In this document: positions 1-64,000 of the stretch, in pieces
How positions within the stretch are numbered: position 1 is the stretch's first letter
Layout: every line of letters starts with the position of its first letter
Origin: an uncultured Syntrophomonadaceae bacterium
GTDB lineage: Bacteria; Bacillota; Dethiobacteria; DTU022
Length of the DNA stretch: 64,000 bases
Assembly: GCA_964506505.1 (NCBI GenBank)
Contig: CAZDKY010000019.1
Location: 606 to 64,605 of the forward strand
Reading direction: 5' to 3'
Program-made: the position numbers and the translations under genes
The notes under the pieces: model-generated
What the model saw: the letters and a program-made list of their open reading frames with translations, nothing else
The model's database searches: none
Told to the model about the DNA's origin: nothing

Positions 1-1061
1 ACAGACGGAATAGTTTCCACCGCCGTCCTGCCAAATTTTTGAGTGTAATAGGAAAGAAAGTGGTTGACCAGCAGGGGAATATCGCTTTTTATATCCCGCA
101 GAGGAGGCAGAAAGATTGGAAAAACATTCAGTCGGAAATAGAGATCCTTGCGAAAGAGACCTTTTTCGACAAACTCTTCCAGATCGGCATTGGTAGCGGC
201 GATAAGGCGCACATCAAGCCTCCGCGGACGCGACTCGCCTACCCTGATTATTTCTTCTTCCTGAATCGCCCGTAGCAGACGGGCCTGCGCTTCGCTGCTC
301 AGTCCGCCGATTTCATCGAGAAATAAAGTTCCCCCGCTTGCTTCCTCAAAATAGCCCTTCCGTCCGCCTTTTTTGGCACCTGTAAAAGCGCCGTCACCAT
401 AACCGAAGAGTTCGCTTTCCAGGAGAGTATCGGTCAGAGAAGCGCAGTTTACCCTGATAAAAGATTTTTCCGCCCTGTCGCTGGCGTGGTGAATAGCATG
501 GGCAAAGAGCTCCTTGCCCGTCCCGCATTCTCCGCGCAGGAGAACGCAGGCCGGTGTAGCAGCGGCCTGTCTGGCCCTCTCCGCTGTTCTGCGCAGCAAT
601 TCACTGCCGCCGATGATATCATCGAAAGTATAGCGTGATTCCAGCCGTCTGACCAGGAGGCGGGTCCTTTCCAGTTCCTCCATTACCCGGCGCAGCTCGG
701 AAATATCATGGATTACCCCGACACTTCCCTTTAAATGTCCGTTGATGATCAGCGGAGCGCAGCTGACGATTACTTCTCGGCGAAAGGGCCCCACCTTCAT
801 GCGGACTCCTTTTATCGGTTTTCTCGTCTGCAGGACACGCATATGTACACTTTCGCCTTCTGCAATATCAACGGTCGCCGGCTTGCTGAGGACCTGTTCC
901 TTACTCATTCCCGTAATCCTCGTATAAGCCCGATTAACCATCAGTCCAAGACCATTTTCATCAACCACGGAAACCGCGTCTGACAACGAATCAATAATGG
1001 CCTGAAGCAGCTGCCGGTTTTCTTCGTCGGTGGCCAGGGAAGAAATCTTCTTTTCAGCCAT
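1..1061 (-). CDS. Sigma-54-dependent transcriptional activator (PAS sensor + AAA+ domain), 3'-truncated at the window edge
   Basis: Reverse-strand translation from the ATG at 1059-1061 gives [37 protein letters not shown] (PAS-like), then GESGTGKE...[10 protein letters not shown]...[14 protein letters not shown] (AAA+ sigma-54 interaction domain). Missing from the ORF track because the stop lies outside the window. Confidence 0.8.
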
Positions 1062-1169
1062 CTAACATTACCCCCGTAATCGGGTTAAAATAATAATTAT
1101 TTTCCATTTCTGAAAAGAGATATTTACATCCGCCAGAACATTTTGACGGCCCGATCGATAACCCATGGC

Positions 1170-3191
<2,022 letters not shown>

Positions 3192-3344
3192 CTATTCAGT
3201 CTCTGTTTCTGCCCAGGTCCGCTGCAGCGGTATGTTTTGATACTCACCATTATGACAATTATAAAGTTACTTATCATTCAATACTAATTCCTGTATTTTT
3301 TGTTCCCCTTTATTGACTTCTGTGGGGAACGACAGTCAAAATCG

Positions 3345-3758
3345 CTAAAGGGTTTGATTACTGCTAAAACTGCCGCGCAGGTAATCTATTATTGAATCAA
3401 GGGAATCACCGGGAATAAAAATCCGATCGGCATCTCCTCTTTTAAGAAGCTCTGCAGCGTCTTCTTCCGGGATTATCCCCCCTACTACCACCAAAATATC
3501 GCCCAATCCTTTTCCCCTGAGAAGGGCTTTAATACGCGGCACCAGGGTCAGGTGAGCCCCGGAAAGAATACTCAGGCCGACAACGTCGACGTCTTCCTGC
3601 AGGGCTGTCTCGGCAATTTGTTCCGCAGTCTGATGCAGGCCGGTGTAGACAATTTCCATACCGGCGTCACGCAGGGCCCTGGCCACCACCCTGGCTCCGC
3701 GGTCATGGCCATCCAGTCCCGGCTTGGCCACGAGAACCCTGATTTTTCTTCGGTCCAT
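3345..3758 (-). CDS. Acyl-CoA mutase B12-binding subunit (methylmalonyl-/isobutyryl-CoA mutase small subunit)
   Basis: 137 aa; [34 protein letters not shown] cobalamin-binding DxHxxG fold. Confidence 0.85.
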
Positions 3759-4009
3759 ATATGATCAACCCCCAATCAGCTTCCCGCCGGCTATCGTCAA
3801 TCTTTCTTTCTTTACCGGTACTGATATTTCGTCCATTGAAGATCCTTCTGTCAATCACTTACTGCCACGCCTCTGCAAAAGACTCAATAAAATTTACTTA
3901 TTATTTATCATTCTTAATTGTTGCCAACAATATCGTCTTCCGTTTAATTTCAGGTGAAAGCTGCCTTTCCTGAATCACTCTCAGCACGCGGTTTTTTTAA
4001 AATGACCGG

Positions 4010-5686
4010 TTAAAAAAGCGGTTTTTCCCGATATATGCCGAATATTTCTTTCAGTGCGGCCACGATCTCTCCTTCAGTGGCATAAACCCTGACCGCATCC
4101 AGTATTTTCGGTATTAAATTGTCTCCTCCTCGGGCCGTTTTCTTCAGCTCTGTCAGCATGGTGGAAACCGCCTCATTGTCTCGTGCCTCTTTTAACTTTT
4201 GCAGGCGCCTGAACTGTTTCTCTTCCACCGCCGGATCTATCTTCAGCAGCTCAATCTGAAGCGATTCGCCGCTCGTAAAACGATTCACACCGACGACAAT
4301 GCGCTCCCCGCTGTCAATGGCCTTCTGATAGAGGTAAGCGGCGTCGGCGATCTCCTGCTGGAAAAATCCGCAGTCGATGGCTGCCATTACTCCGCCAAGC
4401 TCGTCAATACGGCGGAAGTATTCTTCCGCTTCCGCCTCCATTTGGTCTGTCATACACTCGATAAAGTAGGAACCGGCCAGCGGATCAATTGTGTCGGCAA
4501 CACCGCTCTCGTGGGCGATCACCTGCTGGGTTCGCAGAGCTATCTTTGCTGATTTCTCAGTCGGCAGGGCCAGCACTTCGTCCATCGAATTGGTGTGAAG
4601 CGACTGGGTCCCGCCGAGGACGGCAGCCAGTGCTTCAATCGTGGTCCTCATAATGTTGTTTTCAGGTTCCCGCGCTGTAAGACTGCATCCAGCAGTCTGG
4701 GTATGAAAGCGCATTTTCAGGGAACGGGGGTCCCGGGCTCCGTACTGCTCTTTCATCCGCCGGGCCCAGATCCGCCTGGCCGCCCTGTACTTGCAGATCT
4801 CTTCAAAAAAATCGATGTGGGAATTAAAAAAGAATGACAACCGAGGGGCAAAGCGGTCCACGTTTAGGCCAGCCTTAATACCGGCTTCAACATAGGCAAA
4901 GCCGTCTGCCAGGGTAAAAGCCAGCTCCTGGACAGCAGTTGACCCGGCTTCGCGGATATGGTATCCGCTGATACTAACGGTATTCCACCTGGGAACATGC
5001 TCTGCAGCAAAAGTAAAAATATCGGTAATCAGACGCATTGATGGTTCCGGTGGGAAAATCCACGATTTCTGGGCGATATACTCTTTCAAAATATCGTTCT
5101 GGATGGTTCCGCCAAGCTGCTCAAAACCGATTCCCTGCTTTTCCGCAGTGGCCAGGTACATACACCAGATTACAGCCGCCGGACCGTTAATGGTCATTGA
5201 AGTGGTCACTTTGTCCAGGGAAATGCCGTCGAAGAGAACTTCCATATCGGCCAGGGAATCGACTGCCACCCCGCAGCGTCCCACCTCACCTGATGCCCGC
5301 TCATGATCTGAATCATATCCCATGATTGTGGGCATGTCGAAGGCTACACTTAGACCGGTCTGCCCCTGTTCGAGCAAATAGCGGTAGCGGCGGTTGGAAT
5401 CAAAGGCGTCACCGTAACCCGAGAACTGGCGCATCGTCCACAGTTGGCCCCGGTACATACTGGCCTGAACTCCCCTGGTATAGGGATATTCACCGGGAAA
5501 TCCAAGCTCTTTTTCGTATTCCAGGTTTTCAATATCGATAAGCGTATAGAGGTCCTGCACCGTCCTGCCGGATACCGTCTCAAAGGAACTTTTACGTTCA
5601 GGCAGAACGTTTTTTTTATCCTGCCACTTTTTTAGCCGGGCAGCGATACTGTCCCTTTTTTTCTTGTCGTCCACCGGATTATTCAC
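4010..5686 (-). CDS. Acyl-CoA mutase catalytic (TIM-barrel) subunit, MCM/ICM family
   Basis: 558 aa; typical methylmalonyl-CoA mutase N-terminal substrate domain (FTGYGD..., [17 protein letters not shown]). A separate gene supplies the B12 domain, so the enzyme is a split mutase. Confidence 0.85.
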
Positions 5687-5699
5687 CCCGCTCCGATAG

Positions 5700-6641
5700 C
5701 TATAGAAAGTCTATCTCCTCGAGCAGTTCGGCCGCGGCACTGTACGGATCCAGGCGGCGTTGAACGATCCTGTTCACCAGGGTTTCTATTTCAATCCCTT
5801 CCCTGACCTGCTCCCATATTTTATTTTTGACCAGGTACTCCACCTGTTCGGTCAGTTCCCGCCTGACCCTTTCTTTTCGCACTTCCAGCAGTTTTTCGCT
5901 TTCTTCCATGAAATGGCGGTGGTTACGAAGCGCCTGCCACAGCTCATCCATTCCTTCGTTTCGCACCGAGATCGTGCGGACAACCGGCGGCCGCCACTGT
6001 GTTTCACTTTTCATATCAAGCATGATATTTATCTCGGTAGTTGTTCTTTCCGCTCCGCTGAGGTCTGCCTTATTAACGACAAAAATATCGGCTATTTCCA
6101 TTATTCCCGCCTTAAGAGTCTGGACACTGTCTCCACCGGCGGGAGTGAGAACCACGATCGTCGTGTCAGCTGTTTTGACAATGTCCACTTCCGACTGGCC
6201 CACCCCCACAGTTTCCACCAAAATGATATCCTTTCCGAAAGCATCGAGAACCTGGATTGCTTCTCTCGTTGAACGCGAAAGCCCTCCCAGGCTGCCCCTG
6301 GCGCCCATGCTGCGAATGAATATCCCTTCATCGAGGGCGTGATCCTGCATCCTGATCCGGTCGCCGAGGATTGCTCCCCCGCTGAAAGGGCTGGTGGGAT
6401 CAACGGCAATAATACCAACCGTAAAACCGTCACGGCGAATCTTTTTTAACAGGCAGTCTACCAGCGAACTTTTACCCGAGCCGGGAGCCCCGGTAATACC
6501 GATGACATAAGCATTTCCGGTATGGGGAAACACTTCCTGCAGGAGGGCCCGTTTTTCGGGGACATCGTTCTCAATATTTGAAATGAGGCGAGCTGCCGCC
6601 CGCCTGTTTCCCTGTAACAATTCTTTAACCAGCTGATCCAT
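5700..6641 (-). CDS. meaB: Mutase-associated G-protein chaperone MeaB/ArgK
   Basis: 313 aa; P-loop [13 protein letters not shown] motif, immediately upstream of the mutase genes. Confidence 0.9.
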
Positions 6642-6659
6642 TTATCGATTCTACCCCGT

Positions 6660-7187
6660 TCAGTATTCTATACCGCGGCAGCATTCCGCTCCCTTTTCGT
6701 AATGGTGTTTTATGGCCAGAACTTCGCTGACCATATCGGCTCTTTTAACCAGTTCAGGCGTGGCGTTTCTTCCTGTTAAAACAACCGCTACACCTGTAGG
6801 CTTCTGCTCCAGCATTTCCAGGAGCTCCTTTTCATCAATCAGACCGTAATCCACAGCGACGTTGATTTCATCAAGCACTACCAGGTCATATTCGCCGCCC
6901 ATGATCGCTTTTTTTGCTTTGGCCAATCCTTCAACGGCCAGCTCTCTATCAACAGGATCCGGTTTTTCTCGATTGACAAAAGTATCCCGCCCCGCTCTTA
7001 TTAATGTTAGGTTCGGCATATTGGCCGTTGCCAGAAACTCACCGTAATCGCGCCCTTTCATAAAATGAATCATGAACACACGATATCCATGGCCGAGGGC
7101 CCTGACGGCCTGCCCCACGGCAGCAGTTGTTTTTCCCTTGCCATCGCCGGTATAGACCATTACCAGTCCCGGCAGTTTTTCAGTCAT
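6660..7187 (-). CDS. Cob(I)yrinic acid a,c-diamide / cob(I)alamin adenosyltransferase (CobA/BtuR type)
   Basis: 175 aa; MVYTGDGKGKTTAAVGQAVRALGHGYRV, classic CobA P-loop. Confidence 0.85.
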   Translation of the reverse strand: MTEKLPGLVMVYTGDGKGKTTAAVGQAVRALGHGYRVFMIHFMKGRDYGEFLATANMPNLTLIRAGRDTFVNREKPDPVDRELAVEGLAKAKKAIMGGEYDLVVLDEINVAVDYGLIDEKELLEMLEQKPTGVAVVLTGRNATPELVKRADMVSEVLAIKHHYEKGAECCRGIEY

Positions 7188-7273
7188 TTTTTTACTCCTT
7201 TCGCCTGCATCTTTCAGCTTTTCTTTGCCTGAAATGCGCTATTTCGGCTGCCGCAATTACTCCTTTGACCGAA

Positions 7274-8431
7274 TCATGAAAGTAAATACCTTGAAATAAC
7301 CAGGCGCTGCACTTCGCTGGTTCCCTCATAAATCTGGGTAATCTTGGCATCGCGCATTAATCTCTCCACCGGGTAATCTTTTGTATACCCGTATCCGCCG
7401 AAAATCTGCACCGCATTGGTGGTTACTTCCATTGCCGTTTCGGAAGCGTAGAGCTTAGCCATGGCCGAAGCTTTTCCGTAGGGCATGCCTTCATTCTCCA
7501 GGTAGGCGGCTTGATAGGTCAGCAGCCGGGCAGCCTCAATTTTGGTGGCCATATCGGCCATCATGAACGAAATAGCCTGGAAGCTGCCAATGGGCCGGCC
7601 GAACTGTTCCCTGGTTTTGGCATAGCTGACTGCCTCATCCAGTGCCCCCTGGGCTATGCCCACTGCCTGGGCGGCGATGCCGTTTCTACCACCGTCCAGC
7701 GTGCTCATGGCGATCTTGAATCCTTCTCCCTCATTTCCAAGCAGGTTCTCCTTCGGCACCTCGCAGTTCTCAAAAATCATTTCGGCGGTAACCGATGAAC
7801 GAAGTCCCATTTTCTTTTCCTTTTTACCGAAGGATAATCCCGGTGCCCCCTTTTCCACGATAAAGCCGCTGATTCCCCTTGCTTTTTTCTCTTTGTCCGT
7901 TGCGGCAAAGACAATATATATTTCCGCTTCCCCGGCGTTGGTGGTGAAAATCTTGTTACCGTTGAGGATATATTTATTGTCTTCGAGGACCGCTGTAGTC
8001 TGAACAGCAGCGGCATCAGTCCCGGCTGTCGATTCCGTCAGGGCATAGGCGCCGAGCTTCTCCCCCAGGGCCATCGGCACAAGAAATTTTTTCTTCTGTT
8101 CTTCAGAACCATATTTATATACTGGCCATCCGGCCAGCGAGATGTGTGCCGACATGGTTGTCCCGGCAGAAGCTTCCACCCGCGACAGCTCTTCCACCGC
8201 AATGATATAGCTCAGGAAATCACATCCGCCTCCTCCATATTCTTCCGGCCATGGAATCCCGGTCAGTCCCAGCTGTCCCATTTTGTCAAACAAATCCCTG
8301 TTAAATATTTCTTTCTCGTCTCTTTCCGCCACCCCTGGTTTGAGCTCTTTTTCGGCAAAATCCCGGACCATCTGCCTGGTCATTTCCTGCATTTCGGTTA
8401 AAGTAAAGTTCATTTCTCCAACCTCCATCAT
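7274..8431 (-). CDS. Acyl-CoA dehydrogenase (butyryl-CoA dehydrogenase-like)
   Basis: 385 aa; ACAD family N/M/C domains ([53 protein letters not shown]). Confidence 0.85.
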
Positions 8432-8449
8432 TTTTATATATCAGCTTCT

Positions 8450-9574
8450 TTAGCTGCCTCTTACTTCCGAGCAGCTCCGGGCTATGACTATCCGCTGAAT
8501 CTGATTGGTTCCTTCGTAAATCTGAGTTGCTTTGTCATCACAAAATAACCGCACCGGCAGGCTTCCCTGGATTATCCCTTCAAAGCTGCATGTCTCGATG
8601 CACCATGATGCCGCTTCCATGGCCAGATCAGTGGCCGCCGTTTTGGCCATCGATGCCTCCATGGCCTTACCTTTTCCTGTGTCCCTGTTTGCCGCCGCCC
8701 GGTAAGTTAAAAGGCGGGCCGCTTCCAGTCGGGTTGCCAGGTTGGCCAACTCAAATCTTTTACCCTGCCCGTTGCCTTCCTTCCAATCTGCCCTTTTTTT
8801 TAAACACAACATTCCGTAGTCGAGGGCCGCCGCGGCAATCCCCAGTCCCTGGGCGGCAATACCGATCCTGCCACCGTCAAGAAGAGACATAGCTACAGAA
8901 AAGCCCTTTCCTTCTTTTTCTAGTCTGTTCGACACTGGAACATAAAGATCCTCCATCAGCAGTTCCGCTGTGTGAGTTCTGTGCAGACCCATTTTACTTT
9001 CAATTCTACCAACCGTTAAACCGGGACTGCCCTTTTCCACAAGGAAGGCAGTAATTCCCTTTCGCCCCAGAGAAGGATCAATTGTCGCAAAAATAGTGTA
9101 AAGATCGGCTTCTCCGCCGCTGGTGATGAATATTTTCCTCCCAGTTAAACGATAACCACCGTGAACAGGCCTGGCTCCTGTCGAAATGGCGGCTGCGTCG
9201 GAACCTGCATCCGGCTCGGTTAAAGCAAAAGCGCCAATATATTCCCCCCGGGCCAGTTTGACCAGGTAACGTCTTTTCTGTTCTTCGCTGCCAAAATAAA
9301 GCAGCGGCAAGCTTCCTACTGAAGTATGGACGGCCATGATTACACCCGTCGAGGCGCAGATCCTGGAAACCTCTTCAATAAACAGAGTGTAGGTCAGGAA
9401 GTCCTCTCCCAGGCCGCCGTATTGCCGGGGAATGGGCAGACCCATATATCCTCTTTCCGCCGCCCGCTTCAGGTTTGCCCGCGGGTAATCATCGCCGCAG
9501 TCAATGTTTTTCTCGGCAAAATAACGGAATTCCGCTGCCTTTTCGCGGTGCTCTTTAGAAAGGATCAATGACAT
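8450..9574 (-). CDS. Acyl-CoA dehydrogenase (second paralog)
   Basis: 374 aa; ACAD fold (YEGTNQIQRIVIAR C-terminus). Confidence 0.85.
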   Translation of the reverse strand: MSLILSKEHREKAAEFRYFAEKNIDCGDDYPRANLKRAAERGYMGLPIPRQYGGLGEDFLTYTLFIEEVSRICASTGVIMAVHTSVGSLPLLYFGSEEQKRRYLVKLARGEYIGAFALTEPDAGSDAAAISTGARPVHGGYRLTGRKIFITSGGEADLYTIFATIDPSLGRKGITAFLVEKGSPGLTVGRIESKMGLHRTHTAELLMEDLYVPVSNRLEKEGKGFSVAMSLLDGGRIGIAAQGLGIAAAALDYGMLCLKKRADWKEGNGQGKRFELANLATRLEAARLLTYRAAANRDTGKGKAMEASMAKTAATDLAMEAASWCIETCSFEGIIQGSLPVRLFCDDKATQIYEGTNQIQRIVIARSCSEVRGS

Positions 9575-9657
9575 ATCCTTAATTCACCCGTCGCGGTTGG
9601 ATTTTAACTGCCGGATCTGATCCATGCAGGAGATCGGGTAACAGAATCCAAATAAAT

Positions 9658-10839
9658 TCAATCCACCCTGATTATCGTTGCTTCACCCTGAGCTGCCCCG
9701 CTGCAGATTGTAGCCATTCCGTACCCGCCGCCCCGGCGGCGCAGCTCGGCAATTAAGGTCATCAAAATGCGGGCTCCGCTGGCCCCGATGGGATGCCCCA
9801 GGGCTACTGCTCCCCCATTGATGTTTACTTTTTCCTCTTTCCATCCGCCCAGTTTTATACAGGTCAGGGCCACTGCAGCGAAGGCTTCGTTTACTTCAAT
9901 CAGAGTCATCTGTTCGGCTGTCATTCCCGCTGCCGCCAGAGCCTTTCCCGCCGCTACCAGGGGAACCGTGGCTATATAACGCGGCGGCAGTGAGGCCATC
10001 CCCTGGGCAATAATTTCAGCCAGAGGCTTCCACCCATCCTCACGGGCCAGTTTAGAAGAGGCCAGGACCAGTGCTCCTGCGCCGTCGCTGATCGGAGGAG
10101 CGTTTCCCGCGGTAATCAGGCCCTCTTTTTCAAAAGCGGGGGGCAAAGAAGCCAGTTTTCCCAGGCTGGTATCACTGCGCGGCAGCTCGTCTGTTGCAAA
10201 AATAAAATTACCACCCTTTTTCTGCGGAACAACCATTTCGACAATTTCCTCGGCCAGCTTCCCTTCTTCAATGGCCGCCGTTGCCCGCTGGTGGCTGCGC
10301 AGGGCAAAACGATCCATGGCCGCTCTGGTTATGCCGTGCTCGGCAGGCACGGCCGATCCGTGAACCCCCATGTGCACATTGTGAAAAGGACACCACAGGC
10401 CGTCATGGATCATCCCATCAACCAAGGGGGCATCACCCATCCTTGCCCCTTCCCTTGCCCGGGGCAGGAAATAAGGCACGGCGCTCATATTTTCCATTCC
10501 CCCGGCGACGACGAGTGAGGCTTCGCCGCACCTGATCATTAAATCGCCCAGATTAACTGCCCGCAGGCCTGAAGCACAAACCTTGTTAATTGTTTCCGAG
10601 GGCACCTCCGGTGGCAACCCGGCTTTGACAGCCGCCTGACGCGACGGTATCTGACCCGCGCCGGCCTGGATAACCATACCCATGATCACGTTATCCACCC
10701 TGCTGCCGTCAATCCTGCTGCGATCTAGAGCCCCTTTGATTACTGCTGCTCCCAGCTCAACTGCCGGCATCTCCCGCAGGGAACCGAGGAACCTGCCAAA
10801 AGGGGTCCGGGCAAAGCCCAGTATAACAGTTTTTCCCAT
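9658..10839 (-). CDS. Acetyl-CoA C-acetyltransferase (thiolase II)
   Basis: 393 aa; thiolase signatures NKVCASGLRAV, GGGYGMATICSGAAQG. Confidence 0.9.
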   Translation of the reverse strand: MGKTVILGFARTPFGRFLGSLREMPAVELGAAVIKGALDRSRIDGSRVDNVIMGMVIQAGAGQIPSRQAAVKAGLPPEVPSETINKVCASGLRAVNLGDLMIRCGEASLVVAGGMENMSAVPYFLPRAREGARMGDAPLVDGMIHDGLWCPFHNVHMGVHGSAVPAEHGITRAAMDRFALRSHQRATAAIEEGKLAEEIVEMVVPQKKGGNFIFATDELPRSDTSLGKLASLPPAFEKEGLITAGNAPPISDGAGALVLASSKLAREDGWKPLAEIIAQGMASLPPRYIATVPLVAAGKALAAAGMTAEQMTLIEVNEAFAAVALTCIKLGGWKEEKVNINGGAVALGHPIGASGARILMTLIAELRRRGGGYGMATICSGAAQGEATIIRVD

Positions 10840-10927
10840 TTGTCCTCACTCCAACCGCAGAGTTTTCATTTAAAACAATTCCGGCACTGGTAGGCTGAAA
10901 TTAAATTATTTGCTCCCGCAGACCTGG

Positions 10928-12202
10928 TTACAGGGCCCGATGGGCAATGTCCCGGCGGAAATAACGCCCTTCAAATTCTATTTTATCAACTGCTTCGTAG
11001 ACACGCTTCAATGCTTTATTCAGATCTTCATCCCGGGCGGTAACGCCAAGTACACGCCCACCTGCGGTTAACAAATGCCTGTCCTTAAAAACCGTACCGG
11101 CATGGAAAACGGCCACTTTTCCCTCGCCTTCTTTTACTGCTTCCGCCAAACCGTAAATGGGATAACCTGTTTCGTAGTGGGCGGGATATCCCCTGGAGGC
11201 CAGAACGACGCATACAGCCGGATCGGCAAACCACCGTACCTTCATCTCGCCCAGGGTACCTTCCGCCGCCGCCATTAAGAGCGGCAGCAGATCCGATTCC
11301 ATACGCGGAATAATGGCCTGTGTTTCCGGATCTCCAAATCGCACATTAAATTCCAGGACGTTAATCCTGCCTTTGTCAATCATCAACCCGGCATAAATTA
11401 CACCGCGAAAATCAATTTTATCTTCCGCCAGCCCCTGCAAAAGAGGTTGGAACACTTCCTCTTCAATTCGGGCTGCCACATCATCCGTATAAACCGGGGC
11501 CGGTGAATAGGCCCCCATGCCGCCGGTATTCGGACCCCTGTCACCTTCTCCCACCGCCTTGTGATCTTGAGCCGAGGGCAAAAGGATATATTTTTGGCCG
11601 TCGGTTATCGCCAGCACTGATACCTCTTCACCGCCCAGGCATTGCTCGATAACCACACGGCTGCCGGCCTCACCAAAGGCCTTTTCAACCATTATGTCAT
11701 AGAGGGCCTGTTCAGCTTCTGCCGGCCCCGCTGCTACAGTAACTCCTTTGCCGGCAGCCAGTCCGTCAGCCTTGATCACTACCGGTCCACCGTAAAAACG
11801 GGATAGATGATACCGGGCTTCGTCAAACTCGTCAAAAACGGCAAAATCGGCGGTCGGTATGCCCCACTTTCTCATTTTACGCTTGGCCCAGACCTTACTG
11901 CCTTCCAGCCTGGCTCCGCTGCTGCCCGGGCCGAATACTTTAAGACCGGCATCCCTGAACCGATCGGCCAGTCCATCAACCAGGGGTACTTCCGGCCCGA
12001 CAACCGTCAGATCTATTTTATGGTCTAAAGCCCACTCTTTCAGAGCTTCCCAGTCTTCACTTTTCAGATCCAGGCATTCGGCATGATTGGCAATACCCGG
12101 GTTTCCGGGCATACAGTACATTTTTTTAATCAGGGGACTCTGAGCCAGCTTCCAGGCCAGGGCGTGCTCACGTCCGCCACTACCGACAATAAGAACCCGC
12201 AT
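10928..12202 (-). CDS. purD: Phosphoribosylamine--glycine ligase
   Basis: 424 aa; MRVLIVGSGGREHALAWKL. Confidence 0.95.
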   Translation of the reverse strand: MRVLIVGSGGREHALAWKLAQSPLIKKMYCMPGNPGIANHAECLDLKSEDWEALKEWALDHKIDLTVVGPEVPLVDGLADRFRDAGLKVFGPGSSGARLEGSKVWAKRKMRKWGIPTADFAVFDEFDEARYHLSRFYGGPVVIKADGLAAGKGVTVAAGPAEAEQALYDIMVEKAFGEAGSRVVIEQCLGGEEVSVLAITDGQKYILLPSAQDHKAVGEGDRGPNTGGMGAYSPAPVYTDDVAARIEEEVFQPLLQGLAEDKIDFRGVIYAGLMIDKGRINVLEFNVRFGDPETQAIIPRMESDLLPLLMAAAEGTLGEMKVRWFADPAVCVVLASRGYPAHYETGYPIYGLAEAVKEGEGKVAVFHAGTVFKDRHLLTAGGRVLGVTARDEDLNKALKRVYEAVDKIEFEGRYFRRDIAHRAL

Positions 12203-12223
12203 GCAGCATTCTCTCCTCTACCC

Positions 12224-13762
12224 TTAATGTTTAAAATGGCGCCTCCCTGTAAAGACCATGGTCAGACCCAGCCTTTCGCACAAAGCAATCGAATCAGCGT
12301 CTTTAAGCGATCCGCCGGGCTGAACAATTGCCGTCACCCCGGCGGCGGCTGCCGTCTCAACCGTATCGGGAAAAGGGAAAAAGGCATCTGAACCAAGAAC
12401 GGCCCCTTTTGCCTTTTCACCGGCCTGTTCCAGAGCAATTCTGGCCGCTCCGATACGGCTGGTCTGACCCGCCCCGATACCGAAGGTACGCCCCCTGCCG
12501 GCCAGGACAATGGCATTGGATCGAACATGTTTGACCACAGTCTGGGCAAAATTAAGAGCATCCCACTCTTCCTCAGTTGGAGCCCTCTTTGTAACGACCT
12601 TACCCCTTTTAACATCCACCGGTTCCCGATCAACAGTCTGCACCAGCACTCCACCGGCCACTTTTTTGAGGTCCCCTTCTCCTTCTCGATCATTTTTTAG
12701 ATCCATTTCCAGCAGTCGAATATCTTTTTTTGCCGCCAGAATATCCAGGGCCTCTTTGCTGAAAGCCGGGGCGGCAATGACCTCGATAAATATTTTTATC
12801 ATTTCCCGCGCTGTATCAGCATCTACCGGACGGTTCAGAGCCAGGACTCCGCCGAAAATGGAGACTGGATCACCTTCGTACGCCAGTTGATAAGCTTCGG
12901 CCAGGATTTCAGCCGAACCAACTCCGCATGGATTGGCATGCTTAACAGCCACTGCAGTAGGTTCGGTGAATTCCAGGACCAGTTCCCGTGCTGCGTTCAA
13001 ATCATTCAAGTTGTTAAAGGAAAGTTCTTTACCCTGAAGCTTGTGCATGGCCGCCAGTCCGGTTGCTTCACCACGACTTCGGTAGAATGCCGCTTTCTGC
13101 TGCGGATTTTCACCGTAGCGTAGATCCTGAACTTTACTCAGTGAAAGTAACATGTTATCTGGATAATCCCATATTTCCCCTTTTTGCAGACCTTCAAAAT
13201 AGGCAGCAATCGCGGCATCATATTCAGCGGTGTGAGCAAAAGCTTCTCCGGCCAGGCGAGCTCTTGTTTCTTTACTGATTCGGCCGTTTTTCTTAATCTC
13301 CGCTACCGTTTCGTCGTAGCGTTCTGGATTAACCAGGACTGCGACCCTTTCATGGTTCTTTGCAGCCGCCCTGATCATGGAAGGACCGCCTATATCTATA
13401 TTTTCAATCGCTTCCTCCGGGGTCACTCCTTCCCTGGCCACTGTCTGAATAAAGGGGTATAAATTGACCACAACCAGGTCGATGGGAACAATACCATGTT
13501 CTTTCAATTCTTTCGCTTGATTTGAACGGGCCAGGATACCACCGTGAATATAGGGGTGCAATGTTTTAACTCTCCCGCCGAGTATTTCCGGAAAGCCGGT
13601 TACTTCTGAAGCTTCAGTTACTTTTACCCCTCCTTCACGGATCGTTTTCGCTGTTCCGCCGGTTGAAACTATTTCATAACCCAGTTCTGAAAGCTCCCGG
13701 GCCAGCTCATATATTCCTCTTTTATCCGATACACTGAGCAGAGCTCTTTTTCGTTCAGTCAA
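12224..13762 (-). CDS. purH: Bifunctional AICAR transformylase / IMP cyclohydrolase
   Basis: 512 aa; MGS-like domain plus AICARFT domain. Confidence 0.95.
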
Positions 13763-14360
13763 TAATGAGGCACCTTCTTCCTTCTACTTTCAACATGTCG
13801 CGGCAGAAAAGATCTATTGCCGTCGCGTATATTCTGTGTTCGGCAGCATGGATGCGCTGATGCAGGGTTCCCACTGTATCGCGCTGAATAACCGGCACTG
13901 TTTCCTGCAGAATAATCGGTCCGCTGTCAAGTCCTTCTTCAACGAAATGAACAGTACATCCAGTCACTTTAACACCATACCGGCAGGCCTGCCCAATCCC
14001 ATCCAGGCCCTTGAAAGAGGGTAACAGAGAGGGATGAATATTCATGATCCTCAGAGGAAAAGCATCGATAAACAGCGGCGAAAGCAGGCGCATAAATCCA
14101 GCCAGGACTACAAGATCGACCGCTTCATTTTTCAGCAGCTTTACCAGAGTCCGGTCGTATTCCTTTCGGCTTTCATAGAACCGGGGATCAACAAACTGCG
14201 CCTTAACACCGTGATTTTTCGCCCTTTCCAGGGCATGCGCTTTTGCCTGATCACTGATCACCATTACCACTTTTCCGGTAATTTCTTTTTCTTCCACGGC
14301 TTCCAGGATTGCTTCGAGGTTTGTCCCTTCACCGGAAGCCAGGACAGCAATATTTTTCAT
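13755..14360 (-). CDS. purN: Phosphoribosylglycinamide formyltransferase
   Basis: 201 aa; [15 protein letters not shown]...[10 protein letters not shown]. Confidence 0.9.
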
Positions 14361-14450
14361 TGAGCAACTCCTTATGGCAATTGTTATTTTTTCATATTCG
14401 ATGCTCCCGGCTAGATACCTCCTCCGCTGTTTTTAGTCGGATTTCCCATT

Positions 14451-15494
14451 TTATCCTGCCAGTGCAAACTTACCAGTTCCTTTTTCGACTTTTCCGATGA
14501 CAAATGCTGCGATTCCCTGACTTTTAAAATATTCTTCCAGGGGATGCGCTTCACTTTCCGATACTACCAGGACAAAACCGATACCCATGTTAAAAACGCG
14601 GAACATCTCTTCCCGCTTTACAGGCCCCAGTGCTTTAATCAGGTTAAAAATTGCCGGGACTGGCCAGGTTTCCTCTTTTATTACTGCTTTCAATCCGGGA
14701 GGCAGTATGCGAGACAGGTTTCCGGGCAAACCTCCTCCTGTGATGTGAGCCATACCGCGTATTGAGAAGCGCTTGAGTGCTTCCAGGACAGGCCGGACAT
14801 AGATCGTTGTCGGCTGCAGCAGCTCTTCAGCCAATGTCTTATTGAGATCCTGATTCTGCTCCTCAAGGTTCAGTTTATTTTGCTCCAGCAGCACTTTTCG
14901 GACAAGTGAATAGCCGTTGCTGTGCAATCCGCTGGAAGCAAGCCCAACCAGGATGTCACCATCAGAAATATTTTTACCGTCAATTATTTTTTCCCTGTCG
15001 ACCATACCGACGGCAAAACCGGCCAGATCATATTCGCCGGGTGGGTAGAATCCGGGCATCTCGGCCATTTCACCCCCCAGCAGGGCACATCCAGCCTGGC
15101 GGCAGCCTTCTGCCACCCCGCTGACTATCACCTCAATCTGTGATGGTTTCAGCTGTCCTACAGCAAGATAGTCGAGCAGGAACAGGGGTTCTGCTCCCTG
15201 CACCAGGATATCATTGACGCACATTGCTACACAGTCTATTCCCACCGTATCGTGCCGTCCAGCAGCAAAAGCTACTTTCAACTTGGTGCCCACACCGTCA
15301 CAGCCTGAAACAAGAACCGGTTCTTTCAATACCCCGATGTCGGGAGCAAAGAGCCCGCCGAAACCACCGATGTCCTGCAGAACTTCCGGCCGAAAAGTGG
15401 AGCGGGCCATTGCTTTAATCTTTTCCACTGCTTCTTCGCCGGCGTCGATATTAACTCCGGCCTGCCGGTAATTCATTTCTTCAACCAATGCCAA
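14451..15494 (-). CDS. purM: Phosphoribosylformylglycinamidine cyclo-ligase (AIR synthase)
   Basis: 347 aa; AIRS N/C domains. Confidence 0.95.
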   Translation of the reverse strand: MALVEEMNYRQAGVNIDAGEEAVEKIKAMARSTFRPEVLQDIGGFGGLFAPDIGVLKEPVLVSGCDGVGTKLKVAFAAGRHDTVGIDCVAMCVNDILVQGAEPLFLLDYLAVGQLKPSQIEVIVSGVAEGCRQAGCALLGGEMAEMPGFYPPGEYDLAGFAVGMVDREKIIDGKNISDGDILVGLASSGLHSNGYSLVRKVLLEQNKLNLEEQNQDLNKTLAEELLQPTTIYVRPVLEALKRFSIRGMAHITGGGLPGNLSRILPPGLKAVIKEETWPVPAIFNLIKALGPVKREEMFRVFNMGIGFVLVVSESEAHPLEEYFKSQGIAAFVIGKVEKGTGKFALAG

Positions 15495-15547
15495 ACCACT
15501 CCCATCTTGAAAGAAAGCCCGGCTTTTAGCCGGGCTTTTAATTTCGC

Positions 15548-17527
15548 CTAGAAAAACAGCGGTGCAAAAACAAGAGCCACTATACTCATCAGCTTGATCA
15601 AAATATTAAGGGACGGCCCCGCCGTATCCTTGAAGGGATCACCTACCGTATCGCCTACCACCGCTGCCTTGTGCGCATCGCTTCCCTTTCCTCCCAGGTT
15701 CCCAGCCTCAATAAATTTCTTGGCATTGTCCCAGGCTCCTCCGGCATTAGCCATGTTAATAGCCTGCAGCACACCTGTCACCAGGGCACCGGCCAACAAT
15801 CCACCAAGAGCTTCCCGGCCAAGGAATGGGATTAAACCAACAGCCAGTGGTACGACCACGGCCATCAGACCCGGAATAACCATTTCCCTGAGGGCCGCGC
15901 TGGTGCTGATGTCTACGCATCTGGCATATTCCGGACGAGTTTCGCCTTCCATCAGCCCTGGAATTTCCTTGAACTGGCGGCGGATTTCTTCGATCAGGGA
16001 AAAAGCGGCATTGCCCACCGCTTCCATGGTCCGTGAAGTAAAGAAATATGTAAGCATACCGCCGATCATTAACCCGGCTATCACCTTGGCACTGATGATA
16101 TTGATTACGCTCATCTCGGCAACCTGGGCATAAGCGGTAAATAGGGCCAGGGCTGTCAGCGCCGCCGAACCGATGGCAAAACCCTTGCCAATGGCCGCTG
16201 TGGTGTTGCCAAGAGAGTCGAGTTGGTCGGTAATTTTGCGCACATCTTTTTCCAGCTCCGCCATCTCCGCAATGCCTCCGGCATTATCGGCCACCGGGCC
16301 GTAAGCATCAACAGCGACAGTCATACCAACCGTGGAAAGCATCCCTACCGCCGATATGGCAATGCCGTAAATACCGGCAAAATGATACGATACCAGGATA
16401 GCTGCAACAATGGTAAGCACAGGGTAAACCGTGCTCTTCATCCCCACGGCCAGACCGCTGATAATATTAGTTGCCGGGCCGGTGGTTGAAGCCCGGGCGA
16501 TATCTTGCACCGGTTTGAAATGATCTGAAGTATAGTATTCGGTAATCCTGCCGATGATTACCCCGGCCAGCAAACCGGCAACCACAGCATAGAATGATCC
16601 GAAATCAGGGAAAACTCCTTCACCGACAAAGTAACTGACCAGAAAGTAAGATACTATTACTACTACCAGGGCACTGATCCATATACCCCGATCTAGAACT
16701 GCTCCCAGTCGGGCCCCTTCTTTAGCCCTCACGAAAAAGGAAGCAAAAATTGAAGCAAGCACTCCTACCGAAGCCACCAGCAATGGCAGCAGTGTACCAC
16801 CGAAACCGTAGATGACTACACCAAGAGTCATAGTGGCGATCATAGAACCAACATACGATTCAAAAAGGTCAGCTCCCATTCCAGCAACATCGCCGACATT
16901 GTCGCCCACATTATCGGCTATTACACCGGCGTTTCGCGGATCGTCTTCCGGTATGCCCGCTTCCACCTTGCCTACCAGGTCAGCGCCCACATCGGCAGCC
17001 TTGGTATAGATACCGCCTCCCACCCTGGCAAATAGGGCAATTGAGCTCGCTCCAAGGGCATAACCGTTAATAATGGCCGGCTCGCGGATTAACAGGTAAA
17101 GCACACCCAGTCCAAACAGGCCCAGCCCGGCTACCATCATTCCCATGATCGTCCCGCTTGAAAAAGCAATAGTCAGGGCAGGATTGATTCCCGAACGGGC
17201 GGCATGGGCGGTGCGCACATTGGCACTTGTGGCCACGGTCATGCCAATATAACCTGCGGTAGCCGAGAAAACTGCTCCCACTACAAAACTGACTGCGGTG
17301 AGTATGTCGATGGCCAGGGCCAGGACAATTGTCAAAACAACTACAAAGATCGCCAGGTAAGTGTATTCACGCTTAAGAAAAGCCATTGCTCCTTCGTGAA
17401 TAGCGCCGGCGATCTCCTTCATTTTATCGCTGCCCGGATCGGCCTGGCGCAGTTTGGACCAGAGAATTATTGCAAAAACAAGGGCCGCCAGGGCACAAAT
17501 CGGTACAGCATAAAGCATTGATTCCAT
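15548..17527 (-). CDS. hppA: Membrane-bound K+/Na+- or H+-translocating pyrophosphatase
   Basis: 659 aa polytopic protein; [19 protein letters not shown] and DNVGDNVGD motifs. Embedded inside the pur operon between purF and purM. Confidence 0.9.
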
Positions 17528-17712
17528 TATTATTTTCCTCCTGTCGTTTTTGCTTGTTCTGCTTTGGCTGGGGTTAAAACCCAGTCAATTAACCATTCAG
17601 CCTTTTCTTCAGACAAGCATCTTTATTTATTTACTGACCTTTACTGATTTGCTCTTTTTTAAATCCACAGGGAAAGACTTTTCAGCTTTTTCAAAAGATC
17701 CCTGTTTTCCCC

Positions 17713-17791
17713 CCAGGATAACCATATTGCCAGGAACGTCTGCCCTTCCAAGGGTTAACTTTTCCAGGGTCATAACTCCTACATACATTAC
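17713..17791 (-). pseudogene. Relic fragment of purL (about 79 nt, about 91% identical to 20844-20922); heads a 53-codon ORF (17627-17788) in the hppA leader
   Basis: Direct nucleotide alignment of 17713-17791 with 20844-20922 (7 mismatches in 79). The fragment encodes [27 protein letters not shown], versus [27 protein letters not shown] in purL. Confidence 0.6.
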
Positions 17792-17863
17792 TATTCTTAC
17801 CAGGTTTTTATCTCTTTAATTTTTGCCCGCTGTAATTTGATCGTTTTAATTATATCTCTCTTT

Positions 17864-19267
17864 CTAAGCCTTCTGTGGATAGTCACCTGTAAAACAGGCC
17901 CGGCAAAAATTACTGGCCGGTAGTCCGATGGCGGCAACCACTTCCTCAAGACTCAGGTAGCCGATTGAATCGGCTCCGATCAGTTTCGGTATTTCCATCA
18001 CCTCGCGCTGGTAGGCAATAAGCTCATGCGGATCGGGTGTATCAATACCGTAGTAACAGGAACCGATCAGGGGCGGTGAGCTAATCCGCAGGTGCACTTC
18101 TTTTGCTCCAGCACGACGCATTATTTTGATCAGCTTAAGACTGGTTGTCCCGCGGACAATGGAATCATCTACCAGGACCACCCTTTTCCCTTCGACGATT
18201 TTCTTCACTGCATTCAGCTTCAGGTCCACCCCTTCTTCACGCATTTTCTGGGTAGGCTTGATAAAGGTGCGACCGATATAACGGTTTTTGACCAGGGCCA
18301 TTTCGTAGGGTAAACCTGCTTCTTCGGCAAAACCTGAAGCAGCGGCGATGCTTGAATCGGGCACTCCAGAAACAATATCAGCCTCAACTGGATGTTCGCG
18401 GGCCAGTCTCCTGCCCAGTTCCTTGCGCACCAGGTGCACATTTTTGCCCAATAGATTGCTGTCAGGCCGGGCAAAGTAGATATATTCAAAAATACAGAGG
18501 TTGGGATGGCTATTTTCAATGATCTGCCTGCTATGCAAGCCATTTTCATCAAGGATCACCATTTCGCCAGGTTCGACATCGCGGATGAAAGAAGCGCCAA
18601 TAGTATCAAAAGCACATGTTTCAGAAGCAAGGAAATAGCCGTTTCCTTCAAGGGAAGCGACTGAGAGAGGACGGAATCCGAAACCATCTCGCAGGCCGAT
18701 GACCCGGTGCCCGTCGCTGATTACAAAGGCAAAGGCTCCCTTGAGACGTGGGATCACTGCAGCCAGAGATTCCTCCAGAGAGCTGCTTCCCTGCCGGGCT
18801 ATCATGTGAGCAAGAAGTTCGCTGTCCGTATCAGTTTGGAATATAGCTCCCTGACGTTCAAGTTCTTCACGCAGGTCGGCTGAATTAAGGAGATGGCCAT
18901 TGTGGGCAATGACCAGCTCACCGTGTCGATAGCGCAGTTTAAGAGGTTGTGTGTTCTCGAAACTGCTGCCACCTTCGCTTCCGTAGGGATAACGGACATG
19001 ACCTACCGCCAGTTTGCATACTATACCTTTCAGGTCGGCGCTTACTGGAAATACTTCTGAAACCAGTCCCAGTCCTCTTTTTAGCAACATCTTGCGACCG
19101 TCACCCGGCCCGGCAGCGATGCCGGCGCTCTCCTGCCCCCGGTGTTGCAAAGCATAGAGGGCAAAACAGGTCAAAAAAGCCAGTGGTTGATCTTCAGCAT
19201 AGCCGCCGCATACTCCACAGGCTTCGTGCAGATTCCGGCAACCGTTTGAAATTACTTCATCAGGCAT
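17864..19267 (-). CDS. purF: Amidophosphoribosyltransferase
   Basis: 467 aa; N-terminal Cys nucleophile (ACGVCG), PRTase domain, Fe-S cysteines. Confidence 0.95.
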
Positions 19268-21447
19268 GAAAAAACCTCCTCGTACGCGGACCGCAAACTG
19301 CTAATCTCCAATTTTAATATTATATCATCGCCCGAGCGGATCAGCAAAACCTTGCCCCCTGTTTTTCCCAGGATGGTAAGCGGAACTCCCGCTTTTTCAG
19401 CCTCGACTTTCACATTCTCCAGGTTTTCTCCGCCCGTAGATATTAAAACCCTGGACGGTCCTTCCCCGAATAAGGAGCTTATTTTATCCGGCTGTCCGGT
19501 AACTTCCACAGCAGCGCCAATATTGTTTGGCAGGCAGCTTTCCGCCAGGGCCACTGCCAGACCGCCTTCCGCCAAATCATGGGCCGAAGCAACCAGCCTG
19601 CTGCGTACCAAACAACGAACCAGAGACTGCAATCTTTTTTCCAGTTCCAGGTTAACAGGGGACAACAGACCACCCAATTCTCCGCCGCAGCTCTTCTGCA
19701 GCTGGCTGCCTCCAAGAGATACTGCCGGCGATCCCAGCAGACAAATCCAGTCTCCTGGCTTTTTGAAATCCGCTGTTCCCTGCTGTTCATATCTGTCCAG
19801 TAATCCCACTGCTCCGACTACCGGTGTAGGATAAATAGCCTGCCCGGCAACCTCGTTATAAAAACTGACATTGCCACCTACCACCGGGGTTTCCAGAACC
19901 CGGCAGGCTTCAGCCATTCCTTCAACCGTTGCTTTGAACTGGCTGTAAATTTCTTCTTTCTCGGGATTGCCAAAATTAAGGCAATCCGTAATGCCAACAG
20001 GTTCCGCTCCTACACAGCTAAGGTTACGGGTCGCTTCCATTACCGCCATCTTGCCGCCGGCTGATGGATCAAGGTGGCAATAACGACCGTTTCCGTCAAC
20101 GGTCATAGCCAGCGCCTGTCCTGTTTGACGAATCTTGATTACTGCCGCATCGCCGCCCGGTCCCTGCACAGTTGACGTGCGCACCTGATAATCATAGCGC
20201 TGCCAGACCCATTCCTTGGAAGCAATATCCGGGTCGGCTAGCAAATTGAGCAAAACCTCTCCGCAATTTTCGATCCCGGTAACTGGCTTATTTACTTCCC
20301 GGCAAACAGAAGTACCGCCATTTGCCGCACAATCCTCAGCATATTCTGGACTTCCTCCGGCCACACTCCAGGCGGGAACGGAAACTACCTTTTTACCTTT
20401 ATGGTAAACTGTTACAAGACCGTCATCGGTAACCCGTCCCAGCACTGCCATTTCCAGTTCCCAGCGACTGAATATATTTTTTACTTCTTCCTTCCGTTTC
20501 GGTTCAACAATTAGCAGCATCCTTTCCTGCGATTCGGAAGTAAGAATTTCAAAATCTTCCATTTCCGCTTCTCGCAGGGGCACCCGGTCCAGATCAATCT
20601 CCATACCAGTCCCGGCGCGGGAAGCTGTTTCCGTTAATGCACAGGTTAATCCGGCCCCGCCCAAATCCTGCACTCCAACTACTGCTTTCTCTTCAATTGC
20701 TTCCAGGGTTGCTTCAAGAAGCAGCTTGCCCAGGAATGGATCACCTACCTGAACAGCCGGCCTTCTTTCTTCAGAAGCATTCGAAAGCTCTTCCGAAGCG
20801 AATGTTACGCCGTGTATGCCGTCTCTTCCAGTCAGAGCACCGACCAGGATAACCAGGTTGCCAGGAGCGTCTGCCCTTCCAAGGGTCAACTTTTCCAGGG
20901 GCATAACACCTACACACATTACATTAACCAGCGGATTGCCGCGATAGCACTGCTCAAAATAAACCTCTCCGCCAACTGTAGGAATGCCGACACAGTTTCC
21001 GTAACCTCCGATACCGGCAACCACGTTGTCAAAAATATAGCAGGTCCTATCGTTATCTGGCGGTCCAAAGCGAAGCGAATTCAAAAAAGCAACCGGTTGG
21101 GCTCCCATAGTAAAGATATCCCTCAGTATTCCGCCCACCCCGGTTGCTGCTCCCTGGTAAGGCTCAATCGCCGAAGGATGATTATGGCTCTCGATCTTGA
21201 ATACCGCGGCCCATCCTTTCCCAATGTCAACCACTCCGGCATTTTCGCCTGGGCCCTGGATAATCCGCGAACCGGAAGTGGGAAATATTTTCAGCATAGA
21301 TCGTGAATGTTTGTAGCTGCAGTGCTCGGACCACATTACACTGTACATGTTAAGTTCAACTTCATTGGGCTCTCGCCCCATCTGTTTTTTAATCAGCGCA
21401 TACTCACCATCAGTAAGACCAAGGCTGCGCCATATTTTGTCGTTCAA
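19252..21447 (-). CDS. purL: Phosphoribosylformylglycinamidine synthase subunit II
   Basis: 731 aa; AIRS-like repeats. Confidence 0.95.
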
Positions 21448-21468
21448 AACTTGTTCTTCTCCTCCGTC

Positions 21469-22164
21469 TCAAGACCTATCCAGATAGCGGCAGATCGATT
21501 CAAATATAACCAGGCCGTCTTCCGAACCAAGGGTCGCCTCACCAGCTCGTTCCGGGTGAGGCATCATTCCTGCTACATTCCCCCGCTTGTTGCAAACACC
21601 GGCTATATTGCCCAGTGAACCATTTGGATTGGCTTCCTCCGTAATTTCGCCTTTTGCATTGCTGTAGCGAAAAATGATCTGCCTGTTTTCATCCAGCTGA
21701 TCCAGCACATCCGGTGGAGCATAGTAACATCCATCGCCGTGGGCCACGGGGATTTTCAGAACATCTCCTCTTGCCGCACTGCCAGTGTAAGGTGTATCGC
21801 CGTTTTCAACTCGCAGGAAAACCTGGCGGCAACGGAACTGGAGATTCTGATTACGGTAAAGTGCGCCGGGGAGCAAACCGGCTTCGGTCAGTACCTGGAA
21901 ACCGTTGCATATTCCGAAAACCAGGCCTCCCTGTTCAGCAAATTCCTGTACTACTTCCATAACCGGGCTGAAACGGGCAATAGCGCCCGCCCGCAGGTAA
22001 TCTCCGTAAGAAAAACCGCCGGGCAGGATTACTGCATCACAGCGGCCCAGGGTCGGCTGATCATAACGAACATAATATGCTTCATGGTTCATAACGTCCT
22101 GCACCAGGTGATAGGCATCGAGATCGCAGTTTGAACCAGGAAAAACCAGGACCGCAAATTTCAT
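21469..22164 (-). CDS. purQ: Phosphoribosylformylglycinamidine synthase glutaminase subunit
   Basis: 231 aa; [14 protein letters not shown], class I glutamine amidotransferase. Confidence 0.95.
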
Positions 22165-22472
22165 TTTCCGCCCTCCGGTTCCTGCAGGGAATAGCCAAAA
22201 TCTTCGATAACCGGGTTGCTCAACAGACGCTCTGACATCTCTTTCACCAGTGATGACGCCTCTTCCCTGCTGTCGGCCTCGATAAAAACTTCCATGTATT
22301 TGCCAACCCTCACCCGCTGTACCGTCTCATAACCGAGCGTTTTAAGAGATTTTTCCACCGCCAGGCCCTGTGGATCGCGCACCTCTTTTTTAAGAGTTAC
22401 CTCAACTTTTGCCTTCCAGATCAGATCATGTACCCCCTTCCAGGCGTTGAAGGACTTCGCGGTATGCTTCAA
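22161..22472 (-). CDS. purS: Phosphoribosylformylglycinamidine synthase subunit PurS (start uncertain)
   Basis: [17 protein letters not shown]...[10 protein letters not shown] aligns with PurS. The ORF-track start is a TTG that overlaps purC; the true start is probably nearer 22415, giving about 84 aa. Confidence 0.8.
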
Positions 22473-23136
22473 TCACTCCGCCCATGTCACGACGGAAGCG
22501 ATCTTTATCCAGTTTTTCACCGCTGTCGCTGTCCCATAAGCGGCATGTATCGGGAGATATTTCGTCTCCCAGGATGACCTCGCCTTTATGCCTTCCGAAT
22601 TCGAGTTTAAAATCCACCAGCACTATCCCTTTTTCTTTCAGATAAGACTGCAACAGTTCATTAATTTTAAGAGCCTCTTTTTCTATGACGGCCATCTCTT
22701 CAGGTGTAGCCAGATCGAGGGCGTATATATGATAATTGTTGATCATCGGATCATGCAGCTTGTCGTTTTTCAGGGAAAACTCAAGAACAGTCTTTTTTAG
22801 GGTCATCCCTTCCGGTATACCGAGCCTCTTTGAGATACTGCCGGCAGCGATGTTTCGAACAATCACTTCTACCGGAATTATTTCCAGGGCCTTTACCAGC
22901 ATTTCCCGATCGCTCAGCCTCTCCATGTAATGAGTTTTTACACCCTTCTTTTCAAGGAAACTGAAAAATATTTCCGAAAGGCGGTTGTTCAGGATTCCCT
23001 TGTCTGCCAGCTGATCTTTCTTTTCGCCGTCAAAAGCGGTAGCATCGTCCTTAAATTCAACCAGCAGCAACGCAGGATCGTCTGTGCGAAACATCTTCTT
23101 TGCTTTGCCTTCATAAAGGAATTCTCCTCTTTTCAC
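22426..23136 (-). CDS. purC: SAICAR synthetase
   Basis: 236 aa; [16 protein letters not shown] synthetase family. Confidence 0.95.
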
Positions 23137-23222
23137 CTGCTGCTCCCCCCTTCATAATTATTTTGCCATAAACATTCCTTTTGCCTTAAACTTATTATCC
23201 AGCTGTCTGTTTCGTTAACCTC

Positions 23223-24515
23223 TCAAATGCCCAGCCGTCGGTAAATATGGTCAACACGCCTTAGATAGTAGGCCGGGTCAAAACATGCAGCCAGCTTTTC
23301 CTCGCCAAGCCGTTCCCTGATCACTTCGTCATCAGCAAGCAAATCCCGGAAACTGCGGCCGCAGTTCCAGGCTTCCATCGCCCTGGACTGGACTAAATCA
23401 TAGGCTTCTTCGCGGGAGAGGCCTGTTTCCACCAGTTCGAGAAGAACTCTCTGGGAATAAATCAAACCGCCTGTTAATTCAAGGTTACGGACTATGTTTT
23501 CCGGGCGAACCTTCAGCTCCCGCATCACCCTGATCATCTGCCTGAGTAAATGATCAGTCACAATAGTAGCATCGGGCAAGATAACCCTCTCCACCGAGGA
23601 ATGTGAAATATCCCGTTCATGCCAGAGGGCTACATTTTCCAGCGCCGCCGTGGCATAGCCGCGCAGGAGGCGGGACAGGCCGCAGATTTTTTCACATGTC
23701 ACCGGGTTCCGCTTGTGAGGCATAGCCGATGAGCCCTTCTGCCCGCTGTAAAAAGGTTCTTCCATTTCAGCCGTCTCGGTACGCTGTAGATTGCGCAACT
23801 CCAGGGCCATTTTTTCCAGTGTTGCTCCAATCAGAGCCAGCACCGAGACAAATTCGGCGTGCCGGTCGCGCTGCAGGACCTGAGTCGATACAGGAGCCGG
23901 TTCAAGCCCCATTTTACGGCATACATATTCCTCGATAAAGGGATCAATGTGGGCAAAATTGCCTACCGCCCCGGACATTTTACCCACGCGGACTCCTTCT
24001 GCCGCCCGTTCCAACCGCCCGCGGTTTCTCCGCGTTTCAGCCAGCCAGAGGGCAAATTTTAAGCCCATACTGGTCGGCTCGGCATGCACCCCGTGAGTGC
24101 GTCCCACAGCTGGTATATCACGATAGCGTTTTGCCTGTTTGGTCAGGACCTCTTCCAGTGCGGCTAGCTCCTTTTGCAACAGTGAGGCAGCCTCCGAGAG
24201 GAGGACGGAAAGGGCAGTGTCGACAACATCGTAAGAAGTAAGTCCGTAATGGAAGAAACGGCTTTCTTCACCGAGCGACTCCGCCACGCACCGGGTGAAA
24301 GCAACCACATCGTGCCGTGTTTCCTTTTCCAGCTCTTCGATTCTTTCCACCGAAAAAGAAGCCTTTTCTGCAATCAGGTTTACTGTATCACTGGGAATAA
24401 CCCCCAGCTCAGACCAGGCTTCCAGGGCGCATAATTCTACCGTCAAAAATTTTTGATAGCGGTTTTCAAGGCTCCAGATACGGCCCATTTCCGGATGCGT
24501 ATACCGTTCTATCAT
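23223..24515 (-). CDS. purB: Adenylosuccinate lyase
   Basis: 430 aa; MIERYTHPEM..., fumarate lyase signature GSSAMPHKRNP. Confidence 0.95.
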   Translation of the reverse strand: MIERYTHPEMGRIWSLENRYQKFLTVELCALEAWSELGVIPSDTVNLIAEKASFSVERIEELEKETRHDVVAFTRCVAESLGEESRFFHYGLTSYDVVDTALSVLLSEAASLLQKELAALEEVLTKQAKRYRDIPAVGRTHGVHAEPTSMGLKFALWLAETRRNRGRLERAAEGVRVGKMSGAVGNFAHIDPFIEEYVCRKMGLEPAPVSTQVLQRDRHAEFVSVLALIGATLEKMALELRNLQRTETAEMEEPFYSGQKGSSAMPHKRNPVTCEKICGLSRLLRGYATAALENVALWHERDISHSSVERVILPDATIVTDHLLRQMIRVMRELKVRPENIVRNLELTGGLIYSQRVLLELVETGLSREEAYDLVQSRAMEAWNCGRSFRDLLADDEVIRERLGEEKLAACFDPAYYLRRVDHIYRRLGI

Positions 24516-25042
24516 TCCTTTTCACCTTGTTCAAGCTGTTGGCAGCTTTTCAATTTTTCCCTCAGACGGCTGTCCTTTTCTTCCACCTGGGCGGCCAGCT
24601 TCTGCCGATAACTGTTTAACTTTTCCCTCAGTTCCTCCTCTTCCATGGCCAGCATCTCCACAGCGAGCAATCCGGCGTTGTAAGCTCCGTTGATGGTCAC
24701 CGTGGCCACCGGGATACCCCGCGGCATCTGGACAATGGAATAAAGCGAGTCAATCCCCTGCAGTGGTTCGATAGCAATCGGTACACCGATCACCGGCAGG
24801 GTTGTCATTGAAGCGATCACTCCCGGCAGGTGAGCCGCTCCACCTGCTGCAGCGATAATCACCTTCAGCCCGGCATCGGCAGCGCCACGGGCATAACGGG
24901 CTGTTTTTTCCGGGTGGCGGTGGGCGCTTGAAACTAACATCTCGTAGCCGACTCCGAACTCTGACAGCGCATCGCCGCATTTTTCCATGATCGGCAAATC
25001 TGAATCGCTGCCCATTACTATGCCTACCTGGATTGAGGACAT
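24512..25042 (-). CDS. purE: N5-carboxyaminoimidazole ribonucleotide mutase
   Basis: Start placed at the ATG at 25040-25042 (MSSIQVGIVMGSDSDL), which has a GGAGG RBS 6 nt upstream. The ORF-track start at 25069 would include the RBS. Confidence 0.9.
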   Translation of the reverse strand: MSSIQVGIVMGSDSDLPIMEKCGDALSEFGVGYEMLVSSAHRHPEKTARYARGAADAGLKVIIAAAGGAAHLPGVIASMTTLPVIGVPIAIEPLQGIDSLYSIVQMPRGIPVATVTINGAYNAGLLAVEMLAMEEEELREKLNSYRQKLAAQVEEKDSRLREKLKSCQQLEQGEKE

Positions 25043-25071
25043 TAGGTACCTCCGCGTGTTAAGATTCAAAC

Positions 25072-25119
25072 GGTTCGGGCACTTTAAAACGCCTAAGCGG
25101 TCTTATAAATGCCCGAACC
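25072..25119 (-). other. 10-bp perfect-stem hairpin with a 28-nt loop in the permease-purE intergenic region, 30 nt upstream of the purE RBS (candidate attenuator or weak terminator)
   Basis: GGTTCGGGCA...TGCCCGAACC followed by GUUUGAAUCUU in the minus-sense transcript. Confidence 0.35.
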
Positions 25120-25267
25120 ATGTTCGTCTTATCCTTAAAACTAACACTTCTTACCGGCAGGTGCTGTCGCCGGTTTTCTCAGTTTAACTTTTCCTTTAAT
25201 CTCAAAACGTTTCTTAGTTCAACTGATCCTTTACTTTATGGTTCCTTTCCTGATTACAATTTCCGGC

Positions 25268-26560
25268 TTAAGAAGGCCAGAAGAAGTGAATCAAAGCAAC
25301 AACCGCCAGCACATAAATCAACCAGTGGATTTCTTTGCCCTTACCAGCAACCAGCTTGACAATCGGGTAAGCTATGAACCCAAAAGCAATACCGTCGGCA
25401 ATGCTGTAAGCCAGGGGCATAAAGATTATTGTCAGAAAAGCGGGCAGTGCTTCAGTAAAATCTTCGAAATTGATTTTAGATACCGCACCAACCATCATCA
25501 CCCCGACTATAATCAAAGCCGGAGCCGTCGCCTCAGCCGGAACCAATCCGGCCAGTGGGGCCAGGAAAAGAGTCAGCAGGAACAAAATTCCTACTACTAT
25601 CGAAGTTAAGCCCGTCCTGCCGCCTTCGGAAATCCCGGCGGTCGATTCCACGTAGGTGGTCACCGTACTTGTCCCAAGAATGGCTCCACCCATGGTACCA
25701 ATTGAGTCAGCCAGCATGGCCTTGTTTACCTTGGGCAGGCGGCCGTCCTTATCGAGGAAGCCGGCCCTGGCTCCCGTTCCCAGCAGTGTACCCATGGTAT
25801 CAAAGACATCAACAAAGATAAAAGAAAAAATAACGAAGAATGGAATGGCCAGTGCGGCTCTCAGATCCAGCTTAAAGAAAACTGGTGCCAGGCTTGCCGG
25901 GGGTCCAAAGATATCACCCAGGCCACCGGGCAGAGGTTGAATGCCCATAATAAAGCTGACAATAGTCGTCAGCAGGATACCGATCAGAATCGCTCCCCGT
26001 ACTTTGCGGGCCATGAGAACAGCAATAATGAGAATCCCGATCAGTGAAAGCATCGGGCCGGGAGCAGTCAAATCGCCCAGGGCCACCTGGGTCGCTTCAC
26101 TGCTGACAATTATACCGGCGTTCTGCAGACCGATATAGGCGATGAACAGTCCGATCCCGGCTGCTACCGCGCTCTTCAGACTGGATGGCACCGCCGCATC
26201 AATATGCGAAATTGCTCCGGAAATAGCAAGAATAAAGAATACGATACCTGAGATTAAAACGGCACCGAGAGCAGCCTGCCAGCCAAATTGAGCGGCAACA
26301 ACAAAAGCAAAAAAGGCGTTCAAACCCATTCCGCTGGCCAGGGCAAAGGGATAGTTGGTCATCAATCCCATTAAAATAGTAGTCAGGGCCGCAGCGATAA
26401 TCGTAGCTGTCATCACCGCACCGAAATCCATTCCGGCGCCTTCTAATATGGAAGGGTTAACAAAGATAATATAGGCCATAGTCATAAAAGTGGTAATGCC
26501 TGCGGTGATTTCAGTCTTCACATCAGTCTTATGTTCTTTAAATTTAAAAAGATTTTCCAT
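25268..26560 (-). CDS. Purine (guanine/hypoxanthine/adenine) permease, NCS2/AzgA-PbuG family
   Basis: 430 aa; 12+ TM segments; MENLFKFKEHKTDVKTEITAGITTFMTMAYIIFVNPSIL is typical of AzgA/PbuG; located just upstream of the pur operon. Confidence 0.8.
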   Translation of the reverse strand: MENLFKFKEHKTDVKTEITAGITTFMTMAYIIFVNPSILEGAGMDFGAVMTATIIAAALTTILMGLMTNYPFALASGMGLNAFFAFVVAAQFGWQAALGAVLISGIVFFILAISGAISHIDAAVPSSLKSAVAAGIGLFIAYIGLQNAGIIVSSEATQVALGDLTAPGPMLSLIGILIIAVLMARKVRGAILIGILLTTIVSFIMGIQPLPGGLGDIFGPPASLAPVFFKLDLRAALAIPFFVIFSFIFVDVFDTMGTLLGTGARAGFLDKDGRLPKVNKAMLADSIGTMGGAILGTSTVTTYVESTAGISEGGRTGLTSIVVGILFLLTLFLAPLAGLVPAEATAPALIIVGVMMVGAVSKINFEDFTEALPAFLTIIFMPLAYSIADGIAFGFIAYPIVKLVAGKGKEIHWLIYVLAVVALIHFFWPS

Positions 26561-26660
26561 CTTTTACCTCCTAACTGTTTTTGAATACTGAGTTTATTCA
26601 AGTGAAATTAAATATTTCGTTTGCCTTGCAGGTTAAGGCTCACCTCCCGGACTATAAATT

Positions 26661-26815
26661 AAAAAACCCTGTCAGATAGGTATCGAGTGAAACCTACCCG
26701 CCTGGGCTTTTATCCCTCCGGTGTGACACCCATGAAGATAAGTTCTGCAGCAGTGGATGTCTGCGCCACTTGGACCAGCCCGGCTATGATCCTGCTCCGG
26801 CGGAACCCTAGGCAC
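26661..26815 (-). promoter_or_regulatory. ykkC-family riboswitch (probably the PRPP-sensing subtype 2b) with a terminator/antiterminator expression platform, in the leader of the permease-pur operon
   Basis: The minus-sense transcript reads CCUAGGGUUCCGCCGGAGCAGG...GGCUGGUCCAAGUG...CACACCGGAGGGAUAAAAGCCCAGGCGGGUAGGUUUCACUCGAUACCUAUCUGACAGGGUUUUUU. This matches the ykkC core blocks CUAGGGUUCCG / GGUCCGAGAG / ACGGAGGGAUAAAAGCCCGGGA. A terminator stem overlaps the 3' aptamer arm and is followed by U6. Confidence 0.7.
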
Positions 26816-26827
26816 ACTTTCCCTCGT

Positions 26828-26857
26828 AATTATTGATTACCCAACAGCCGTCCTTAA
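26828..26857 (-). promoter_or_regulatory. Candidate sigma-A promoter (TTAAGG-18-ATAATT) for the riboswitch/permease transcript
   Basis: -35/-10-like hexamers about 12 nt upstream of the aptamer 5' end; motif-level evidence only. Confidence 0.35.
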
Positions 26858-27074
26858 CAAAACAAGCGGCCAGCTGGATCGTTTATCTGCTCTGACAAAC
26901 GATTATCAACTCCCTGCTTTGCTGTAGAACTGTTACGGTAACGATTTATTCTTTCGCCGTATTGACTAATAATCCTTCAAAAAAAGATAAATATCTTCTC
27001 CCATATTTCAACGCTCAAAATAATTTAATAGTTATGTGGACAGTCTTGATATCTTAAACTTGTTTCGGATCAGG

Positions 27075-27121
27075 ACCTGTTAAAAGCAAAGCAGCCCTGT
27101 CATCATGGACAGGGCTGCTTT
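27075..27121 (-). terminator. Intrinsic terminator downstream of groEL (perfect 14-bp stem, bidirectional palindrome)
   Basis: AAAGCAGCCCTGTC-atcatg-GACAGGGCTGCTTT followed by a U-rich tract in the minus sense. Confidence 0.7.
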
Positions 27122-27139
27122 ATTAAATTATTATTTGCC

Positions 27140-28783
<1,644 letters not shown>

Positions 28784-28810
28784 TTACCTCCTTATGTCCT
28801 CAGGGACAGA

Positions 28811-29098
28811 TTAGTTAACCACTGCCAGTATATCGTCCTGCCTTAAAATCAGGTACTCTTCGCCTTCAACTTTCACTTCCGCACCGGCATAACGGGAAAA
28901 TATTATTTTTTCTCCCACTTTAACGTCCATATCCATTCTGTTCCCGCTGTCAAGTACTTTTCCGTCGCCTACTGCCATTACTTCACCCTCCTGGGGTTTT
29001 TCCCTGGCTTTGTCGGGCAACACGATGCCGCTGGCTGTTTTTTCTTCCGCCTCCAGGACCTTTACTACGACCCTGTCTGCTAATGGTTTAAGATTCAT
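28811..29098 (-). CDS. groES: Co-chaperonin GroES (10 kDa)
   Basis: 95 aa; [29 protein letters not shown]. Confidence 0.95.
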
Positions 29099-29126
29099 CT
29101 AACCTGCCTCCTTTGTGATTTGTTTC

Positions 29127-29158
29127 TTAGCAGCACTCTCCCTTAACGAGTGCTAATA
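29127..29158 (-). promoter_or_regulatory. CIRCE-like HrcA operator in the groES leader
   Basis: The minus sense reads TTAGCACTC-GTTAAGGGA-GAGTGCTGCTAA. The left arm is a perfect CIRCE match, with a 9-nt spacer. The right arm carries a 3-nt insertion. Confidence 0.75.
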
Positions 29159-29183
29159 TTACTGTAAATAATATTACTGTAAA
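29156..29183 (-). promoter_or_regulatory. Candidate sigma-A promoter of groESL (TTTACA-16-TAATAT) abutting CIRCE
   Basis: The minus sense reads TTTACAgtaatattatttacagTAATAT immediately 5' of CIRCE. A direct repeat TATTACTGTAAA x2 is also present. Confidence 0.5.
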
Positions 29184-29199
29184 GCATTGCCTTAAGCAA

Positions 29200-29235
29200 A
29201 CACAAAGGCAGGCCTTCTAAGGCCTGCCTTTGTGT
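29200..29235 (-). terminator. Palindromic hairpin terminator between the small Cys-rich ORF and the groES promoter
   Basis: ACACAAAGGCAGGCC-ttctaa-GGCCTGCCTTTGTGT with U-rich flanks on both strands. Confidence 0.5.
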
Positions 29236-29305
29236 TTAATAAACAATTTATCTATTTTACTCGATATTTCTCTTTATTGCTTCTTCATACGCATTATTTC
29301 ATGCC

Positions 29306-29494
29306 TTAGAAACAGCCCAGTTGACAGCCGACGAGCTTTACATCCAGTTTATTACATTCATTGCCCACTTCGATAGGCAGGCAGTCCAATTCGGAGGCAA
29401 TCCTTAAAGCTTTCTTACAGGTCATCTTACTATTTTCCGCTTCAGATAGTATTCTTTCCTGCAATTTTTTCTCTTTTTCCTGATCAACAACCAT
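29306..29494 (-). CDS. Small cysteine-rich hypothetical protein (62 aa)
   Basis: ORF with four Cys (C..C...C....C); no confident family assignment. Confidence 0.4.
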   Translation of the reverse strand: MVVDQEKEKKLQERILSEAENSKMTCKKALRIASELDCLPIEVGNECNKLDVKLVGCQLGCF

Positions 29495-29517
29495 TTTAAA
29501 ACCCCCATTCAGTTTAT

Positions 29518-30111
29518 TTAAAAAAATATAATTCTACCGCTTATCTTCTTACCGGTGATACTAAGCAACCCGCAACTGGGAGAAAATCCGTGGCGCGGAT
29601 CTACTGCCGAACCGGGGTTAAAAAACAATATTCCATCATACTCCCTGTTTACAGGTTCATGAATGTGTCCGAAAACAATAGCTTGCAATTTACGCGGCGC
29701 AAACAGGGAAGAAACCTGTTTAAAGAGTACCTGTCTGCCCGTTACATCACCGTGCAGCATGCCTATGGTTATTTCGCCAATCCTTAATAATTTCAACCGG
29801 CCCAGTTTATTTTTCAGTTCCGGCGGATCCATGTTGCCTCCTACTGCTTCCACCGGAGCAATGGCTTCAAGTTCTACAATAATCTCAGCCTTAACCAGAT
29901 CTCCACAATGTAAAATCAGATCTGCCCCATCCAAGGCCCTGAATAATTCAGGAGGCAAAAAACGTGCCCTGCTGGGAACATGAGTATCGGAAACCACCCC
30001 GATTGTTTTTATTGTTTCGTCGTATTCTACCGTGATATATTGTTCTGTCATTTCTATTTCCCTCACAATTTCACCGGGGCTACTATACAATATCATATCA
30101 CTTTTTGGCAT
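29518..30111 (-). CDS. Metallophosphoesterase (YfcE/MJ0936 family phosphodiesterase)
   Basis: GVVSDTHVP...LHCGD...GNMD...GHIHEP motifs. Confidence 0.8.
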   Translation of the reverse strand: MPKSDMILYSSPGEIVREIEMTEQYITVEYDETIKTIGVVSDTHVPSRARFLPPELFRALDGADLILHCGDLVKAEIIVELEAIAPVEAVGGNMDPPELKNKLGRLKLLRIGEITIGMLHGDVTGRQVLFKQVSSLFAPRKLQAIVFGHIHEPVNREYDGILFFNPGSAVDPRHGFSPSCGLLSITGKKISGRIIFF

Positions 30112-30139
30112 ATAATAAATATTATCAATTTAAACCGGC

Positions 30140-30167
30140 AATAAGTTAATAAGTTAATACCCAGGGT
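30140..30167 (+). repeat. 28-bp glycan-locus junction element, copy 1 (AATAAGTTAATAAGTTAATACCCAGGGT read on the plus strand)
   Basis: Exact shared motif; see the first finding. Confidence 0.9.
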
Positions 30168-30237
30168 CGCGTTTTTTTTCGTGAAGGAACCCGCCGGTGC
30201 AGCGGCGAAAATAAAATAGTTATAAAGGAGAGCAACC

Positions 30238-31011
30238 GTGATCGTCAAATTGCTGCAGGGTTTATTGATTGGAATAGCCTTTATCTTGCCCGGTCTGAGC
30301 GCCGGGACAGTTATTCTCATCTTCGGTTTCTACCGCCAGTTTCTGGACGATATTGCAGTTCTGCGCCTTAAAAAATACTGGCCCATGATTGCCGGCGCTG
30401 CTGTTGCTGCCCTGGCCGGTGTATATACTATCGGCTATCTACTGGAACATTTCGATAAACCCTTAATGGCTTTCCTCTTCGGTATGCTCCTTGCATCTGT
30501 CACTGCTGTTGTCGATATCCGTCGCGGCATGCGTATCCAGCCACTGCCACTTCTTTTCGCCGCAGCCGGTTTTGCCCTCGTCTGGTTTGTCGTCTGCGAG
30601 CCCACCAATACTTTTACCGTCCTTCCTCCGGGAGGCCTCTTACACTTCTTTATAGGGGGCACCCTGTCCAGCGCAACGATGCTGCTTCCCGGGGTTTCCG
30701 GAAGCGCGGTCCTGATCATAATCAATCTTTATGATGAGGCCATTTATGCCATCAGTAACTGGCAGTGGTTAAGGATATCTGCTTTAGGCGCTGGATTTAT
30801 CTTTGGGCTGCTGGGCCTGGCCCGGCTGCTTTCTGCTCTTTACCGCCGCTACCAGTCCGAGGTTTCCTACCTTTTAGCCGGCCTGATTCTCGGCTCCACC
30901 AGAGCCCTCCTGCCTGCCAGTTTCAATCTTACCTTTATAGTGTTAGCAATCTGCGGGTCTCTCCTCGTTCTATATATCACAAACCGCTTACGTTTAAGGG
31001 TTTTTCGCTAA
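30238..31011 (+). CDS. DUF368 family membrane protein (polyprenyl-phosphate transporter-like)
   Basis: 257 aa, GTG start; MIVKLLQGLLIGIAFILPGLSAGTVIL, characteristic DUF368 N-terminus. Confidence 0.75.
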   Translation: MIVKLLQGLLIGIAFILPGLSAGTVILIFGFYRQFLDDIAVLRLKKYWPMIAGAAVAALAGVYTIGYLLEHFDKPLMAFLFGMLLASVTAVVDIRRGMRIQPLPLLFAAAGFALVWFVVCEPTNTFTVLPPGGLLHFFIGGTLSSATMLLPGVSGSAVLIIINLYDEAIYAISNWQWLRISALGAGFIFGLLGLARLLSALYRRYQSEVSYLLAGLILGSTRALLPASFNLTFIVLAICGSLLVLYITNRLRLRVFR

Positions 31012-31036
31012 TTCGTTCAAATCCCTGGTTATTTCG

Positions 31037-32014
31037 CTAAACTCTTCCAGTAAAACTTTTCACCATTGTCGCCAGCCCTTCTTTGAGATCGGTATGCGGT
31101 AAGAATCCCAGTTCCTCGCGGGCCCGGCTCGTATCAGCGTAAGTATGGGGTGGGTCACCGGCCTGTACCGATTCTCGTCGGATGTTTATATCTTTCCCGA
31201 TCAGGTCATGCAAAATCTCCAGCACCCCGTTCACCGAGATCCTTGTTCCTCCGCCAATGTTGTAAACCCGTCCCGCAGCCCTTTTTGCCTGCACTGCTGC
31301 CAGGTTGGCGTCAACTATGTCATCCACATAAGTAAAATCGCGCGTCTGCTCCCCTGTGCCGTAGACAACTACTTCTTCATCATCCAGGATGGCCCTGATA
31401 AAACGATGAAAAGCCATATCCGGCCGCTGTCCGGGCCCGTAAACTGTAAAGTAACGCAGGCTCACTACCGGAATGTTAAAATTATGGTGGTAAAGATTGC
31501 AAAGGTGTTCGGCGGCCAGTTTACTGACTCCATAAGGAGAAACAGGCCGCGGTAGATCATCTTCCGCCATTGGCAGTTTCTCGGCCACCCCGTAGACGGA
31601 GGATGAAGAAGCGTAGATAAAACGCTCCGGCTTGCTGCGACGGGCCCACTCGAGCAGTCTTTGCGTGGCCAGGATATTGTTATGCGTGTAATGAGCAAAC
31701 TCCCGCCCCCAGCTGGCCCTCACCCCGGCCTGTGCTGCCTGGTGGAATACCCACCTTACACCAGCAGGCAGAGAATCGGCCGATTCCACAAGATCTTCCC
31801 GGTGCAAGGTAAAGTTTGGATTGCATAGCAATTCGGCAACATTTCTTTTCTTGATCTCAATATCATAATAATCCGTAAAACAATCAACCCCGATTACCCT
31901 GTGCCCTTCCCGTATCAGTTTTTTAGCAAGATGATAACCGATAAAACCAGCTGCCCCGGTGACCAGGCACAAACAATTAGCGCTCTTTTCTGCAGTCATC
32001 CTGTACACTCCCAC
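31037..32014 (-). CDS. NAD-dependent nucleotide-sugar epimerase (UDP-glucuronate 4-epimerase-like)
   Basis: 325 aa; GAAGFIGYHL Rossmann motif; SDR-extended YxxxK. Confidence 0.8.
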   Translation of the reverse strand: MGVYRMTAEKSANCLCLVTGAAGFIGYHLAKKLIREGHRVIGVDCFTDYYDIEIKKRNVAELLCNPNFTLHREDLVESADSLPAGVRWVFHQAAQAGVRASWGREFAHYTHNNILATQRLLEWARRSKPERFIYASSSSVYGVAEKLPMAEDDLPRPVSPYGVSKLAAEHLCNLYHHNFNIPVVSLRYFTVYGPGQRPDMAFHRFIRAILDDEEVVVYGTGEQTRDFTYVDDIVDANLAAVQAKRAAGRVYNIGGGTRISVNGVLEILHDLIGKDINIRRESVQAGDPPHTYADTSRAREELGFLPHTDLKEGLATMVKSFTGRV

Positions 32015-32036
32015 CTCCTCAAATCATCAAGCTCCT

Positions 32037-32064
32037 ACCCTGTGTATTAACTTATTAACTTATT
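32037..32064 (-). repeat. Junction element, copy 2 (ACCCTGTGTATTAACTTATTAACTTATT on the plus strand)
   Basis: Sits 2 nt after the LCP gene stop and about 22 nt before the epimerase ATG. Confidence 0.9.
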
Positions 32065-32066
32065 GA

Positions 32067-33062
32067 TTATTGTCCCGATTTACCAGCGATAATTTTCAGA
32101 ATTTCTTTCAGCGATTCTTCGTCCAACCGCAAACAGTAGGTTTGCCCTCCATCGGTGGTAAAGTAATCACCCTGCAGTGAATAATCGGATATGGCATCCG
32201 CCTCCAGCCGCTCCGCGGCGAAAAGAGTGAGAGCAACAATCTGGTTGAAGCTAAGATCGGTGTGAATATGCTCGCGGTATGTCGAGTAAGCCGGTATGAG
32301 GTAGCGGAAAAGACCCATTTCCTGGAAATAGTCGAAAGTAGCCAGGAGCAGCGCTTTCTGGCGCTTAATTCGGTTCAAATCATCGCGGGCGTCAGGTTCG
32401 CGATAGGTCAGATAAGTTATGTAGCCCTGACCGTCCAACATCTGCGGTCCGGCATCGAGCGATTCCCTTGGAGTAAAACCGACCAGGGGCCTTTCCACGG
32501 TATAGTAAACTCCGCCCAGGGCATCGATGAGCTGCTTCAATCCCTGGATATCCATGGCCAGATAATGGTAAATCTCCAGCCCTTCAAGGAGCAGATTGAC
32601 TGTTTCTACCGCGCTTTCCAGCCCGGCCTCGTGTCTTTCTGCCTTTTCAGCGTCCTCTTCCAGGGCCTGCCTGTAGCCATAGCTGTAGGACTGGCGAATG
32701 CGATCTTCGCTCTTCTCACCGGCAATCTCCACGTAGGAATCCCGCGGCACGGCGAGCAATGTCAGTGTATTCTCCTCAAAATTTACTGAAGCAACCAGGA
32801 TAGTATCAACATAATATATTTCACCAAAGGTATTGTCCTTGTTGCGATTGTGCAGACCCAACACCGCAATATTGATTACCCGGTTTTCGAATTCCTCTTC
32901 CACCGTTCCGGCATTGCTGTAATCAGTCTGAAACAGCGAAGCGGGTTTATAATAAACCTGGTAGACACCATAAAAAATGACAGTCAGGGAAACGACAATT
33001 ATCAACACAATAATGGCCAGTGAAATATAAAACCTGCCTCTGGCTGTGATCTCTTCCATCAA
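32067..33062 (-). CDS. LytR-CpsA-Psr (LCP) family glycopolymer phosphotransferase
   Basis: 331 aa; N-terminal TM segment plus LCP domain. Confidence 0.85.
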   Translation of the reverse strand: MMEEITARGRFYISLAIIVLIIVVSLTVIFYGVYQVYYKPASLFQTDYSNAGTVEEEFENRVINIAVLGLHNRNKDNTFGEIYYVDTILVASVNFEENTLTLLAVPRDSYVEIAGEKSEDRIRQSYSYGYRQALEEDAEKAERHEAGLESAVETVNLLLEGLEIYHYLAMDIQGLKQLIDALGGVYYTVERPLVGFTPRESLDAGPQMLDGQGYITYLTYREPDARDDLNRIKRQKALLLATFDYFQEMGLFRYLIPAYSTYREHIHTDLSFNQIVALTLFAAERLEADAISDYSLQGDYFTTDGGQTYCLRLDEESLKEILKIIAGKSGQ

Positions 33063-34498
33063 TCTTCTCCGCCATCACTGCTGTCGTGTGATTCCGGTCC
33101 TTTCGAAACGACCAGGTTGATCACTGTTCCCGTGGGCACATTCTTGCCGGAAGGGGGATCGCTGTAAATAACCAGCCCTTTCTCCAGGACCTCGTAATAG
33201 CTCTCTTCAATTTCGCCCGGGTCAAGGCCGACATCTTCGAGCAGTGACCGCGCTTCTCCAACAGTCAGGCCGCGAAGCTCCGGAATGCGGATTAGGGCAG
33301 CCTCGTCTTCTTCTAATGTGACTTCTTCCTCTACGTCCTGCTCCTCGTTGTCAAAGGGATGGTAAAGCTCTCCGAGCTCTTCTTCCCGGCGCCGCTTTTC
33401 CTGCTCAGCCAGGTATTCGGGACTGTCCTTTATCTCTATAGGCGGCCACGTTTCCACGTCAATACCAAACACTTCCTTAATAATCTGGACCCGTTCATTC
33501 TGCCTGATAATCTGCAGCCAGCGCCCGTCTTTCATCGCCCCGTCACCCGGAATGGTATAAAAATCAAAATTATCGTCGCCTATTTCCAGGTCCCTGGCAT
33601 AGTAAGCCAGGGCAGCGATCTGCTTGTAGCTCAGGTCGGTCTCCACGTAATCCTTGTAAATCCGGTAGATGGTGGGAACATCGGTCAGTTTGCCCTCTTC
33701 CTTCAGGTAAATGATGGTTTCCTTCAGCAGATTCATCTGGCGGTCGATTCGCCCGATATCTCCCCCGGTTGAACCATCGCGATACTGCAGATAGCGCAGG
33801 TAAGTCTTGCCGTCCATGATCTGCGGCCCTTCCGGCACCAGTAGTTCGCCCACATTCCAGTACTTGTCGTAAATCGGCTCTTCCACTTCGTAATATATTC
33901 CGCCCACAGCATCAACCAGGGCCACAATTGAATACATATCAACCGAGGCGTAATAATGAATTGGAATGTCGCCAAGAACATTACTAACAGTCTGCAGGGT
34001 ATAGCGGATTCCGTCTGCATCGGGGTCTTCGCTTTCTCCGGAGCGGTAGCCGAAATAGAAAGAGTGATTGATCTTTTCATAAGCACCACCACGGTTATAG
34101 ATGGGTACGTATGAATCGCGGGGAATACGGACTACCGATATGCTGTCCTCATCAAAATTGATCGAAAATACAGCCAGCATATCGGGGCGGAACAGATATT
34201 CACCCATATTTTCACGGTTCCAGCCACGGTCAAAGCCGATCAGGGCAATATTAACAATATGGTTCGGGAAAAGTTCGTTTACATCATATTCTTCTGCAAA
34301 TTCTGCATCGTCTAGCAGCACCCGCTGCGGCTCTTTAACTTCTTCTATGAAAGCCAGACCGTAACCCACCACCGCCGTCGCGGCCACCAGGATCACGGCA
34401 GCGCTAATCAGCAGGGCTTTTTTCAGTCTGCTCCAACCTCTTTTCTTTTTATTCAAAACCTGGTTATTTGCCGTCCCATTTTTCTTTTTATCGGACAT
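33059..34498 (-). CDS. LCP family protein with a C-terminal PASTA domain
   Basis: 479 aa; TM segment, LCP domain, then LRGLTVGEARSLLEDVGLDPG...VINLVVSKGPE (PASTA). Confidence 0.8.
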   Translation of the reverse strand: MSDKKKNGTANNQVLNKKKRGWSRLKKALLISAAVILVAATAVVGYGLAFIEEVKEPQRVLLDDAEFAEEYDVNELFPNHIVNIALIGFDRGWNRENMGEYLFRPDMLAVFSINFDEDSISVVRIPRDSYVPIYNRGGAYEKINHSFYFGYRSGESEDPDADGIRYTLQTVSNVLGDIPIHYYASVDMYSIVALVDAVGGIYYEVEEPIYDKYWNVGELLVPEGPQIMDGKTYLRYLQYRDGSTGGDIGRIDRQMNLLKETIIYLKEEGKLTDVPTIYRIYKDYVETDLSYKQIAALAYYARDLEIGDDNFDFYTIPGDGAMKDGRWLQIIRQNERVQIIKEVFGIDVETWPPIEIKDSPEYLAEQEKRRREEELGELYHPFDNEEQDVEEEVTLEEDEAALIRIPELRGLTVGEARSLLEDVGLDPGEIEESYYEVLEKGLVIYSDPPSGKNVPTGTVINLVVSKGPESHDSSDGGED

Positions 34499-34565
34499 CC
34501 CGTCGACCTCCCGAAAGCGGAAATAATTTCCTATCCACCCTTGCTCAAGGTTTATTTATTTTCAA

Positions 34566-35843
34566 TTATAGCACTGCCAAATGATCCAGGACCCTTCTGC
34601 CGCTCAAAAAACACTGATCGGACCAGAGGTAATCCCACTCCCCGAAACGCCCCACTGAAAGAATACCGGATTCTCCAATATATTTGAGGGCACAGTGACG
34701 TCGTTCTACCATATCCCTGTCGAAAACCACATTGCCGTATGGTAAAACGCGATAATCACAGGCCACAATATCTTTTTTCTCCGCCAGGCCAAGTTTTCCC
34801 ACCGTATTGATAACGTGTTCCACCAGCTCTTCACCTTCCAGCGGCAACGGCTTAATGCGTGAAAAATAGGTTTCAAACTGCAGCGAGCTGCAGCCCGGCG
34901 GCGCGTTGTCAGGCGACTTGCGGTAAGGAGCATGAACCCTGGCCGGCAAAATATCGCGGTCGTAAATGTAAAACCAGAGATGCTTTCCGGCCCGGGGAAC
35001 ACGAAAACCCAGCGAGACGAGTGCTATGGAGGTTGCCCAGAGGCCGGCAGCTGCCTCCTTTACCGCCTGCGGCACACCTTTAATCATAGCAACCAGCTCG
35101 GGCAACGGCACACTGCTTACCAGCAGATCATAATATTCCCGCGAACCATCTGCAAAATCGATATATTTTTTCTGCGGATCGATACTCACTGCCTTTTTCC
35201 CCGTCCTTATATCCACTCCCCGGGCCAGTTTCTCCAGGATAGACCTGAAACCTCCCTGCTTCGGATAGAGCATTTTGGGCAAATAATAAGTTGAAGGTGT
35301 TTCATCGGTCATCGCCCCGTAGAGAACTTCCTTCAGGGAAGGTCTGTATAGACGGTTGCCAATCCAGTCAGTGCTCATTTTTTCCGGGGACACTGTCCAG
35401 TATTTTTCAGTATAGCGACAGGGATAGCGTTCAGCGATAACCGTACCGAACTGCTGCTCCAGCCACTCACGGTAGTTGGCATCTTCTTTCCTGGAAGGCC
35501 GATCCATGAAGCTGAGAATTGCTTCAACCTTTTCTTCAGCCGGCAGGGGGTATAAATTGTTCTGAACCGGATGCTTGAGCCAGCGTCCTCTTTCATAATT
35601 ATAAGGTTCGGGATAGTGGATGTGACAGTCAATACTGTCCAGAACTCTTTGAAAAGGTTCGTTGTTGCTAAAGGCAAAATGGACCGCCCGGTCAAATCGA
35701 TACCCCTTCACCGTAAAATTGTCCAGCAGGCCGCCCCACCGCTCCGCCGCTTCAAAAATAACCGCTTCCCGTCCGGCCTTGGTAGCGTGCCCCGCCGCCG
35801 AAATACCAGCTATTCCGCCTCCCAGGATCAAAATCTCCGCCAT
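34566..35843 (-). CDS. FAD/NAD(P)-binding oxidoreductase (amine-oxidase / UDP-galactopyranose-mutase-like fold)
   Basis: 425 aa; ILILGGGIAGISAA dinucleotide-binding motif. Confidence 0.65.
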   Translation of the reverse strand: MAEILILGGGIAGISAAGHATKAGREAVIFEAAERWGGLLDNFTVKGYRFDRAVHFAFSNNEPFQRVLDSIDCHIHYPEPYNYERGRWLKHPVQNNLYPLPAEEKVEAILSFMDRPSRKEDANYREWLEQQFGTVIAERYPCRYTEKYWTVSPEKMSTDWIGNRLYRPSLKEVLYGAMTDETPSTYYLPKMLYPKQGGFRSILEKLARGVDIRTGKKAVSIDPQKKYIDFADGSREYYDLLVSSVPLPELVAMIKGVPQAVKEAAAGLWATSIALVSLGFRVPRAGKHLWFYIYDRDILPARVHAPYRKSPDNAPPGCSSLQFETYFSRIKPLPLEGEELVEHVINTVGKLGLAEKKDIVACDYRVLPYGNVVFDRDMVERRHCALKYIGESGILSVGRFGEWDYLWSDQCFLSGRRVLDHLAVL

Positions 35844-36022
35844 TGCATCCTCCTTTAATCCTGCTGCTCATCTTACTGCAATCGCAGCACCTTTAAAGGT
35901 GCTGTTTTTGTTCTGTTAATGCTGTCTTTGTTCTATTGGTGCTGCCCTTTTCTTACCGCTGCAGCCATAGTCTTTAAAAAACATTTAGGATATGGCTCCT
36001 CCTTCCTCCTGGTTTTAGTCAT

Positions 36023-37414
36023 TTATTCAAAGGGAGCCAAATCTGCCCTATCCTCAATTTCTTTGCGCAGCCCTCGGGCCGCTTCCCTGTTAAAAATCGT
36101 CGGCACAGTCAGCAAGAGAATCCTGAAATCAAGGAGCAAAGAGTAATCCGCTACATAGTGAAGGTCATAACGCAGCTTGTCCTGCGTGTTGGTGGCATAA
36201 TATCCGGCCACCTGGGCCAATCCTGTAATTCCCGGTTTGACCAGGTGACGCAATCCGTATTCGGGCATTTCCTCCTGGAATCGCTCCACGAAATAAGGCC
36301 TTTCCGGACGCGGGCCCACAATGCTGAGGTCCCCACGCAAAACATTGTAGAGCTGGGGCAATTCGTCGAGTCGCGAAGCGCGCAGGAAACGGCCCACTCT
36401 CGTTACGCGGTCGTCTTCCTCGTTCGACAGGACCGGACCGCTTTTCTCCTCGGCATCTATAAGCATAGTCCTCAGTTTATAAAGAATGAACTTTTTCCCA
36501 CGCAGGCCGACCCTTTCCTGGGTATAAATTGCCGGGCCCGTTGAATCCAGACGGATTACCAGTCCCATAAACAATTGGATGGGCAAGGAAATCAATCCCA
36601 GGACAAGAGCAAAAATTAGATCGCAAATCCTTTTAATCGCCAGCTGCAGGAAATCAAGCTGCATGTCGTGGCACTCAATTACCGGGGTATCGTCAACCTG
36701 GGTCATCGCCGCCCTGGTTAGAATAATTTCATAGAGATCGGGAATGATAAAAACTTCTCTGCTTCGGTTAAAACTTTCCCGCACCACCAGGTTTTTCTCT
36801 TCCATGTCCAGTGATCCGGCAATCATTACCGCATCGGCTTCCTCCAGGGCTTCAGGCAACTTACCCAGCTCCGCCGGGGGCAAAACCCTGATTACTTCGA
36901 AAATACCCTTCGGCAGGGACATAATTTTCTCCAGGGCTCTTTCCGCATCACGGCGGCTGCCGATGACCAGAAGCCTCTTCTGGCCGTGTACCCATATCTC
37001 CAGGTGCCAGAAGAGTATCCGCCAGCCCAGGAGCAGCAGGAGCTGATAAAGGGGCGCCAGCAGGAAAATCAAACGATCCAGGACAAACGCTCTGGTCCAG
37101 AAAGCCAGCATGACCCCCAGCAGGTCAATAACAATCACGCCGGTTGTCAGAGACCGCACGATGGGCATGATCCCGCTTCGCTGCTTCGAGTACAAGCCAA
37201 GGTTGCCAAAAAGGATAACAGTTATTGCCAGAAGCGGCGGAAAAAGAATGATCAGCGACTCGATCTGCATTCCCTGCAGCTCGCCCGTGACACTGACAAA
37301 AGCCAGATAAAAGCCTAGGCTTACCAGAGAAACATCAACTATGGCCACAAGCCAGCGCGGTATTGCACCCGGTTTGCCATTGCTTTTTCGTTTTGCCATT
37401 TTCTCTTCATTCAT
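36023..37414 (-). CDS. Polyprenyl-phosphate hexose-1-phosphate transferase (WbaP/EpsB-like priming sugar transferase)
   Basis: 463 aa; multiple TM segments plus the C-terminal bacterial sugar transferase domain (KRICDLIFALVLGLISLP...DELPQLYNVLRGDLSIVGPRP). Confidence 0.9.
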   Translation of the reverse strand: MNEEKMAKRKSNGKPGAIPRWLVAIVDVSLVSLGFYLAFVSVTGELQGMQIESLIILFPPLLAITVILFGNLGLYSKQRSGIMPIVRSLTTGVIVIDLLGVMLAFWTRAFVLDRLIFLLAPLYQLLLLLGWRILFWHLEIWVHGQKRLLVIGSRRDAERALEKIMSLPKGIFEVIRVLPPAELGKLPEALEEADAVMIAGSLDMEEKNLVVRESFNRSREVFIIPDLYEIILTRAAMTQVDDTPVIECHDMQLDFLQLAIKRICDLIFALVLGLISLPIQLFMGLVIRLDSTGPAIYTQERVGLRGKKFILYKLRTMLIDAEEKSGPVLSNEEDDRVTRVGRFLRASRLDELPQLYNVLRGDLSIVGPRPERPYFVERFQEEMPEYGLRHLVKPGITGLAQVAGYYATNTQDKLRYDLHYVADYSLLLDFRILLLTVPTIFNREAARGLRKEIEDRADLAPFE

Positions 37415-37662
37415 CCTGAATCATCCTCTGCCCAACATTTGCCCGTTAAAACGCTATATTTATACTCTATCTCGGTCAATCTCTTCTCAATTAATCAGGC
37501 ATTAATGCCATGTAAAACTTTCTTGCAGCGGCTGCTTCTTTCCTGCCTTATTATACACCCCGATCAGTGAAATGGTCATGATCAGTCCAAATTTTCCCTG
37601 CCTTCATTCCTCTTATGTAACGGTCACGTTCTTGTGAAAAAGTTTGAGAGCTTTTAAAAATT

Positions 37663-38706
37663 TTACTCTGCCAGCTCCCGATACTGGGGGATTACAGGGC
37701 GGTAACGGGTTATACCGTAGAAAATCTGCAGAAGATTGCCCAGGTAGACGAAATAAAAGTACCATTTTTTAGAAACACCGATCCAGGTAGCAATGGCCAG
37801 ATTGAGAAACAGAGCCACTGCAGGACTGAAAAAACAAAGCGGGACGGCGGCTGCCAGACCGGCCAGGATGATAAAAGGATAGGGGTAACAGCGAATAAAA
37901 TGCATCAGTCTGCCTTCGAGCAGGCAGGCGGCTACCACCTGTCCGGTCCCGTAAAACTTTTTGCCTCCGCTCCGCGGAAGAAAATTCAGGACCAGTTTAT
38001 CAGCCAGGTTCAAAAATGGGGTGTAATGATCAGCCATGGGCAGATCAACCGCCCTCAAAATATAACCGGCGGCACGAACCCGGCAGAGCAGATCGATCTC
38101 TTCAAGCTGGTATACAGCCGGGTTCCAGTTGCCTGCTTCCAGCACCGCATCCTTTCTGTAGAGCACCGCTCCCCCGTGGTAGTCTGCTTCCTTACCCCAT
38201 CGGTCAGCCGGTCCGTACTTTTGCGGAGTCAGGACAACATAATCCCTGGAAGCCACTACTTTACCCAGCCGGTCCAGGTAGCGGTTGCAGGTTCGACCAA
38301 CGAATGCTGCCGTTTGCGGTGGAAGATTATCTCCTTTACGCACCCGCTCCAGGAAAGGTAGAAAGTCTTTCCGCAGGGCCATATCGCCATCCAGATAGAA
38401 AACCCATTTGCCCGAGGCTTCCCGCGTCCCTATATAGCGTCCCGTTCCCGGCCCGCAGACCGATTCGGGCTCTACCCGGAAGACCCTGGCCCCTAATTGC
38501 AGGGCGATCTCGGCACTGTAGTCCTCCGAAGCTGAATCAACATAGATCCATTCAATACCTCTGCCTTCTGGCAGGGATTGAAATAGCCGGGGCAGATTAT
38601 TCGATTCATTTCGGCCGATGATTACTATAGAAAGATCAATTTTTCCTTTGTGCTGCGGTTTTGCTTCCTTACCTTTATTCCCTTTTTCTTTCTTAAAATT
38701 TTCCAT
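37663..38706 (-). CDS. Glycosyltransferase family 2
   Basis: 347 aa; LSIVIIGRNESNNL...YVDSASED...LDGD GT-A motifs; C-terminal TM segments. Confidence 0.8.
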   Translation of the reverse strand: MENFKKEKGNKGKEAKPQHKGKIDLSIVIIGRNESNNLPRLFQSLPEGRGIEWIYVDSASEDYSAEIALQLGARVFRVEPESVCGPGTGRYIGTREASGKWVFYLDGDMALRKDFLPFLERVRKGDNLPPQTAAFVGRTCNRYLDRLGKVVASRDYVVLTPQKYGPADRWGKEADYHGGAVLYRKDAVLEAGNWNPAVYQLEEIDLLCRVRAAGYILRAVDLPMADHYTPFLNLADKLVLNFLPRSGGKKFYGTGQVVAACLLEGRLMHFIRCYPYPFIILAGLAAAVPLCFFSPAVALFLNLAIATWIGVSKKWYFYFVYLGNLLQIFYGITRYRPVIPQYRELAE

Positions 38707-38809
38707 TTCCGTCCTCTTGATTCATTCAGTTGATATTTACGAATCGCCTATAAATTTTCCTTTAAAATTACTCAAATGCTCGTTCAAAAACCTTTTTATC
38801 AGGCCAGTT

Positions 38810-40009
38810 TTATAAACTATAATTATCAAGGCCCTTCTTTCCCAGGAGCTCCATTATTGATTTAAACCGGGCCCGCCAGGTATGGCCGGCGGCAAAGTCG
38901 ATCCTTTTTTTCTTGACGTCCGCTCCCAATTTTTCATTCTCTGCCAGCGCTTCGCGGATAGCTCGGCAAAAATCTCCACCGTCACCGGCCCGGTAGGCCT
39001 GCAGCGGCCCGTTCATGCTCTGCAGTTCCCTCAGGGACGGGGCCACCACCGGCAAGCCGCAGGCCAGGTATTCGTAATACTTAATCGGATTTACCGCGTC
39101 AGTCAGCTTATTATTATGAAAAGGGATCAATCCGATCGAAGAATGCTGCAGGTAATCCGGAGCCTGTGAATATTCCTTGGAGCCAAGCCAACTGAAATTT
39201 TCCTTTTCCTGCAGGGCGGATATTTTTTCCCTTAAACCCTCACAGGTAAGTGGACCGATCAGCACAAAATGAACATCCATCATCTGACGCACTGCTACAT
39301 CAAGCGTTTCAAGGTCAAAACGGTTATCCAGAGTTCCAAGGTAAAGGGCCACCGGCCGGCCGTCAGCCGGGAAGTCATCCGGCATCTGGCGGCCGGCAGT
39401 GAAAAATGCATCACTTACCCCGTTGGGCATGTAATAAACCTCCCGGCCCCCGCTCTCTTCAGCCCATTCCTGCAGGGCCAGTGAAGTAGCCAGCACAAAA
39501 TCAACCTTCTCAATCAGTTCCTGCTGAATAATACCCACACTGGGTGGAATCATGGCAAACTGGTCCAGGCGATCAGCAAGCCGGTAGCAACTCATTCGGT
39601 GTGGGATAATATCGAGCAAACTCAGGGCAGCCGGCCCGGCGCACCAGAGCAGATCCACCTGCGAAAAACCGATTTTCTTGAGCTGTCCGGCCAAAGACGG
39701 CAGGCAAAAACGGTACTGGTTCCGTCCGGCATACAGGCTGCGCATGAACGGTTTGTTGTAATAAAAAAGCAAAGTCAGGGGCACCATCCAATGAATACCG
39801 TCAACAAGGCGTCCGCCTTCCCGCCAGACCCGGTAGCGATGGCGGTTTAAATGATCCGGTTTTCCGATATGCATGGGACTGATGGCCGGTCCCAGCCAGA
39901 GGCAGTCGTTTCCTGCTTCCCGGAAGAGTCGGATGTAGTGGTGCGATCCCAGCGGGTCGGGCCGATCCAGATTGTGCGATTCGGCAAAAATTATTTTCAT
40001 CGGCAGCAA
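38810..40009 (-). CDS. Glycosyltransferase family 4 (GT-B, group 1)
   Basis: 399 aa; C-terminal GT1 motif GLIPFHNNKLTDAVNPIKYYEYLACGLPVVA. Confidence 0.75.
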   Translation of the reverse strand: MLPMKIIFAESHNLDRPDPLGSHHYIRLFREAGNDCLWLGPAISPMHIGKPDHLNRHRYRVWREGGRLVDGIHWMVPLTLLFYYNKPFMRSLYAGRNQYRFCLPSLAGQLKKIGFSQVDLLWCAGPAALSLLDIIPHRMSCYRLADRLDQFAMIPPSVGIIQQELIEKVDFVLATSLALQEWAEESGGREVYYMPNGVSDAFFTAGRQMPDDFPADGRPVALYLGTLDNRFDLETLDVAVRQMMDVHFVLIGPLTCEGLREKISALQEKENFSWLGSKEYSQAPDYLQHSSIGLIPFHNNKLTDAVNPIKYYEYLACGLPVVAPSLRELQSMNGPLQAYRAGDGGDFCRAIREALAENEKLGADVKKKRIDFAAGHTWRARFKSIMELLGKKGLDNYSL

Positions 40010-40018
40010 TCCTCCACC

Positions 40019-40046
40019 AATAAGTTAATAAGTTAATACCCAGGGT
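40019..40046 (+). repeat. Junction element, copy 3 (same plus-strand orientation as copy 1; overlaps the last 4 codons of wzx)
   Basis: AATAAGTTAATAAGTTAATACCCAGGGTCACGTTTTTT is nearly identical to copy 1, including the flanking CGTTTTTT. Confidence 0.9.
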
Positions 40047-41565
40047 CACGTTTTTTGATCATTTTCCAGGCCTCCCGAATGCTGACCCCTTCCGAACGGC
40101 TAATAATTAGCATTACAACCGTTAGAACCGCAACCAGCACAACCATCTTCAGCAGAAAATTGATCACCGGGTCCGGCCCGTTCAAAGCAATCATGGCAAT
40201 TAACCCAACGGCAACAGGTGGAATAGCCAGTAAAGCCGCTACCGTCATTCCCGGGTAATGAACAGGCCATATCTTCCAGGAAGCAATAGCATAGCCGAGA
40301 GCAAATAGCATATACGCTGAACCAGTGGCCGCAGCTGCTCCGGCTATGCCAAAGCGAGGAATAAGCAGTGTATTCAACCCTATATTGATTACCGCGACAA
40401 GCCAGCAGGAAATCATAATATATACAGTCTTATCTTTAACCATTATCCCTACCACCGAGACATGGGCAGTGGTGAAGAAGTGAAACCCGATTGCCAGAAA
40501 AGGTATGGCCGCAAAAGCACCGTAATAGACCGGCGGCACCAGGATGAAAATAACCTCCTGGGCCAGGGCGGTAAAACCGGTCACTATAACAGCCGAACCA
40601 GCCAGGAAATAAACCATCGTCCTGCTGACAATTGCCTCGGCCCTCCTGTTTTCCTCCTCGTAGACTTTAATTGCATGCGGCAGCCATGACTGTCCGACGG
40701 CATTCTGAAGCAACATTAGCACCGCCGCCATGGAAGCAGCAATGGAATAAAGGCCAACCGCTTCCAGGGAAGCGAGGCGGGCCAGCATGATGCGGTCGGC
40801 ATTGCTGAGCAACCAGAATGCAATGTTCATGGGCACCAGGGGCAACCCGAACATCAACAGCTGCTTTAAAAAAGTCATCGAGAACCTGAACCGAAGCAGA
40901 TCGCGGACCAGCCACAGGCGGACTGGAATCATCAACACCGCTGCCGATGCCGCTCCCAGCAAAGCTCCTGTCACACCCATCTCAAAGGTGAGCACGAAAA
41001 ACACAGCCAGGATCAGAGTCAGGGCAGCAGTCATCACATTCAAAGTGGCGAAAGTCCTGGCCTGGAAACGATTTCGCAAAACCTGGGAGAGAATCAGGTT
41101 AATCATAGCCGGCGGGGCTGAAAGAAAACCGATAACCATGGCCGAACGATACTGATCTGTGCCAAGCACCCATCCTGCCAGGGTGCGGCTGAACGGCAAC
41201 GTTACAGCAATCACCACCACGCTCCAGACCGCCAGGAAAGTAAACCAGGTTGTTGTAAGAGTTTGCTTCTCCTCTTCGGTCCGGCAGCGAAAGAAATAGC
41301 GGGTATAGGCATTATCGCCGCCGAGCATGAGAATACCGGTCAGGAAAGCAACGGCAACATTGATAAAACTCCAGGCTCCATATTGGTCAGGATCAAACAG
41401 GCGGGTGAAAATGGGTGCCGAAATTATCGACATCCCTTTAATCAGCAGAGTGCCCGAGCTGTATACAGCCAGATCGGAAAATAGTTTACGGAAACTAAAG
41501 CCGGACACTGTTGCATCCCTTTCGCCGGCCCGGTCCTCCGAGTCCCTCTCCACCGATGTCTGCAA
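40033..41565 (-). CDS. Oligosaccharide flippase (Wzx / polysaccharide biosynthesis protein family)
   Basis: About 510 aa with 12-14 TM segments. Start chosen at the TTG that has a GGAGGAG RBS; the ORF track extends to 41598. Confidence 0.8.
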   Translation of the reverse strand: MQTSVERDSEDRAGERDATVSGFSFRKLFSDLAVYSSGTLLIKGMSIISAPIFTRLFDPDQYGAWSFINVAVAFLTGILMLGGDNAYTRYFFRCRTEEEKQTLTTTWFTFLAVWSVVVIAVTLPFSRTLAGWVLGTDQYRSAMVIGFLSAPPAMINLILSQVLRNRFQARTFATLNVMTAALTLILAVFFVLTFEMGVTGALLGAASAAVLMIPVRLWLVRDLLRFRFSMTFLKQLLMFGLPLVPMNIAFWLLSNADRIMLARLASLEAVGLYSIAASMAAVLMLLQNAVGQSWLPHAIKVYEEENRRAEAIVSRTMVYFLAGSAVIVTGFTALAQEVIFILVPPVYYGAFAAIPFLAIGFHFFTTAHVSVVGIMVKDKTVYIMISCWLVAVINIGLNTLLIPRFGIAGAAAATGSAYMLFALGYAIASWKIWPVHYPGMTVAALLAIPPVAVGLIAMIALNGPDPVINFLLKMVVLVAVLTVVMLIISRSEGVSIREAWKMIKKRDPGY

Positions 41566-41604
41566 ATAAAACTCCTCCCCCAAACCGCGACCCTGCAAAC
41601 TGTT

Positions 41605-41640
41605 ACCCTGTGTATTAACTTATTAACTTATTAACTTATT
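41605..41640 (-). repeat. Junction element, copy 4 (three TTAACTTA units; supplies the TAA stop of the upstream gene)
   Basis: ACCCTGTGTATTAACTTATTAACTTATTAACTTATT. Confidence 0.9.
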
Positions 41641-42313
41641 GATTGAGGATACCTTCGATTATCCGGCAGATCCTCTGCAGCCTTTTTTCAAGATCATCCA
41701 TGAACATTTTCTCAAGCTGTTTTTCACTGGCGGCATCAATCCCGGATTTTTTCTGCTCTTTCAATACCCCTGTTATATCCGGTTCCCTGTCCTCAACAAA
41801 AATATCGTCCGCTTCCACCAGTGCTGCCTTCCCGCTGTCAGCAAAGTGTCTGTACTGTCTCTCATCGGAAAAGATCAAGACGTCAACCGCTCCGACCAGT
41901 CCTTCTTCTTCCTCTAGGGGCACCTTCGCCCCTTCCGGCGAACCGTAATAAATAACCGGCACCTTTTTTCTACGGAAGTACTCGGCAAAACAACGGGCAA
42001 GAGGATCGCCTAACCAGACCAGGTCCGGATCAAAATCTTTTTCCAGCAGGCACATAATCACCTGGTTCAGGCGGCGCCAGTCGTTAAACCTGTGCAGGGC
42101 CGGCAGGGGCAAAAAATTGACCCCCGGCCGGTAGATTGTCAAATTCACCCTGACCGGTTTAAAATCAGGCAGGAGATTGCCGTTCAGTGATCCGAAGGGG
42201 CTGACCCAGACAATGTTGTTGGCGCCGGCCAGCATTTCCATGATCACAGCTTCTTCACCTGCTCCCTCCCAGGACCAGCTGCTAATGAATAATATATTCT
42301 TCCCCTCAAGCAA
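41636..42313 (-). CDS. GT-B N-terminal-domain-only protein (half glycosyltransferase), hypothetical
   Basis: 225 aa; KNILFISSWSWEGAGEEAVIMEMLAG resembles a GT4 N-domain; no C-terminal catalytic domain. Confidence 0.45.
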   Translation of the reverse strand: MLEGKNILFISSWSWEGAGEEAVIMEMLAGANNIVWVSPFGSLNGNLLPDFKPVRVNLTIYRPGVNFLPLPALHRFNDWRRLNQVIMCLLEKDFDPDLVWLGDPLARCFAEYFRRKKVPVIYYGSPEGAKVPLEEEEGLVGAVDVLIFSDERQYRHFADSGKAALVEADDIFVEDREPDITGVLKEQKKSGIDAASEKQLEKMFMDDLEKRLQRICRIIEGILNQ

Positions 42314-42323
42314 TTTAATCCCT

Positions 42324-42351
42324 ACCCTGTGTATTAACTTATTAACTTATT
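42324..42351 (-). repeat. Junction element, copy 5
   Basis: ACCCTGTGTATTAACTTATTAACTTATT. Confidence 0.9.
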
Positions 42352-42504
42352 AATTCTTTCATAAAAAAAGATACCATTTTACAGCTTATTTCGCAAAACC
42401 ACAGCTCATACATGCAGGTTTTTAACATTTTGTGAGTAATATTTAGCAATATAGTTTATTAACCAAAAATAATCTATACAGATTACTGTGACAAAGGAGC
42501 TGAA

Positions 42505-43764
42505 ATGGTCGTGGTTATGAAACATCGCGAACGTGTAAGAGCAACCCTTGCTCATGAAGAACCTGATAAAGTGCCTGTGGATTTCTGTGCTACCCATAAC
42601 AGCGGGATAAATGTGATCGCCTACAACCGGGTCAAAAAAATGCTGGGCATCAATCAACCCACCTACATGCGCGATCCCATCCCCATGCTGGCCTCTCCAG
42701 ATCTGGAAGAAAACCTCGAAACAACCAAACTTTTCGGCGGCGATATGCTGCCCCTGCACCGCCATTTGAATTTCGGGGTTCCAGCGGAAGACTGGCAGAC
42801 ATGGACTCTAAAAGACGGTTCAGAAGCCCAGGTGCCCGGAGGATTCCAGCCCCAGATCAAAGACAATGGCTCTGCCGAATTGCTCCTGTTGAATGGACTG
42901 GCCAGACTTTCCATGCCGTCCCGCGGCCACCACTTTAACCTGATCAACCGCCCCCTGGGCGCTATTGAAAACCTGGAACAGCTTGAAAACATCCTTCCCT
43001 TCCTCAGGCAGAGCGGCGCTTTCTCCATCAGCGACGAAGAGCTGCAGGTACTCGCCGCCCGCGCCTCCGATCTGCACAATAATACCGATTATGCCCTCGT
43101 GGCCACCGGTGGTCCACTTTTCTTCTCCCTTTACCAGATCAGCCAGGAACTGTTCGGCTACGAAAAATTCTTTACCTATATGGCTTCGGAACCCGAATTT
43201 ATTCACTGCTGGAATGAATTTCTAACTTCTACCTGCATCGAAAAATTGCAGAAATACTTGAGAGTGCTGGGTCCTTATCTTGATGTTATCTTGATGGGCG
43301 ATGACTACGGATTCCAGAATTCGCTCCAGATGTCGCCGGCCATGTTCCGCAATTTATTCAAACCATACCTGATCAGGGTCTGCCGGGCAGTTAAAGAAGC
43401 GGCTCCCGGGATCAAGATCCTCCTTCATTCCTGCGGCAGCATCGCACCCTTGATCCCCGATTTCATCGAAGCGGACATCGATGCCCTCAATCCGGTCCAA
43501 ATCACGGCATCGGACATGGAACCCGCCCGCCTAAAAAAAGAATACGGCCGGGAAATCACTTTCTGGGGTGGCGGAGTGCGCACACAGACCACTCTTGTCA
43601 ATGGCTCTCCCGATGATATTACCGCCGAAGTGAAGGAGCTCATTGACATTTTCAAACCCGGCGGTGGCTACATTTTCTGCCCCATCCACGATATCCAGGA
43701 AGAAGTACCCCCGGAAAAAATCATCGCCATTTACCGGGCAGCTGAAAAATATGCTTCTTACTAA
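42505..43764 (+). CDS. Uroporphyrinogen decarboxylase (URO-D)-like family protein (MtaA/CmuA-type methyltransferase fold)
   Basis: 419 aa; N-terminal ERVRATLAHEEPDKVPVD, URO-D fold. Confidence 0.75.
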   Translation: MVVVMKHRERVRATLAHEEPDKVPVDFCATHNSGINVIAYNRVKKMLGINQPTYMRDPIPMLASPDLEENLETTKLFGGDMLPLHRHLNFGVPAEDWQTWTLKDGSEAQVPGGFQPQIKDNGSAELLLLNGLARLSMPSRGHHFNLINRPLGAIENLEQLENILPFLRQSGAFSISDEELQVLAARASDLHNNTDYALVATGGPLFFSLYQISQELFGYEKFFTYMASEPEFIHCWNEFLTSTCIEKLQKYLRVLGPYLDVILMGDDYGFQNSLQMSPAMFRNLFKPYLIRVCRAVKEAAPGIKILLHSCGSIAPLIPDFIEADIDALNPVQITASDMEPARLKKEYGREITFWGGGVRTQTTLVNGSPDDITAEVKELIDIFKPGGGYIFCPIHDIQEEVPPEKIIAIYRAAEKYASY

Positions 43765-43773
43765 TTAACCTGA

Positions 43774-44817
43774 TCAATCAACTTCATCATGGAAAAGAAC
43801 CAGGGTCTTTATGTTGCCACTCCCTGTCTCTCTGAATGCTTTTTCAGTTTCTGCAGGACTTATAATGGCAGTAACCAGCGGTGAAAGGTCCATCCTGCCA
43901 CCGGTAATCATATCCACTGCTTCCCTGAATTCTCGTCCTGTTTTTCCGAAAGCAGTATTAATTTTTACTTCCCTGGTTACCAGGCTCAAAAAATTTAAGG
44001 TGACCGGCTGATAACAGATCGACGGTACCACGACCATCGACCCGGCCGCCCCGAGGCTGCAGGCCTGGGCAATTGTTTCAGCATGCCCTGCGCAATCGAA
44101 GACCAGACTCATGCCCCTGTTTTCCGTCAGATTTTCAACCTCCCTGTCAAGGTTTACTTCCAGCGGATCGAGAACCTTCTCGGCCCCCATTTTCGAAGCG
44201 GTTTCTCTCCTGAATTGGTTCGGTTCAGCAACATAAACAGAACCAGCCCCCCTGTGTTTGAGAACAGCCAGAATAACCAGGCCAATTGTTCCCGCTCCTA
44301 TAATTAACACTGGCTGTTTATGATCAAGCACAGCCCTGTTTACCGCATGCAGTCCCACGCTCAGCGGTTCGGCCAGAGCCGCCGTGGCGAGGGATCTTTG
44401 ATCCGGCAACCTGACCAGATCTTTTGCCGGCACCAGGACATATTCAGCCATGCTGCCCTGATCGGTAATCCCCAGCCGGCGCATCTCCAGACAGAGGTTA
44501 TCCTCACCCCTCAGGCAGTAACGACAGCGTCCGCAGGCTATAATATTGTTGCCTGTGACATAGTCTCCCGCCTGCCAGCCATCGACTTTTGTCCCAAGGG
44601 CGGCAATCGTTCCCGAAAACTCGTGGCCGATGGTCAGCCCAGGCTGCAGGAAACCTGTTTCATAGGCGTGCAGGTCTGAACCGCAGATGCCGCAGTATTT
44701 GACCCTGACCAGAACCTCCCCGGGCCCCGGAACCGGCACCGGCTTATCAACCAGGGCCAGACTGCGCGGGCCTTCAATGACAATTGCTTTCATAATTCTT
44801 CCTCGCTTTTTCAGCAC
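43774..44817 (-). CDS. Zn-dependent alcohol dehydrogenase (MDR; sorbitol/threonine dehydrogenase-like)
   Basis: GHEFSGTIAALG zinc motif, CGICGSD, GAGTIGL Rossmann. Confidence 0.85.
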   Translation of the reverse strand: MLKKRGRIMKAIVIEGPRSLALVDKPVPVPGPGEVLVRVKYCGICGSDLHAYETGFLQPGLTIGHEFSGTIAALGTKVDGWQAGDYVTGNNIIACGRCRYCLRGEDNLCLEMRRLGITDQGSMAEYVLVPAKDLVRLPDQRSLATAALAEPLSVGLHAVNRAVLDHKQPVLIIGAGTIGLVILAVLKHRGAGSVYVAEPNQFRRETASKMGAEKVLDPLEVNLDREVENLTENRGMSLVFDCAGHAETIAQACSLGAAGSMVVVPSICYQPVTLNFLSLVTREVKINTAFGKTGREFREAVDMITGGRMDLSPLVTAIISPAETEKAFRETGSGNIKTLVLFHDEVD

Positions 44818-44820
44818 AGA

Positions 44821-46183
44821 TTAAAAACGGCGCGGACCGATCAACCGGAACAATTTCAGCAGAACAAAGGATAAAATCATAGCTCCGGCATAAACAGCTA
44901 CTACCGCCTGCACACTCCAGCCCCACCAGAGCGGAGCATGCATCAGCAGCATGTAACTTAAGACAAATGGTGAAGCGAAGATAGCCTGGATACCAAGCTC
45001 CAGGGCCACCGGTGTTTCAAATTCGGGATCAGCAATTCGCAGCAGGAGCAGGCCCGTAGTAGCTGTGCCGGTGGCAATCCCATACATGCCCATCATTCTC
45101 TCCAGACTGTAGCCCCAGGTCCGGCGTCCTAAATAAAAGACCACCAGGGTGGTAAAAATCCCGCTGACCAGACCGATTAGCAGTATGGGCACAATATATT
45201 CCCAGATAATAACCAGCTGGATGGCCATGATCGTAGCCACAATCAGGAAGTCGACAGCCCAGCCGGTGATTCTTTTCTGCACTCCGGCATCAAGCAGGTA
45301 ATCGATCCCAATCCTGCCGATAAAGGCTTTGACCAGCAGGGCAATAACCACAGCGAAAAAGAAGAAAAAAGCCCATAAACTTTTGGCTACATCCACAGAA
45401 ATAAATTTTCCTATGGCCAGCACCAGCAGGTAGGTAAGAATGTAAACCAGACCCACCAGGGCGGCGTGAAAGGCCAGGGTATCAATGTTGCCCGAATGAG
45501 TAGTAAGTTCACCGGCCGCCTCTCTTTTGGTATCTTTCTGCATTATACCCCGCAAAATTTCCAGGGGGAGAGCCCTGGGGGTCAGGGCGGCGTAGCCCTT
45601 CCTGATGCCCCAGTTGACCAGGGGCACACCGACGAAGAAAGCAAAGGCGAAACCGAAAACGGCAAACGACAACCCCAGGGTGGCCGCATGGGCAAAACCG
45701 AATTCCTCCCAGACCTTGCCGACGGAGAGGGCCTGTCCCGGTCCCTGGGTAAAGCCGAGAGGTGACAGGAAACCGAACAATGGGTTTAAATTAAAACCCG
45801 TTGCATTGAGAAGAAAAACAATAAGACCTCCCACAATACCCTGCATGGCCATCACTACGCCGCTGACCAGACCGATCCAGAGGGGTCCCCTGATTAAAGA
45901 TTTAAAAGAATTATCGGCATTTCTTTTAATGCCTGCTGTCAAACTGAGAGAAATAAATGAAATTATGAATAGGTGATAAGCAAAGGTTTCCAGTAAATCC
46001 ACCGAAACATCGATCAACCCCGTGCTAATTAAAATCAGCCCAAGGGTGCCACCGATAAAACAGCTGGGAATGAGAAAATTTTGAAAGAACTTGATCCTGG
46101 CCCGCAATATCATTCCCACAAGAATCATTATCGCCATAATACCGAAAACAAGGATCGGTTCAAATGGAAAAGGGGTATCCATA
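44821..46183 (-). CDS. Sodium:solute symporter of the ESS/GltS-like family (substrate unknown)
   Basis: About 454 aa from the ATG at 46181-46183 (AAAGGAGA RBS); two-repeat topology. Similarity to GltS is qualitative only. Confidence 0.5.
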
Positions 46184-46258
46184 TATTGATCTCCTTTACT
46201 TTTTAATTCATTCTGAACCCATTTGCCTGTTTCGCATAATCCCGCTTTACCATGTTTC

Positions 46259-47110
46259 TCAGTAAGCCGGCCTGGCAGTAGCATTGCCCAGGCCGTAGCC
46301 GCCGGTCACATTGATTACTTCCCCGGTCAGGTAATCCGAATCGGGAGAAACAAAAAAAGCTACCGCAGCGGCAACGTCTCCCGGTTTACCCAGCCGGCCC
46401 AGGGGTGTAGCCCCGGCAATCTCCTCTTTTAGTTCAGCGGCCGTTTTACCCTTCACTCGAGCTTCCATTTCCAGACCCCACTGTTTAAGCTCCGTCTCAA
46501 TGTCCCCTGGACAGAGAGCATTGACACAGATGTTAAAGGGCGCCAGTTCTACAGCCATTGAATAGGTCAGGCCCAGGATCCCCGCCTTGGCAGCACTGTA
46601 GGCATGCATCCAGATGGCTCCGCGCCGTGCCGCCCGGGAAGAGATATTGACTATCTTGCCCCCGCCCTGTTCAATCATCAGGGGGACAACCTCGCGGCAG
46701 CATAAAAATGTACCCGTCAGATTTATGGCAAGCGTCTTTTCCCAGGCAGCCAGAGAAAACTGGGTCAGCGGTGCCGGTCCCGGCGATCCGCCGGCATTGT
46801 TGACCAAAATATCAATGCGACCCATCTTCTCTTTGGCCTCCCGCACCATGATACCCACTGATTCTTCGTCCGCCACATCGGCAAAAAGAGGAAGCGCCTT
46901 AACTCCCATCCTGCCTATCTCTTCAGCCACTGACGCCAGTTCTTCGCCGGCTCCCACTTTATAATCGGGAAACTCGGCAAAATTTCCGCCGATATCGGTA
47001 ACTACCACCGCCGCCCCCTCGAAAGCCAGGCGCCGTGCACAGACAGCCCCGATTCCTTTCTGCCGGCCGGCCCCTGTCACCAGGGCGACTTTTCCTTCCA
47101 GTCTTTTCAT
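46259..47110 (-). CDS. Short-chain dehydrogenase/reductase (SDR)
   Basis: 283 aa; TGAGRQKGIG...NNAG...YSAAK. Confidence 0.85.
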   Translation of the reverse strand: MKRLEGKVALVTGAGRQKGIGAVCARRLAFEGAAVVVTDIGGNFAEFPDYKVGAGEELASVAEEIGRMGVKALPLFADVADEESVGIMVREAKEKMGRIDILVNNAGGSPGPAPLTQFSLAAWEKTLAINLTGTFLCCREVVPLMIEQGGGKIVNISSRAARRGAIWMHAYSAAKAGILGLTYSMAVELAPFNICVNALCPGDIETELKQWGLEMEARVKGKTAAELKEEIAGATPLGRLGKPGDVAAAVAFFVSPDSDYLTGEVINVTGGYGLGNATARPAY

Positions 47111-47147
47111 AGCATCAATCCTTTCCCCCTCGAATTCTTTCCCGGGA

Positions 47148-48804
47148 TTAGTTTATCTTCCAGGGCAACTCCATACCCGAAAAACCGGTATCGGGATCGG
47201 TCCGCACATTGATTATAGACGGCTTACCGCTGGCAAAGGCTTTTTCCAAAGCCGGTTTCAGTTCGGCTATCTTTTCCACATAGAAACCCTGACCACCCAT
47301 GATCCGGGCCAGCTCATCGTAGCGTGTTGTCTGCAGCTCCACACCCACTGTCTGTTCAAAATCGCGCTTCTGACCGCGCCGGATCTGGCCCCAGCCACCG
47401 TCATTGGCAATAATGCAAACCACCGGGATGTTATGCCTGACAGCTGTATCAAACTCCATAGCCGTAAAACCGAAGGCCCCGTCACCGGTGAGGACAGTCA
47501 CCGGCCGATCCGGGTGAGCAAGTTTACCGGCCAGTCCGAAGGGCAGACCCACCCCCAGGTGGCCGAAAGCGCCGATCCAGATCAGCGAGGAAGGACTGAG
47601 GGCTTTCATAGTCAGCACGGCAAAACCGGCTATATCACCCCCGTCCACGGCCAGCATGTTTTTATCGGGCAAAATTTCGTCCAGTTCCCGGCAGAGCCTG
47701 GCCGGGTGAATCAGTTCGGCTTCCTGATCAGTCCCCTGAAGAGCCGAATCCCTGGCCGCTTCTTTCATAACCTGAATCGTCACCGGCCAGTTTTCTTCCA
47801 TCTTCATTGCTGCTCCTGCCATTTCCTCCTGCAGCTGCTGCAGGACAGCCTTAACATCGCCGATTATACCTATTTCCACCGGTCGGTTCTGGCCCATTTC
47901 GGAAGGTTCAATATCAACCTGGATCGTTTTAGTAGACATTTTTAAAAGCGGCGGCCTCCCGTATCCGACCGTCCAATCCAATCTCGTTCCCAGGATCAAC
48001 ACGACATCGGCCTGCATAAGGCCAATGGGGAAAAAACCGCCGGCCAGGGGATGATTTTCCGGAAAACAACCCCGCCCCATGTTGCGGGTATAGACAGGGA
48101 TACCCGTCGATTCGGCAAACTGGCGCAGCTCGACAGCCGCTCCGGACCAGAAAGCACCGCTTCCTGCCAGGATGACAGGATGTTCCGCTTCCCTGAGCAT
48201 GGTAGCGGCGAGGGTTATATCCTTGCTATCAGCACAGGGCCTGCTTTCGCAGTAATAGGCTGAAGGATATCGCACTTTGGTTCCGGAAACATCCTCGCCC
48301 ACCAGGTCCACCGGTATCTCGAGAAAGACAGGACCGGGCCGTCCGCTGACGGCCTGACGAAAAGCTGCAGCTACATACTCCGGGATCCTCTCAGCCTGGT
48401 AAACCTGACGCGCCCACTTGGTCAGGGGCCGCATCAGCTCAACCTGGTCAATATCCTGCATCGCTCCAATATCCCTACGGGCCAGCGAACTTCGACCGCC
48501 GATTAACACCAGGGGCACACCGCTCTGACTGGCCACTGCCATCCCCGGCAGGGCATTAACCACCCCCGGGCCGGCCGTAACCGCCGCCACCCCGGGCTTA
48601 CCCGTATAGCGGGCCCATCCCTCTGCCATATGCACCGCCGCCTGCTCGTGCCGGGTATCGATGATGCGGATATCCCTATTCCGGCAGCCATTGTAGATAG
48701 GATTAATATGCCCCCCGCTCAGACTGAAGATTAACTCCACCCCTTCACGCTTCAGCATCTCCGCCACCAGGTCACCACCCAGCAGCTTCTGTTCTTCCGC
48801 CAAT
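47148..48804 (-). CDS. Thiamine-diphosphate-dependent enzyme, acetolactate-synthase-like (YerE-like carboligase is one possibility)
   Basis: About 552 aa; TPP Pyr, central and PP domains; GDGAFGFTAMEFDTAVRHNIPVVCIIANDGGWG ThDP-binding motif. Start chosen at the TTG that has a GGAGG RBS; the ORF track extends to 48830. Confidence 0.8.
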
Positions 48805-48838
48805 GAAAACCTCCCCTTTCCAAAAATCAAAAACTCTA

Positions 48839-48865
48839 TCCTGTGTATTAACTTATTAACTTATT
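48839..48865 (-). repeat. Junction element, copy 6 (1-nt deletion variant ATCTGTGTATTAACTTATTAACTTATT)
   Basis: Located 8 nt after the CapF-like gene stop and about 35 nt before the ThDP enzyme start. Confidence 0.85.
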
Positions 48866-48873
48866 GAATTTTG

Positions 48874-49614
48874 CTACAAATAGCTCAGGTAAGTTTGATA
48901 AAGTTTCGCCGCAAATTTATCCGTGGCTGTAAATTCCTCACCCCTCCTGACCCTTTCCCTGAAATCGTAGAGCATCCCAGCCAGCTCCCCGAGGGTAACC
49001 CGGTATTCCAGATCTTCCGGCAGGCGGTAAAAACCATCCGGGTCTGGTTCTACACTGCCGTGCAGCTGTTGTAAAAAAGATTCTATGACGTCATCGATAT
49101 AATACAGGTGCATCTCTCGATCCGGATCGCTGATGACGATGGGCAAATCCCGGGCAATGTTGTAGCAAAATGTGGCTACCACCGAGTGGCTGTTCGGCCG
49201 GGCGTAACGGCCAAAGGTATTGGTTAGACGATAGATTATCGCCTTCCCCCCGCTACCTGTGGCATGCTCCCGCACCAGCTTTTCTGCCGCCCTCTTGCTC
49301 CTGCCGTAGGCGCTATCATCGACAGCCTGGATCGATGAGGTGAGCAAAACAGGGCAGCTGTTGCCGTGTTTTTTTAAATGGGCCAGCACATCGGCCAGGA
49401 ACTGCCGGTTGACCCGGTCAAACTCAGCATCGTCACCGGGACGGTGCACCGCGGCCAGGTGAAATAGAAAATCACAGCCGACCGTGTAATCTCGCAGAAG
49501 TCGTGGATCATCTGCACTGTTAAACTTAAACACGGTATGCCCTTCTTCCTCTTCCAGGGCTTTAACCAGGTTGCGGCCGATAAAACCTCCGGCACCGATT
49601 ATCAGTATATTCAT
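48874..49614 (-). CDS. NAD-dependent epimerase/dehydratase, CapF/WbjC-like reductase lacking the C-terminal cupin domain
   Basis: 246 aa; MNILIIGAGGFIGRNLV; immediately downstream of a CapE/FnlA-like gene. Confidence 0.65.
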   Translation of the reverse strand: MNILIIGAGGFIGRNLVKALEEEEGHTVFKFNSADDPRLLRDYTVGCDFLFHLAAVHRPGDDAEFDRVNRQFLADVLAHLKKHGNSCPVLLTSSIQAVDDSAYGRSKRAAEKLVREHATGSGGKAIIYRLTNTFGRYARPNSHSVVATFCYNIARDLPIVISDPDREMHLYYIDDVIESFLQQLHGSVEPDPDGFYRLPEDLEYRVTLGELAGMLYDFRERVRRGEEFTATDKFAAKLYQTYLSYL

Positions 49615-49620
49615 CGCCGC

Positions 49621-50646
49621 CTACCAGCCTTTCCATGAAGCCAGTTCTTCCTGTATGTAAAGCAAGCCCAGCAGCTTCTCTTTCAGTTCGGCAGGGCTCA
49701 TGATCTGCGTATTATTGGAATTGTATTCCACCGCCCGGGTAAACTTTTCAGATCCCTTTTCAAAATACAGGGCATAGTTAAGGTCCCGGTTGTCGGCCGG
49801 AACCCGGTAAAAATTACCCAGATCGACAGCCTTGGCCGACTCCTCCCTGGTCAGCAGCACTTCATAGACCTTTTCCCCGTGGCGGGTGCCGATTACATCA
49901 ATCTTATTGTCGGCTCCGAATATTTCTTTCACCGCTGCAGCCAGTTCCCCGATATAGCAGGAACTGGCCTTTTGGACCAGGAGATCGCCGCTTTCTCCAT
50001 GTTCGAAGGCATAGAGGATCAGGTTAACTGCCTCATCCATACTCATCATGAAGCGAGTCATCTCCGGATCGGTGACAGTGATATTCACCCCGCTCTTGAT
50101 CTGCTCGACAAAAAGGGGAATCACCGAACCGCGCGAGCACATCACGTTGCCATAGCGAACACCGCAAATCAATGTTTTCTCTGCCCTTACTGTCCTTGAC
50201 TTGGCGATAAACACCTTCTCCATCATCGCTTTGGAAATACCCATAGCGTTAACCGGATAAGCGGCCTTGTCAGTGGAAAGGCAGATCACCTTCCGCACCC
50301 CTGCCTCGATGGCAGCCGTTAAGACATTATCCGTGCCTATTACATTCGTATTCACCGCTTCCAGGGGGAAAAATTCACAGGAGGGCACCTGTTTCAGAGC
50401 AGCAGCATGGAAAATATAATCAACTCCATGCAGGGCATTTCTGACACTCTGCAGATCCCTGACATTGCCCAAATAAAACTTAAGGTTACTGCAGGCAAAT
50501 TTTTTGCGCATATCGTCCTGTTTTTTTTCGTCGCGGGAAAAAATGCGGATTTCACCTATGTCGCTTCCCATGAACCGTTCAAGCACGGCATTGCCGAAAC
50601 TACCGGTCCCTCCTGTAATAAGCAGTGTTTTGTCTTTGAACATCAA
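49621..50646 (-). CDS. UDP-N-acetylglucosamine 4,6-dehydratase / 5-epimerase (CapE/FnlA/WbjB-like)
   Basis: 341 aa; MMFKDKTLLITGGTGSFGNAV...EIRIFSRDEKKQDDMRKKF matches the CapE/FnlA N-terminus. Confidence 0.85.
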   Translation of the reverse strand: MMFKDKTLLITGGTGSFGNAVLERFMGSDIGEIRIFSRDEKKQDDMRKKFACSNLKFYLGNVRDLQSVRNALHGVDYIFHAAALKQVPSCEFFPLEAVNTNVIGTDNVLTAAIEAGVRKVICLSTDKAAYPVNAMGISKAMMEKVFIAKSRTVRAEKTLICGVRYGNVMCSRGSVIPLFVEQIKSGVNITVTDPEMTRFMMSMDEAVNLILYAFEHGESGDLLVQKASSCYIGELAAAVKEIFGADNKIDVIGTRHGEKVYEVLLTREESAKAVDLGNFYRVPADNRDLNYALYFEKGSEKFTRAVEYNSNNTQIMSPAELKEKLLGLLYIQEELASWKGW

Positions 50647-50677
50647 CTCTTTCCCTCCTCGAAAAAAACAAAAACGC

Positions 50678-50719
50678 CAAAAAAGCTACCCTGTGTATCA
50701 AAAAAGCTACCCTGTGTAT
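50678..50719 (-). repeat. Tandem 21-bp duplication (CAAAAAAGCTACCCTGTGTAT x2) abutting junction-element copy 7
   Basis: Exact tandem repeat seen in the sequence. Confidence 0.8.
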
Positions 50720-50736
50720 TAACTTATTAACTTATT
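50709..50736 (-). repeat. Junction element, copy 7 (overlaps the stop codon of the GT2 gene)
   Basis: ACCCTGTGTATTAACTTATTAACTTATT. Confidence 0.9.
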
Positions 50737-51700
50737 TCCCCCTGCCAGAAAGAAGGCGGATCGGCTCCCCCCGGAAAAGTTTTCCCAGGGCCAGCCAAAC
50801 GAAATAAGCCAGGCTCGCCGGCAAATGGTAGAGAGCCGACAGCGGGATCTGGCCCAGGTGCTTCATGGCAATCTTAAAGCGCCCGCGGGCCAGGCAGGCC
50901 AGCATGAATCCGACCGAATCGTTAACCAGGTTATTTTTGATCTTCTCCACCTGCCACCGGTTCAACTTTACATTATCATATATTTTCAGGTTCTTATATC
51001 GAATCAGGTAAGCTTCGCTGAAAGTATCACCGCTCAACGTGCTCAGGGCCTGCCCCGAATCGCTGTGGTAACCGACACTGGTCAGCGGTTTATGAACATA
51101 GGCCAGATCATAACGATTGAGAATGCGGTAAAACAGCTCGGCATCAGCATGGAGCAAGTCAGTACGAAAACCGCCCGTCTCCCTGTAAACAGCCCCTGGA
51201 ATTAAAACCGTGGTTGGGGAAAAGATGGTTGACCGTGCTTCAGGTTCGACTAGCATTTTGGCCAGAATTTTAGGGCCGCTGATCAGCTCTATCCCCTCCG
51301 GCACCGCTCCTTTAACCAGCTGCTCGCCATTGTAGTAATAGGAACAGACTAAGCCAATCCTTTCTCCTCTTTCGCCCGCCCGGACCATCTCGTCAAGACA
51401 CCCCGGCAACAGGCTATCGTCATCGCCGACAAACTTGAGCCAGCGGCTCTCCGGTGCCGCCGCATCGAAAGCCAGCCGGAAATTAAACAGCCGGGGCACC
51501 GTTTCCTTATTGCGGATCACCCTGACCCGCCTGTCGTTTTTGTAGTCTTCAATAACCGCGGCGGTTCCGTCAGTTGAAGCATTATCAACGATAACAAACT
51601 CGAAAGGTTCATAGTCCTGGGCCAGAATACTTTCGATGGCCTGCCGGACATAAGCTTCCCCGTTGTAAACGGGCAACAGCACACTGATCATTGGGTTCAA
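50732..51700 (-). CDS. Glycosyltransferase family 2
   Basis: 322 aa; ISVLLPVYNGEAYVRQAIESILAQ...IVDNASTDGT. Confidence 0.8.
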   Translation of the reverse strand: MNPMISVLLPVYNGEAYVRQAIESILAQDYEPFEFVIVDNASTDGTAAVIEDYKNDRRVRVIRNKETVPRLFNFRLAFDAAAPESRWLKFVGDDDSLLPGCLDEMVRAGERGERIGLVCSYYYNGEQLVKGAVPEGIELISGPKILAKMLVEPEARSTIFSPTTVLIPGAVYRETGGFRTDLLHADAELFYRILNRYDLAYVHKPLTSVGYHSDSGQALSTLSGDTFSEAYLIRYKNLKIYDNVKLNRWQVEKIKNNLVNDSVGFMLACLARGRFKIAMKHLGQIPLSALYHLPASLAYFVWLALGKLFRGEPIRLLSGRGK

Positions 51701-51726
51701 AAATCACGCAATCCCTTCTCATCCGA

Positions 51727-51754
51727 ACCCTGGGTATTAACTTATTAACTTATT
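51727..51754 (-). repeat. Junction element, copy 8 (ACCCTGGGTATTAACTTATTAACTTATT; abuts the stop of the upstream GT gene)
   Basis: G variant at the position where copies 2 and 4-7 have T. Confidence 0.9.
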
Positions 51755-52591
51755 TCAAGAATAGGGTCTCGGATTGATCTTTTCCCGAAAGATATAGGCG
51801 GCGCCCCGCAAACGTTCATTCAGGTAAGCACTGGGTCTTTTGCCGAGACTGCATAGTTCGGGCCACAGCTTTACGGTTCCGAAAAAAGCGGCCGGAAAGG
51901 CCAGCCAGCCATAGCGACGGGCGTCGTAAGCACCCTTGAAAATATTGTGGACTTCCTCATAACGGCCGATCGATCTGATGGTGCTCACCGCCGGATGTTC
52001 GACAATATACTGCGGAATATATTTGACCCTGAGGCCGGCCTTAAGGCAGTCGTAAATAAAAATCGCCTCTTCGCCAAAGCTGTTCAGTTTGCTGCCCAGG
52101 CCAAAGCGTTCGTCAAAATAGAGTCCCTCTTCCTTGATCCGGTCCAGTCGGAAAACTATCTCCATGGTCGAGATATAATGATGCTCCTCTTCATTCAACA
52201 GGTAAGACCGGTCAGCATACTCTTTGTACTCCGGTTCTCCCGGAGGGGTATCAATTTTAAAGCAGGCCACGCTCAGATCCGGGTCGTCGGCAAAGGCAGC
52301 CTGCACATTGTTGATATATTCGTCTCTGTAGCGGACATCATCGTCGGCCAGGATGATAATATCACCATCGGCCAGGGCCAAAGCATTGTTTCTGTTGCGG
52401 CAGAGCCCCCTCCCTTCAATCTGGACTACGCTGATGTCTTTTCTGTTCAGTTCAGAAGGAATCTTCCTGTATTTTCTGCTCGTTACCTGGTGCGAAACTA
52501 TATACTGCAGATCATCGCGCTGTGGCAGCAAAATGTTAGGAACGCGCTTAATGCCCTGGTCCAGGGTGGCCACGAGTATGTTAATCCGCAT
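51755..52591 (-). CDS. Glycosyltransferase (GT-A fold)
   Basis: 278 aa; [10 protein letters not shown] DxD-type motif. Confidence 0.6.
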
Positions 52592-53594
52592 TGGCCAAAA
52601 ACCTCCTGTACCAATCGACTGTCAGTTCCAGGGCCCTCTCAAGGTTGTAAATAGGAGCCCATTTCAGAATCCGCCGCGCCTTTTCAGCACTCAGATACTG
52701 CCGGCGGATCTCGCATGAGGCTTCGCCCAAAATTTCCGGTTCCAGGTCTGATTGCATCACGTTCAAAATTTTCTCCACCATCTGCAGGACAGTAAGTTGA
52801 TTTTCTGTTGAAAAATTAAATGCTTCCCCGGCCAGGGAAGGATTTTCAGCCATTTTCTCGGCCAGCAGCATATAGGCCGCCGCACCATCCTCGATATAAA
52901 AATAATCGCGCACATACTGCCCGTCGGAACGGATCAGCGGCCTCTCCCCCCGCAGAACCGAGCGGATTGTCCCTGGAACAATGCGGTTCCAGTTTAAATC
53001 GCCGCCGCCAAAAAAATTACCGCAGCGAGTAACCGCAACAGGTAAATTAAATGTTTCATGATAGCTGTATGAGATTAAATCAGCACAGGATTTGCTCACA
53101 TCATAGGGATAGTGCCCCTGCAGCGGCAAATCTTCATGATATGGCAGCACATCGTGTTCACCATAGGCCTTATCAGATGAGGCAACGATAATCTGTTCCA
53201 CCAGGGGGCTGCGCCGGCAGGCCTCAAGGATAGACCAGGTGCCGCCGATGTTGCTTTCGAAGGTCGAAACCGGGTTTTTGTTGGCAATGGGGACGATGGT
53301 CTGGGCAGCAAGATGAAAAACAGTTTTTACCTCATACTCACCGAGGATCCTCTCCAGCAGGCAGCGGTCTGTAATATCACCGCGCACCAGATTTACCTTC
53401 TCTATCAGTCCATCCCGTATGAGCCTCGCTCCCGGGACCCAGTCCCGCACCAGGCAGACTACTGCAGCCCCGGACCCAATGAGCCGCTCCACCAGCCAGC
53501 CGCCCAGGAAACCGCTCGCCCCGGTGACCAGCACCGGCCTGTCGCGCCAGAATTTATTCGTTTCAGTCAATTTTCTCCCCTGCCCGCCATTCAA
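52581..53594 (-). CDS. rfbG: CDP-glucose 4,6-dehydratase
   Basis: 337 aa; [23 protein letters not shown]-extended, RfbG-like. Confidence 0.85.
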
Positions 53595-53844
53595 TATTTT
53601 TCCATGTCACATCAATCATAATACCGATAATTTCTGCCTCTTTCCTTTCGGATCAGTTCATCAGATCACAGCTATTCAAATCACTTTATATCTTTTTACT
53701 CTATATCATTGCCTGACAGATACACTTTTTAAAATAACCCTGCTATTAATTTTAACCGTAAATAGAGTTGCCTTCTCACAGCTTCAGTTCACGAATGCAA
53801 GTTTATTTCCCAAACTACTGCCCTGCAGGCACCAGGTAAAATTT

Positions 53845-54612
53845 TTACCATATCTTCCACGGTGCGCTGCCGCTCTGCCAGTATTTCTCCAGGATCTTCA
53901 GCTCGCGGTAGGTATCCATGCACTGCCAGAAGTCATCGTGCCGGTAAGCCACCAGCTGTCCGTCGGCGGCAATATTGCGCAGCGGCTCACTTTCCCAGGG
54001 CTGATCGCCTTCGATATAATCCAGGGCTTCCCTTTCCACAACAAAAAAACCGCCGTTGATCCAGCCTCCACCGCTGAGCGGCTTTTCCACGAATCGGGTA
54101 ATCAGGTCACCATCGGTAAATTCCAGGCTGCCGAAGCGGGCCGGCGGGCGCACCGCCGTCACCGTCACCAGTTTGCCGTTGTCGCTGTGAAACTGCAGCA
54201 ATTTTTGCAGATCCACATTGCAAACACCGTCGCCGTAGGTCAGCATAAAAGTCTTTTCGTCCAGCCAGGAACGCAGCTTCTGCAGCCGTCCGCCCGTGTT
54301 GGTCAACAGGCCTGTCTCCACCAGGTGGACCAGCCAGTCCTCCTGGACATCATCGTGCACCTCAACGGTCCCGTCGGTCAGGGAAATTGAAACACTGCCG
54401 TTCATGCAGAAATAATCGTGAAAATAACGCTTAATCATCTCGCCCTTGTAGCCCAGAGCGATGACAAATTCCTTGAAGCCGTAATGGGCATAATGCTTCA
54501 TGATATGCCAGATAATGGGCCGTCCGCCTATTTCGACCATCGGTTTCGGCCGGGTGACCGTTTCTTCGGCCAGCCGCGTGCCCATTCCGCCGGCCAGGAT
54601 AACTACTTTCAT
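53845..54612 (-). CDS. rfbF: Glucose-1-phosphate cytidylyltransferase
   Basis: MKVVILAGGMGTRLAEETVTRPKPMVEIGGRPIIWHIM. Start at the ATG that has a GGGAGG RBS; the ORF-track start at 54627 adds 5 codons. Confidence 0.9.
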   Translation of the reverse strand: MKVVILAGGMGTRLAEETVTRPKPMVEIGGRPIIWHIMKHYAHYGFKEFVIALGYKGEMIKRYFHDYFCMNGSVSISLTDGTVEVHDDVQEDWLVHLVETGLLTNTGGRLQKLRSWLDEKTFMLTYGDGVCNVDLQKLLQFHSDNGKLVTVTAVRPPARFGSLEFTDGDLITRFVEKPLSGGGWINGGFFVVEREALDYIEGDQPWESEPLRNIAADGQLVAYRHDDFWQCMDTYRELKILEKYWQSGSAPWKIW

Positions 54613-54823
54613 ACTGTGACCTCCCAATTACAAATCAAAACTTCTACCTTCCGCAGGCCCTGAACCGGCCCGTTCCAGTAAAATCGATTTCTTTAGCCAA
54701 ATCATAAAATATTAATTGCCATTTTCATCTTTCATCTATCGGACAGTGTTATTTTATAAAGCCTTGCTGTCATTTTTTCTATGCCGCTTCTCTCTTGCCA
54801 TTCCGCTGAAATTATCCTTTCCC

Positions 54824-55921
54824 TCAGCGGAGCATCTTCCGGTAAAGGCTTAATGTCTTGTCAACCATCTGCTCCAGATTAAAAAACTGTTTGTAGCGCC
54901 TGCGCCCTTCCGCTCCCATCTTCCGACGCAGCTCAGGACCGCGCAGTAATTCGGCCAGTGCTTGCTTAAGCTTCTCCACACTGCCCGGCGGGAATAGCAA
55001 ACCGCTCCTGCCGTCGGCTACCGCTTCTTTTACCCCGCCGATATCTGAAGCAACCACCGGCAGTCCGGCCCGCATCGCCTCGAGAATGCCCAGGGGGAAT
55101 CCTTCCCGCCTGGAGCTGAGGACAAAGATCTGGTTACGGGCCAGGACCACCTGCACGTCCAATCTCATCCCCAAAAATTCCACCCTATCGCCGATGCCCA
55201 GATCTTCAACCAGCTTTTCCGCTTCAAGCCTGCCGCTTCCATCGCCAACAAGCTCCAGGGACCACTGCAGATCCTTCAAACCGCTTAAAGCTTTAAGCAA
55301 GGTCAAGTGGTCCTTCGGTGCGGCAAAGCGGGCCACCATCACTATTCCCGGAGGTTCAGCACCCGGATCCGCCTGCCAGTTTTCTTTAATATCTGGCAGC
55401 CCGTTGTGGATAACCGCCATCTTTTCGTCCGCTATAACCTTCAGGGCATCCGCCGCCTGCCGCTCACTTTCGGCTACCACGATCACCCGATCCCCCATGC
55501 TGGCAAAAACCTTCTCAATGAAGCGGTAAAACAGCCCCGCAGTGCTCTTCTCCCTGCCGGTAAAGAGGAATCCGTGTGAAGTGTGAACCACCGGCAATCC
55601 CAGGGAACGGGCAGCCCACCGGCCCAGCAATCCGGCCTTGTTGGAATGGGTGGCCACCAGGTCCGGCTGTAGCTCTTGAAGAACAGTTTTTATCTCCCGC
55701 AGGGCCTGCCAGTCCTGCAATGGCCTGATGGGATGAACCAGTTCTTTCAGCAGCCGGAAGGGCACTTTTCTTTCGTTTAGCTGCTCAAAGAGCACCCCTC
55801 CAACACCGGCCAGAACAGCAACCTGTTCTCCCCGTTCCTGCAGGGCAAACGCCAGGTCACGGACATGAACCTGGGCCCCACCCAGATCGTCAGCCCTGGT
55901 AATAATAAAAACTATTTTAAT
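54824..55921 (-). CDS. Glycosyltransferase family 4, with an apparent non-canonical ATT/ATA start
   Basis: The in-frame upstream extension encodes IKIVFIITRADDLGGAQVHVRDLAFALQERGEQVAVLAG (a canonical GT4 N-terminus) with GGGGAGGA 7 nt before the ATT. No ATG/GTG/TTG occurs until 55795. Confidence 0.65.
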   Translation of the reverse strand: MKIVFIITRADDLGGAQVHVRDLAFALQERGEQVAVLAGVGGVLFEQLNERKVPFRLLKELVHPIRPLQDWQALREIKTVLQELQPDLVATHSNKAGLLGRWAARSLGLPVVHTSHGFLFTGREKSTAGLFYRFIEKVFASMGDRVIVVAESERQAADALKVIADEKMAVIHNGLPDIKENWQADPGAEPPGIVMVARFAAPKDHLTLLKALSGLKDLQWSLELVGDGSGRLEAEKLVEDLGIGDRVEFLGMRLDVQVVLARNQIFVLSSRREGFPLGILEAMRAGLPVVASDIGGVKEAVADGRSGLLFPPGSVEKLKQALAELLRGPELRRKMGAEGRRRYKQFFNLEQMVDKTLSLYRKMLR

Positions 55922-56116
55922 ATTTTTTCCTCCCCATCAACATCTTCCTGTTTTCAAAATACCATCAGTCCAAATATTGAATCCCGCTATCTATTTTTAT
56001 GAAAGGTGCTTCAAACTTACATCTGTTCCGAACGGACGCCAGTTTCTATCACCTTCAAAAACGGCAAAATAAGAGCAAATTTCGATTTCGATCCCGAACC
56101 AGCTATCAATTATGCT

Positions 56117-57517
56117 CTAACGGCCGATACCGCTGTATTTGAAGCCATAATCCGTCATTTCTTCACCATCCAGCATGTTGCGGCCGTCGACCAGTACCTT
56201 ACTGTTCATCAGGGAGCCGATCTCCGGCCAGGAGAGATGGCTGAACTGTTCCCAGTCGGTGAGAATGACCAGGGCATCGCTCTCCCGGGCCGCCTCCTCC
56301 ACCGTCCGGCAGTAAACTACATCCTGATCGGGAAAAGTCTGCCTGTATTTATTTTCGGCCACCGGATCGTAGGCTTTGACCCGCGCCCCCATATCCAAAA
56401 GCAGGCGGATCACCTCGATGGCCGGGGATTCCCTTATATCATCTGTATTCGGCTTAAAAGCCAGTCCGAGCACCCCCACGGTACTGCCGCGGATCACCTT
56501 GAGCATTTCCTGCAGTTTCTCGATCACCCGGACCTTCTGGCGATTGTTGACCTCCAGGGCTGCCTTGACCATCTGCAGATCACAGTTATACTGCCCGGCA
56601 GTAAAAAGGATCGAGCGCACATCTTTGGGGAAACAGCTGCCGCCCCAGCCAACACCGGCATTGAGAAAACCGGGCCCGATCCGCCGGTCCAGGCCGATCC
56701 CCTTGGCCACTTCGTTGATATCGGCCCCCACCTTTTCAGCGATAGCCGCAAATTCGTTAATAAAAGATATCTTCATTGCCAGGAAAGAATTGGCCGTATA
56801 CTTGATCAACTCGGCGCTGGTGGGACTGGTGGTCACCAGGGCAGGCATGTTGTAACCCTCCGGACGCGGCACGGCCTGCGGCGGAATGAAAGTCTGTTCC
56901 AGGATAGGCGCATACATCTGGCGGATCAAATTGAGGGCCTGCATATCCTCCGCCCCCACCACGATGCGGTCAGGGTAGAGAGTATCGTGCAGGGCGTTGC
57001 CCTCCCTTAAAAACTCGGGATTGGAAGCAACATAAAAGCAGCAGCTTTCGCCCCTTTTCTGAAGCTCTTCTTTGATCACCGTCTCCACCCGGCGGGCCGT
57101 TCCGATAGGCACCGTTGACTTGTTGACAATAACCGGTGGCCCCTCCGGATCCATATCCCGGCCGATTTCGCGGGCCACCGCTTCCACATAGCTCAGGTCG
57201 GTATCGCCGTTGCTTTTCGCCGGCGTGCCCACGGCAATGATCACAATATCAGCACCGGGCAGGTTCGAAAGCAGGTCTTCAGTGAAACTGACTGTCCCGT
57301 CGTCATCCGTAATCAGCTCTTCCAGGCCCGGTTCATAGATAGTCGATATCCCTCGCTCCAGCTTATCAATAATGGCCCTGTCCTTATCCACACAGGTAAC
57401 CCGGTGGCCAATATATCCGAGAGCCACCCCCGTAGTAAGACCCACATAACCGGTGCCCACGATAACAATGTTTAGTTTTTCTGCATCCTTCAAACCAAGT
57501 TCATCCTTTCCAAACAA
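56117..57517 (-). CDS. ugd: UDP-glucose/GDP-mannose 6-dehydrogenase family (nucleotide-sugar dehydrogenase)
   Basis: IVIVGTGYVGLTTGVALGYIGH; catalytic Cys region GGSCFPKD. Confidence 0.85.
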   Translation of the reverse strand: MFGKDELGLKDAEKLNIVIVGTGYVGLTTGVALGYIGHRVTCVDKDRAIIDKLERGISTIYEPGLEELITDDDGTVSFTEDLLSNLPGADIVIIAVGTPAKSNGDTDLSYVEAVAREIGRDMDPEGPPVIVNKSTVPIGTARRVETVIKEELQKRGESCCFYVASNPEFLREGNALHDTLYPDRIVVGAEDMQALNLIRQMYAPILEQTFIPPQAVPRPEGYNMPALVTTSPTSAELIKYTANSFLAMKISFINEFAAIAEKVGADINEVAKGIGLDRRIGPGFLNAGVGWGGSCFPKDVRSILFTAGQYNCDLQMVKAALEVNNRQKVRVIEKLQEMLKVIRGSTVGVLGLAFKPNTDDIRESPAIEVIRLLLDMGARVKAYDPVAENKYRQTFPDQDVVYCRTVEEAARESDALVILTDWEQFSHLSWPEIGSLMNSKVLVDGRNMLDGEEMTDYGFKYSGIGR

Positions 57518-57663
57518 ACTTCAACAAAGAAAACTTTTCTTTTTTATTCTTCAGACCAGCAAACAGTGGTTATGATTAACAATACTGAACCTCAATTTTC
57601 CACTTCAACCAGCAGTTATAAATTATGCTTAACTTCCATTTATAATATTTTTGACCATTGTTT

Positions 57664-58578
57664 TTATGCTTTCTTTAGCTTCGCTTTCCACCACTTAACC
57701 GTCTCTTCCATTCCTTCCTGCAGGCTGCAGCGGGGCATCCAGCCTACCTCCCGGTTCAGCCGCTCAGTATTGGCCAGCAGCAGGGACGGGTCGTCCTCGG
57801 CCGCCGCTATCGCCCCCAGCCTTATTTTCCCCTTTTTCCCTATAAGTTCACCGGCCAGCATGATCAGATCCTTCAAGGCAAGAGGGCTGCCGGAGGCAAT
57901 ATTAACCGGCCCGGTCACTTCGCTTTCCAACAGGGCCACCAGGGCCGCCGCTGCATCCCTTACATAAAGATAATCGCGGATCTGCTCGCCGTGAGTGCAG
58001 AAAGCATCTTCATTCTTAAGCAGGGCTGAAATTACCGAGGGGACCAAACGGTCTTCATGCTCGCCCGGCCCGTATAAAAAAAAGAGCCTGCCCCAGGCCG
58101 TGCTTAAATTAGCCTCGCGCCCGGCGGCAGCGGTAATTTCATGGAGAGCATTCTTGCACACTCCGTAGAGCGTAGCCGGCTTCAGCGGGGTGAGATTTTC
58201 GGTGCAGTAGCCATAATCCCAGTCGTATTCAGCACAGCTGCCGACCATCACCGCCCGACTTCCGCCGGTTTCGATAAAATCATGCAGCAGGCCCAGGCTG
58301 GACTTGACCCAGCGCAGATTTTCCAGCGAACTCCAGTAAACCCCGTGGGTCACATCCCAGGCCAGGTGCAGCATGTACTCAGGCTGCACGTCGGCCATCA
58401 ACCGTAGAACATGTTCCCCGTTGTGCAAGTCGGCATGGTGCCACTCCACGTCCTCGCGGTAATCGTTCCACCGCCCCCTGGAGCTAACCGCATGGACATT
58501 AAAACCCCTTTCCAGCAGCGCTTCCAGACAATGTGCACCGATAAAACCTCGCGCTCCCGTAAGCAAAACTTTTTTCAT
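57664..58578 (-). CDS. NAD(P)-dependent nucleotide-sugar epimerase/4-reductase (SDR-extended)
   Basis: 304 aa; MKKVLLTGARGFIGAH. Confidence 0.75.
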   Translation of the reverse strand: MKKVLLTGARGFIGAHCLEALLERGFNVHAVSSRGRWNDYREDVEWHHADLHNGEHVLRLMADVQPEYMLHLAWDVTHGVYWSSLENLRWVKSSLGLLHDFIETGGSRAVMVGSCAEYDWDYGYCTENLTPLKPATLYGVCKNALHEITAAAGREANLSTAWGRLFFLYGPGEHEDRLVPSVISALLKNEDAFCTHGEQIRDYLYVRDAAAALVALLESEVTGPVNIASGSPLALKDLIMLAGELIGKKGKIRLGAIAAAEDDPSLLLANTERLNREVGWMPRCSLQEGMEETVKWWKAKLKKA

Positions 58579-59105
58579 CTTCGAAAATCCGGCAGTTGCC
58601 TATCCTTTTTCGAAATAACCGGATCGGATAAGGGCCATTTAATGCCGAATGCCGGATCATTCCACCTCACTCCCCGGGCATATTCTGGTGCATAAAACTG
58701 CGACATGAGGTAATAAACCGCCGTATCATCCTCCAGCGTCTGAAAACCGTGGGCAAAACCCTCCGGTACATAGAGCAGGCGCCTGTTAAAAGCGCTCAGT
58801 TCCACCCCCAGCCACCGGCAACAGGTTGCCGACTGCGGACGCAGATCGATAATTACGTCATACAGCGAACCGCGGACACACTGGACCACCTTTGCTTCGG
58901 CCATCGGCTCCACCTGGTAGTGCATCCCCCGCAGGGTGCCCCTTTTTTGGGTCTGGGATAGATTGGCCTGGGCTACCGTAAAATTCAATCCCTGATGGGC
59001 AAATTCCTGCCGGCAGAAAGTGCGGGCAAATGAACCTCTTTCATCTTCCGCCGCCTCCAGTTCCAGCAGATAAGCCCCTGCCAGATCTGTTTCCCTGAAC
59101 TTCAT
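58575..59105 (-). CDS. NDP-4-keto-6-deoxyhexose 3,5-epimerase (RmlC-like cupin)
   Basis: MKFRETDLAGAYLLE...RGMHYQ RmlC motifs. Start at the ATG that has a GAAGGAG RBS. Confidence 0.8.
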   Translation of the reverse strand: MKFRETDLAGAYLLELEAAEDERGSFARTFCRQEFAHQGLNFTVAQANLSQTQKRGTLRGMHYQVEPMAEAKVVQCVRGSLYDVIIDLRPQSATCCRWLGVELSAFNRRLLYVPEGFAHGFQTLEDDTAVYYLMSQFYAPEYARGVRWNDPAFGIKWPLSDPVISKKDRQLPDFRR

Positions 59106-59268
59106 TAATATCCGCTCCTTCAAAAAAAACAGCCAGTCCGCTTAAAACAGACAACCGGTTCTTATAAAAAACGCCCTGCCGGCCGGTTCCTTAATTAATA
59201 AAACCGTATTACCTTCTTAAACGGTCGCCTGACAGGCACCCTCCTCACAGATCCCCGTTATATATCCT

Positions 59269-59814
59269 TTACCTGAAAAGGACCGCCCTTATTTCCTCCA
59301 CCTCCGGCTCTAATTCATCAATAAGGGCCATGACCTCCTCGGACTGCTCCATATTAAGCTCACCGCCACTTGTTTCAATCATCTCGATCGCTCCGCTTAC
59401 TTTCCCTTTCAGCTGCTCCAGTTTATCCAGGGCTCCCAGCACCTCTCTTCCTTCCAGCAGCCATTCCTTTTCCCCGCGCACCACTACCACCTCCCAGGAG
59501 GTAATTTCCTCTTCTGTGGGGAAATCACCCTGCCTGTAAAGGTTTTCGATCTCCGCCAGCCTCTCCTGTTGTTCCTTCAGCCAGCCGATTCTTTCTTCAT
59601 CGTAGCGCAGCGGCAGGTCCTCCTGGTAGGGTTCCCTGATCCATCCCTGTAGATCGGGCTTAATGTCGAGCAACGCTTCGGTCATCTCTTCTATGTATTC
59701 ATCCACCGCCACCAGGTCAGACTCGTCAAACTCTTCCTCCACGACCTCTTCGCTGCACCCACAGAGCACAGCTGCAGTTGCAACAAGGACCATGATCACA
59801 AGAACTTTTTTCAT
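59269..59814 (-). CDS. Acidic lipoprotein, hypothetical
   Basis: MKKVLVIMVLVATAAVLCGC signal peptide with lipobox; Glu-rich. Confidence 0.6.
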   Translation of the reverse strand: MKKVLVIMVLVATAAVLCGCSEEVVEEEFDESDLVAVDEYIEEMTEALLDIKPDLQGWIREPYQEDLPLRYDEERIGWLKEQQERLAEIENLYRQGDFPTEEEITSWEVVVVRGEKEWLLEGREVLGALDKLEQLKGKVSGAIEMIETSGGELNMEQSEEVMALIDELEPEVEEIRAVLFR

Positions 59815-59834
59815 TGGGCCACCCCCGAAAATAT

Positions 59835-61106
59835 TTAAAACACTTCCACCTGCGGGATAAAAACGACAAAACGGCCGCCCCAGTCCCGTATTCCCCTGAT
59901 CTGCCCGGCAATTTCTTCCCGCAGGTTCCAGGGCAGAATGAGCACATAATCCGGTTTCGTCTCGAATATCTTTTCCGGTTCGTAGACTGGAATGCGACTG
60001 CCCGGCAGGTAAAGACCCTGCTTGTGCGGACTTCTATCGACCGTGTAATCGATAAAATCGGTTCCGATGCCGCAGTAATTGAGCAACGTGTTGCCCTTGG
60101 CCGGGGCCCCGTAACCGGCAACACTTTTACCTTCATTCTTGATCTCGATCAAAAATTTTAGAATTTCCCTCTTGACCTTTTTTACTTTCGTATCAAAGGC
60201 CCGGTAAGTTTTCAGATCCAGAAGGCCTTTTTCTCTTTCAGTTTCAAGCAGATCTTCCAACCTGCCGGTTGGCCTGCGGCCATTATTTTCAGCATGAGCG
60301 GCAAATATGCGCAGCGACCCACCGTGAGTGGGCAACAATTCGACATCAAATAGAGGAAGGCCGTGAGCGGCAAATATCCGGGCGGCCGTGCCCAGGGAGT
60401 AATATGAATAGTGTTCGTGGTAGATGGTATCAAACTGGTTCTGCTCCATCAGGCTCAGCAGATGGGGGAATTCCATGCTGATTACCCCGTCGGGCTTGAG
60501 CAGCTCTTTCATCCCTTTGAGGAGATCGTTGGTCCCGGGTATATGGGCCAGCACATTATTACCGATGAGCAGATCGGCCTCTTTCCCTGCCGCCACCAGT
60601 TCTCCGGCCAGCCTGCTGTTGAAGAAACTTACTACCGTTTCAATACCCCGCTCCCGGGCAGCCGCAGCAATATTGGCCGCCGGTTCTATCCCCAGGGAGG
60701 GGATACCGGCTTCCATAAAAAAACGCAGCAGGTAGCCGTCGTTACTGCCGATCTCGACAATCCTGCTGTTGCTGTCAAGGGCGAATCTTTTAATTGCTTC
60801 TCCGGCAAAATCTGCAGCATGTTTCAGCCAGCTGTCGGAGTAAGAAGAAAAATAGGCGTATTCACTGAAAATATCCTGCGGCCTGCTCTGTTCGGTCAGC
60901 TGAACAAGGAAACATTCAGAGCAAACATAAGTGTGCAGGGGGTAAAAAGGCTCCATCTGATCAAGGTCGGCTGCTTTGAGGTAAGAATTAGCCAGGGGGG
61001 AAACCCCGAGGTCGACAAATGTATCTGCCAGCGGTGTTCCGCAAAAGCGGCACCGCCTTTCTTCTCCACTGCCAGCGCCCATCGCAGCCTCCGATCTCAA
61101 TTCCAC
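59835..61106 (-). CDS. NDP-hexose C-methyltransferase (TylCIII/NovU-like; SAM-dependent)
   Basis: 423 aa; N-terminal CRFCGTPL...CSEC zinc ribbon, SAM-binding VEIGSNDGYLL, C-terminal C-methyltransferase domain. Confidence 0.75.
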   Translation of the reverse strand: MELRSEAAMGAGSGEERRCRFCGTPLADTFVDLGVSPLANSYLKAADLDQMEPFYPLHTYVCSECFLVQLTEQSRPQDIFSEYAYFSSYSDSWLKHAADFAGEAIKRFALDSNSRIVEIGSNDGYLLRFFMEAGIPSLGIEPAANIAAAARERGIETVVSFFNSRLAGELVAAGKEADLLIGNNVLAHIPGTNDLLKGMKELLKPDGVISMEFPHLLSLMEQNQFDTIYHEHYSYYSLGTAARIFAAHGLPLFDVELLPTHGGSLRIFAAHAENNGRRPTGRLEDLLETEREKGLLDLKTYRAFDTKVKKVKREILKFLIEIKNEGKSVAGYGAPAKGNTLLNYCGIGTDFIDYTVDRSPHKQGLYLPGSRIPVYEPEKIFETKPDYVLILPWNLREEIAGQIRGIRDWGGRFVVFIPQVEVF

Positions 61107-61271
61107 CCCTTTTGTTCCGCACCAGGACTCTATCCCTGCCGGGCCAAAGACAGTTTTTCAGTCTCCGCTCCCGCTATCATGTGGAAAGGGATTAAAAATA
61201 TTCCGTGCCTGAATAAAAGCAACCACCGATCATTTGCAAATATTAGTATGCTGCTGCATTTAACCCCTGTT

Positions 61272-61955
61272 TTAATTGACCAGCGGGGCCTCCACGGGAA
61301 CGGGAACAACCTCCGCCAGGGCACCCCTGACCATCAGCCGGTAATCGGGGTTGGAAACATGCGGCGGCTCGCAGGTCTGCAGGGTAATAGCCGGATAATC
61401 GGTACTGTAGATTGGCGACCAGTCGTATTTATCAAAAACACGCACCCATTCAACCTTGTAATGGAATCGGTAACCGTCCGTATCAAGATAAATATCGTCG
61501 CCTTCTTCAAGCTTGTCTATGTTCAGGAAGAAGTTCCAGCGGCCGGCGCGGTGTCCGGCAAAGGCTATATTGCCGCTTTCGGTATTCGGAAGATCGCTCA
61601 TCTGGAAATGAACCGGCCCCTGGTCAAGGAGCTTTTTATCGAAAACATCTCCACCTCCAACGGTCATCAGATCAACATCGATGGCCGGGATAACCAGGCG
61701 CATCGGTTCCCATTCACTGATCTCAACTACTTCTTCTGTTTCTTCCTCTTCCCGTTCAATATTCCGGAAGCCCGCGGTTGCTTCGTAGGCTTCACGCAGC
61801 TGGTTCTGACGGTATTTAACCATCAGGTGCTGTGCTCCCGTATAGCCCAGGATCCCGAGGCCGGCGATAATCAGCACGGTCGCCGCGATACGGTAAAACC
61901 TGTTCGAACCATTAGTCTTCTTCTTCTTTTTCTGGTCCTTTCTTGATTCAGCCAT
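61272..61955 (-). CDS. Sortase (class D/E-like transpeptidase)
   Basis: 227 aa; N-terminal TM anchor; catalytic TLQTC (TLxTC) motif. Confidence 0.8.
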   Translation of the reverse strand: MAESRKDQKKKKKTNGSNRFYRIAATVLIIAGLGILGYTGAQHLMVKYRQNQLREAYEATAGFRNIEREEEETEEVVEISEWEPMRLVIPAIDVDLMTVGGGDVFDKKLLDQGPVHFQMSDLPNTESGNIAFAGHRAGRWNFFLNIDKLEEGDDIYLDTDGYRFHYKVEWVRVFDKYDWSPIYSTDYPAITLQTCEPPHVSNPDYRLMVRGALAEVVPVPVEAPLVN

Positions 61956-61983
61956 AATCTTTCCTCCCTGTGCTTATCTTTAT

Positions 61984-62631
61984 CTATTTATTGTCTCCTT
62001 CAGGCAGGAGACAATCGTAAAAAGCTTTTAGTTCCTCTTCGCTCTCCTGTCCTTTAATAACATTCACTTTTTTCTTTTCCTTCTCTGTCAGCTGACCCTC
62101 TATTCTTGCGGCGACAGCCTTCCCTTCCACTGCAATGACTTCCGCTGCGTCCAGCAGTTTTTCCTCTTTTCTTAACCGGCTGCGGGCGAATAAACCGGCT
62201 AAAAAGCCCCTTCTGGCTTCCTTTTTATCCAACCCGGCCCGTATTTCCAGGATCAGAGGCACCTTCAACTCACTGCTCAGTTCCTCCGCTGCCAGGGCCG
62301 TGCTCAGCGGCGGGGCCACCGCCAGAATCAGATCGGGCTCAGGAAGCATCTTCCCCTGGCGGTTAAGCAGGCTGGCAAATTTCCTGTTTCCCTTTTTCCT
62401 GTTCCGCTGATCATCCTGCAGCATCTCCGGGGTATTGAAGGCAACCAGCACCAGGCCTCCTTGTTCCGTCAGACCGATCTTTTTTTCTTTCAGGTTTAAA
62501 TTCATTCTGTCAGCCGACAAAAAAACTATTACCTTATGACCCTTTCTGACCCAGTGCCGACCGATTTTGATTAACCGGTCTTCTCCCGGACCCGGCGGGT
62601 TCAGGTGCCGGCCCGTTATATAAATATGCAT
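61984..62631 (-). CDS. GT-B N-terminal-domain-like hypothetical protein
   Basis: 215 aa; MHIYITGRHLNPPGPGEDRLIKIGRHWVRKGHKVIVF resembles a GT4 N-domain; lacks the catalytic C-terminal domain. Confidence 0.4.
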   Translation of the reverse strand: MHIYITGRHLNPPGPGEDRLIKIGRHWVRKGHKVIVFLSADRMNLNLKEKKIGLTEQGGLVLVAFNTPEMLQDDQRNRKKGNRKFASLLNRQGKMLPEPDLILAVAPPLSTALAAEELSSELKVPLILEIRAGLDKKEARRGFLAGLFARSRLRKEEKLLDAAEVIAVEGKAVAARIEGQLTEKEKKKVNVIKGQESEEELKAFYDCLLPEGDNK

Positions 62632-62941
62632 ATAATCGCCTTTCCGGTTGAACTGTGCTGTTTTACCTGTTAAACAATATTATACAGTATACTGGCAATA
62701 CCTGCTGCAAAAAATAAACAGTCTTAGGACTACTTTTCAATTTAATCATTCAAGCCTTTTTCGTTTCAAAAACCTAAGACTAGCTATAAAACCTCTTAAA
62801 GAGTCTTCTTTCACCAGTAGGAATTTCACTCTTTGCGTCGAAGATTCTTAAATTAAACAGTCATTTGGGCTTCGCACTTCAATTAAAATTACCTGCCGGT
62901 TCCTTGCGGCCTCAGCCAGGCTTAAATTAAAGGAGATTGAA

Positions 62942-64000
62942 ATTGCCTTTTTCCCCATCGACTAAAAGAACTTTTAGCGCCGCCTTAACTGCGGCAATTT
63001 TGCTGTTCCTCCTGTTCAATCTTTGCGGGTGTACTCCAGAACCGATTTACAATGGTGAATTAAAAGAAGGCCAGCCGCACGGTTTCGGCACCCTTAAACA
63101 CCCGAACGGGGCTTATTATGCCGGACAGTTTGCAGAAGGCCTGCGCCACGGCCGCGGCACCTGGATCCACCCCGATGGCATCCGCTACGCCGGAGAGTGG
63201 CAGGAAGACCTATATCACGGACGGGGCATCCTTATTACAAACGGCCAGCAGTACACAGGCCGCTGGAACGAGGGAGTGAAACAGGGCCCAGGCGTTCAGC
63301 TGTGGGCAGACGGCCGGATCTACAGGGGCAACTGGCACGACAATCGACCCCAGGGATATGGAATCATGGAAAAACCGGACGGCTCCATTTACCGCGGATA
63401 CTGGCAGGACGGCTGCCGCCAGGGCGAAGGAACCGCCTTTTACCCCGACGGCTCCCGCTACAGCGGCCGGTGGGAAAAAGATAACCGCCACGGCTACGGA
63501 CGGTTAATTAAGGCAGACGGCACAACATATGAAGGGGAGTGGATTGACAACCGCCTGGAGGGTGAAGGGATCCTGATCGACACCGACGGCACTGCGGTCA
63601 GCGTTATCTGGGCCGATAACGAACTGCATAAAATACCGGTCGAAGGTATTGAGCTTGACTCTGAAAACCTTACCCTGTTCGCCGGGGAAGAGGAAGTTCT
63701 TTTAACAGCCACAATCCTGCCGGCTGAAGCAACCACCAGGGAAATCACCTGGACCAGCAGCAATCCCGATGTGGCCACCGTGACAGACGGCCTGGTGAAA
63801 CCTCTATCACCCGGTACCTCCCTGATTACCGCCACCACCGCGAATGGCGGCTTCACCGCCGCCTGCGAGGTAACTGTTCACGAAATAGAAATCAGGGTCA
63901 GCGGCATTGAGCTTGATCGAACCTCTCTCAACCTGCGGATCGAGGAAACAGCAATCCTCATTGCTGAGATTACGCCATACGATGCCCTGGATCAGACCAT
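62942..64000 (+). CDS. Surface lipoprotein with MORN repeats and Big_2 Ig-like domains (3'-partial)
   Basis: TTG start with an AAAGGAGA RBS; the signal peptide ends in the lipobox LCGC; tandem MORN repeats (YxGxWxxGxxHGxG) followed by Big_2-like segments. Absent from the ORF track because the start is not ATG. Confidence 0.7.

Follow-up and report, generated by a model that had tools for sequence, protein, structure and literature searches.

A predicted stand-alone PRPP (ykkC subtype 2b) riboswitch upstream of a nucleobase permease and a purine biosynthesis cluster in an uncultured Syntrophomonadaceae bacterium

We describe here a minus-strand element (26826..26661) in a stretch of 64,000 nucleotides, the window, that is very probably a stand-alone ykkC subtype 2b (PRPP) riboswitch, predicted from its sequence to work as an ON switch by transcription antitermination. 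The PRPP call is supported by family and subtype models, by conserved positions, by covariation among relatives, by the terminator, by the pur gene context and by the singlet state of the element. Its sequence and structure place it in the ykkC family, its aptamer and terminator folds are mutually exclusive, and it lies directly upstream of a permease gene and a set of pur genes. This fresh member belongs to a class that has been on record since 2018, with its structure solved and its function validated by experiment.

Family membership and aptamer architecture

The original prediction of a ykkC riboswitch stands. In a permissive Rfam scan of 26450-27200, RF00442 (guanidine-I/ykkC) matches the element over its full length (model 1-107, 26822..26697) with 59.5 bits, at an E value of 5.6e-10 in this 751-nt search and of 1.2e-08 in 16.8 kb, and no other Rfam family gives a credible match in this region. 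The gathering score of RF00442 is 63 bits, and a scan of the whole 64-kb window at gathering threshold returns no match. A cmscan score below threshold had been named at the outset as grounds for giving the prediction up. The score does lie below gathering, but this is no valid refutation for the subtype, since 11 of 18 related pur-linked loci also lack an RF00442 match at gathering; the other seven have matches of 63-71 bits. These 18 loci were taken from 120 genome loci that were retrieved by the 3' block GGGAYAAAAGCCCRGGCGGGTAGGTTTC. No separate PRPP family in Rfam 15 picked up the elements at the 18 loci or the window element. The RF00442 match is probably depressed by the long P2 insert, together with substitutions specific to the subtype and a P1b loop of greater length.

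The nearest equivalent of a subtype-2 model is R1, a covariance model made from 39 published PRPP aptamers with base pairs derived from the crystal structure; soda-lake metagenome sequences closely related to the window element were left out of its training set. R1 matches the element at 26822..26682 over the full model length (92.5 bits, E ~3e-28). The runner-up within the 64 kb reaches 15.7 bits and lies inside purL, and the element is thus unique in the window. Its exact sequence was not found in the published alignment, though close relatives occur there. When aligned with the 39 published 2b members, the element matches all 38 invariant and all 8 near-invariant positions, among them A5 (26818), G6 (26817), G48 (26769), C77 (26721), C78 (26720), G96 (26702), A103 (26695) and G104 (26694). 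The residue numbering was calibrated on the Thermoanaerobacter mathranii aptamer, using the published Stockholm file and the contacts described in PMC6031431, and counting along this aptamer reproduces A5, G6, G48, C49, C77, C78, G96, A101, A103, G104 and G105.

All three conserved blocks noticed on first reading could be read from the minus strand (CUAGGGUUCCG, 26811-26801; GGUCCAAGUG, 26776-26767; ACCGGAGGGAUAAAAGCCCAGGCGGG, 26722-26697). The complete ykkC scaffold of P1, P1a, P1b, P2 and P3 is present, together with the blocks CUAGGGUUCC, GGUCCRAG and ACACC..GGGANAAAAGCCC. According to the RF00442 and R1 alignments the P1 domain covers 26762..26816, with P1 itself formed by 26816-26811 and 26767-26762 and enclosing the CUAGGGUUCC block and GGUCCAAGUG. 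Within this domain, C26803 and C26802 pair with G26775 and G26776 in P1a, and P1b is a hairpin at about 26801-26779. The P2 hairpin (26725..26761) exceeds the family consensus in length and appears in the unconstrained minimum free energy fold. The junction ACA, P3 and the ligand pocket occupy 26693..26724. Here, the lower part of P3 pairs 26721-26719 with 26700-26698, and the upper part pairs GGG (26716-26714) with CCC (26706-26704) below the loop AUAAAAG. G96 sits in the S-turn A-G96-G, which is followed by a 3' tail with G101 (26697), A103, G104 and G105 (26693).

Pairing between the conserved 5' and 3' tails creates the additional helix P0, which supplies A5, G6, A103, G104 and G105. The 5' tail GAAAG (26821-26817) includes the ligand-contacting residues A5 and G6. 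With its extension, the 5' strand of P0 is CGAGGGAAA (26818..26826), which holds A5, and the 3' strand is UUUCACUCG (26684..26692), which in the OFF state would form the top of the terminator hairpin. Eight of the nine positions of CGAGGGAAA and UUUCACUCG (26826-26818 against 26692-26684) can pair, with one G-A mismatch. The tail UAGGUUUCACUCGAU, as found at the P0 3' strand, is present in 18 published 2b sequences. Among 82 distinct relatives the P0 core from A5-U106 to G2-C109 is paired in 81-82, and the GAG/CUC extension can pair in 70-89% of them. The original prediction had placed the element at 26661-26815; it trimmed the 5' end and so omitted the GAAAG tail and the extended P0 strand (26826-26816).

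The ykkC fold is also supported by covariation in relatives. The R1 search yielded 108 elements in 100 sources. In these, 97.8% of the pair cells hold standard pairs, compared to 22-47% when the partners are slid by 1-3 columns. Double-sided changes occur in 15 of the 25 pairs, and 500 shuffles gave no values as high as those observed. By helix, such changes are seen in five of the six pairs of P1 and in both pairs of P1a, and all six modelled P2 pairs covary. The covariation is located in P1, P1a, P1b and P2, while P3 and P0 are invariant, in part because of the way in which the loci were retrieved. The retrieval pattern also fixes G96, and therefore the relatives are no independent test of the link between G96 and gene context.

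Terminator, predicted switching and the upstream region

An intrinsic terminator (26661..26711) overlaps the 3' part of the aptamer on the minus strand, as had been proposed. Its hairpin extends over 26711..26662, with a U6 tract at 26666-26661, and it overlaps P3 and the 3' tail. The 5' arm, AAAAGCCC..CGGGUAGGU, takes in the P3 loop, the 3' arm of P3, the S-turn and the 3' tail with its ligand contacts, and the 3' arm, ACCUAUCUG..GGGUUUU, leads into the U6 tract. The 71-nt segment that contains the hairpin (26725-26655) folds with -24.5 kcal/mol (z -3.4), and none of 200 shuffles is equally stable. A simple terminator scan did not list this terminator, for which the 10-nt apical loop and the internal loops may be the reason; the groEL terminator upstream was likewise unlisted.

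The unconstrained minimum free energy structure of the 176-nt element comprises P1, P1a/P1b, P2 and the terminator (-57.9 kcal/mol), whereas enforcing P0, P1 and P3 gives -50.0 kcal/mol. The default state would thus be termination, and the ligand would have to pay for antitermination, which argues for an ON switch. About 100 nt lie between the U tract and the Shine-Dalgarno sequence and ATG of the permease. With this spacing, and with a Shine-Dalgarno sequence of its own before the permease, control would be transcriptional and not by sequestration of the ribosome binding site. We propose that P1, P1a/P1b and P2 fold during transcription of the leader. At low PRPP the segment 26711-26689, which runs from the P3 loop through the 3' arm of P3 and the S-turn into the 3' tail, would pair with 26684-26662, and the resulting terminator hairpin and U6 tract would halt RNA polymerase at about 26661. 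When PRPP builds up in purine starvation, PRPP with Mg2+ would enter the pocket made of P3, the S-turn (G96) and P0 (A5, G6, G104, G105). This is proposed to lock the P3 and P0 strands in the aptamer, so that the terminator could not form and polymerase would read through into the nucleobase permease gene and presumably also the whole purE...purD cluster. Both PRPP binding and this antitermination outcome are inferred.

This design has a close counterpart in the purB singlet of Heliobacterium modesticaldum (PMC5912903), which shares the aptamer blocks, the ON-switch design and the singlet state upstream of pur genes. The terminator arms of the two elements correspond position for position (5' GCCCAGGCGGRUAGGUU, 3' AYCUAUCUGNCNGGG). 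However, the two are unlike in the length and sequence of P1b and P2, and the terminator loop has 10 nt in the window compared to about 20 nt in H. modesticaldum. The first gene is a permease gene in the window and purB in H. modesticaldum. The H. modesticaldum switch gives PRPP-dependent read-through in vitro with a T50 of 40-90 uM, and PRPP antitermination was also observed in vivo with a reporter in a B. subtilis purF deletion (PMC5912903).

The tandem guanine-PRPP IMPLY gates, such as that of Bacillus megaterium codA, resemble the window element in combining a PRPP aptamer with a shared terminator, but they carry a guanine aptamer that the window lacks. RF00167 is absent from the window at gathering threshold and from 26450-27200 at E<=10, in agreement with the original prediction that no guanine aptamer stands in tandem, whereas it is readily detected in the tandem relatives (64-88 bits in the gathering scan of 18 loci). 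About half of the published members of the PRPP class are singlets (PMC5912903). A short AT-rich inverted repeat, GTAATCAATAATTAC, occupies the place in the window where the 3' strand of P1 of a guanine aptamer would adjoin P0. This hairpin next to the aptamer overlaps a -10-like hexamer that keeps its distance to the aptamer, and it may therefore act at the DNA level as a promoter or operator and not as a structured RNA.

The leader had been described as unusually long. About 520 nt do separate the groEL terminator (hairpin 27118-27091, -26.8 kcal/mol) from the ATG at 26560, but this is an intergenic distance and not a demonstrated leader. In a relaxed scan, the window, the closest relative (L024) and seven further members of the clade all show a -10-like hexamer whose end lies 6-9 nt upstream of the aptamer. 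In the window, the candidate promoter is TTAAGG-17-AATAAT with a weak -35. If the AATAAT promoter is used, the RNA would begin at the extended P0, with a predicted start at 26826 or just upstream of it, and have a 5' UTR of about 266 nt. Conserved ATCGTT inverted repeats are found at this putative promoter. The only decent sigma-70-like site of the promoter scan (27011..26984) is a doubtful promoter, as its -35 is not conserved in the closest relative. Window and closest relative are tightly conserved from about 26995 to the aptamer, and several blocks recur across the clade. A PurBox and a sigma-H site were considered for the upstream TTGAAGGAWT and GGCGAAA blocks, but both fit poorly in spacing and core matches as judged by eye; TTGAAGGAWT is not enriched in the window. 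On the other side of the aptamer, directly after the terminator, lies a conserved orphan Shine-Dalgarno-like box, GGAGGUGA (26647-26640). A leader peptide starting after this box was rejected, since no start codon or reading frame is conserved across the clade.

The downstream gene cluster

The first gene after the switch encodes an NCS2-family nucleobase permease (26560..25268, minus strand; Xan_ur_permease, PF00860, E 2.8e-47) with the Shine-Dalgarno sequence AGGAGG at 26572-26567; it received no NCBIfam name. On the same strand follow, identified by Pfam and NCBIfam, purE (25069..24512), purB (24515..23223), purC (23136..22426), purS (22472..22161), purQ (22164..21469), purL (21447..19252), purF (19267..17864), purM (15494..14451), purN (14360..13755), purH (13762..12224) and purD (12202..10928). 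A membrane pyrophosphatase of 659 aa (17527..15548) is encoded between purF and purM. The predicted order of a permease followed by purE-B-C-S-Q-L-F-M-N-H-D is therefore correct, while the predicted number of 12 genes has to be raised to 13 because of the pyrophosphatase. Its best NCBIfam match is the sodium-translocating pyrophosphatase equivalog (1004 bits), and its gene is the next one after purF, the gene for the step that consumes PRPP and releases PPi.

The 13 same-strand genes are presumed to be co-transcribed. The scan found no minus-strand terminator-like site in the intergenic gaps of the cluster, and apart from the switch no further RNA family appears at Rfam E<=0.5 over 10.5-27.3 kb. 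The gap between permease and purE measures 198 nt and holds a 10-bp GC-rich hairpin, GGUUCGGGCA...UGCCCGAACC, with a 28-nt loop and without a U tract; the gap between purF and the pyrophosphatase gene measures 336 nt. The permease-purE gap could conceal a partial terminator or an internal promoter. Across the clade this gap varies between 40 and 305 nt and is unrelated in sequence, which speaks against a conserved control element; some GC-rich hairpin is nevertheless found in it in most clade members. The CGAAC/GTTCG repeats that the window has in this gap were also considered as a PurBox or other conserved control element, but this was rejected, as the closest relative lacks them.

These gaps bear on the question of how far the control by the switch would reach. 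The element might be a real switch with the permease as its only target, while an internal promoter drives most of the transcription of the pur genes or the hairpin in the gap uncouples them. The size of the 198-nt gap with its 10-bp GC-rich stem, the occurrence of a GC-rich hairpin at this place in most of the clade and the 336 nt after purF would fit such an arrangement. We nevertheless consider it unlikely. The scan of the permease-purE gap gave no minus-strand terminator-like or promoter-like site, the gap is unconserved, and the window hairpin combines a long 28-nt loop with the lack of a U tract. Moreover, of the 123 elements with the 3' block in common, 68 stand directly before purE and 35 before a permease gene that is then followed by pur genes. 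The 68 cases point to the pur genes as the ancestral target.

The nearest relatives share the gene order of the window. The closest one, L024, is a Bacillota MAG with 87% identity over leader and permease gene, and about 17 more loci, mostly labelled Syntrophomonadaceae, have the same order of switch, permease and purE. The exact permease protein is found on 6 contigs. Four of these are among the matches listed, each from a different sample: GCA_002030005.1 (contig LQBG01000054.1) and three JGI metagenomes.

Ligand specificity and meaning

The ykkC subtypes share one scaffold and are told apart by few residues. Guanidine-I aptamers have A46 where the 2a and 2b aptamers have the pyrimidine C49, and this one position sorts off the guanidine contexts (PMC6031431). 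In both 2a and 2b the conserved 5' and 3' tails pair into the additional helix P0 (PMC6031431; PMC5912903), and the structure from T. mathranii shows A5 and G6 in contact with the pyrophosphate of PRPP (PMC6031431). Among PRPP aptamers, G96 has a conservation of more than 97%, while in ppGpp aptamers the residue is absent or A, C or U and not G; a single G96A change flips the specificity by about 40,000-fold toward ppGpp (PMC6031431). The window element has U at position 49 (26768), and G at position 96 (26702), a residue that all 39 published members in the alignment share. The diagnostic residues thus come out as the original prediction had expected for a subtype 2 aptamer. Together with the ykkC scaffold, the tails forming P0, the pur context and a terminator platform seen in silico, they all agree with the PRPP subtype that had been suggested.

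The comparison with the T. mathranii aptamer (PMC6031431) points in the same direction. The ligand contacts A5, G6, G48, C77, C78, G96, G104 and G105 are kept in the window, and both RNAs have the P0 add-on helix. Position 49 is C in T. mathranii and U in the window, and position 101 is A in the former and the purine G (26697) in the latter. These alternatives are common in the class; of 107 relatives, 48 have C and 58 have U at position 49. T. mathranii differs in having a tandem guanine-PRPP arrangement, while the window element is a singlet.

The ppGpp riboswitch (subtype 2a) is the nearest neighbor in sequence, and an element of this kind would turn the operon on in the stringent response. 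The 2a and 2b consensus sequences are near-identical and may differ by one nucleotide (PMC9881157; PMC6031431), even the wild-type T. mathranii PRPP aptamer binds ppGpp weakly (Kd 91 uM; PMC6031431), and fold, P0, pyrimidine 49 and ON-switch design are common to 2a and the window element. A ppGpp sensor is nevertheless very unlikely. ppGpp aptamers lack G at position 96, and the genes with which they are associated are those for branched-chain amino acids, glutamate synthase or natA (PMC6003355) and not those for purine biosynthesis as here. In addition, the element agrees with the 2b set at each of its 46 conserved positions. The choice of 2b over 2a in this case rests on G96 and gene context, which the discoverers of the class used as well.

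A decaying relic without regulatory function is even less probable. The sub-threshold Rfam score is the sole point that could be raised for it, and it is nothing specific. The 46 conserved positions, the helices and the terminator are all intact, the closest relative keeps about 87% identity to the element in a leader otherwise free to drift, and the exact permease recurs on 6 contigs, with the 4 among the matches listed coming from four samples. A guanidine-I riboswitch (subtype 1), for which it can be said that RF00442 'Guanidine-I' is the sole matching Rfam family, has a practically negligible probability, given that the match of 59.5 bits stays below the gathering score of 63, that the equivalent of A46 is U at a position that alone segregates the guanidine contexts (PMC6031431), that the conserved tails and P0 are foreign to guanidine-I, and that a permease gene and pur genes follow downstream and not genes for guanidine carboxylase or efflux. 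What the guanidine-I family (RF00442) does share with the window element is the P1-P1a-P1b-P2-P3 scaffold and many nucleotides with tertiary contacts; it has A at the equivalent of position 49, no conserved tails or P0, and association with guanidine detoxification genes. Subtype 2 RNAs tested to date do not bind guanidine (PMC5912903).

The assignment as a PRPP riboswitch is of value for annotation. The Rfam guanidine-I model scores this subtype near its threshold, and hence PRPP elements either escape detection, as in the window, or are annotated as guanidine sensors. Such elements can be reassigned with confidence by means of position 49, G96 and the tails. The biology that is added is little: a singlet PRPP switch before a nucleobase permease and a complete pur operon. 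It modestly extends the published gene associations, because the permease is absent from the original description of the class. The cluster is also a natural case of a membrane pyrophosphatase within a presumably PRPP-regulated operon.

A wider reading would be a lineage-specific circuit in a soda-lake Syntrophomonadaceae-like lineage with the PRPP switch as its hub. One PRPP-gated transcript may join import of purine bases, de novo synthesis and an ion-pumping pyrophosphatase. The GGAGGUGA box might serve as a ribosome-binding mRNA stabiliser (STAB-SD-like) for the read-through transcripts, and the ATCGTT inverted repeats might add control at the protein level. Taken jointly, we regard these parts as a tentative and unlikely picture. 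If it is true, PRPP sensing would govern also the disposal of PPi and the recovery of energy in these bacteria.

Conserved sequences on both sides of the aptamer

The upstream flank of the riboswitch aptamer (26827-26995, minus strand) is about 95% conserved between the window and L024, the closest related locus, and harbors several blocks that are common to the clade of related loci. These comprise TTGAAGGAWT (26980-26971), ACGGCGAAA with an AT-rich, -10-like hexamer after it, CAGGGAG, and repeated ATCGTT half-sites that include the inverted repeat ATCGTTT-N12-AAACGAT. An AT-rich inverted repeat, which reads GTAATCAATAATTAC in the window and CGTTAAAA-N5-TTTTAACG in relatives, adjoins the aptamer and overlaps a -10-like hexamer. 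The blocks may represent promoter or operator DNA, or they may act as 5' RNA structure.

On the other side of the aptamer, about 14 nt 3' of the terminator U tract, lies an extended "orphan" Shine-Dalgarno-like box, GGAGGUGA (26640-26647, minus strand), that is complementary to the 16S rRNA 3' end. This is the single copy in the 64-kb window. The offset of the box from GGUUUC is constant, 34-42 nt downstream in clade members (n=20; background about 1.5%), and the distance to the real start codon downstream ranges from 33 to 122 nt. No conserved start codon was found after the box. Speculatively, it may serve as a ribosome-binding mRNA stabilizer or as a standby site.

A pyrophosphatase gene within the pur operon

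The interior of the pur operon contains a gene for a membrane ion-translocating pyrophosphatase (PPase; 659 aa, 15548-17527, minus strand), with purF on one side and purM on the other. Its product matches Pfam H_PPase with an E value of 1.5e-279, and the top NCBIfam model is the sodium-translocating pyrophosphatase (1004 bits). The purF step consumes PRPP and releases PPi. The order purF-PPase-purM is also found in the related loci L096, L125 (from soda-lake sediment) and L128, and in L127 purF is followed by the PPase; the nearest homologs of the window protein are those of these same four loci, with 75-85% identity. Among the 80 metagenome PPase loci, only those three have the purF-PPase-purM arrangement. 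A 53-aa ORF (17627-17788, minus strand) occupies part of the 336 nt that separate purF from the PPase gene.

Gaps and neighboring genes

The permease-purE gap (25069-25268, minus strand) carries CGAAC/GTTCG repeats and a GC-rich hairpin of 10 bp, GGUUCGGGCA...UGCCCGAACC, with a 28-nt loop. Across the clade neither the sequence nor the length of this gap (40-305 nt) is conserved, and most members have a GC-rich hairpin of some kind, which may function in intercistronic processing or stability.

The promoter of the groES-groEL operon is of the sigma-A type, TTTACA-16-TAATAT, with a CIRCE-like inverted repeat, TTAGCACTC-N9-GAGTGCTGCTAA, on its 3' side (together about 29128-29190, minus strand). 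A promoter followed by a CIRCE repeat is the usual arrangement of the HrcA operator.

Immediately 3' of purD lie genes for a thiolase and an acyl-CoA dehydrogenase (8450-10839, minus strand). The assembly given as the source is GCA_002030005.1 (contig LQBG01000054.1); JGI sample 3300001335 contains the same gene as well. Both genes fit a fatty-acid-oxidizing, Syntrophomonadaceae-like organism.

Follow-up and report, generated by a model that had tools for sequence, protein, structure and literature searches.

A 28-bp element at the gene junctions of a glycan locus as a probable member of a lineage-specific DNA repeat family

Introduction

The glycan locus of an uncultured Syntrophomonadaceae bacterium carries, at its gene junctions, eight copies of one 28-bp element, which raises the question of what such a short and well-kept sequence does there and whether it serves the glycan genes at all. 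The locus lies within a 64-kb stretch of DNA that was analysed as a whole (here called the window). A sequence-only reading of the window had offered three answers, i.e., an operator or promoter module that defines a regulon, a conserved joint through which glycan gene cassettes are shuffled, and an RNA-level intercistronic signal. The analysis described here favours another answer, with a probability of roughly 0.55, namely that the 28-mer is one of a family of short DNA repeats, interspersed and specific to a lineage, which resembles REP/REPIN or MITE elements in behaving as non-autonomous mobile DNA. The carriers of this repeat family are uncultured Bacillota of soda lakes that form a small clade; on the favoured reading, the family would be new and would act at the DNA level rather than as a signal of the glycan locus.

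Anatomy of the element

The core of the element is the 28-bp sequence ACCCTGKGTATTAACTTATTAACTTATT, which reads AATAAGTTAATAAGTTAATACNCAGGGT on the gene strand (the orientation called R). Across 32 independent sites, the core holds about 50 bits and is near-invariant, with no variation at positions 1-21, 23, 25 and 28. At the same sites, the AT-rich end forms a sharp boundary and a weak 8-nt T-rich tail (n-S-n-K-n-TTT) follows the GC-rich end, giving an element length of about 36 nt; the sequence flanking the copies shows no conservation. TAA is present in all three frames in one orientation of the element and in two frames in the other, and the stop codon of a neighbouring gene is often provided by the element. 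The sole symmetry in the single unit is ACMC-N-GKGT, with 4-bp arms around a 1-nt centre, and this mini-palindrome is imperfect (ACAC-A-GGGT) at 19 of the 32 sites and imperfect in the major variant of the window.

Single copies folded on both strands gave no common or significant structure (z between −1.8 and +0.2), and no Rfam match was obtained at E ≤ 1 on either strand of the 29-53 kb region. An intrinsic terminator is likewise not formed by single copies, where the T-rich tail is present and the hairpin is absent. A scan with the sigma-70 consensus (−35/−10 at 16-18 nt spacing) did not mark the copies consistently as promoter-like; of its hits, only chance hybrids on the minus strand at copy 1 overlapped a copy, e.g., TTAACT-17-GATAAT.

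The eight copies of the window

The window contains seven exact matches to the core and one copy with a single mismatch (48838-48865), against a chance expectation of zero in 100 shuffles, and relaxed patterns revealed no further copy in the full 64 kb. The copies occupy 8 of the 19 gene junctions between 30 and 52 kb and none of the 35 junctions elsewhere in the window (Fisher p = 7e-5).

Copy 1 (30140..30167, R orientation on the plus strand, ACCC variant with the tail CGCGTTTTTTTT) lies in the divergent region between a metallophosphoesterase gene (29518-30111, minus strand) and a DUF368/VCA0040-like gene (30238-31011, plus strand). Copy 2 (32037..32064, minus strand, R) begins 2 nt past the stop of the LCP gene and at least 22 nt upstream of the epimerase start. 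Copy 3 (40019..40046, ACCC variant) is R on the plus strand, hence antisense to the operon; it encloses the wzx stop codon (40033-40035) and lies 9-18 nt upstream of the GT4 start. Copy 4 (41605..41640, minus strand, R) has a third TTAACTTA unit, which takes the form AATAAGTT at 41633-41640 (minus strand) and provides the stop of a 225-aa ORF at 41636-42313, the "half-GT". Downstream of this copy, the sequence CAGGGTCGCGGTTTG (41581..41595, minus strand) agrees with the tail type found at the orthologous copy in OMKS and is probably the remnant of a second GC-rich end.

Copy 5 (42324..42351, minus strand, R) occupies the divergent region between the same 225-aa ORF (41636-42313, minus strand) and a URO-D gene (42505-43764, plus strand), and forms one border of a metabolic block. 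The other border is formed by copy 6 (48838..48865, minus strand, R), 8 nt past the stop of a capF-like gene; this copy has the variant ...CAGGAT in the window versus ...CAGGGT in L062, a contig of the same population. The first TAA of copy 7 (50709..50736, minus strand, R) is the stop codon of a GT2 gene (50732-51700). Its tail and a 21-nt tandem duplication together occupy 50678..50708 (minus strand), and the duplication repeats the GC-rich end (ATACACAGGGT at 50688-50698); this duplication is missing from L062, which is 99.3% identical. Copy 8 (51727..51754, minus strand, R, ACCC variant) abuts the TGA stop of a GT2-like gene (51755-52591), and its ortholog in M55 carries ACAC.

Most genes lie on the minus strand. 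Of the eight copies, seven face a gene start that lies 20-75 nt downstream, behind a GGAGG-type RBS. The orientation of copies 1 and 3 is opposite to that of the other six, and the two have the extension TACCCAGGGTC[G/A]CGTTTTTT in common. Much of what the sequence-only reading had described stood, i.e., the number, position and confinement of the copies within the window, the two inverted copies with their extended match, the missing hairpin, the unconserved downstream sequence with no common −10 box, and, by Pfam, the gene content of the glycan locus. The element also supplies a stop codon in three cases, as had been stated (wzx at copy 3, the "half-GT" at the third unit of copy 4, and GT2 at copy 7). 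However, the number of copies said to abut or overlap a preceding stop was corrected from seven to six of eight (copies 2, 3, 4, 6, 7 and 8), since copies 1 and 5, each placed between divergent genes, have no gene before them.

Copies outside the glycan locus

The assembly from which the window comes (MAG ML8_F2) contains a copy in the junction of atpG with an MFS transporter gene. A genome scan found about 25 copies on 10 contigs of a close relative, MAG M55B129, and 2 copies in a lower-GC soda-lake MAG, numbers that are lower bounds as counted in MAGs; the remaining genome-scan matches were at chance level, and a metagenome scan yielded further copies in the OMKS, Ga0129302 and SL_8KL relatives. 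About 17 of the M55B129 copies lie outside the syntenic glycan locus, and these neighbour MttB methyltransferases, a corrinoid protein, ABC transporters, a PIF1 helicase and an enoyl-CoA hydratase, among others. An MCP gene is among the unrelated neighbours in relatives. The copies are intergenic, in either orientation and beside genes of any function, and mostly no more than about 12 nt from a stop codon. This dispersal regardless of gene context, seen in the atpG/MFS copy and the copies of M55B129, is the pattern that the sequence-only reading had itself set against its proposals, and the element is not a control signal specific to glycan genes.

Among about 12 classifiable copies outside the glycan locus, four are R-sense, three F-sense, four between convergent genes and one between divergent genes; over all classified contexts, the corresponding numbers are nine, four, four and three. 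The copies are arranged as singles, tandem pairs or palindromic pairs. F-spacer-R palindromes occur at four loci (L027, L030, L047 and L028; fold z = −9.4), two of which, L030 and L047, are different loci of one metagenome and yet share 9-nt outer flanks. Such palindromic doublets make up about 10% of the sites, and the singles are equally invariant. Only the doublets could serve as terminators, e.g., the one between convergent genes at L047. A second cluster of six copies in 28 kb was found in an accessory-looking region on contig 28 of M55.

Insertion, inheritance and change

In the distant relative L064, the same convergent atpG/MFS pair is separated by a 15-nt gap in which the element is absent, and the MFS C-terminus is different and longer. 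The empty junction in L064 indicates that the element inserts into pre-existing junctions, and at least the atpG/MFS copy was inserted into an old gene junction.

Once inserted, copies are passed on vertically and stay near-unchanged while their flanks diverge. At orthologous junctions, the element is identical at 222 of 224 positions between the window and M55 (flanks 531/640), at 131 of 140 between the window and OMKS (flanks 267/400), and at 185 of 196 between M55 and OMKS (flanks 349/520), i.e., 94-99% identity in the element versus 67-83% in the flanks.

In addition, the GC-rich end changes in concert at many loci within lineages. Position 22 is C at all seven orthologous sites of OMKS and A at six of those sites in M55, and the end reads ACAC-N-GTGT in the SL lineage versus ACCC-N-GGGT in OMKS and Ga. 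Short tandem duplications across this end were observed at copies 4 and 7, L003:5483, L053 and L016, and vary even within one population. The atpG copy has decayed in its JAXHVH ortholog (five substitutions and one indel), and the argument that copies decay when a partner is lacking refers to this one site in one lineage. The only excision-like variant, at L054, is an imprecise 48-nt deletion that may be an assembly artefact.

Mosaic structure of the locus

The glycan locus is mosaic, and copies sit at some of its recombination borders, an association that is not statistically secure. Copies 5 and 6 bracket exactly a five-gene metabolic block (42552-48802), which is found in non-glycan, element-free contexts in the distant relatives L059, L060 and L065. 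A sharp identity change-point at 48866 coincides with the edge of copy 6 and is accompanied by phylogenetic incongruence; at this step the identity of the window to OMKS (0.851) exceeds that to M55 (0.832), whereas in the adjacent block M55 (0.952) is closer than OMKS (0.836). Another change-point, at 41585, lies 20 nt from copy 4. Copy 7 is missing in the OMKS contig L039, where synteny breaks, and a further synteny break occurs at L035:3867.

However, the strongest identity step, at 36055, has no element, and the order and orientation of the blocks are identical in the window, M55, JAWOAK and OMKS (the last for copies 3-6 and 8 only). Cassette order is otherwise unchanged across the four relatives that were compared. 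Copies occur at two of about five junction-located change-points, which is not significant when 8 of 26-27 junctions carry a copy under the null, and the borders of the metabolic block alone have a chance probability of about 0.1.

Weighing the explanations

If the 28-mer is a dispersed repeat, its roughly 50 bits of identity would stem from copying from common templates. Its conservation and concerted change may be due to a trans-acting DNA-binding enzyme (a putative domesticated transposase or recombinase), to conversion between copies, or to both. The pile-up of eight copies could then reflect accumulation in a non-essential, recombination-prone mosaic region rich in short junctions, where recombination at block borders may use the identical patches of 28-36 bp as anchors. 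A precedent is given by REPINs, repeats that persist vertically and whose conservation depends on a RAYT (10.1101/2021.07.10.451892). A partner enzyme was not found; there is no transposase, RAYT or recombinase in the window or adjoining any doublet, and no Y1 gene in the window or in any locus carrying a copy. No scan returned an autonomous element with these ends, and no target-site duplication flanks the singles, the doublets, or the pairs formed by copies 3 and 4 and copies 1 and 2. A RAYT-like gene does occur in the clade (in a relative, L055), flanked by a repeat of its own that differs from the 28-mer. Two features count against a REP-type reading: the single unit lacks a palindrome able to form a hairpin, and singles equal doublets in conservation, whereas REP singlets are less conserved than doublets (PMC3116915).

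A regulatory role would make the 28-mer either an unusual promoter or a site bound with high affinity by a protein of the host (a global regulator, a roadblock or a nucleoid protein), with control over many transcription units, most glycan genes among them. It would fit the gene starts that seven window copies face and the position of copies 1 and 5 in divergent regions, where a promoter must exist. The conservation of orthologous sites, which resembles purifying selection, would also fit binding by a host protein, and the lineage-wide covariation of the ends could represent co-evolution with it. However, orientation is random outside the glycan locus, where about a third of the classifiable copies stand between convergent genes, and this mixed orientation argues against an operator or promoter module as well as against an RNA-level signal. 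The neighbouring genes share no functional theme, 50 bits is far more than a binding site needs, no −35/−10 pair or conserved downstream sequence marks the copies, no regulator gene is adjacent, and tandem and palindromic doublets and end duplications are not operator features, so that a regulatory site is improbable. An RNA-level signal in the glycan operon transcript is far less credible, whether it served processing or stability, worked like ops as a site of pausing or antitermination by a NusG paralog, or punctuated translation. Of the six co-directional glycan copies, five are sense (R) and stand after a stop codon and before the following RBS, the element has a U-rich tail behind it, and one subfamily reads CAGGGTAGCGTT, sharing GGTAGCGT with E. 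coli ops, whose sequence is GGCGGTAGCGTG. These letters nevertheless fall in the weakly conserved tail of that single subfamily (A at position 29 in 10 of the 32 sites), copy 3 is antisense inside the operon, neither a conserved fold nor an Rfam match was obtained, and sense and antisense copies are nearly balanced outside the locus. In addition, ops is found in operon leaders and requires RfaH (PMC6391919), and no NusG paralog was found in the window.

The cassette joint proposed by the sequence-only reading fared better, and returns as the idea that a dedicated site-specific recombinase acts on the element, or that the element is a fixed homology patch, with gene blocks being inserted, replaced or inverted in this way, making the glycan locus a cassette array comparable to integron attC, Acinetobacter pdif modules or Neisseria dRS3. 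The five direct copies 4-8 part blocks of one to five genes, inverted pairs bracket wzx (copies 3 and 4) and DUF368 plus epimerase (copies 1 and 2), and the bracketed metabolic block, the switch of closest relative at copy 6, the change-point near copy 4, the synteny breaks and the second cluster in M55 all point the same way, with dRS3/NIME repeats as a precedent (PMC1797815). However, the locus and its surroundings contain no recombinase gene, and the site lacks both an attC-like fold and the two-arm inverted symmetry that marks Xer, Cre and invertase sites. The copy at atpG/MFS simply went into a junction that already existed. Together with the constant block order, the element-free step at 36055 and the non-significant association, these points make a dedicated recombination site rather unlikely. 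Doubtful, too, is a putative, undescribed, host-maintained recombination or transposition system of Bacillota, in which a domesticated enzyme would keep a non-palindromic 28-bp site intact and gene blocks would be inserted, replaced or inverted through it. Such a system would explain the direct array, the inverted pairs, why the metabolic block was translocated, and how the sites evolve in concert and decay in a lineage from which the enzyme may have been lost; if true, it would represent a sequence-defined, integron-independent assembly of surface-glycan loci.

Comparison with known systems

As in integron attC arrays, a direct-repeat site stands between successive co-oriented gene blocks, and isolated sites occur elsewhere in the genome. 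attC sites are 50-150-bp imperfect palindromes beside an intI integrase with attI and are recognised by their folded structure rather than by sequence, whereas the 28-mer has no fold and no integrase lies in the window. JUMPStart/ops resembles the 28-mer as a short conserved sequence tied to polysaccharide clusters, with the partial match in one subfamily. However, ops is a 12-nt strand-specific operon-leader signal read by RfaH (PMC6391919), while a single locus may hold as many as eight copies of the 28-mer, which runs in both orientations and lies for the most part outside glycan loci. The annotated ORFs of the window (64 kb) include no specialised NusG paralog (RfaH, LoaP or UpxY).

The Neisseria dRS3 repeat is about 20 bp long and clusters by surface-structure loci including capsule genes; the end points of allele replacement map in or near the NIME arrays built from it, and dRS3 has been proposed as a substrate of homologous recombination or a recombinase target (PMC1797815). 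The repeats of both systems lie at syntenic intergenic positions and cluster by surface-structure loci, and what the allele-replacement end points suggest for dRS3 is also suggested here by the identity step at copy 6 and by the borders that copies 5 and 6 give to the block. In contrast, dRS3 is symmetric (ATTCCC-N8-GGGAAT) and occurs in hundreds of copies in dense arrays with RS spacers, whereas the 28-mer is asymmetric and its copies are separated by whole genes; a phage-encoded recombinase is known to use dRS3, and none is known for the 28-mer.

Found at unrelated loci, the doublets of the 28-mer have inverted arms of 28-32 bp around a spacer of 9-42 nt, a total of about 70-100 bp, and resemble small MITEs and Correia elements (CREE), which are likewise intergenic, near gene ends and able to alter gene 3′ ends (CREE: PMC1797815). 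Unlike MITEs, most copies are single arms without a target-site duplication, and in the doublets it is the inner, AT-rich end of each arm that is sharply bounded rather than the outer one. When genome, metagenome and viral collections were scanned with exact patterns, no two copies were seen to flank a transposase in the manner of an autonomous IS with matching ends, and plasmid and phage collections contained no match. The IS in L028 has 20-bp ends unrelated to the element.

Like the 28-mer, REPs and REPINs form subfamilies or sequence "populations" within a genome, with long vertical inheritance and a conservation thought to be tied to a single-copy enzyme (PMC3116915; 10.1101/2021.07.10.451892). 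Unlike the REP/REPIN-RAYT systems of Pseudomonas and Enterobacteria, the 28-mer has no hairpin-forming palindromic core but only an imperfect 4+1+4 mini-palindrome, its equally conserved singles far outnumber the doublets, its copies number tens rather than hundreds, and no RAYT was found beside a copy. Both are nevertheless short extragenic repeats (20-60 bp for REP/REPIN) dispersed whatever the function of the adjacent genes, both occur as singles, hairpin-forming inverted doublets and tandem clusters, and the 28-mer combines this extragenic, function-independent dispersal with vertical persistence at orthologous positions.

Copies in the window

A pattern search with ACCCTGKGTATTAACTTATTAACTTATT returned eight matches in the window, where none is expected by chance, and thereby recovered every copy reported for the glycan locus. 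Copies 2 (32037), 4 (41605), 5 (42324), 6 (48838, with one mismatch), 7 (50709) and 8 (51727) match on the plus strand, and copies 1 (30140) and 3 (40019) on the minus strand. Nearly all genes of the window lie on the minus strand; read in their direction, the element is AATAAGTTAATAAGTTAATACNCAGGGT (orientation R; its reverse complement is called F below). Copy 4 carries a third 8-nt unit. Relaxed searches of the 64 kb with either half of the element added only a partial duplicate of its GC-rich end at 50688, which agrees with the sequence-only reading that the rest of the window is free of it. Pfam annotation places a pur operon and groES/EL before the glycan locus (~30 to 59 kb), which holds two LCP genes, a Bac_transf initiating transferase, GT2 and GT4 glycosyltransferases, Wzx, CapE-like enzymes and nucleotide-sugar enzymes. 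Copies occupy 8 of the 19 gene junctions at 30–52 kb, compared with 0 of 35 in the rest of the window (p = 7e-5). Seven of the eight are directed at a gene start 20–75 nt downstream. Placement at the preceding stop codon, claimed earlier for seven copies, holds for six, which abut or overlap that codon, whereas copies 1 and 5 are each placed between two divergent genes.

Distribution beyond the glycan locus

A genome scan with the exact pattern, using one genome per species, found about 25 copies on 10 contigs of the MAG 'Bacillota bacterium M55B129' (M55) and two in one soda-lake MAG, beside a chemotaxis receptor gene and a LysR gene; all genomes are MAGs or metagenome contigs, and these copy numbers are lower bounds. 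About a dozen lone matches in unrelated taxa were at chance level and came without the rest of the element. A metagenome scan added contigs of further relatives, namely OMKS01 (82–86% identity), Ga0129302 and SL_8KL contigs (39–47% GC). M55 contigs 4 and 42 are syntenic with window 24.5–56.7 kb at 86–96% identity and keep all eight copies. The remaining M55 copies are on contigs unrelated to the window, where their neighbours encode MttB methyltransferases, a corrinoid protein, ABC transporters, an SMC-like ATPase, a PIF1/WYL helicase, an enoyl-CoA hydratase and an ADP-ribosylglycohydrolase. On another contig of the window's own assembly, the gap between atpG and a convergently transcribed MFS transporter gene holds a copy that provides the stop codon of the MFS gene. 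Copies scattered beside such unrelated genes are the outcome named beforehand as a refutation, and a glycan-specific reading fails. Neither the element sequence nor the assembly accessions were found in the searchable literature.

A second cluster is present on M55 contig 28 (retrieved as L003, L009 and L015; 27.9 kb), where six copies lie in a non-glycan region with genes for an SMC-like ATPase, a PIF1/WYL helicase, a 2Fe-2S protein, an enoyl-CoA hydratase, an SH3 protein and three ABC transporters; this region may be an accessory or defence-like island. Two metagenome contigs of ~37–41% GC (L036, 95–122; L046, 3336–3363) have a variant in common, AGTAAGTTAATAAGTTAATACAGGGTGT, which could be a more distant family member or a chance match. 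A CRISPR-like repeat was rejected, as regularly spaced arrays were absent from the genome and metagenome scans.

Counted by gene context, with three further sites at locus edges left out, nine copies are co-directional and sense (R; five in the glycan locus, four outside), four co-directional and antisense (F; one and three), four convergent (all outside) and three divergent (two and one). Copies outside the glycan locus thus favour neither orientation, and the four convergent ones, a third of those there, are in positions where a promoter or leader cannot be. The usual placement is within ~12 nt of a stop codon, and a short intergenic gap is often mostly filled by the copy.

Anatomy of the element

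The element was delimited from 32 independent sites in five genome groups. Information is ~0.25 bit at position −1 and climbs to ~2 bits at position 1, the AT-rich end; there is no or almost no variation at positions 1–21, 23, 25 and 28, positions 22, 24 and 26 are variable, and a weak tail, S-n-K-n-TTT, follows at positions 30–36. The total of ~50 bits far exceeds the ~18 bits that would single out ~30 sites in a few-Mb genome, suggesting that the copies are related by copying rather than by convergence on a binding motif. TAA occurs in all three frames of R and in two of F. On either strand, single copies showed no common or significant fold, confirming that the element has no hairpin, and Rfam gave no match; together with the mixed orientation, this led to rejection of an RNA element. 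Nor was there a consistent sigma-70-like promoter or an intrinsic terminator at single copies, in line with the earlier statement that the copies share no obvious -10 box. A glycan-specific operator or promoter was rejected on this ground and on the genome-wide context of the copies. A Xer/dif-like site, considered for its 28-bp length, was rejected by inspection since 11-6-11 inverted-arm symmetry is missing.

Whole copies also occur in pairs. One retrieved contig (L016) has a tandem pair, and four others (L027, L030, L047 and L028) have palindromic doublets in which F, a 9–42-nt spacer and R follow each other with the GC-rich ends outward. The doublets of L030 and L047, at unrelated loci of one metagenome, have 9-nt outer flanks in common, implying that a doublet of ~70–100 bp was copied between loci. 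Viral contigs gave 0 matches to the element, and a doublet had no blastn match in plasmid and phage collections; a phage or plasmid origin was thus rejected. In L028 (M55 contig 58), an IS with a DDE_Tnp_1 transposase (521–2208) sits flush on the outer edge of the doublet, which could be chance or target preference. Its own 20-bp inverted ends, CAGGCATTCCGTAAATGGTC, are unrelated to the 28-mer, which was therefore rejected as an end of this IS.

Search for a partner enzyme

The annotated ORFs of the window include no sigma factor, NusG paralog, recombinase or transposase, and none was found beside any doublet, the L028 IS with its unrelated ends aside. In a relative (GCA_034189085.1, JAXHVH010000020.1, 2581–3710; L055), a 253-aa Y1 transposase takes the place of the relatives' DUF1847 gene. 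The protein is closest to the NCBIfam 'REP-associated tyrosine transposase', at 70.9 bits, under the cutoff of 80, and its gene is flanked by a 26-nt inverted repeat, ACACAAGGGGACGGTTCTTTTGTGTT, with one copy upstream and three downstream, and by a 112-nt tandem duplication. From sequence, the gene and its repeats look like a RAYT/REP-type system in this Bacillota clade, with a repeat of a different family from the 28-mer. Homologs at about 60–65% identity are widespread in Clostridia; the homolog search gave matches of ≤67% identity, none assignable to the window's lineage.

Gain, conservation and change of copies

In a distant relative (L064; AtpG 73% identical), the convergent atpG/MFS pair is separated by a 15-nt gap without the element, and the MFS C-terminus is longer and different. 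This empty junction indicates that the element entered a pre-existing junction and replaced the 3′ end of the MFS gene. At orthologous junctions, the element is far better conserved than its ±40-nt flanks: 222/224 versus 531/640 identical positions between the window and M55, 131/140 versus 267/400 between the window and OMKS, and 185/196 versus 349/520 between M55 and OMKS. All differences between orthologous copies fall within positions 18–28. Position 22 is C in 7/7 orthologous OMKS sites and A in six of these in M55, and the end type is ACAC-N-GTGT in the soda-lake (SL) group and ACCC-N-GGGT in OMKS and Ga0129302. In both the window and M55, AG tends to follow the A variant, and CGC or GC the C variant, which suggests two subfamilies. 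The atpG copy of GCA_034189085.1 is present with 5 substitutions and an indel, and its flanks have diverged about as much as those in OMKS, where the copy keeps 27/28; this argument for decay is one site.

Tandem duplications of the GC-rich end plus 8–12 nt of flank are seen at copies 4 and 7, at L003:5483 and in L053. The duplication at copy 7 is missing from a 22-kb contig of the same population (99.3% identical), which also reads GGGT at copy 6, where the window has GGAT. At copy 4 of the window, a C-type end remnant lies downstream of an A-type copy and matches the tail of the OMKS ortholog, which looks like overwriting or misaligned conversion.

A presence/absence difference between L015 and the OMKS relative's contig L035 was rejected, the copy there having a 1-nt insertion missed by a mismatch-only search. 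Directly adjoining a repeat copy in the same pair (L015 ~1440–1700; L035 2540–2860), a ~270-nt deletion in M55 has shortened a small gene that precedes an ABC transporter gene; the small gene is intact in the OMKS relative. In L054 (JGI ML8_10002050, ~10900–10915), from the same sample as L053 (10900–10970) and with an identical AtpG, 48 nt are missing, including most of the atpG/MFS copy; ACCCTG is kept, and the MFS ORF, without a stop, runs into atpG. As the deletion is imprecise and destroys the MFS stop codon, a precise-excision empty site was rejected; it is possibly a population variant or an assembly artefact. The start of Logan contig L061 at position 1 of copy 6 was put down to an assembly break at a ~30-nt repeat rather than to biology, with an assembly k-mer size that we take to be ~31.

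Recombination in the glycan locus

The most interesting alternative is that the element is a recombination site, which we consider unlikely. Divergence between the window and M55 is 0.046 over 36055–40299, 0.218 over 41585–42129, 0.044 over 43905–48865 and 0.177 over 48866–51440. The change-point at 48866 falls exactly at the edge of copy 6: before it, the window is much nearer M55 (identity 0.952) than OMKS (0.836), and beyond it slightly nearer OMKS (0.851) than M55 (0.832), a phylogenetic incongruence that points to recombination. Another change-point is 20 nt from copy 4. Copies 5 and 6 bracket a five-gene block (42552–48802, in the stretch 42505–48830; TPP enzyme, SDR, Glt-type symporter, Zn-ADH and URO-D-like gene) that recurs in non-glycan contexts without the element. 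In L059 and L060 its neighbours are a Na/sulfate-type symporter gene on one side and a MORN/DUF4282 gene on the other, and in L065 a variant of it has a third such setting. Homology also ends at copy sites: in OMKS contig L039, where copy 7 is missing, the GT2 gene has its own TAA and unrelated DNA follows, and at L035:3867 homology ends at a copy that has no M55 counterpart. However, the strongest identity step (36055) has no element, other steps are 200–290 nt away from copies, and the coincidence of copies with breakpoints, although suggestive, is not significant with gene junctions as the null. Block order, moreover, is the same in the window, M55, the relative JAWOAK and, where covered, OMKS. 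The earlier proposal that the copies are joints between shuffled cassettes keeps partial support: the step at copy 6 and the bracketed block speak for a joint, the element-free step and the junction null against one.

Some further features of the locus were noted. The amine-oxidase-like/Bac_transf intergenic region (35750–36054), which has no copy, diverges by 31% from M55 before the step down to 4.6%. ORFs 41636–42313, 59269–59814, 60411–61946 and 61984–62631 (181–511 aa) have no Pfam match; that at 41636–42313, earlier called a half-GT, is the most divergent window/M55 block (22%). A MORN/DUF4282 homolog at ~63000–63630, ~14 kb from the five-gene block, suggests local rearrangement.

Interpretation and comparison with known repeats

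The reading that best fits the data is that the 28-mer would be a DNA-level, mobile-element-like interspersed repeat. After insertion, copies would be inherited vertically and kept intact either by converting one another or by a putative enzyme or binding protein that acts in trans. Their excess in the glycan locus is genuine and only partly accounted for; it could stem from build-up in a mosaic region that is not essential, from copying within the locus, or from use of the copies as recombination anchors. If the interspersed-repeat reading is true, the family is one not described before, in uncultured soda-lake Firmicutes, with a rare mix of features: the unit is asymmetric and hairpin-free with ~50 invariant bits, and its copies number in the tens, persist vertically while changing in concert, and cluster locally in accessory regions. 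If instead the element were a recombination site, it would offer a new route to glycan-locus mosaicism. At present, it is a well-characterised curiosity whose partner protein and function are putative. In practice, locus-wide repeats should not be taken for locus-specific regulators, and the family explains contig breaks in MAGs of this clade.

The 28-mer fails defining tests of several named families. It lacks the palindromic unit that defines REP, the target-site duplication and autonomous partner of MITEs, and the leader position and strand specificity of ops (PMC6391919), and it likewise fails the tests for attC, promoter and terminator; it is therefore filed as a bacterial short interspersed repeat outside the named families. 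As regards association with surface-structure loci and with the end points of recombination, the closest parallel is Neisseria dRS3/NIME (PMC1797815). In behaviour, REPINs come closest among known repeats: they are extragenic, occur as doublets, persist vertically and rely on a RAYT for their conservation (PMC3116915; 10.1101/2021.07.10.451892). If the interspersed-repeat reading holds, the REPIN-type idea of long-lived, enzyme-maintained repeats would extend to Bacillota and to a non-palindromic unit.

Follow-up and report, generated by a model that had tools for sequence, protein, structure and literature searches.

Organization of the block and its junctions

The window, a 64,000-nucleotide stretch of DNA from an uncultured Syntrophomonadaceae bacterium, carries a five-gene block embedded in a glycan locus. 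Two direct copies of the 27-nt sequence CCCTGTGTATTAACTTATTAACTTATT, at 42325-42351 and 48839-48865, abut the block (42352-48838) on either side, as the earlier note said of junction elements 5 and 6. This repeat occurs eight times in the window, against 0 copies expected by chance. Copy 5 (CCCTGTGTATTAACTTATTAACTTATT, 42325..42351, plus strand) forms the lower edge of the block, 11 nt upstream (in the minus sense) of the start of p225, a flanking glycan-locus gene of 225 codons (41636..42313, minus strand) whose product has no Pfam or other family match; this copy is kept at the equivalent junction in the related loci L014 and L015. Copy 6 (TCCTGTGTATTAACTTATTAACTTATT, 48839..48865, plus strand) forms the upper edge and lies between the stop codon of a short FnlB gene and the ribosome-binding site of the first block gene. 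For the promoter that the earlier note placed at copy 6, sigma-70-like and terminator-like sites are at no more than chance level, and an Rfam search returned no family match.

On the minus strand, the block runs through genes for a thiamine diphosphate (ThDP)-dependent enzyme, a short-chain dehydrogenase/reductase (SDR), a GltS-like transporter, and a Zn-dependent alcohol dehydrogenase (Zn-ADH), all in the positions and orientation described earlier. The fifth gene, encoding a URO-D-fold protein, lies on the plus strand and converges on the operon with a 9-nt gap to the Zn-ADH gene. Its non-coding leader (42352..42504, plus strand) can be aligned to L014 and L015, whereas L008, L019, and L004 give no alignment; its conservation is confined to genomes that have the block inside the glycan locus.

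Directly upstream of the ThDP gene, where the earlier note had placed the CapE/FnlA-like gene (in fact one gene further), lies the gene for a short FnlB/WbcJ-like UDP-2-acetamido-2,6-dideoxy-hexul-4-ose reductase (246 aa, 48874-49614, minus strand). It scores 212.7 bits against NF047837 (cutoff 500) and covers profile positions 1-242 of 372, the SDR domain only. The short form is 243-264 aa long in 119 of its 120 best homologs; this 4-keto reductase family is widespread on its own, and the gene is a flanking glycan gene rather than a member of the block. The FnlA/CapE-like UDP-GlcNAc 4,6-dehydratase/5-epimerase (49621-50646, minus strand) scores 515 bits against TIGR04130 (cutoff 730) and matches Polysacc_synt_2 at 5e-101. 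Encoded between FnlA and the block, the short reductase is predicted to be able to consume the keto-sugar.

The ThDP-dependent enzyme

The ThDP-dependent enzyme (551 aa, 47148-48803, minus strand), whose likely start is a TTG codon after the ribosome-binding site GGAAAGGGGAGG, matches TPP_enzyme_N/M/C with E-values from 1e-38 to 1e-32. Among PDB matches, structures of 2-hydroxyacyl-CoA lyase (HACL) and oxalyl-CoA decarboxylase (OXC) score 338 bits over the full length, benzaldehyde lyase (BAL) scores 262, acetolactate synthases (ALS) score no higher than 211, and cyclohexane-1,2-dione hydrolase reaches 165 bits only. By sequence, the enzyme thus belongs to the OXC/HACL/BAL branch and not to the ALS branch, in contrast to the ALS-like description in the earlier note. 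YerE-like enzymes are placed as ALS-like. The ALS-type comparison rests on the 60 best PDB matches, no entry of which is named YerE-like; YerE-like enzymes form a subclass of the decarboxylase superfamily, and structures of them are reported to exist (PMC12247030).

The best NCBIfam matches, PRK05858 and 2-hydroxyacyl-CoA lyase, are both under their cutoffs. The enzyme misses the curated thresholds for HACL (NF058623, 386 vs 600 bits), OXC (NF006721, 331 vs 557), and Xsc (TIGR03457, 282.5 vs 676; NF005713, 293.6 vs 620), and IolD is absent from its 25 best NCBIfam families. Orthology to Xsc or IolD, which the earlier note had held out as a sign of a catabolic role, is therefore not found.

The enzyme shares with its top matches, HACL/S and OXC (PDB 8vzc, 6xn8, and 2c31), the three-domain layout, the catalytic glutamate (Glu53), and the GDG...N(D) motif, kept here as GDG...ND. 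In ApbHACL/S, R156 and R276 bind ADP in the middle domain, while R260 and R400 bind acyl-CoA (PMC11271303). The block enzyme has the two arginines of the regulatory ADP site, as Arg155 and Arg274, and they are invariant in an alignment of 17 family members. In contrast, Phe258 and Val396 stand in place of the acyl-CoA-binding arginines, and these two positions are non-basic in all 17 aligned relatives (F/Y/M/P and V/N/M/L/I/S, respectively). The enzyme is predicted to be unable to bind acyl-CoA in the HACL manner, and the block, unlike HACL/S and OXC systems, encodes no CoA ligase or transferase. BAL, of the same branch, needs no CoA. Acetyl-CoA-hydrolase/transferase-family genes adjoin the 61-64 % identical ThDP orthologues and CoA_transf_3 genes adjoin some of the 40-48 % orthologues, so CoA chemistry is possible in parts of the family despite the missing arginines.

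In vicinal-diol routes, such as those of cyclohexane-1,2-dione hydrolase and IolD, dehydrogenases make a carbonyl beside a hydroxyl or another carbonyl, and a ThDP enzyme then cuts the bond. By analogy, that logic would suit the present ThDP enzyme with an SDR and a Zn-ADH beside it, but the cyclohexane-1,2-dione hydrolase score is weak and neither IolD nor Xsc is a best family for the block enzyme.

The SDR, the transporter, and the Zn-ADH

The SDR (283 aa, 46259-47110, minus strand) matches adh_short and, at 1e-56, adh_short_C2, and its best matches are only generic FabG- or glucose-dehydrogenase-like proteins; it is a classical FabG-like SDR and not an extended nucleotide-sugar SDR. Its gene directly follows the ThDP gene in orthologues down to 61 % identity (L013 and L021), and Zn-ADH genes adjoin the 56-57 % ThDP orthologues (L024 and L026). 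Chloroflexi encode SDR-ThDP fusion proteins of 841-845 aa; the SDR domain in these fusions is N-terminal and 28-34 % identical to the SDR of the window, which makes them weak evidence for this particular pair.

The GltS/ESS-like secondary transporter (453 aa, 44821-46182, minus strand) matches Glt_symporter (PF03616) at 1.7e-11 with 43.9 bits (cutoff 26), and it is 453 aa long in all relatives. At L099, a 35 % identical homolog of this transporter adjoins a 63 % identical URO-D homolog, with the ThDP and SDR genes absent nearby. The Zn-dependent medium-chain dehydrogenase (339 aa, 43774-44793, minus strand) is of the threonine/polyol dehydrogenase type, with ADH_N and ADH_zinc_N domains and a C-x2-C-x2-C-x7-C structural-zinc motif. 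It scores 218 bits for Tdh and 213 bits for IolM, both under the cutoff, and the PDB entries nearest to it are 5vm2 and Tdh structures.

The URO-D/MtaA-fold protein

The convergent gene (42505-43764, plus strand) encodes a 419-aa protein that matches PF01208 at 2.7e-23. Its AF2 model, with a pLDDT of 93.5, retrieves 4ay8 and 4ay7 as the best Foldseek matches (4ay8, E 1e-14), followed by UROD at 1e-11 or weaker, and it shares the TIM-barrel fold of the MtaA/MtbA methyltransferases and uroporphyrinogen decarboxylase. His308 and His395 are invariant and Cys310 is near-invariant; the HxC motif (LLHSCG) aligns with the HxC of the MtaA zinc site (4ay7). The protein differs from MtaA in several respects. 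It is only 18 % identical, it has an extra beta-rich insert (residues ~81-137 in the AF2 model), and the PGCG at the third ligand position is PGGG, where the invariant His395 could substitute. Matches to MtaA-type NCBIfam models reach 35-56 bits against cutoffs of 235-400. Unlike for MtaA and CmuA, no corrinoid protein gene lies nearby in any context seen for this gene.

The block outside and inside glycan loci

We found all five genes, unchanged in order and orientation, in non-glycan surroundings at L008 (80 % identity of the ThDP enzyme), L004/L017 (75 %), and L019 and L020 (72 %). At these loci, a Na_sulph_symp/CitMHS (DASS) transporter gene precedes the five genes, and a LysR gene is also at the block in L004/L017 and L020. 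The block neighbors UvrD, PGI, RlmL, and MORN/DUF4282 genes in L004/L017 and L008 and other genes in L019 and L020. Two further loci hold part of the block: L022 (69 %), a short contig, shows the ThDP, SDR, and GltS-like genes only, and L018 (74 %) has an APC amino-acid permease gene in place of the GltS-like and Zn-ADH genes. The whole block is thus conserved as an operon outside glycan loci, which the earlier note had named as evidence against a role in sugar branching. The repeat was not found at the non-glycan block loci of the relatives (69-80 %). Elsewhere, PLP decarboxylase-like genes occur at nine loci, and M20 peptidase, MFS_2, and APC transporter genes are further neighbors of the amino-acid type.

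The reciprocal arrangement, a glycan locus without the block, is seen in L119, which is syntenic over 16 glycan genes at 58-84 % amino-acid identity. There, the p225 homolog (8770-9225, 43 % identity) follows the short FnlB gene by ~30 nt, with neither block nor repeat; L120 resembles L119 in being a syntenic glycan locus without the block. At the same element-flanked position, the block is present in L014 (98 %) and L015/L016 (90 %), flanked by the repeat. The cassette, therefore, moves as a whole and is found outside glycan loci, and the glycan locus is found without the cassette. In its new position, the cassette has lost the DASS transporter and LysR regulator that usually lie upstream of it.

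All five genes are intact and under purifying selection after the relocation, with dN/dS values of 0.04-0.26. Across three genomes, at dS values up to ~0.9, the block has stayed in the glycan locus, closely spaced and in the orientation of the glycan genes, and this retention makes a functional link of the block to the glycan possible. Orthologue identity falls off gradually inside one bacterial family, and the GC content of the block is native-like, which suggests relocation within the lineage and not import from a distant donor. Of the horizontally inserted small-molecule island proposed earlier, the island at the repeat is retained and the foreign origin is not, since the block looks native to the lineage and relocated.

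A probable relocated cassette for an imported solute

We consider it probable (about 0.7) that the block is a self-contained five-gene cassette for the uptake and conversion of a small molecule, native to one family of anaerobic Firmicutes from soda lakes and relocated into the cell-wall glycopolymer locus in the ML8_F2 sub-lineage at a repeat-marked junction, where it acts on an imported solute and not on the FnlA sugar. Related MAGs of this family are labelled Syntrophomonadaceae. No family match of the block proteins reaches a curated cutoff that names a reaction. The imported compound is probably a small organic acid or amino-acid-like. The GltS-like symporter would import an anionic or amino-acid-like hydroxylated solute, and the SDR and Zn-ADH may oxidize its secondary hydroxyls (or reduce the aldehyde that results). 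Breaking the C-C bond beside the new carbonyl would then fall to the ThDP enzyme, either as a BAL-like acyloin/dicarbonyl lyase or as a 2-oxo-acid decarboxylase, and the URO-D/MtaA-fold protein, with its conserved His-x-Cys...His site, might carry out a further metal-assisted decarboxylation or an alkyl transfer on the same compound. A catabolic rather than a biosynthetic direction is suggested solely by the transporters and LysR.

An unlikely alternative that fares somewhat better than the others is that the relocated cassette was co-opted, importing a small molecule and turning it into a non-carbohydrate substituent, or a precursor, for another locus-encoded enzyme to add to the polymer. The loss of DASS and LysR, the gain of the repeat-containing leader that the neighboring glycan genes also have, and an intact block whose position is unchanged while the locus diverged are all consistent with this. 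However, neither the block nor its neighbors encode an acyl-, amido-, or alkyl-transferase, the block-free L119 has the same glycosyltransferase set, and selection on an independent metabolic trait explains the retention equally well.

Slightly less probable still is a biosynthetic cassette in which the ThDP enzyme, as a carboligase, makes an acyloin-type metabolite that the dehydrogenases reduce and the transporter exports. Enzymes of this branch (BAL, HACS, and formolase) form as well as cleave C-C bonds, the HACL/S reaction being reversible (PMC11271303), and two reductase-type enzymes are encoded after the ThDP gene. Against export, the orthologues are accompanied by LysR and by two or three alternative transporters of the uptake type (DASS, GltS-like, APC, and MFS_2), the usual pattern of an inducible utilization operon, and genes supplying a precursor are absent.

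The earlier note proposed a route like that of YerE and YerF in yersiniose synthesis; here, the ThDP enzyme would extend the UDP-4-keto-6-deoxy-HexNAc from FnlA with an acyl branch of two carbons (or longer), and the SDR would reduce the branch carbonyl. YerE-like enzymes do add branches to 4-keto deoxy sugars of cell-surface glycans (PMC12247030), and a ThDP enzyme gene and then a reductase gene lie here in a surface-glycan locus, two genes downstream of an FnlA-type 4,6-dehydratase gene on the same strand, an arrangement kept in three genomes. However, the pair is accompanied by genes for a transporter, a Zn-ADH, and a URO-D-like protein, with no sugar genes around it in the 69-80 % relatives, and it is missing from the syntenic L119; across genomes, no tie of the ThDP gene to nucleotide-sugar (4-keto-deoxyhexose) genes was found, as the 69-80 % orthologues have non-glycan settings and both L119 and L120 lack the gene. 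The proteins also differ from those expected of such a route, with a ThDP enzyme nearer to OXC/HACL/BAL than to ALS-type enzymes, a classical SDR, and a dedicated short 4-keto reductase directly after FnlA. The substrate of YerE is a CDP-3,6-dideoxy-4-keto sugar, whereas the sugar here is UDP-HexNAc-derived and has its own reductase. The comparator loci, both elsewhere and with the empty site, largely refute this proposal, and it is very unlikely that the block builds a branched sugar; the earlier remark that the transporter and ADH do not suit sugar branching agrees with these comparisons.

Implications

Reading the block as a relocated solute-conversion cassette removes a tempting but mistaken annotation, as a ThDP enzyme and a reductase beside a 4,6-dehydratase are not by themselves indicative of a branched sugar. 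The block is also a clear case of metabolic genes that moved to a repeat-marked junction inside a surface-glycan locus, and it has "empty site" as well as "elsewhere" comparators. More speculatively, and with low probability, the ThDP-SDR core, the URO-D/MtaA-fold zinc protein, and the GltS-like carrier may constitute an undescribed anaerobic pathway for a hydroxylated soda-lake solute of the amino-acid or organic-acid type, with a new CoA-independent offshoot of OXC/HACL as the C-C-cleaving enzyme; in the ML8_F2 lineage, the cell-wall glycan locus might have captured this pathway and taken control of it, which would tie polymer synthesis to the availability of the solute or provide a substituent. 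The ThDP enzyme represents an uncharacterized subfamily that is widespread in anaerobic Firmicutes, Chloroflexi, and Desulfobacterota. With the ADP site of OXC/HACL kept, CoA binding predicted to be lost, and a habitual pairing with dehydrogenases, this subfamily is a reasonable target for enzyme discovery.

Gene Content and Surroundings of the Block

The fifth and sixth copies of a 27-nt junction repeat (42325-42351 and 48839-48865) leave between them exactly the space 42352-48838, and all five genes that the earlier note had named there are present. The minus strand carries the genes of a ThDP enzyme (47148-48803, 551 aa), a classical SDR (46259-47110), a GltS-like transporter (44821-46182), and a Zn-dependent dehydrogenase (Zn-ADH) of the threonine/polyol type (43774-44793). 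The plus strand carries a URO-D-family gene (42505-43764), convergent with the ADH gene and 9 nt away from it. Next to the ThDP gene on its upstream side lies not the FnlA/CapE-like gene, as had been supposed, but one for a 246-aa FnlB/WbcJ-like 4-keto reductase (48874-49614, hereafter FnlB-short), with FnlA (49621-50646) one gene further. Two public assemblies of the Mono Lake 'Firmicutes bacterium ML8_F2' (GCA_002030005.1, contig LQBG01000054.1, and JGI 3300001335) are ~99.6-99.8% identical to the window. Within the GltS-like gene, positions 45132-45183 and 45478-45505 match neither assembly exactly; the JGI contig lacks 52 nt there, with a called product of 435 aa versus 453 aa, and the NCBI contig shows a stretch of N. 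In the window itself the gene is intact, and the mismatch stems either from heterogeneity of the population or from an error of assembly.

The block is enclosed by a cell-wall glycopolymer locus of the Gram-positive type, occupying ~30-57.5 kb of the window. On the FnlA side of the block the locus comprises a UDP-sugar dehydrogenase, GT4, a nucleotidyltransferase, an epimerase, two GT2, FnlA, and FnlB-short; on the other side are p225, Wzx, GT1, GT2, the priming Bac_transf, an amine-oxidase-like flavoprotein, two LCP ligases, a further epimerase, and an undecaprenyl-phosphate-translocase-like protein. The 225-aa protein p225 (41636-42313, minus strand) matched no family and is fast-evolving, with 66-76% amino acid identity and a dN/dS of 0.22-0.27 against the nearest relatives, L014 and L015. 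A homolog of 43% identity is kept beside FnlB-short in the block-free glycan locus L119, and p225 may be an uncharacterised component of the glycan locus.

The Block and the Glycan Locus in Related Genomes

The nearest relatives, L014 (ThDP enzyme 98% identical) and L015/L016 (90%), carry the block at the same position, between FnlB-short and a p225 homolog, with the same repeat on both sides. In the loci L008 (80%), L004/L017 (75%), L019, and L020 (both 72%), the five genes occur in unchanged order with no glycan gene nearby, and the URO-D gene is convergent in all except L020. A Na_sulph_symp/CitMHS (DASS) transporter precedes the block in each of these loci, and a divergent LysR regulator also stands beside it in L004/L017 and L020. 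The other neighbors in L004/L017 and L008 are UvrD-type helicases, PGI, DUF2804, RlmL, and a MORN/DUF4282 gene, a set from which the neighbors in L019 and L020 differ. The short contig L022 (69%) shows only the ThDP, SDR, and GltS-like genes, and in L018 (74%) an APC amino-acid permease replaces the GltS-like gene and the ADH. The repeat was absent from all of these non-glycan block loci. UvrD, PGI, DUF2804, RlmL, and DASS genes, sought in the window as ancestral flanks of the block, were not found there. The sole match was a MORN-repeat protein gene near 63 kb (63048-63725), weakly similar (32-43% over the repeats) to the MORN/DUF4282 neighbor in the non-glycan relatives; the likeness is probably at the repeat level only, and the two genes are probably unrelated.

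The contig L119, from another relative, contains the same glycan locus (16 genes at 58-84% amino acid identity), in which FnlB-short is followed after ~30 nt by the p225 homolog and GT1; neither the block nor the repeat was found in it. A further glycan locus, L120, has FnlA, FnlB-short, and Wzx and lacks the block. Since the block is complete elsewhere and these two loci do without it, neither the glycan locus nor the block needs the other to be complete. That the glycan locus has nevertheless co-opted the block functionally is improbable. The YerE/YerF-like route raised as possible in the earlier note, in which the ThDP enzyme and the SDR would add a carbon branch to the keto-sugar of FnlA, is very unlikely, as the block occurs without glycan genes and the glycan locus without the block.

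The keto-sugar of FnlA is moreover predicted, from sequence, to have a consumer already in FnlB-short. FnlA followed by a short 4-reductase presumably resembles the known routes to UDP-L-RhaNAc/L-QuiNAc-type sugars, and many FnlB-short homologs are annotated by JGI as UDP-2-acetamido-2,6-beta-L-arabino-hexul-4-ose reductase. We also considered FnlB-short as a gene cut short by insertion and rejected this, because 119 of the 120 best homologs fall between 243 and 264 aa and block-free loci carry an intact copy.

Family and Partners of the ThDP Enzyme

Among solved structures, the ThDP enzyme scores highest against 2-hydroxyacyl-CoA lyase/synthases and oxalyl-CoA decarboxylases (338 bits), followed by BbmA (287 bits) and benzaldehyde lyase (262 bits); acetolactate synthases reach at most 230 bits (natural enzymes at most 211), glyoxylate carboligase 194 bits, and cyclohexane-1,2-dione hydrolase 165 bits. 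The top NCBIfam models, PRK05858 (464 bits, cutoff 587) and 2-hydroxyacyl-CoA lyase (386 bits, cutoff 600), both lie below their cutoffs. Orthology to the catabolic families Xsc or IolD, raised previously, did not emerge: Xsc scored 283-294 bits against cutoffs of 620-676, and IolD was below its cutoff and outside the 25 best NCBIfam models. The memberships of AlsS, ALS, and glyoxylate carboligase each fell below the NCBIfam cutoff as well.

Residues singled out in PMC11271303 are E50, the arginines R156 and R276 at the ADP site, and R260 and R400 at the acyl-CoA site. In our alignment, the ThDP enzyme retains E53 as the catalytic Glu, the ThDP motif GDG...ND, and the ADP-site arginines R155 and R274, and its acyl-CoA positions are Phe258 and Val396. 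In an alignment of 17 family members (47-100% identity), none has a basic residue at either CoA position, and the ADP arginines never vary. The enzyme is, in our reading, an offshoot of the OXC/HACL/BAL branch that is putatively independent of CoA. A separate subclass comprises the YerE-like enzymes, which branch CDP-4-keto-3,6-dideoxy sugars (PMC12247030). In the literature searched, nothing relevant to naming the pathway was found for URO-D plus thiamine clusters, 'uroporphyrinogen decarboxylase-like' proteins, or BbmA.

An SDR lies directly downstream of the ThDP gene in orthologues down to 61% identity, and in two loci, L013 and L021, an acetyl-CoA hydrolase/transferase-family gene is upstream. 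Zn-ADHs adjoin the 56-57% orthologues in Desulfobacterota (L024 and L026). Chloroflexi possess SDR-ThDP fusions of 841-845 aa with an N-terminal SDR and a ThDP part of 44-48% identity (L012, L027, L029-L032, L036, and L037), recurrently accompanied by TetR, MFS_2, PLP-decarboxylase-like, and M20-peptidase genes; together these form an uncharacterised conserved cluster. The fused SDR is just 28-34% identical to that of the window and therefore backs a general dehydrogenase-ThDP partnership, not this exact pair. PLP-decarboxylase-like genes are near ThDP relatives in nine loci, including L019, and these genes, the APC permease of L018, the GltS-like carrier, and the threonine-dehydrogenase-like ADH together point to substrates of the hydroxylated amino-acid or organic-acid type.

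Structure and Contexts of the URO-D-like Protein

The URO-D-like protein matches PF01208 (E 2.7e-23) and, weakly, MtaA-type models. AlphaFold predicted its structure from 35 homologs with high confidence (pLDDT 93.5), and the model is closest to the Methanosarcina mazei MtaA methyltransferase (4ay8/4ay7, E ~1e-14), with uroporphyrinogen decarboxylases next. The LLHSCG segment aligns with the zinc-site HxC of MtaA; the cysteine of the MtaA PGCG is replaced by glycine, and His395 of the URO-D-like protein is invariant. No corrinoid-protein gene was found beside the gene in any context examined. A 63% homolog adjoins a GltS-like transporter, an ABC system, and an M20 peptidase with neither ThDP nor SDR genes nearby, and a 50% homolog lies among FGGY kinase, SDR, GFO/IDH, and GH3 genes. 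The URO-D-like protein appears to be linked to an imported compound.

The Repeat at the Locus Junctions

The window contains eight copies of the repeat, CCCTGTGTATTAACTTATTAACTTATT, against a chance expectation of zero. In the repeat, two or three TTAACTTA units come after a near-palindromic head, ACCCWGKGT, and the copy at 41606 has one extra unit. Each copy directly follows the stop codon of one gene and precedes the next start by 10-60 nt. Six copies are oriented one way and those at 30140 and 40019 are inverted, so that the inverted pair 40019-40045/41606-41632 brackets wzx (40033-41598) and the pair 30140-30166/32038-32064 brackets the epimerase and undecaprenyl-phosphate-translocase-like genes (30.2-32.0 kb). 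In the syntenic, repeat-free L119, wzx instead lies between GT2 and FnlA, which suggests that the segments bounded by repeats are rearranged cassettes. Beside copy 7, upstream of FnlA, there is a tandem duplication of CAAAAAAGCTACCCTGTGTAT, comprising the repeat head and flank, at 50678-50719.

A 21-mer of the repeat was present in 19 metagenome contigs (L100-L118), mostly from soda-lake samples, in which the core GTATTAACTTATTAACTTATT is preceded by ACCCTGG, ACACTGT, or ACACAGT (e.g., L104 at 11748, and L106 at 9408 and 13908). Some of these copies lie in non-glycan contexts, such as after a 1166-aa gene or, by our reading of the ORFs, after a riboflavin-type operon, and some contigs hold facing inverted pairs ~14 nt apart (e.g., L101 at 3791/3826). 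We found no support for a sigma-70-like promoter or a terminator in the repeat, and no Rfam family matched in the window or four relatives. The start of the minus-strand operon from copy 6, as given in the earlier note, is therefore conjectural. The repeat was rejected as a part of the block, being absent from non-glycan block loci and present at other junctions of the locus and in unrelated soda-lake contigs. Its behavior is that of a repeat dispersed between genes, located here at rearrangement joints.

Probable Relocation and Retention of the Block

Against L014, dS is 0.15-0.21 for the five block genes (42505-48803), 0.47 for p225, and 0.25 for Wzx, and rises to 0.81-0.86 for FnlA and FnlB-short (48874-50646), just past repeat copy 6. 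This jump across copy 6 indicates that the locus is a recombination mosaic, broken at the repeat or close to it. The three embedded genomes share conserved non-coding leaders beside the repeat, which are not alignable with the non-glycan relatives. The GC content of the block (0.48-0.56) is within the range of the window, and the identity of its orthologues drops smoothly through related MAGs labelled Syntrophomonadaceae; hence, we consider a move within the lineage likelier than acquisition from a distant donor. The DASS transporter and LysR gene did not accompany the block on this move. The dN/dS of the five block genes, 0.04-0.26 against L014 and L015, indicates purifying selection in the glycan-embedded lineage.

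The fallback of the earlier note, a small-molecule island inserted at the junction element, is borne out by the repeat-flanked block in L014 and L015/L016, its occurrence elsewhere, and its absence from L119. A solute would be imported and then probably dehydrogenated, after which the ThDP enzyme may catalyze a CoA-independent C-C cleavage or decarboxylation and the URO-D-fold protein may perform a further step. The five-gene block is a portable cassette for the uptake and conversion of a small molecule, which was inserted at a repeat-marked junction of the glycan locus and has been retained there.
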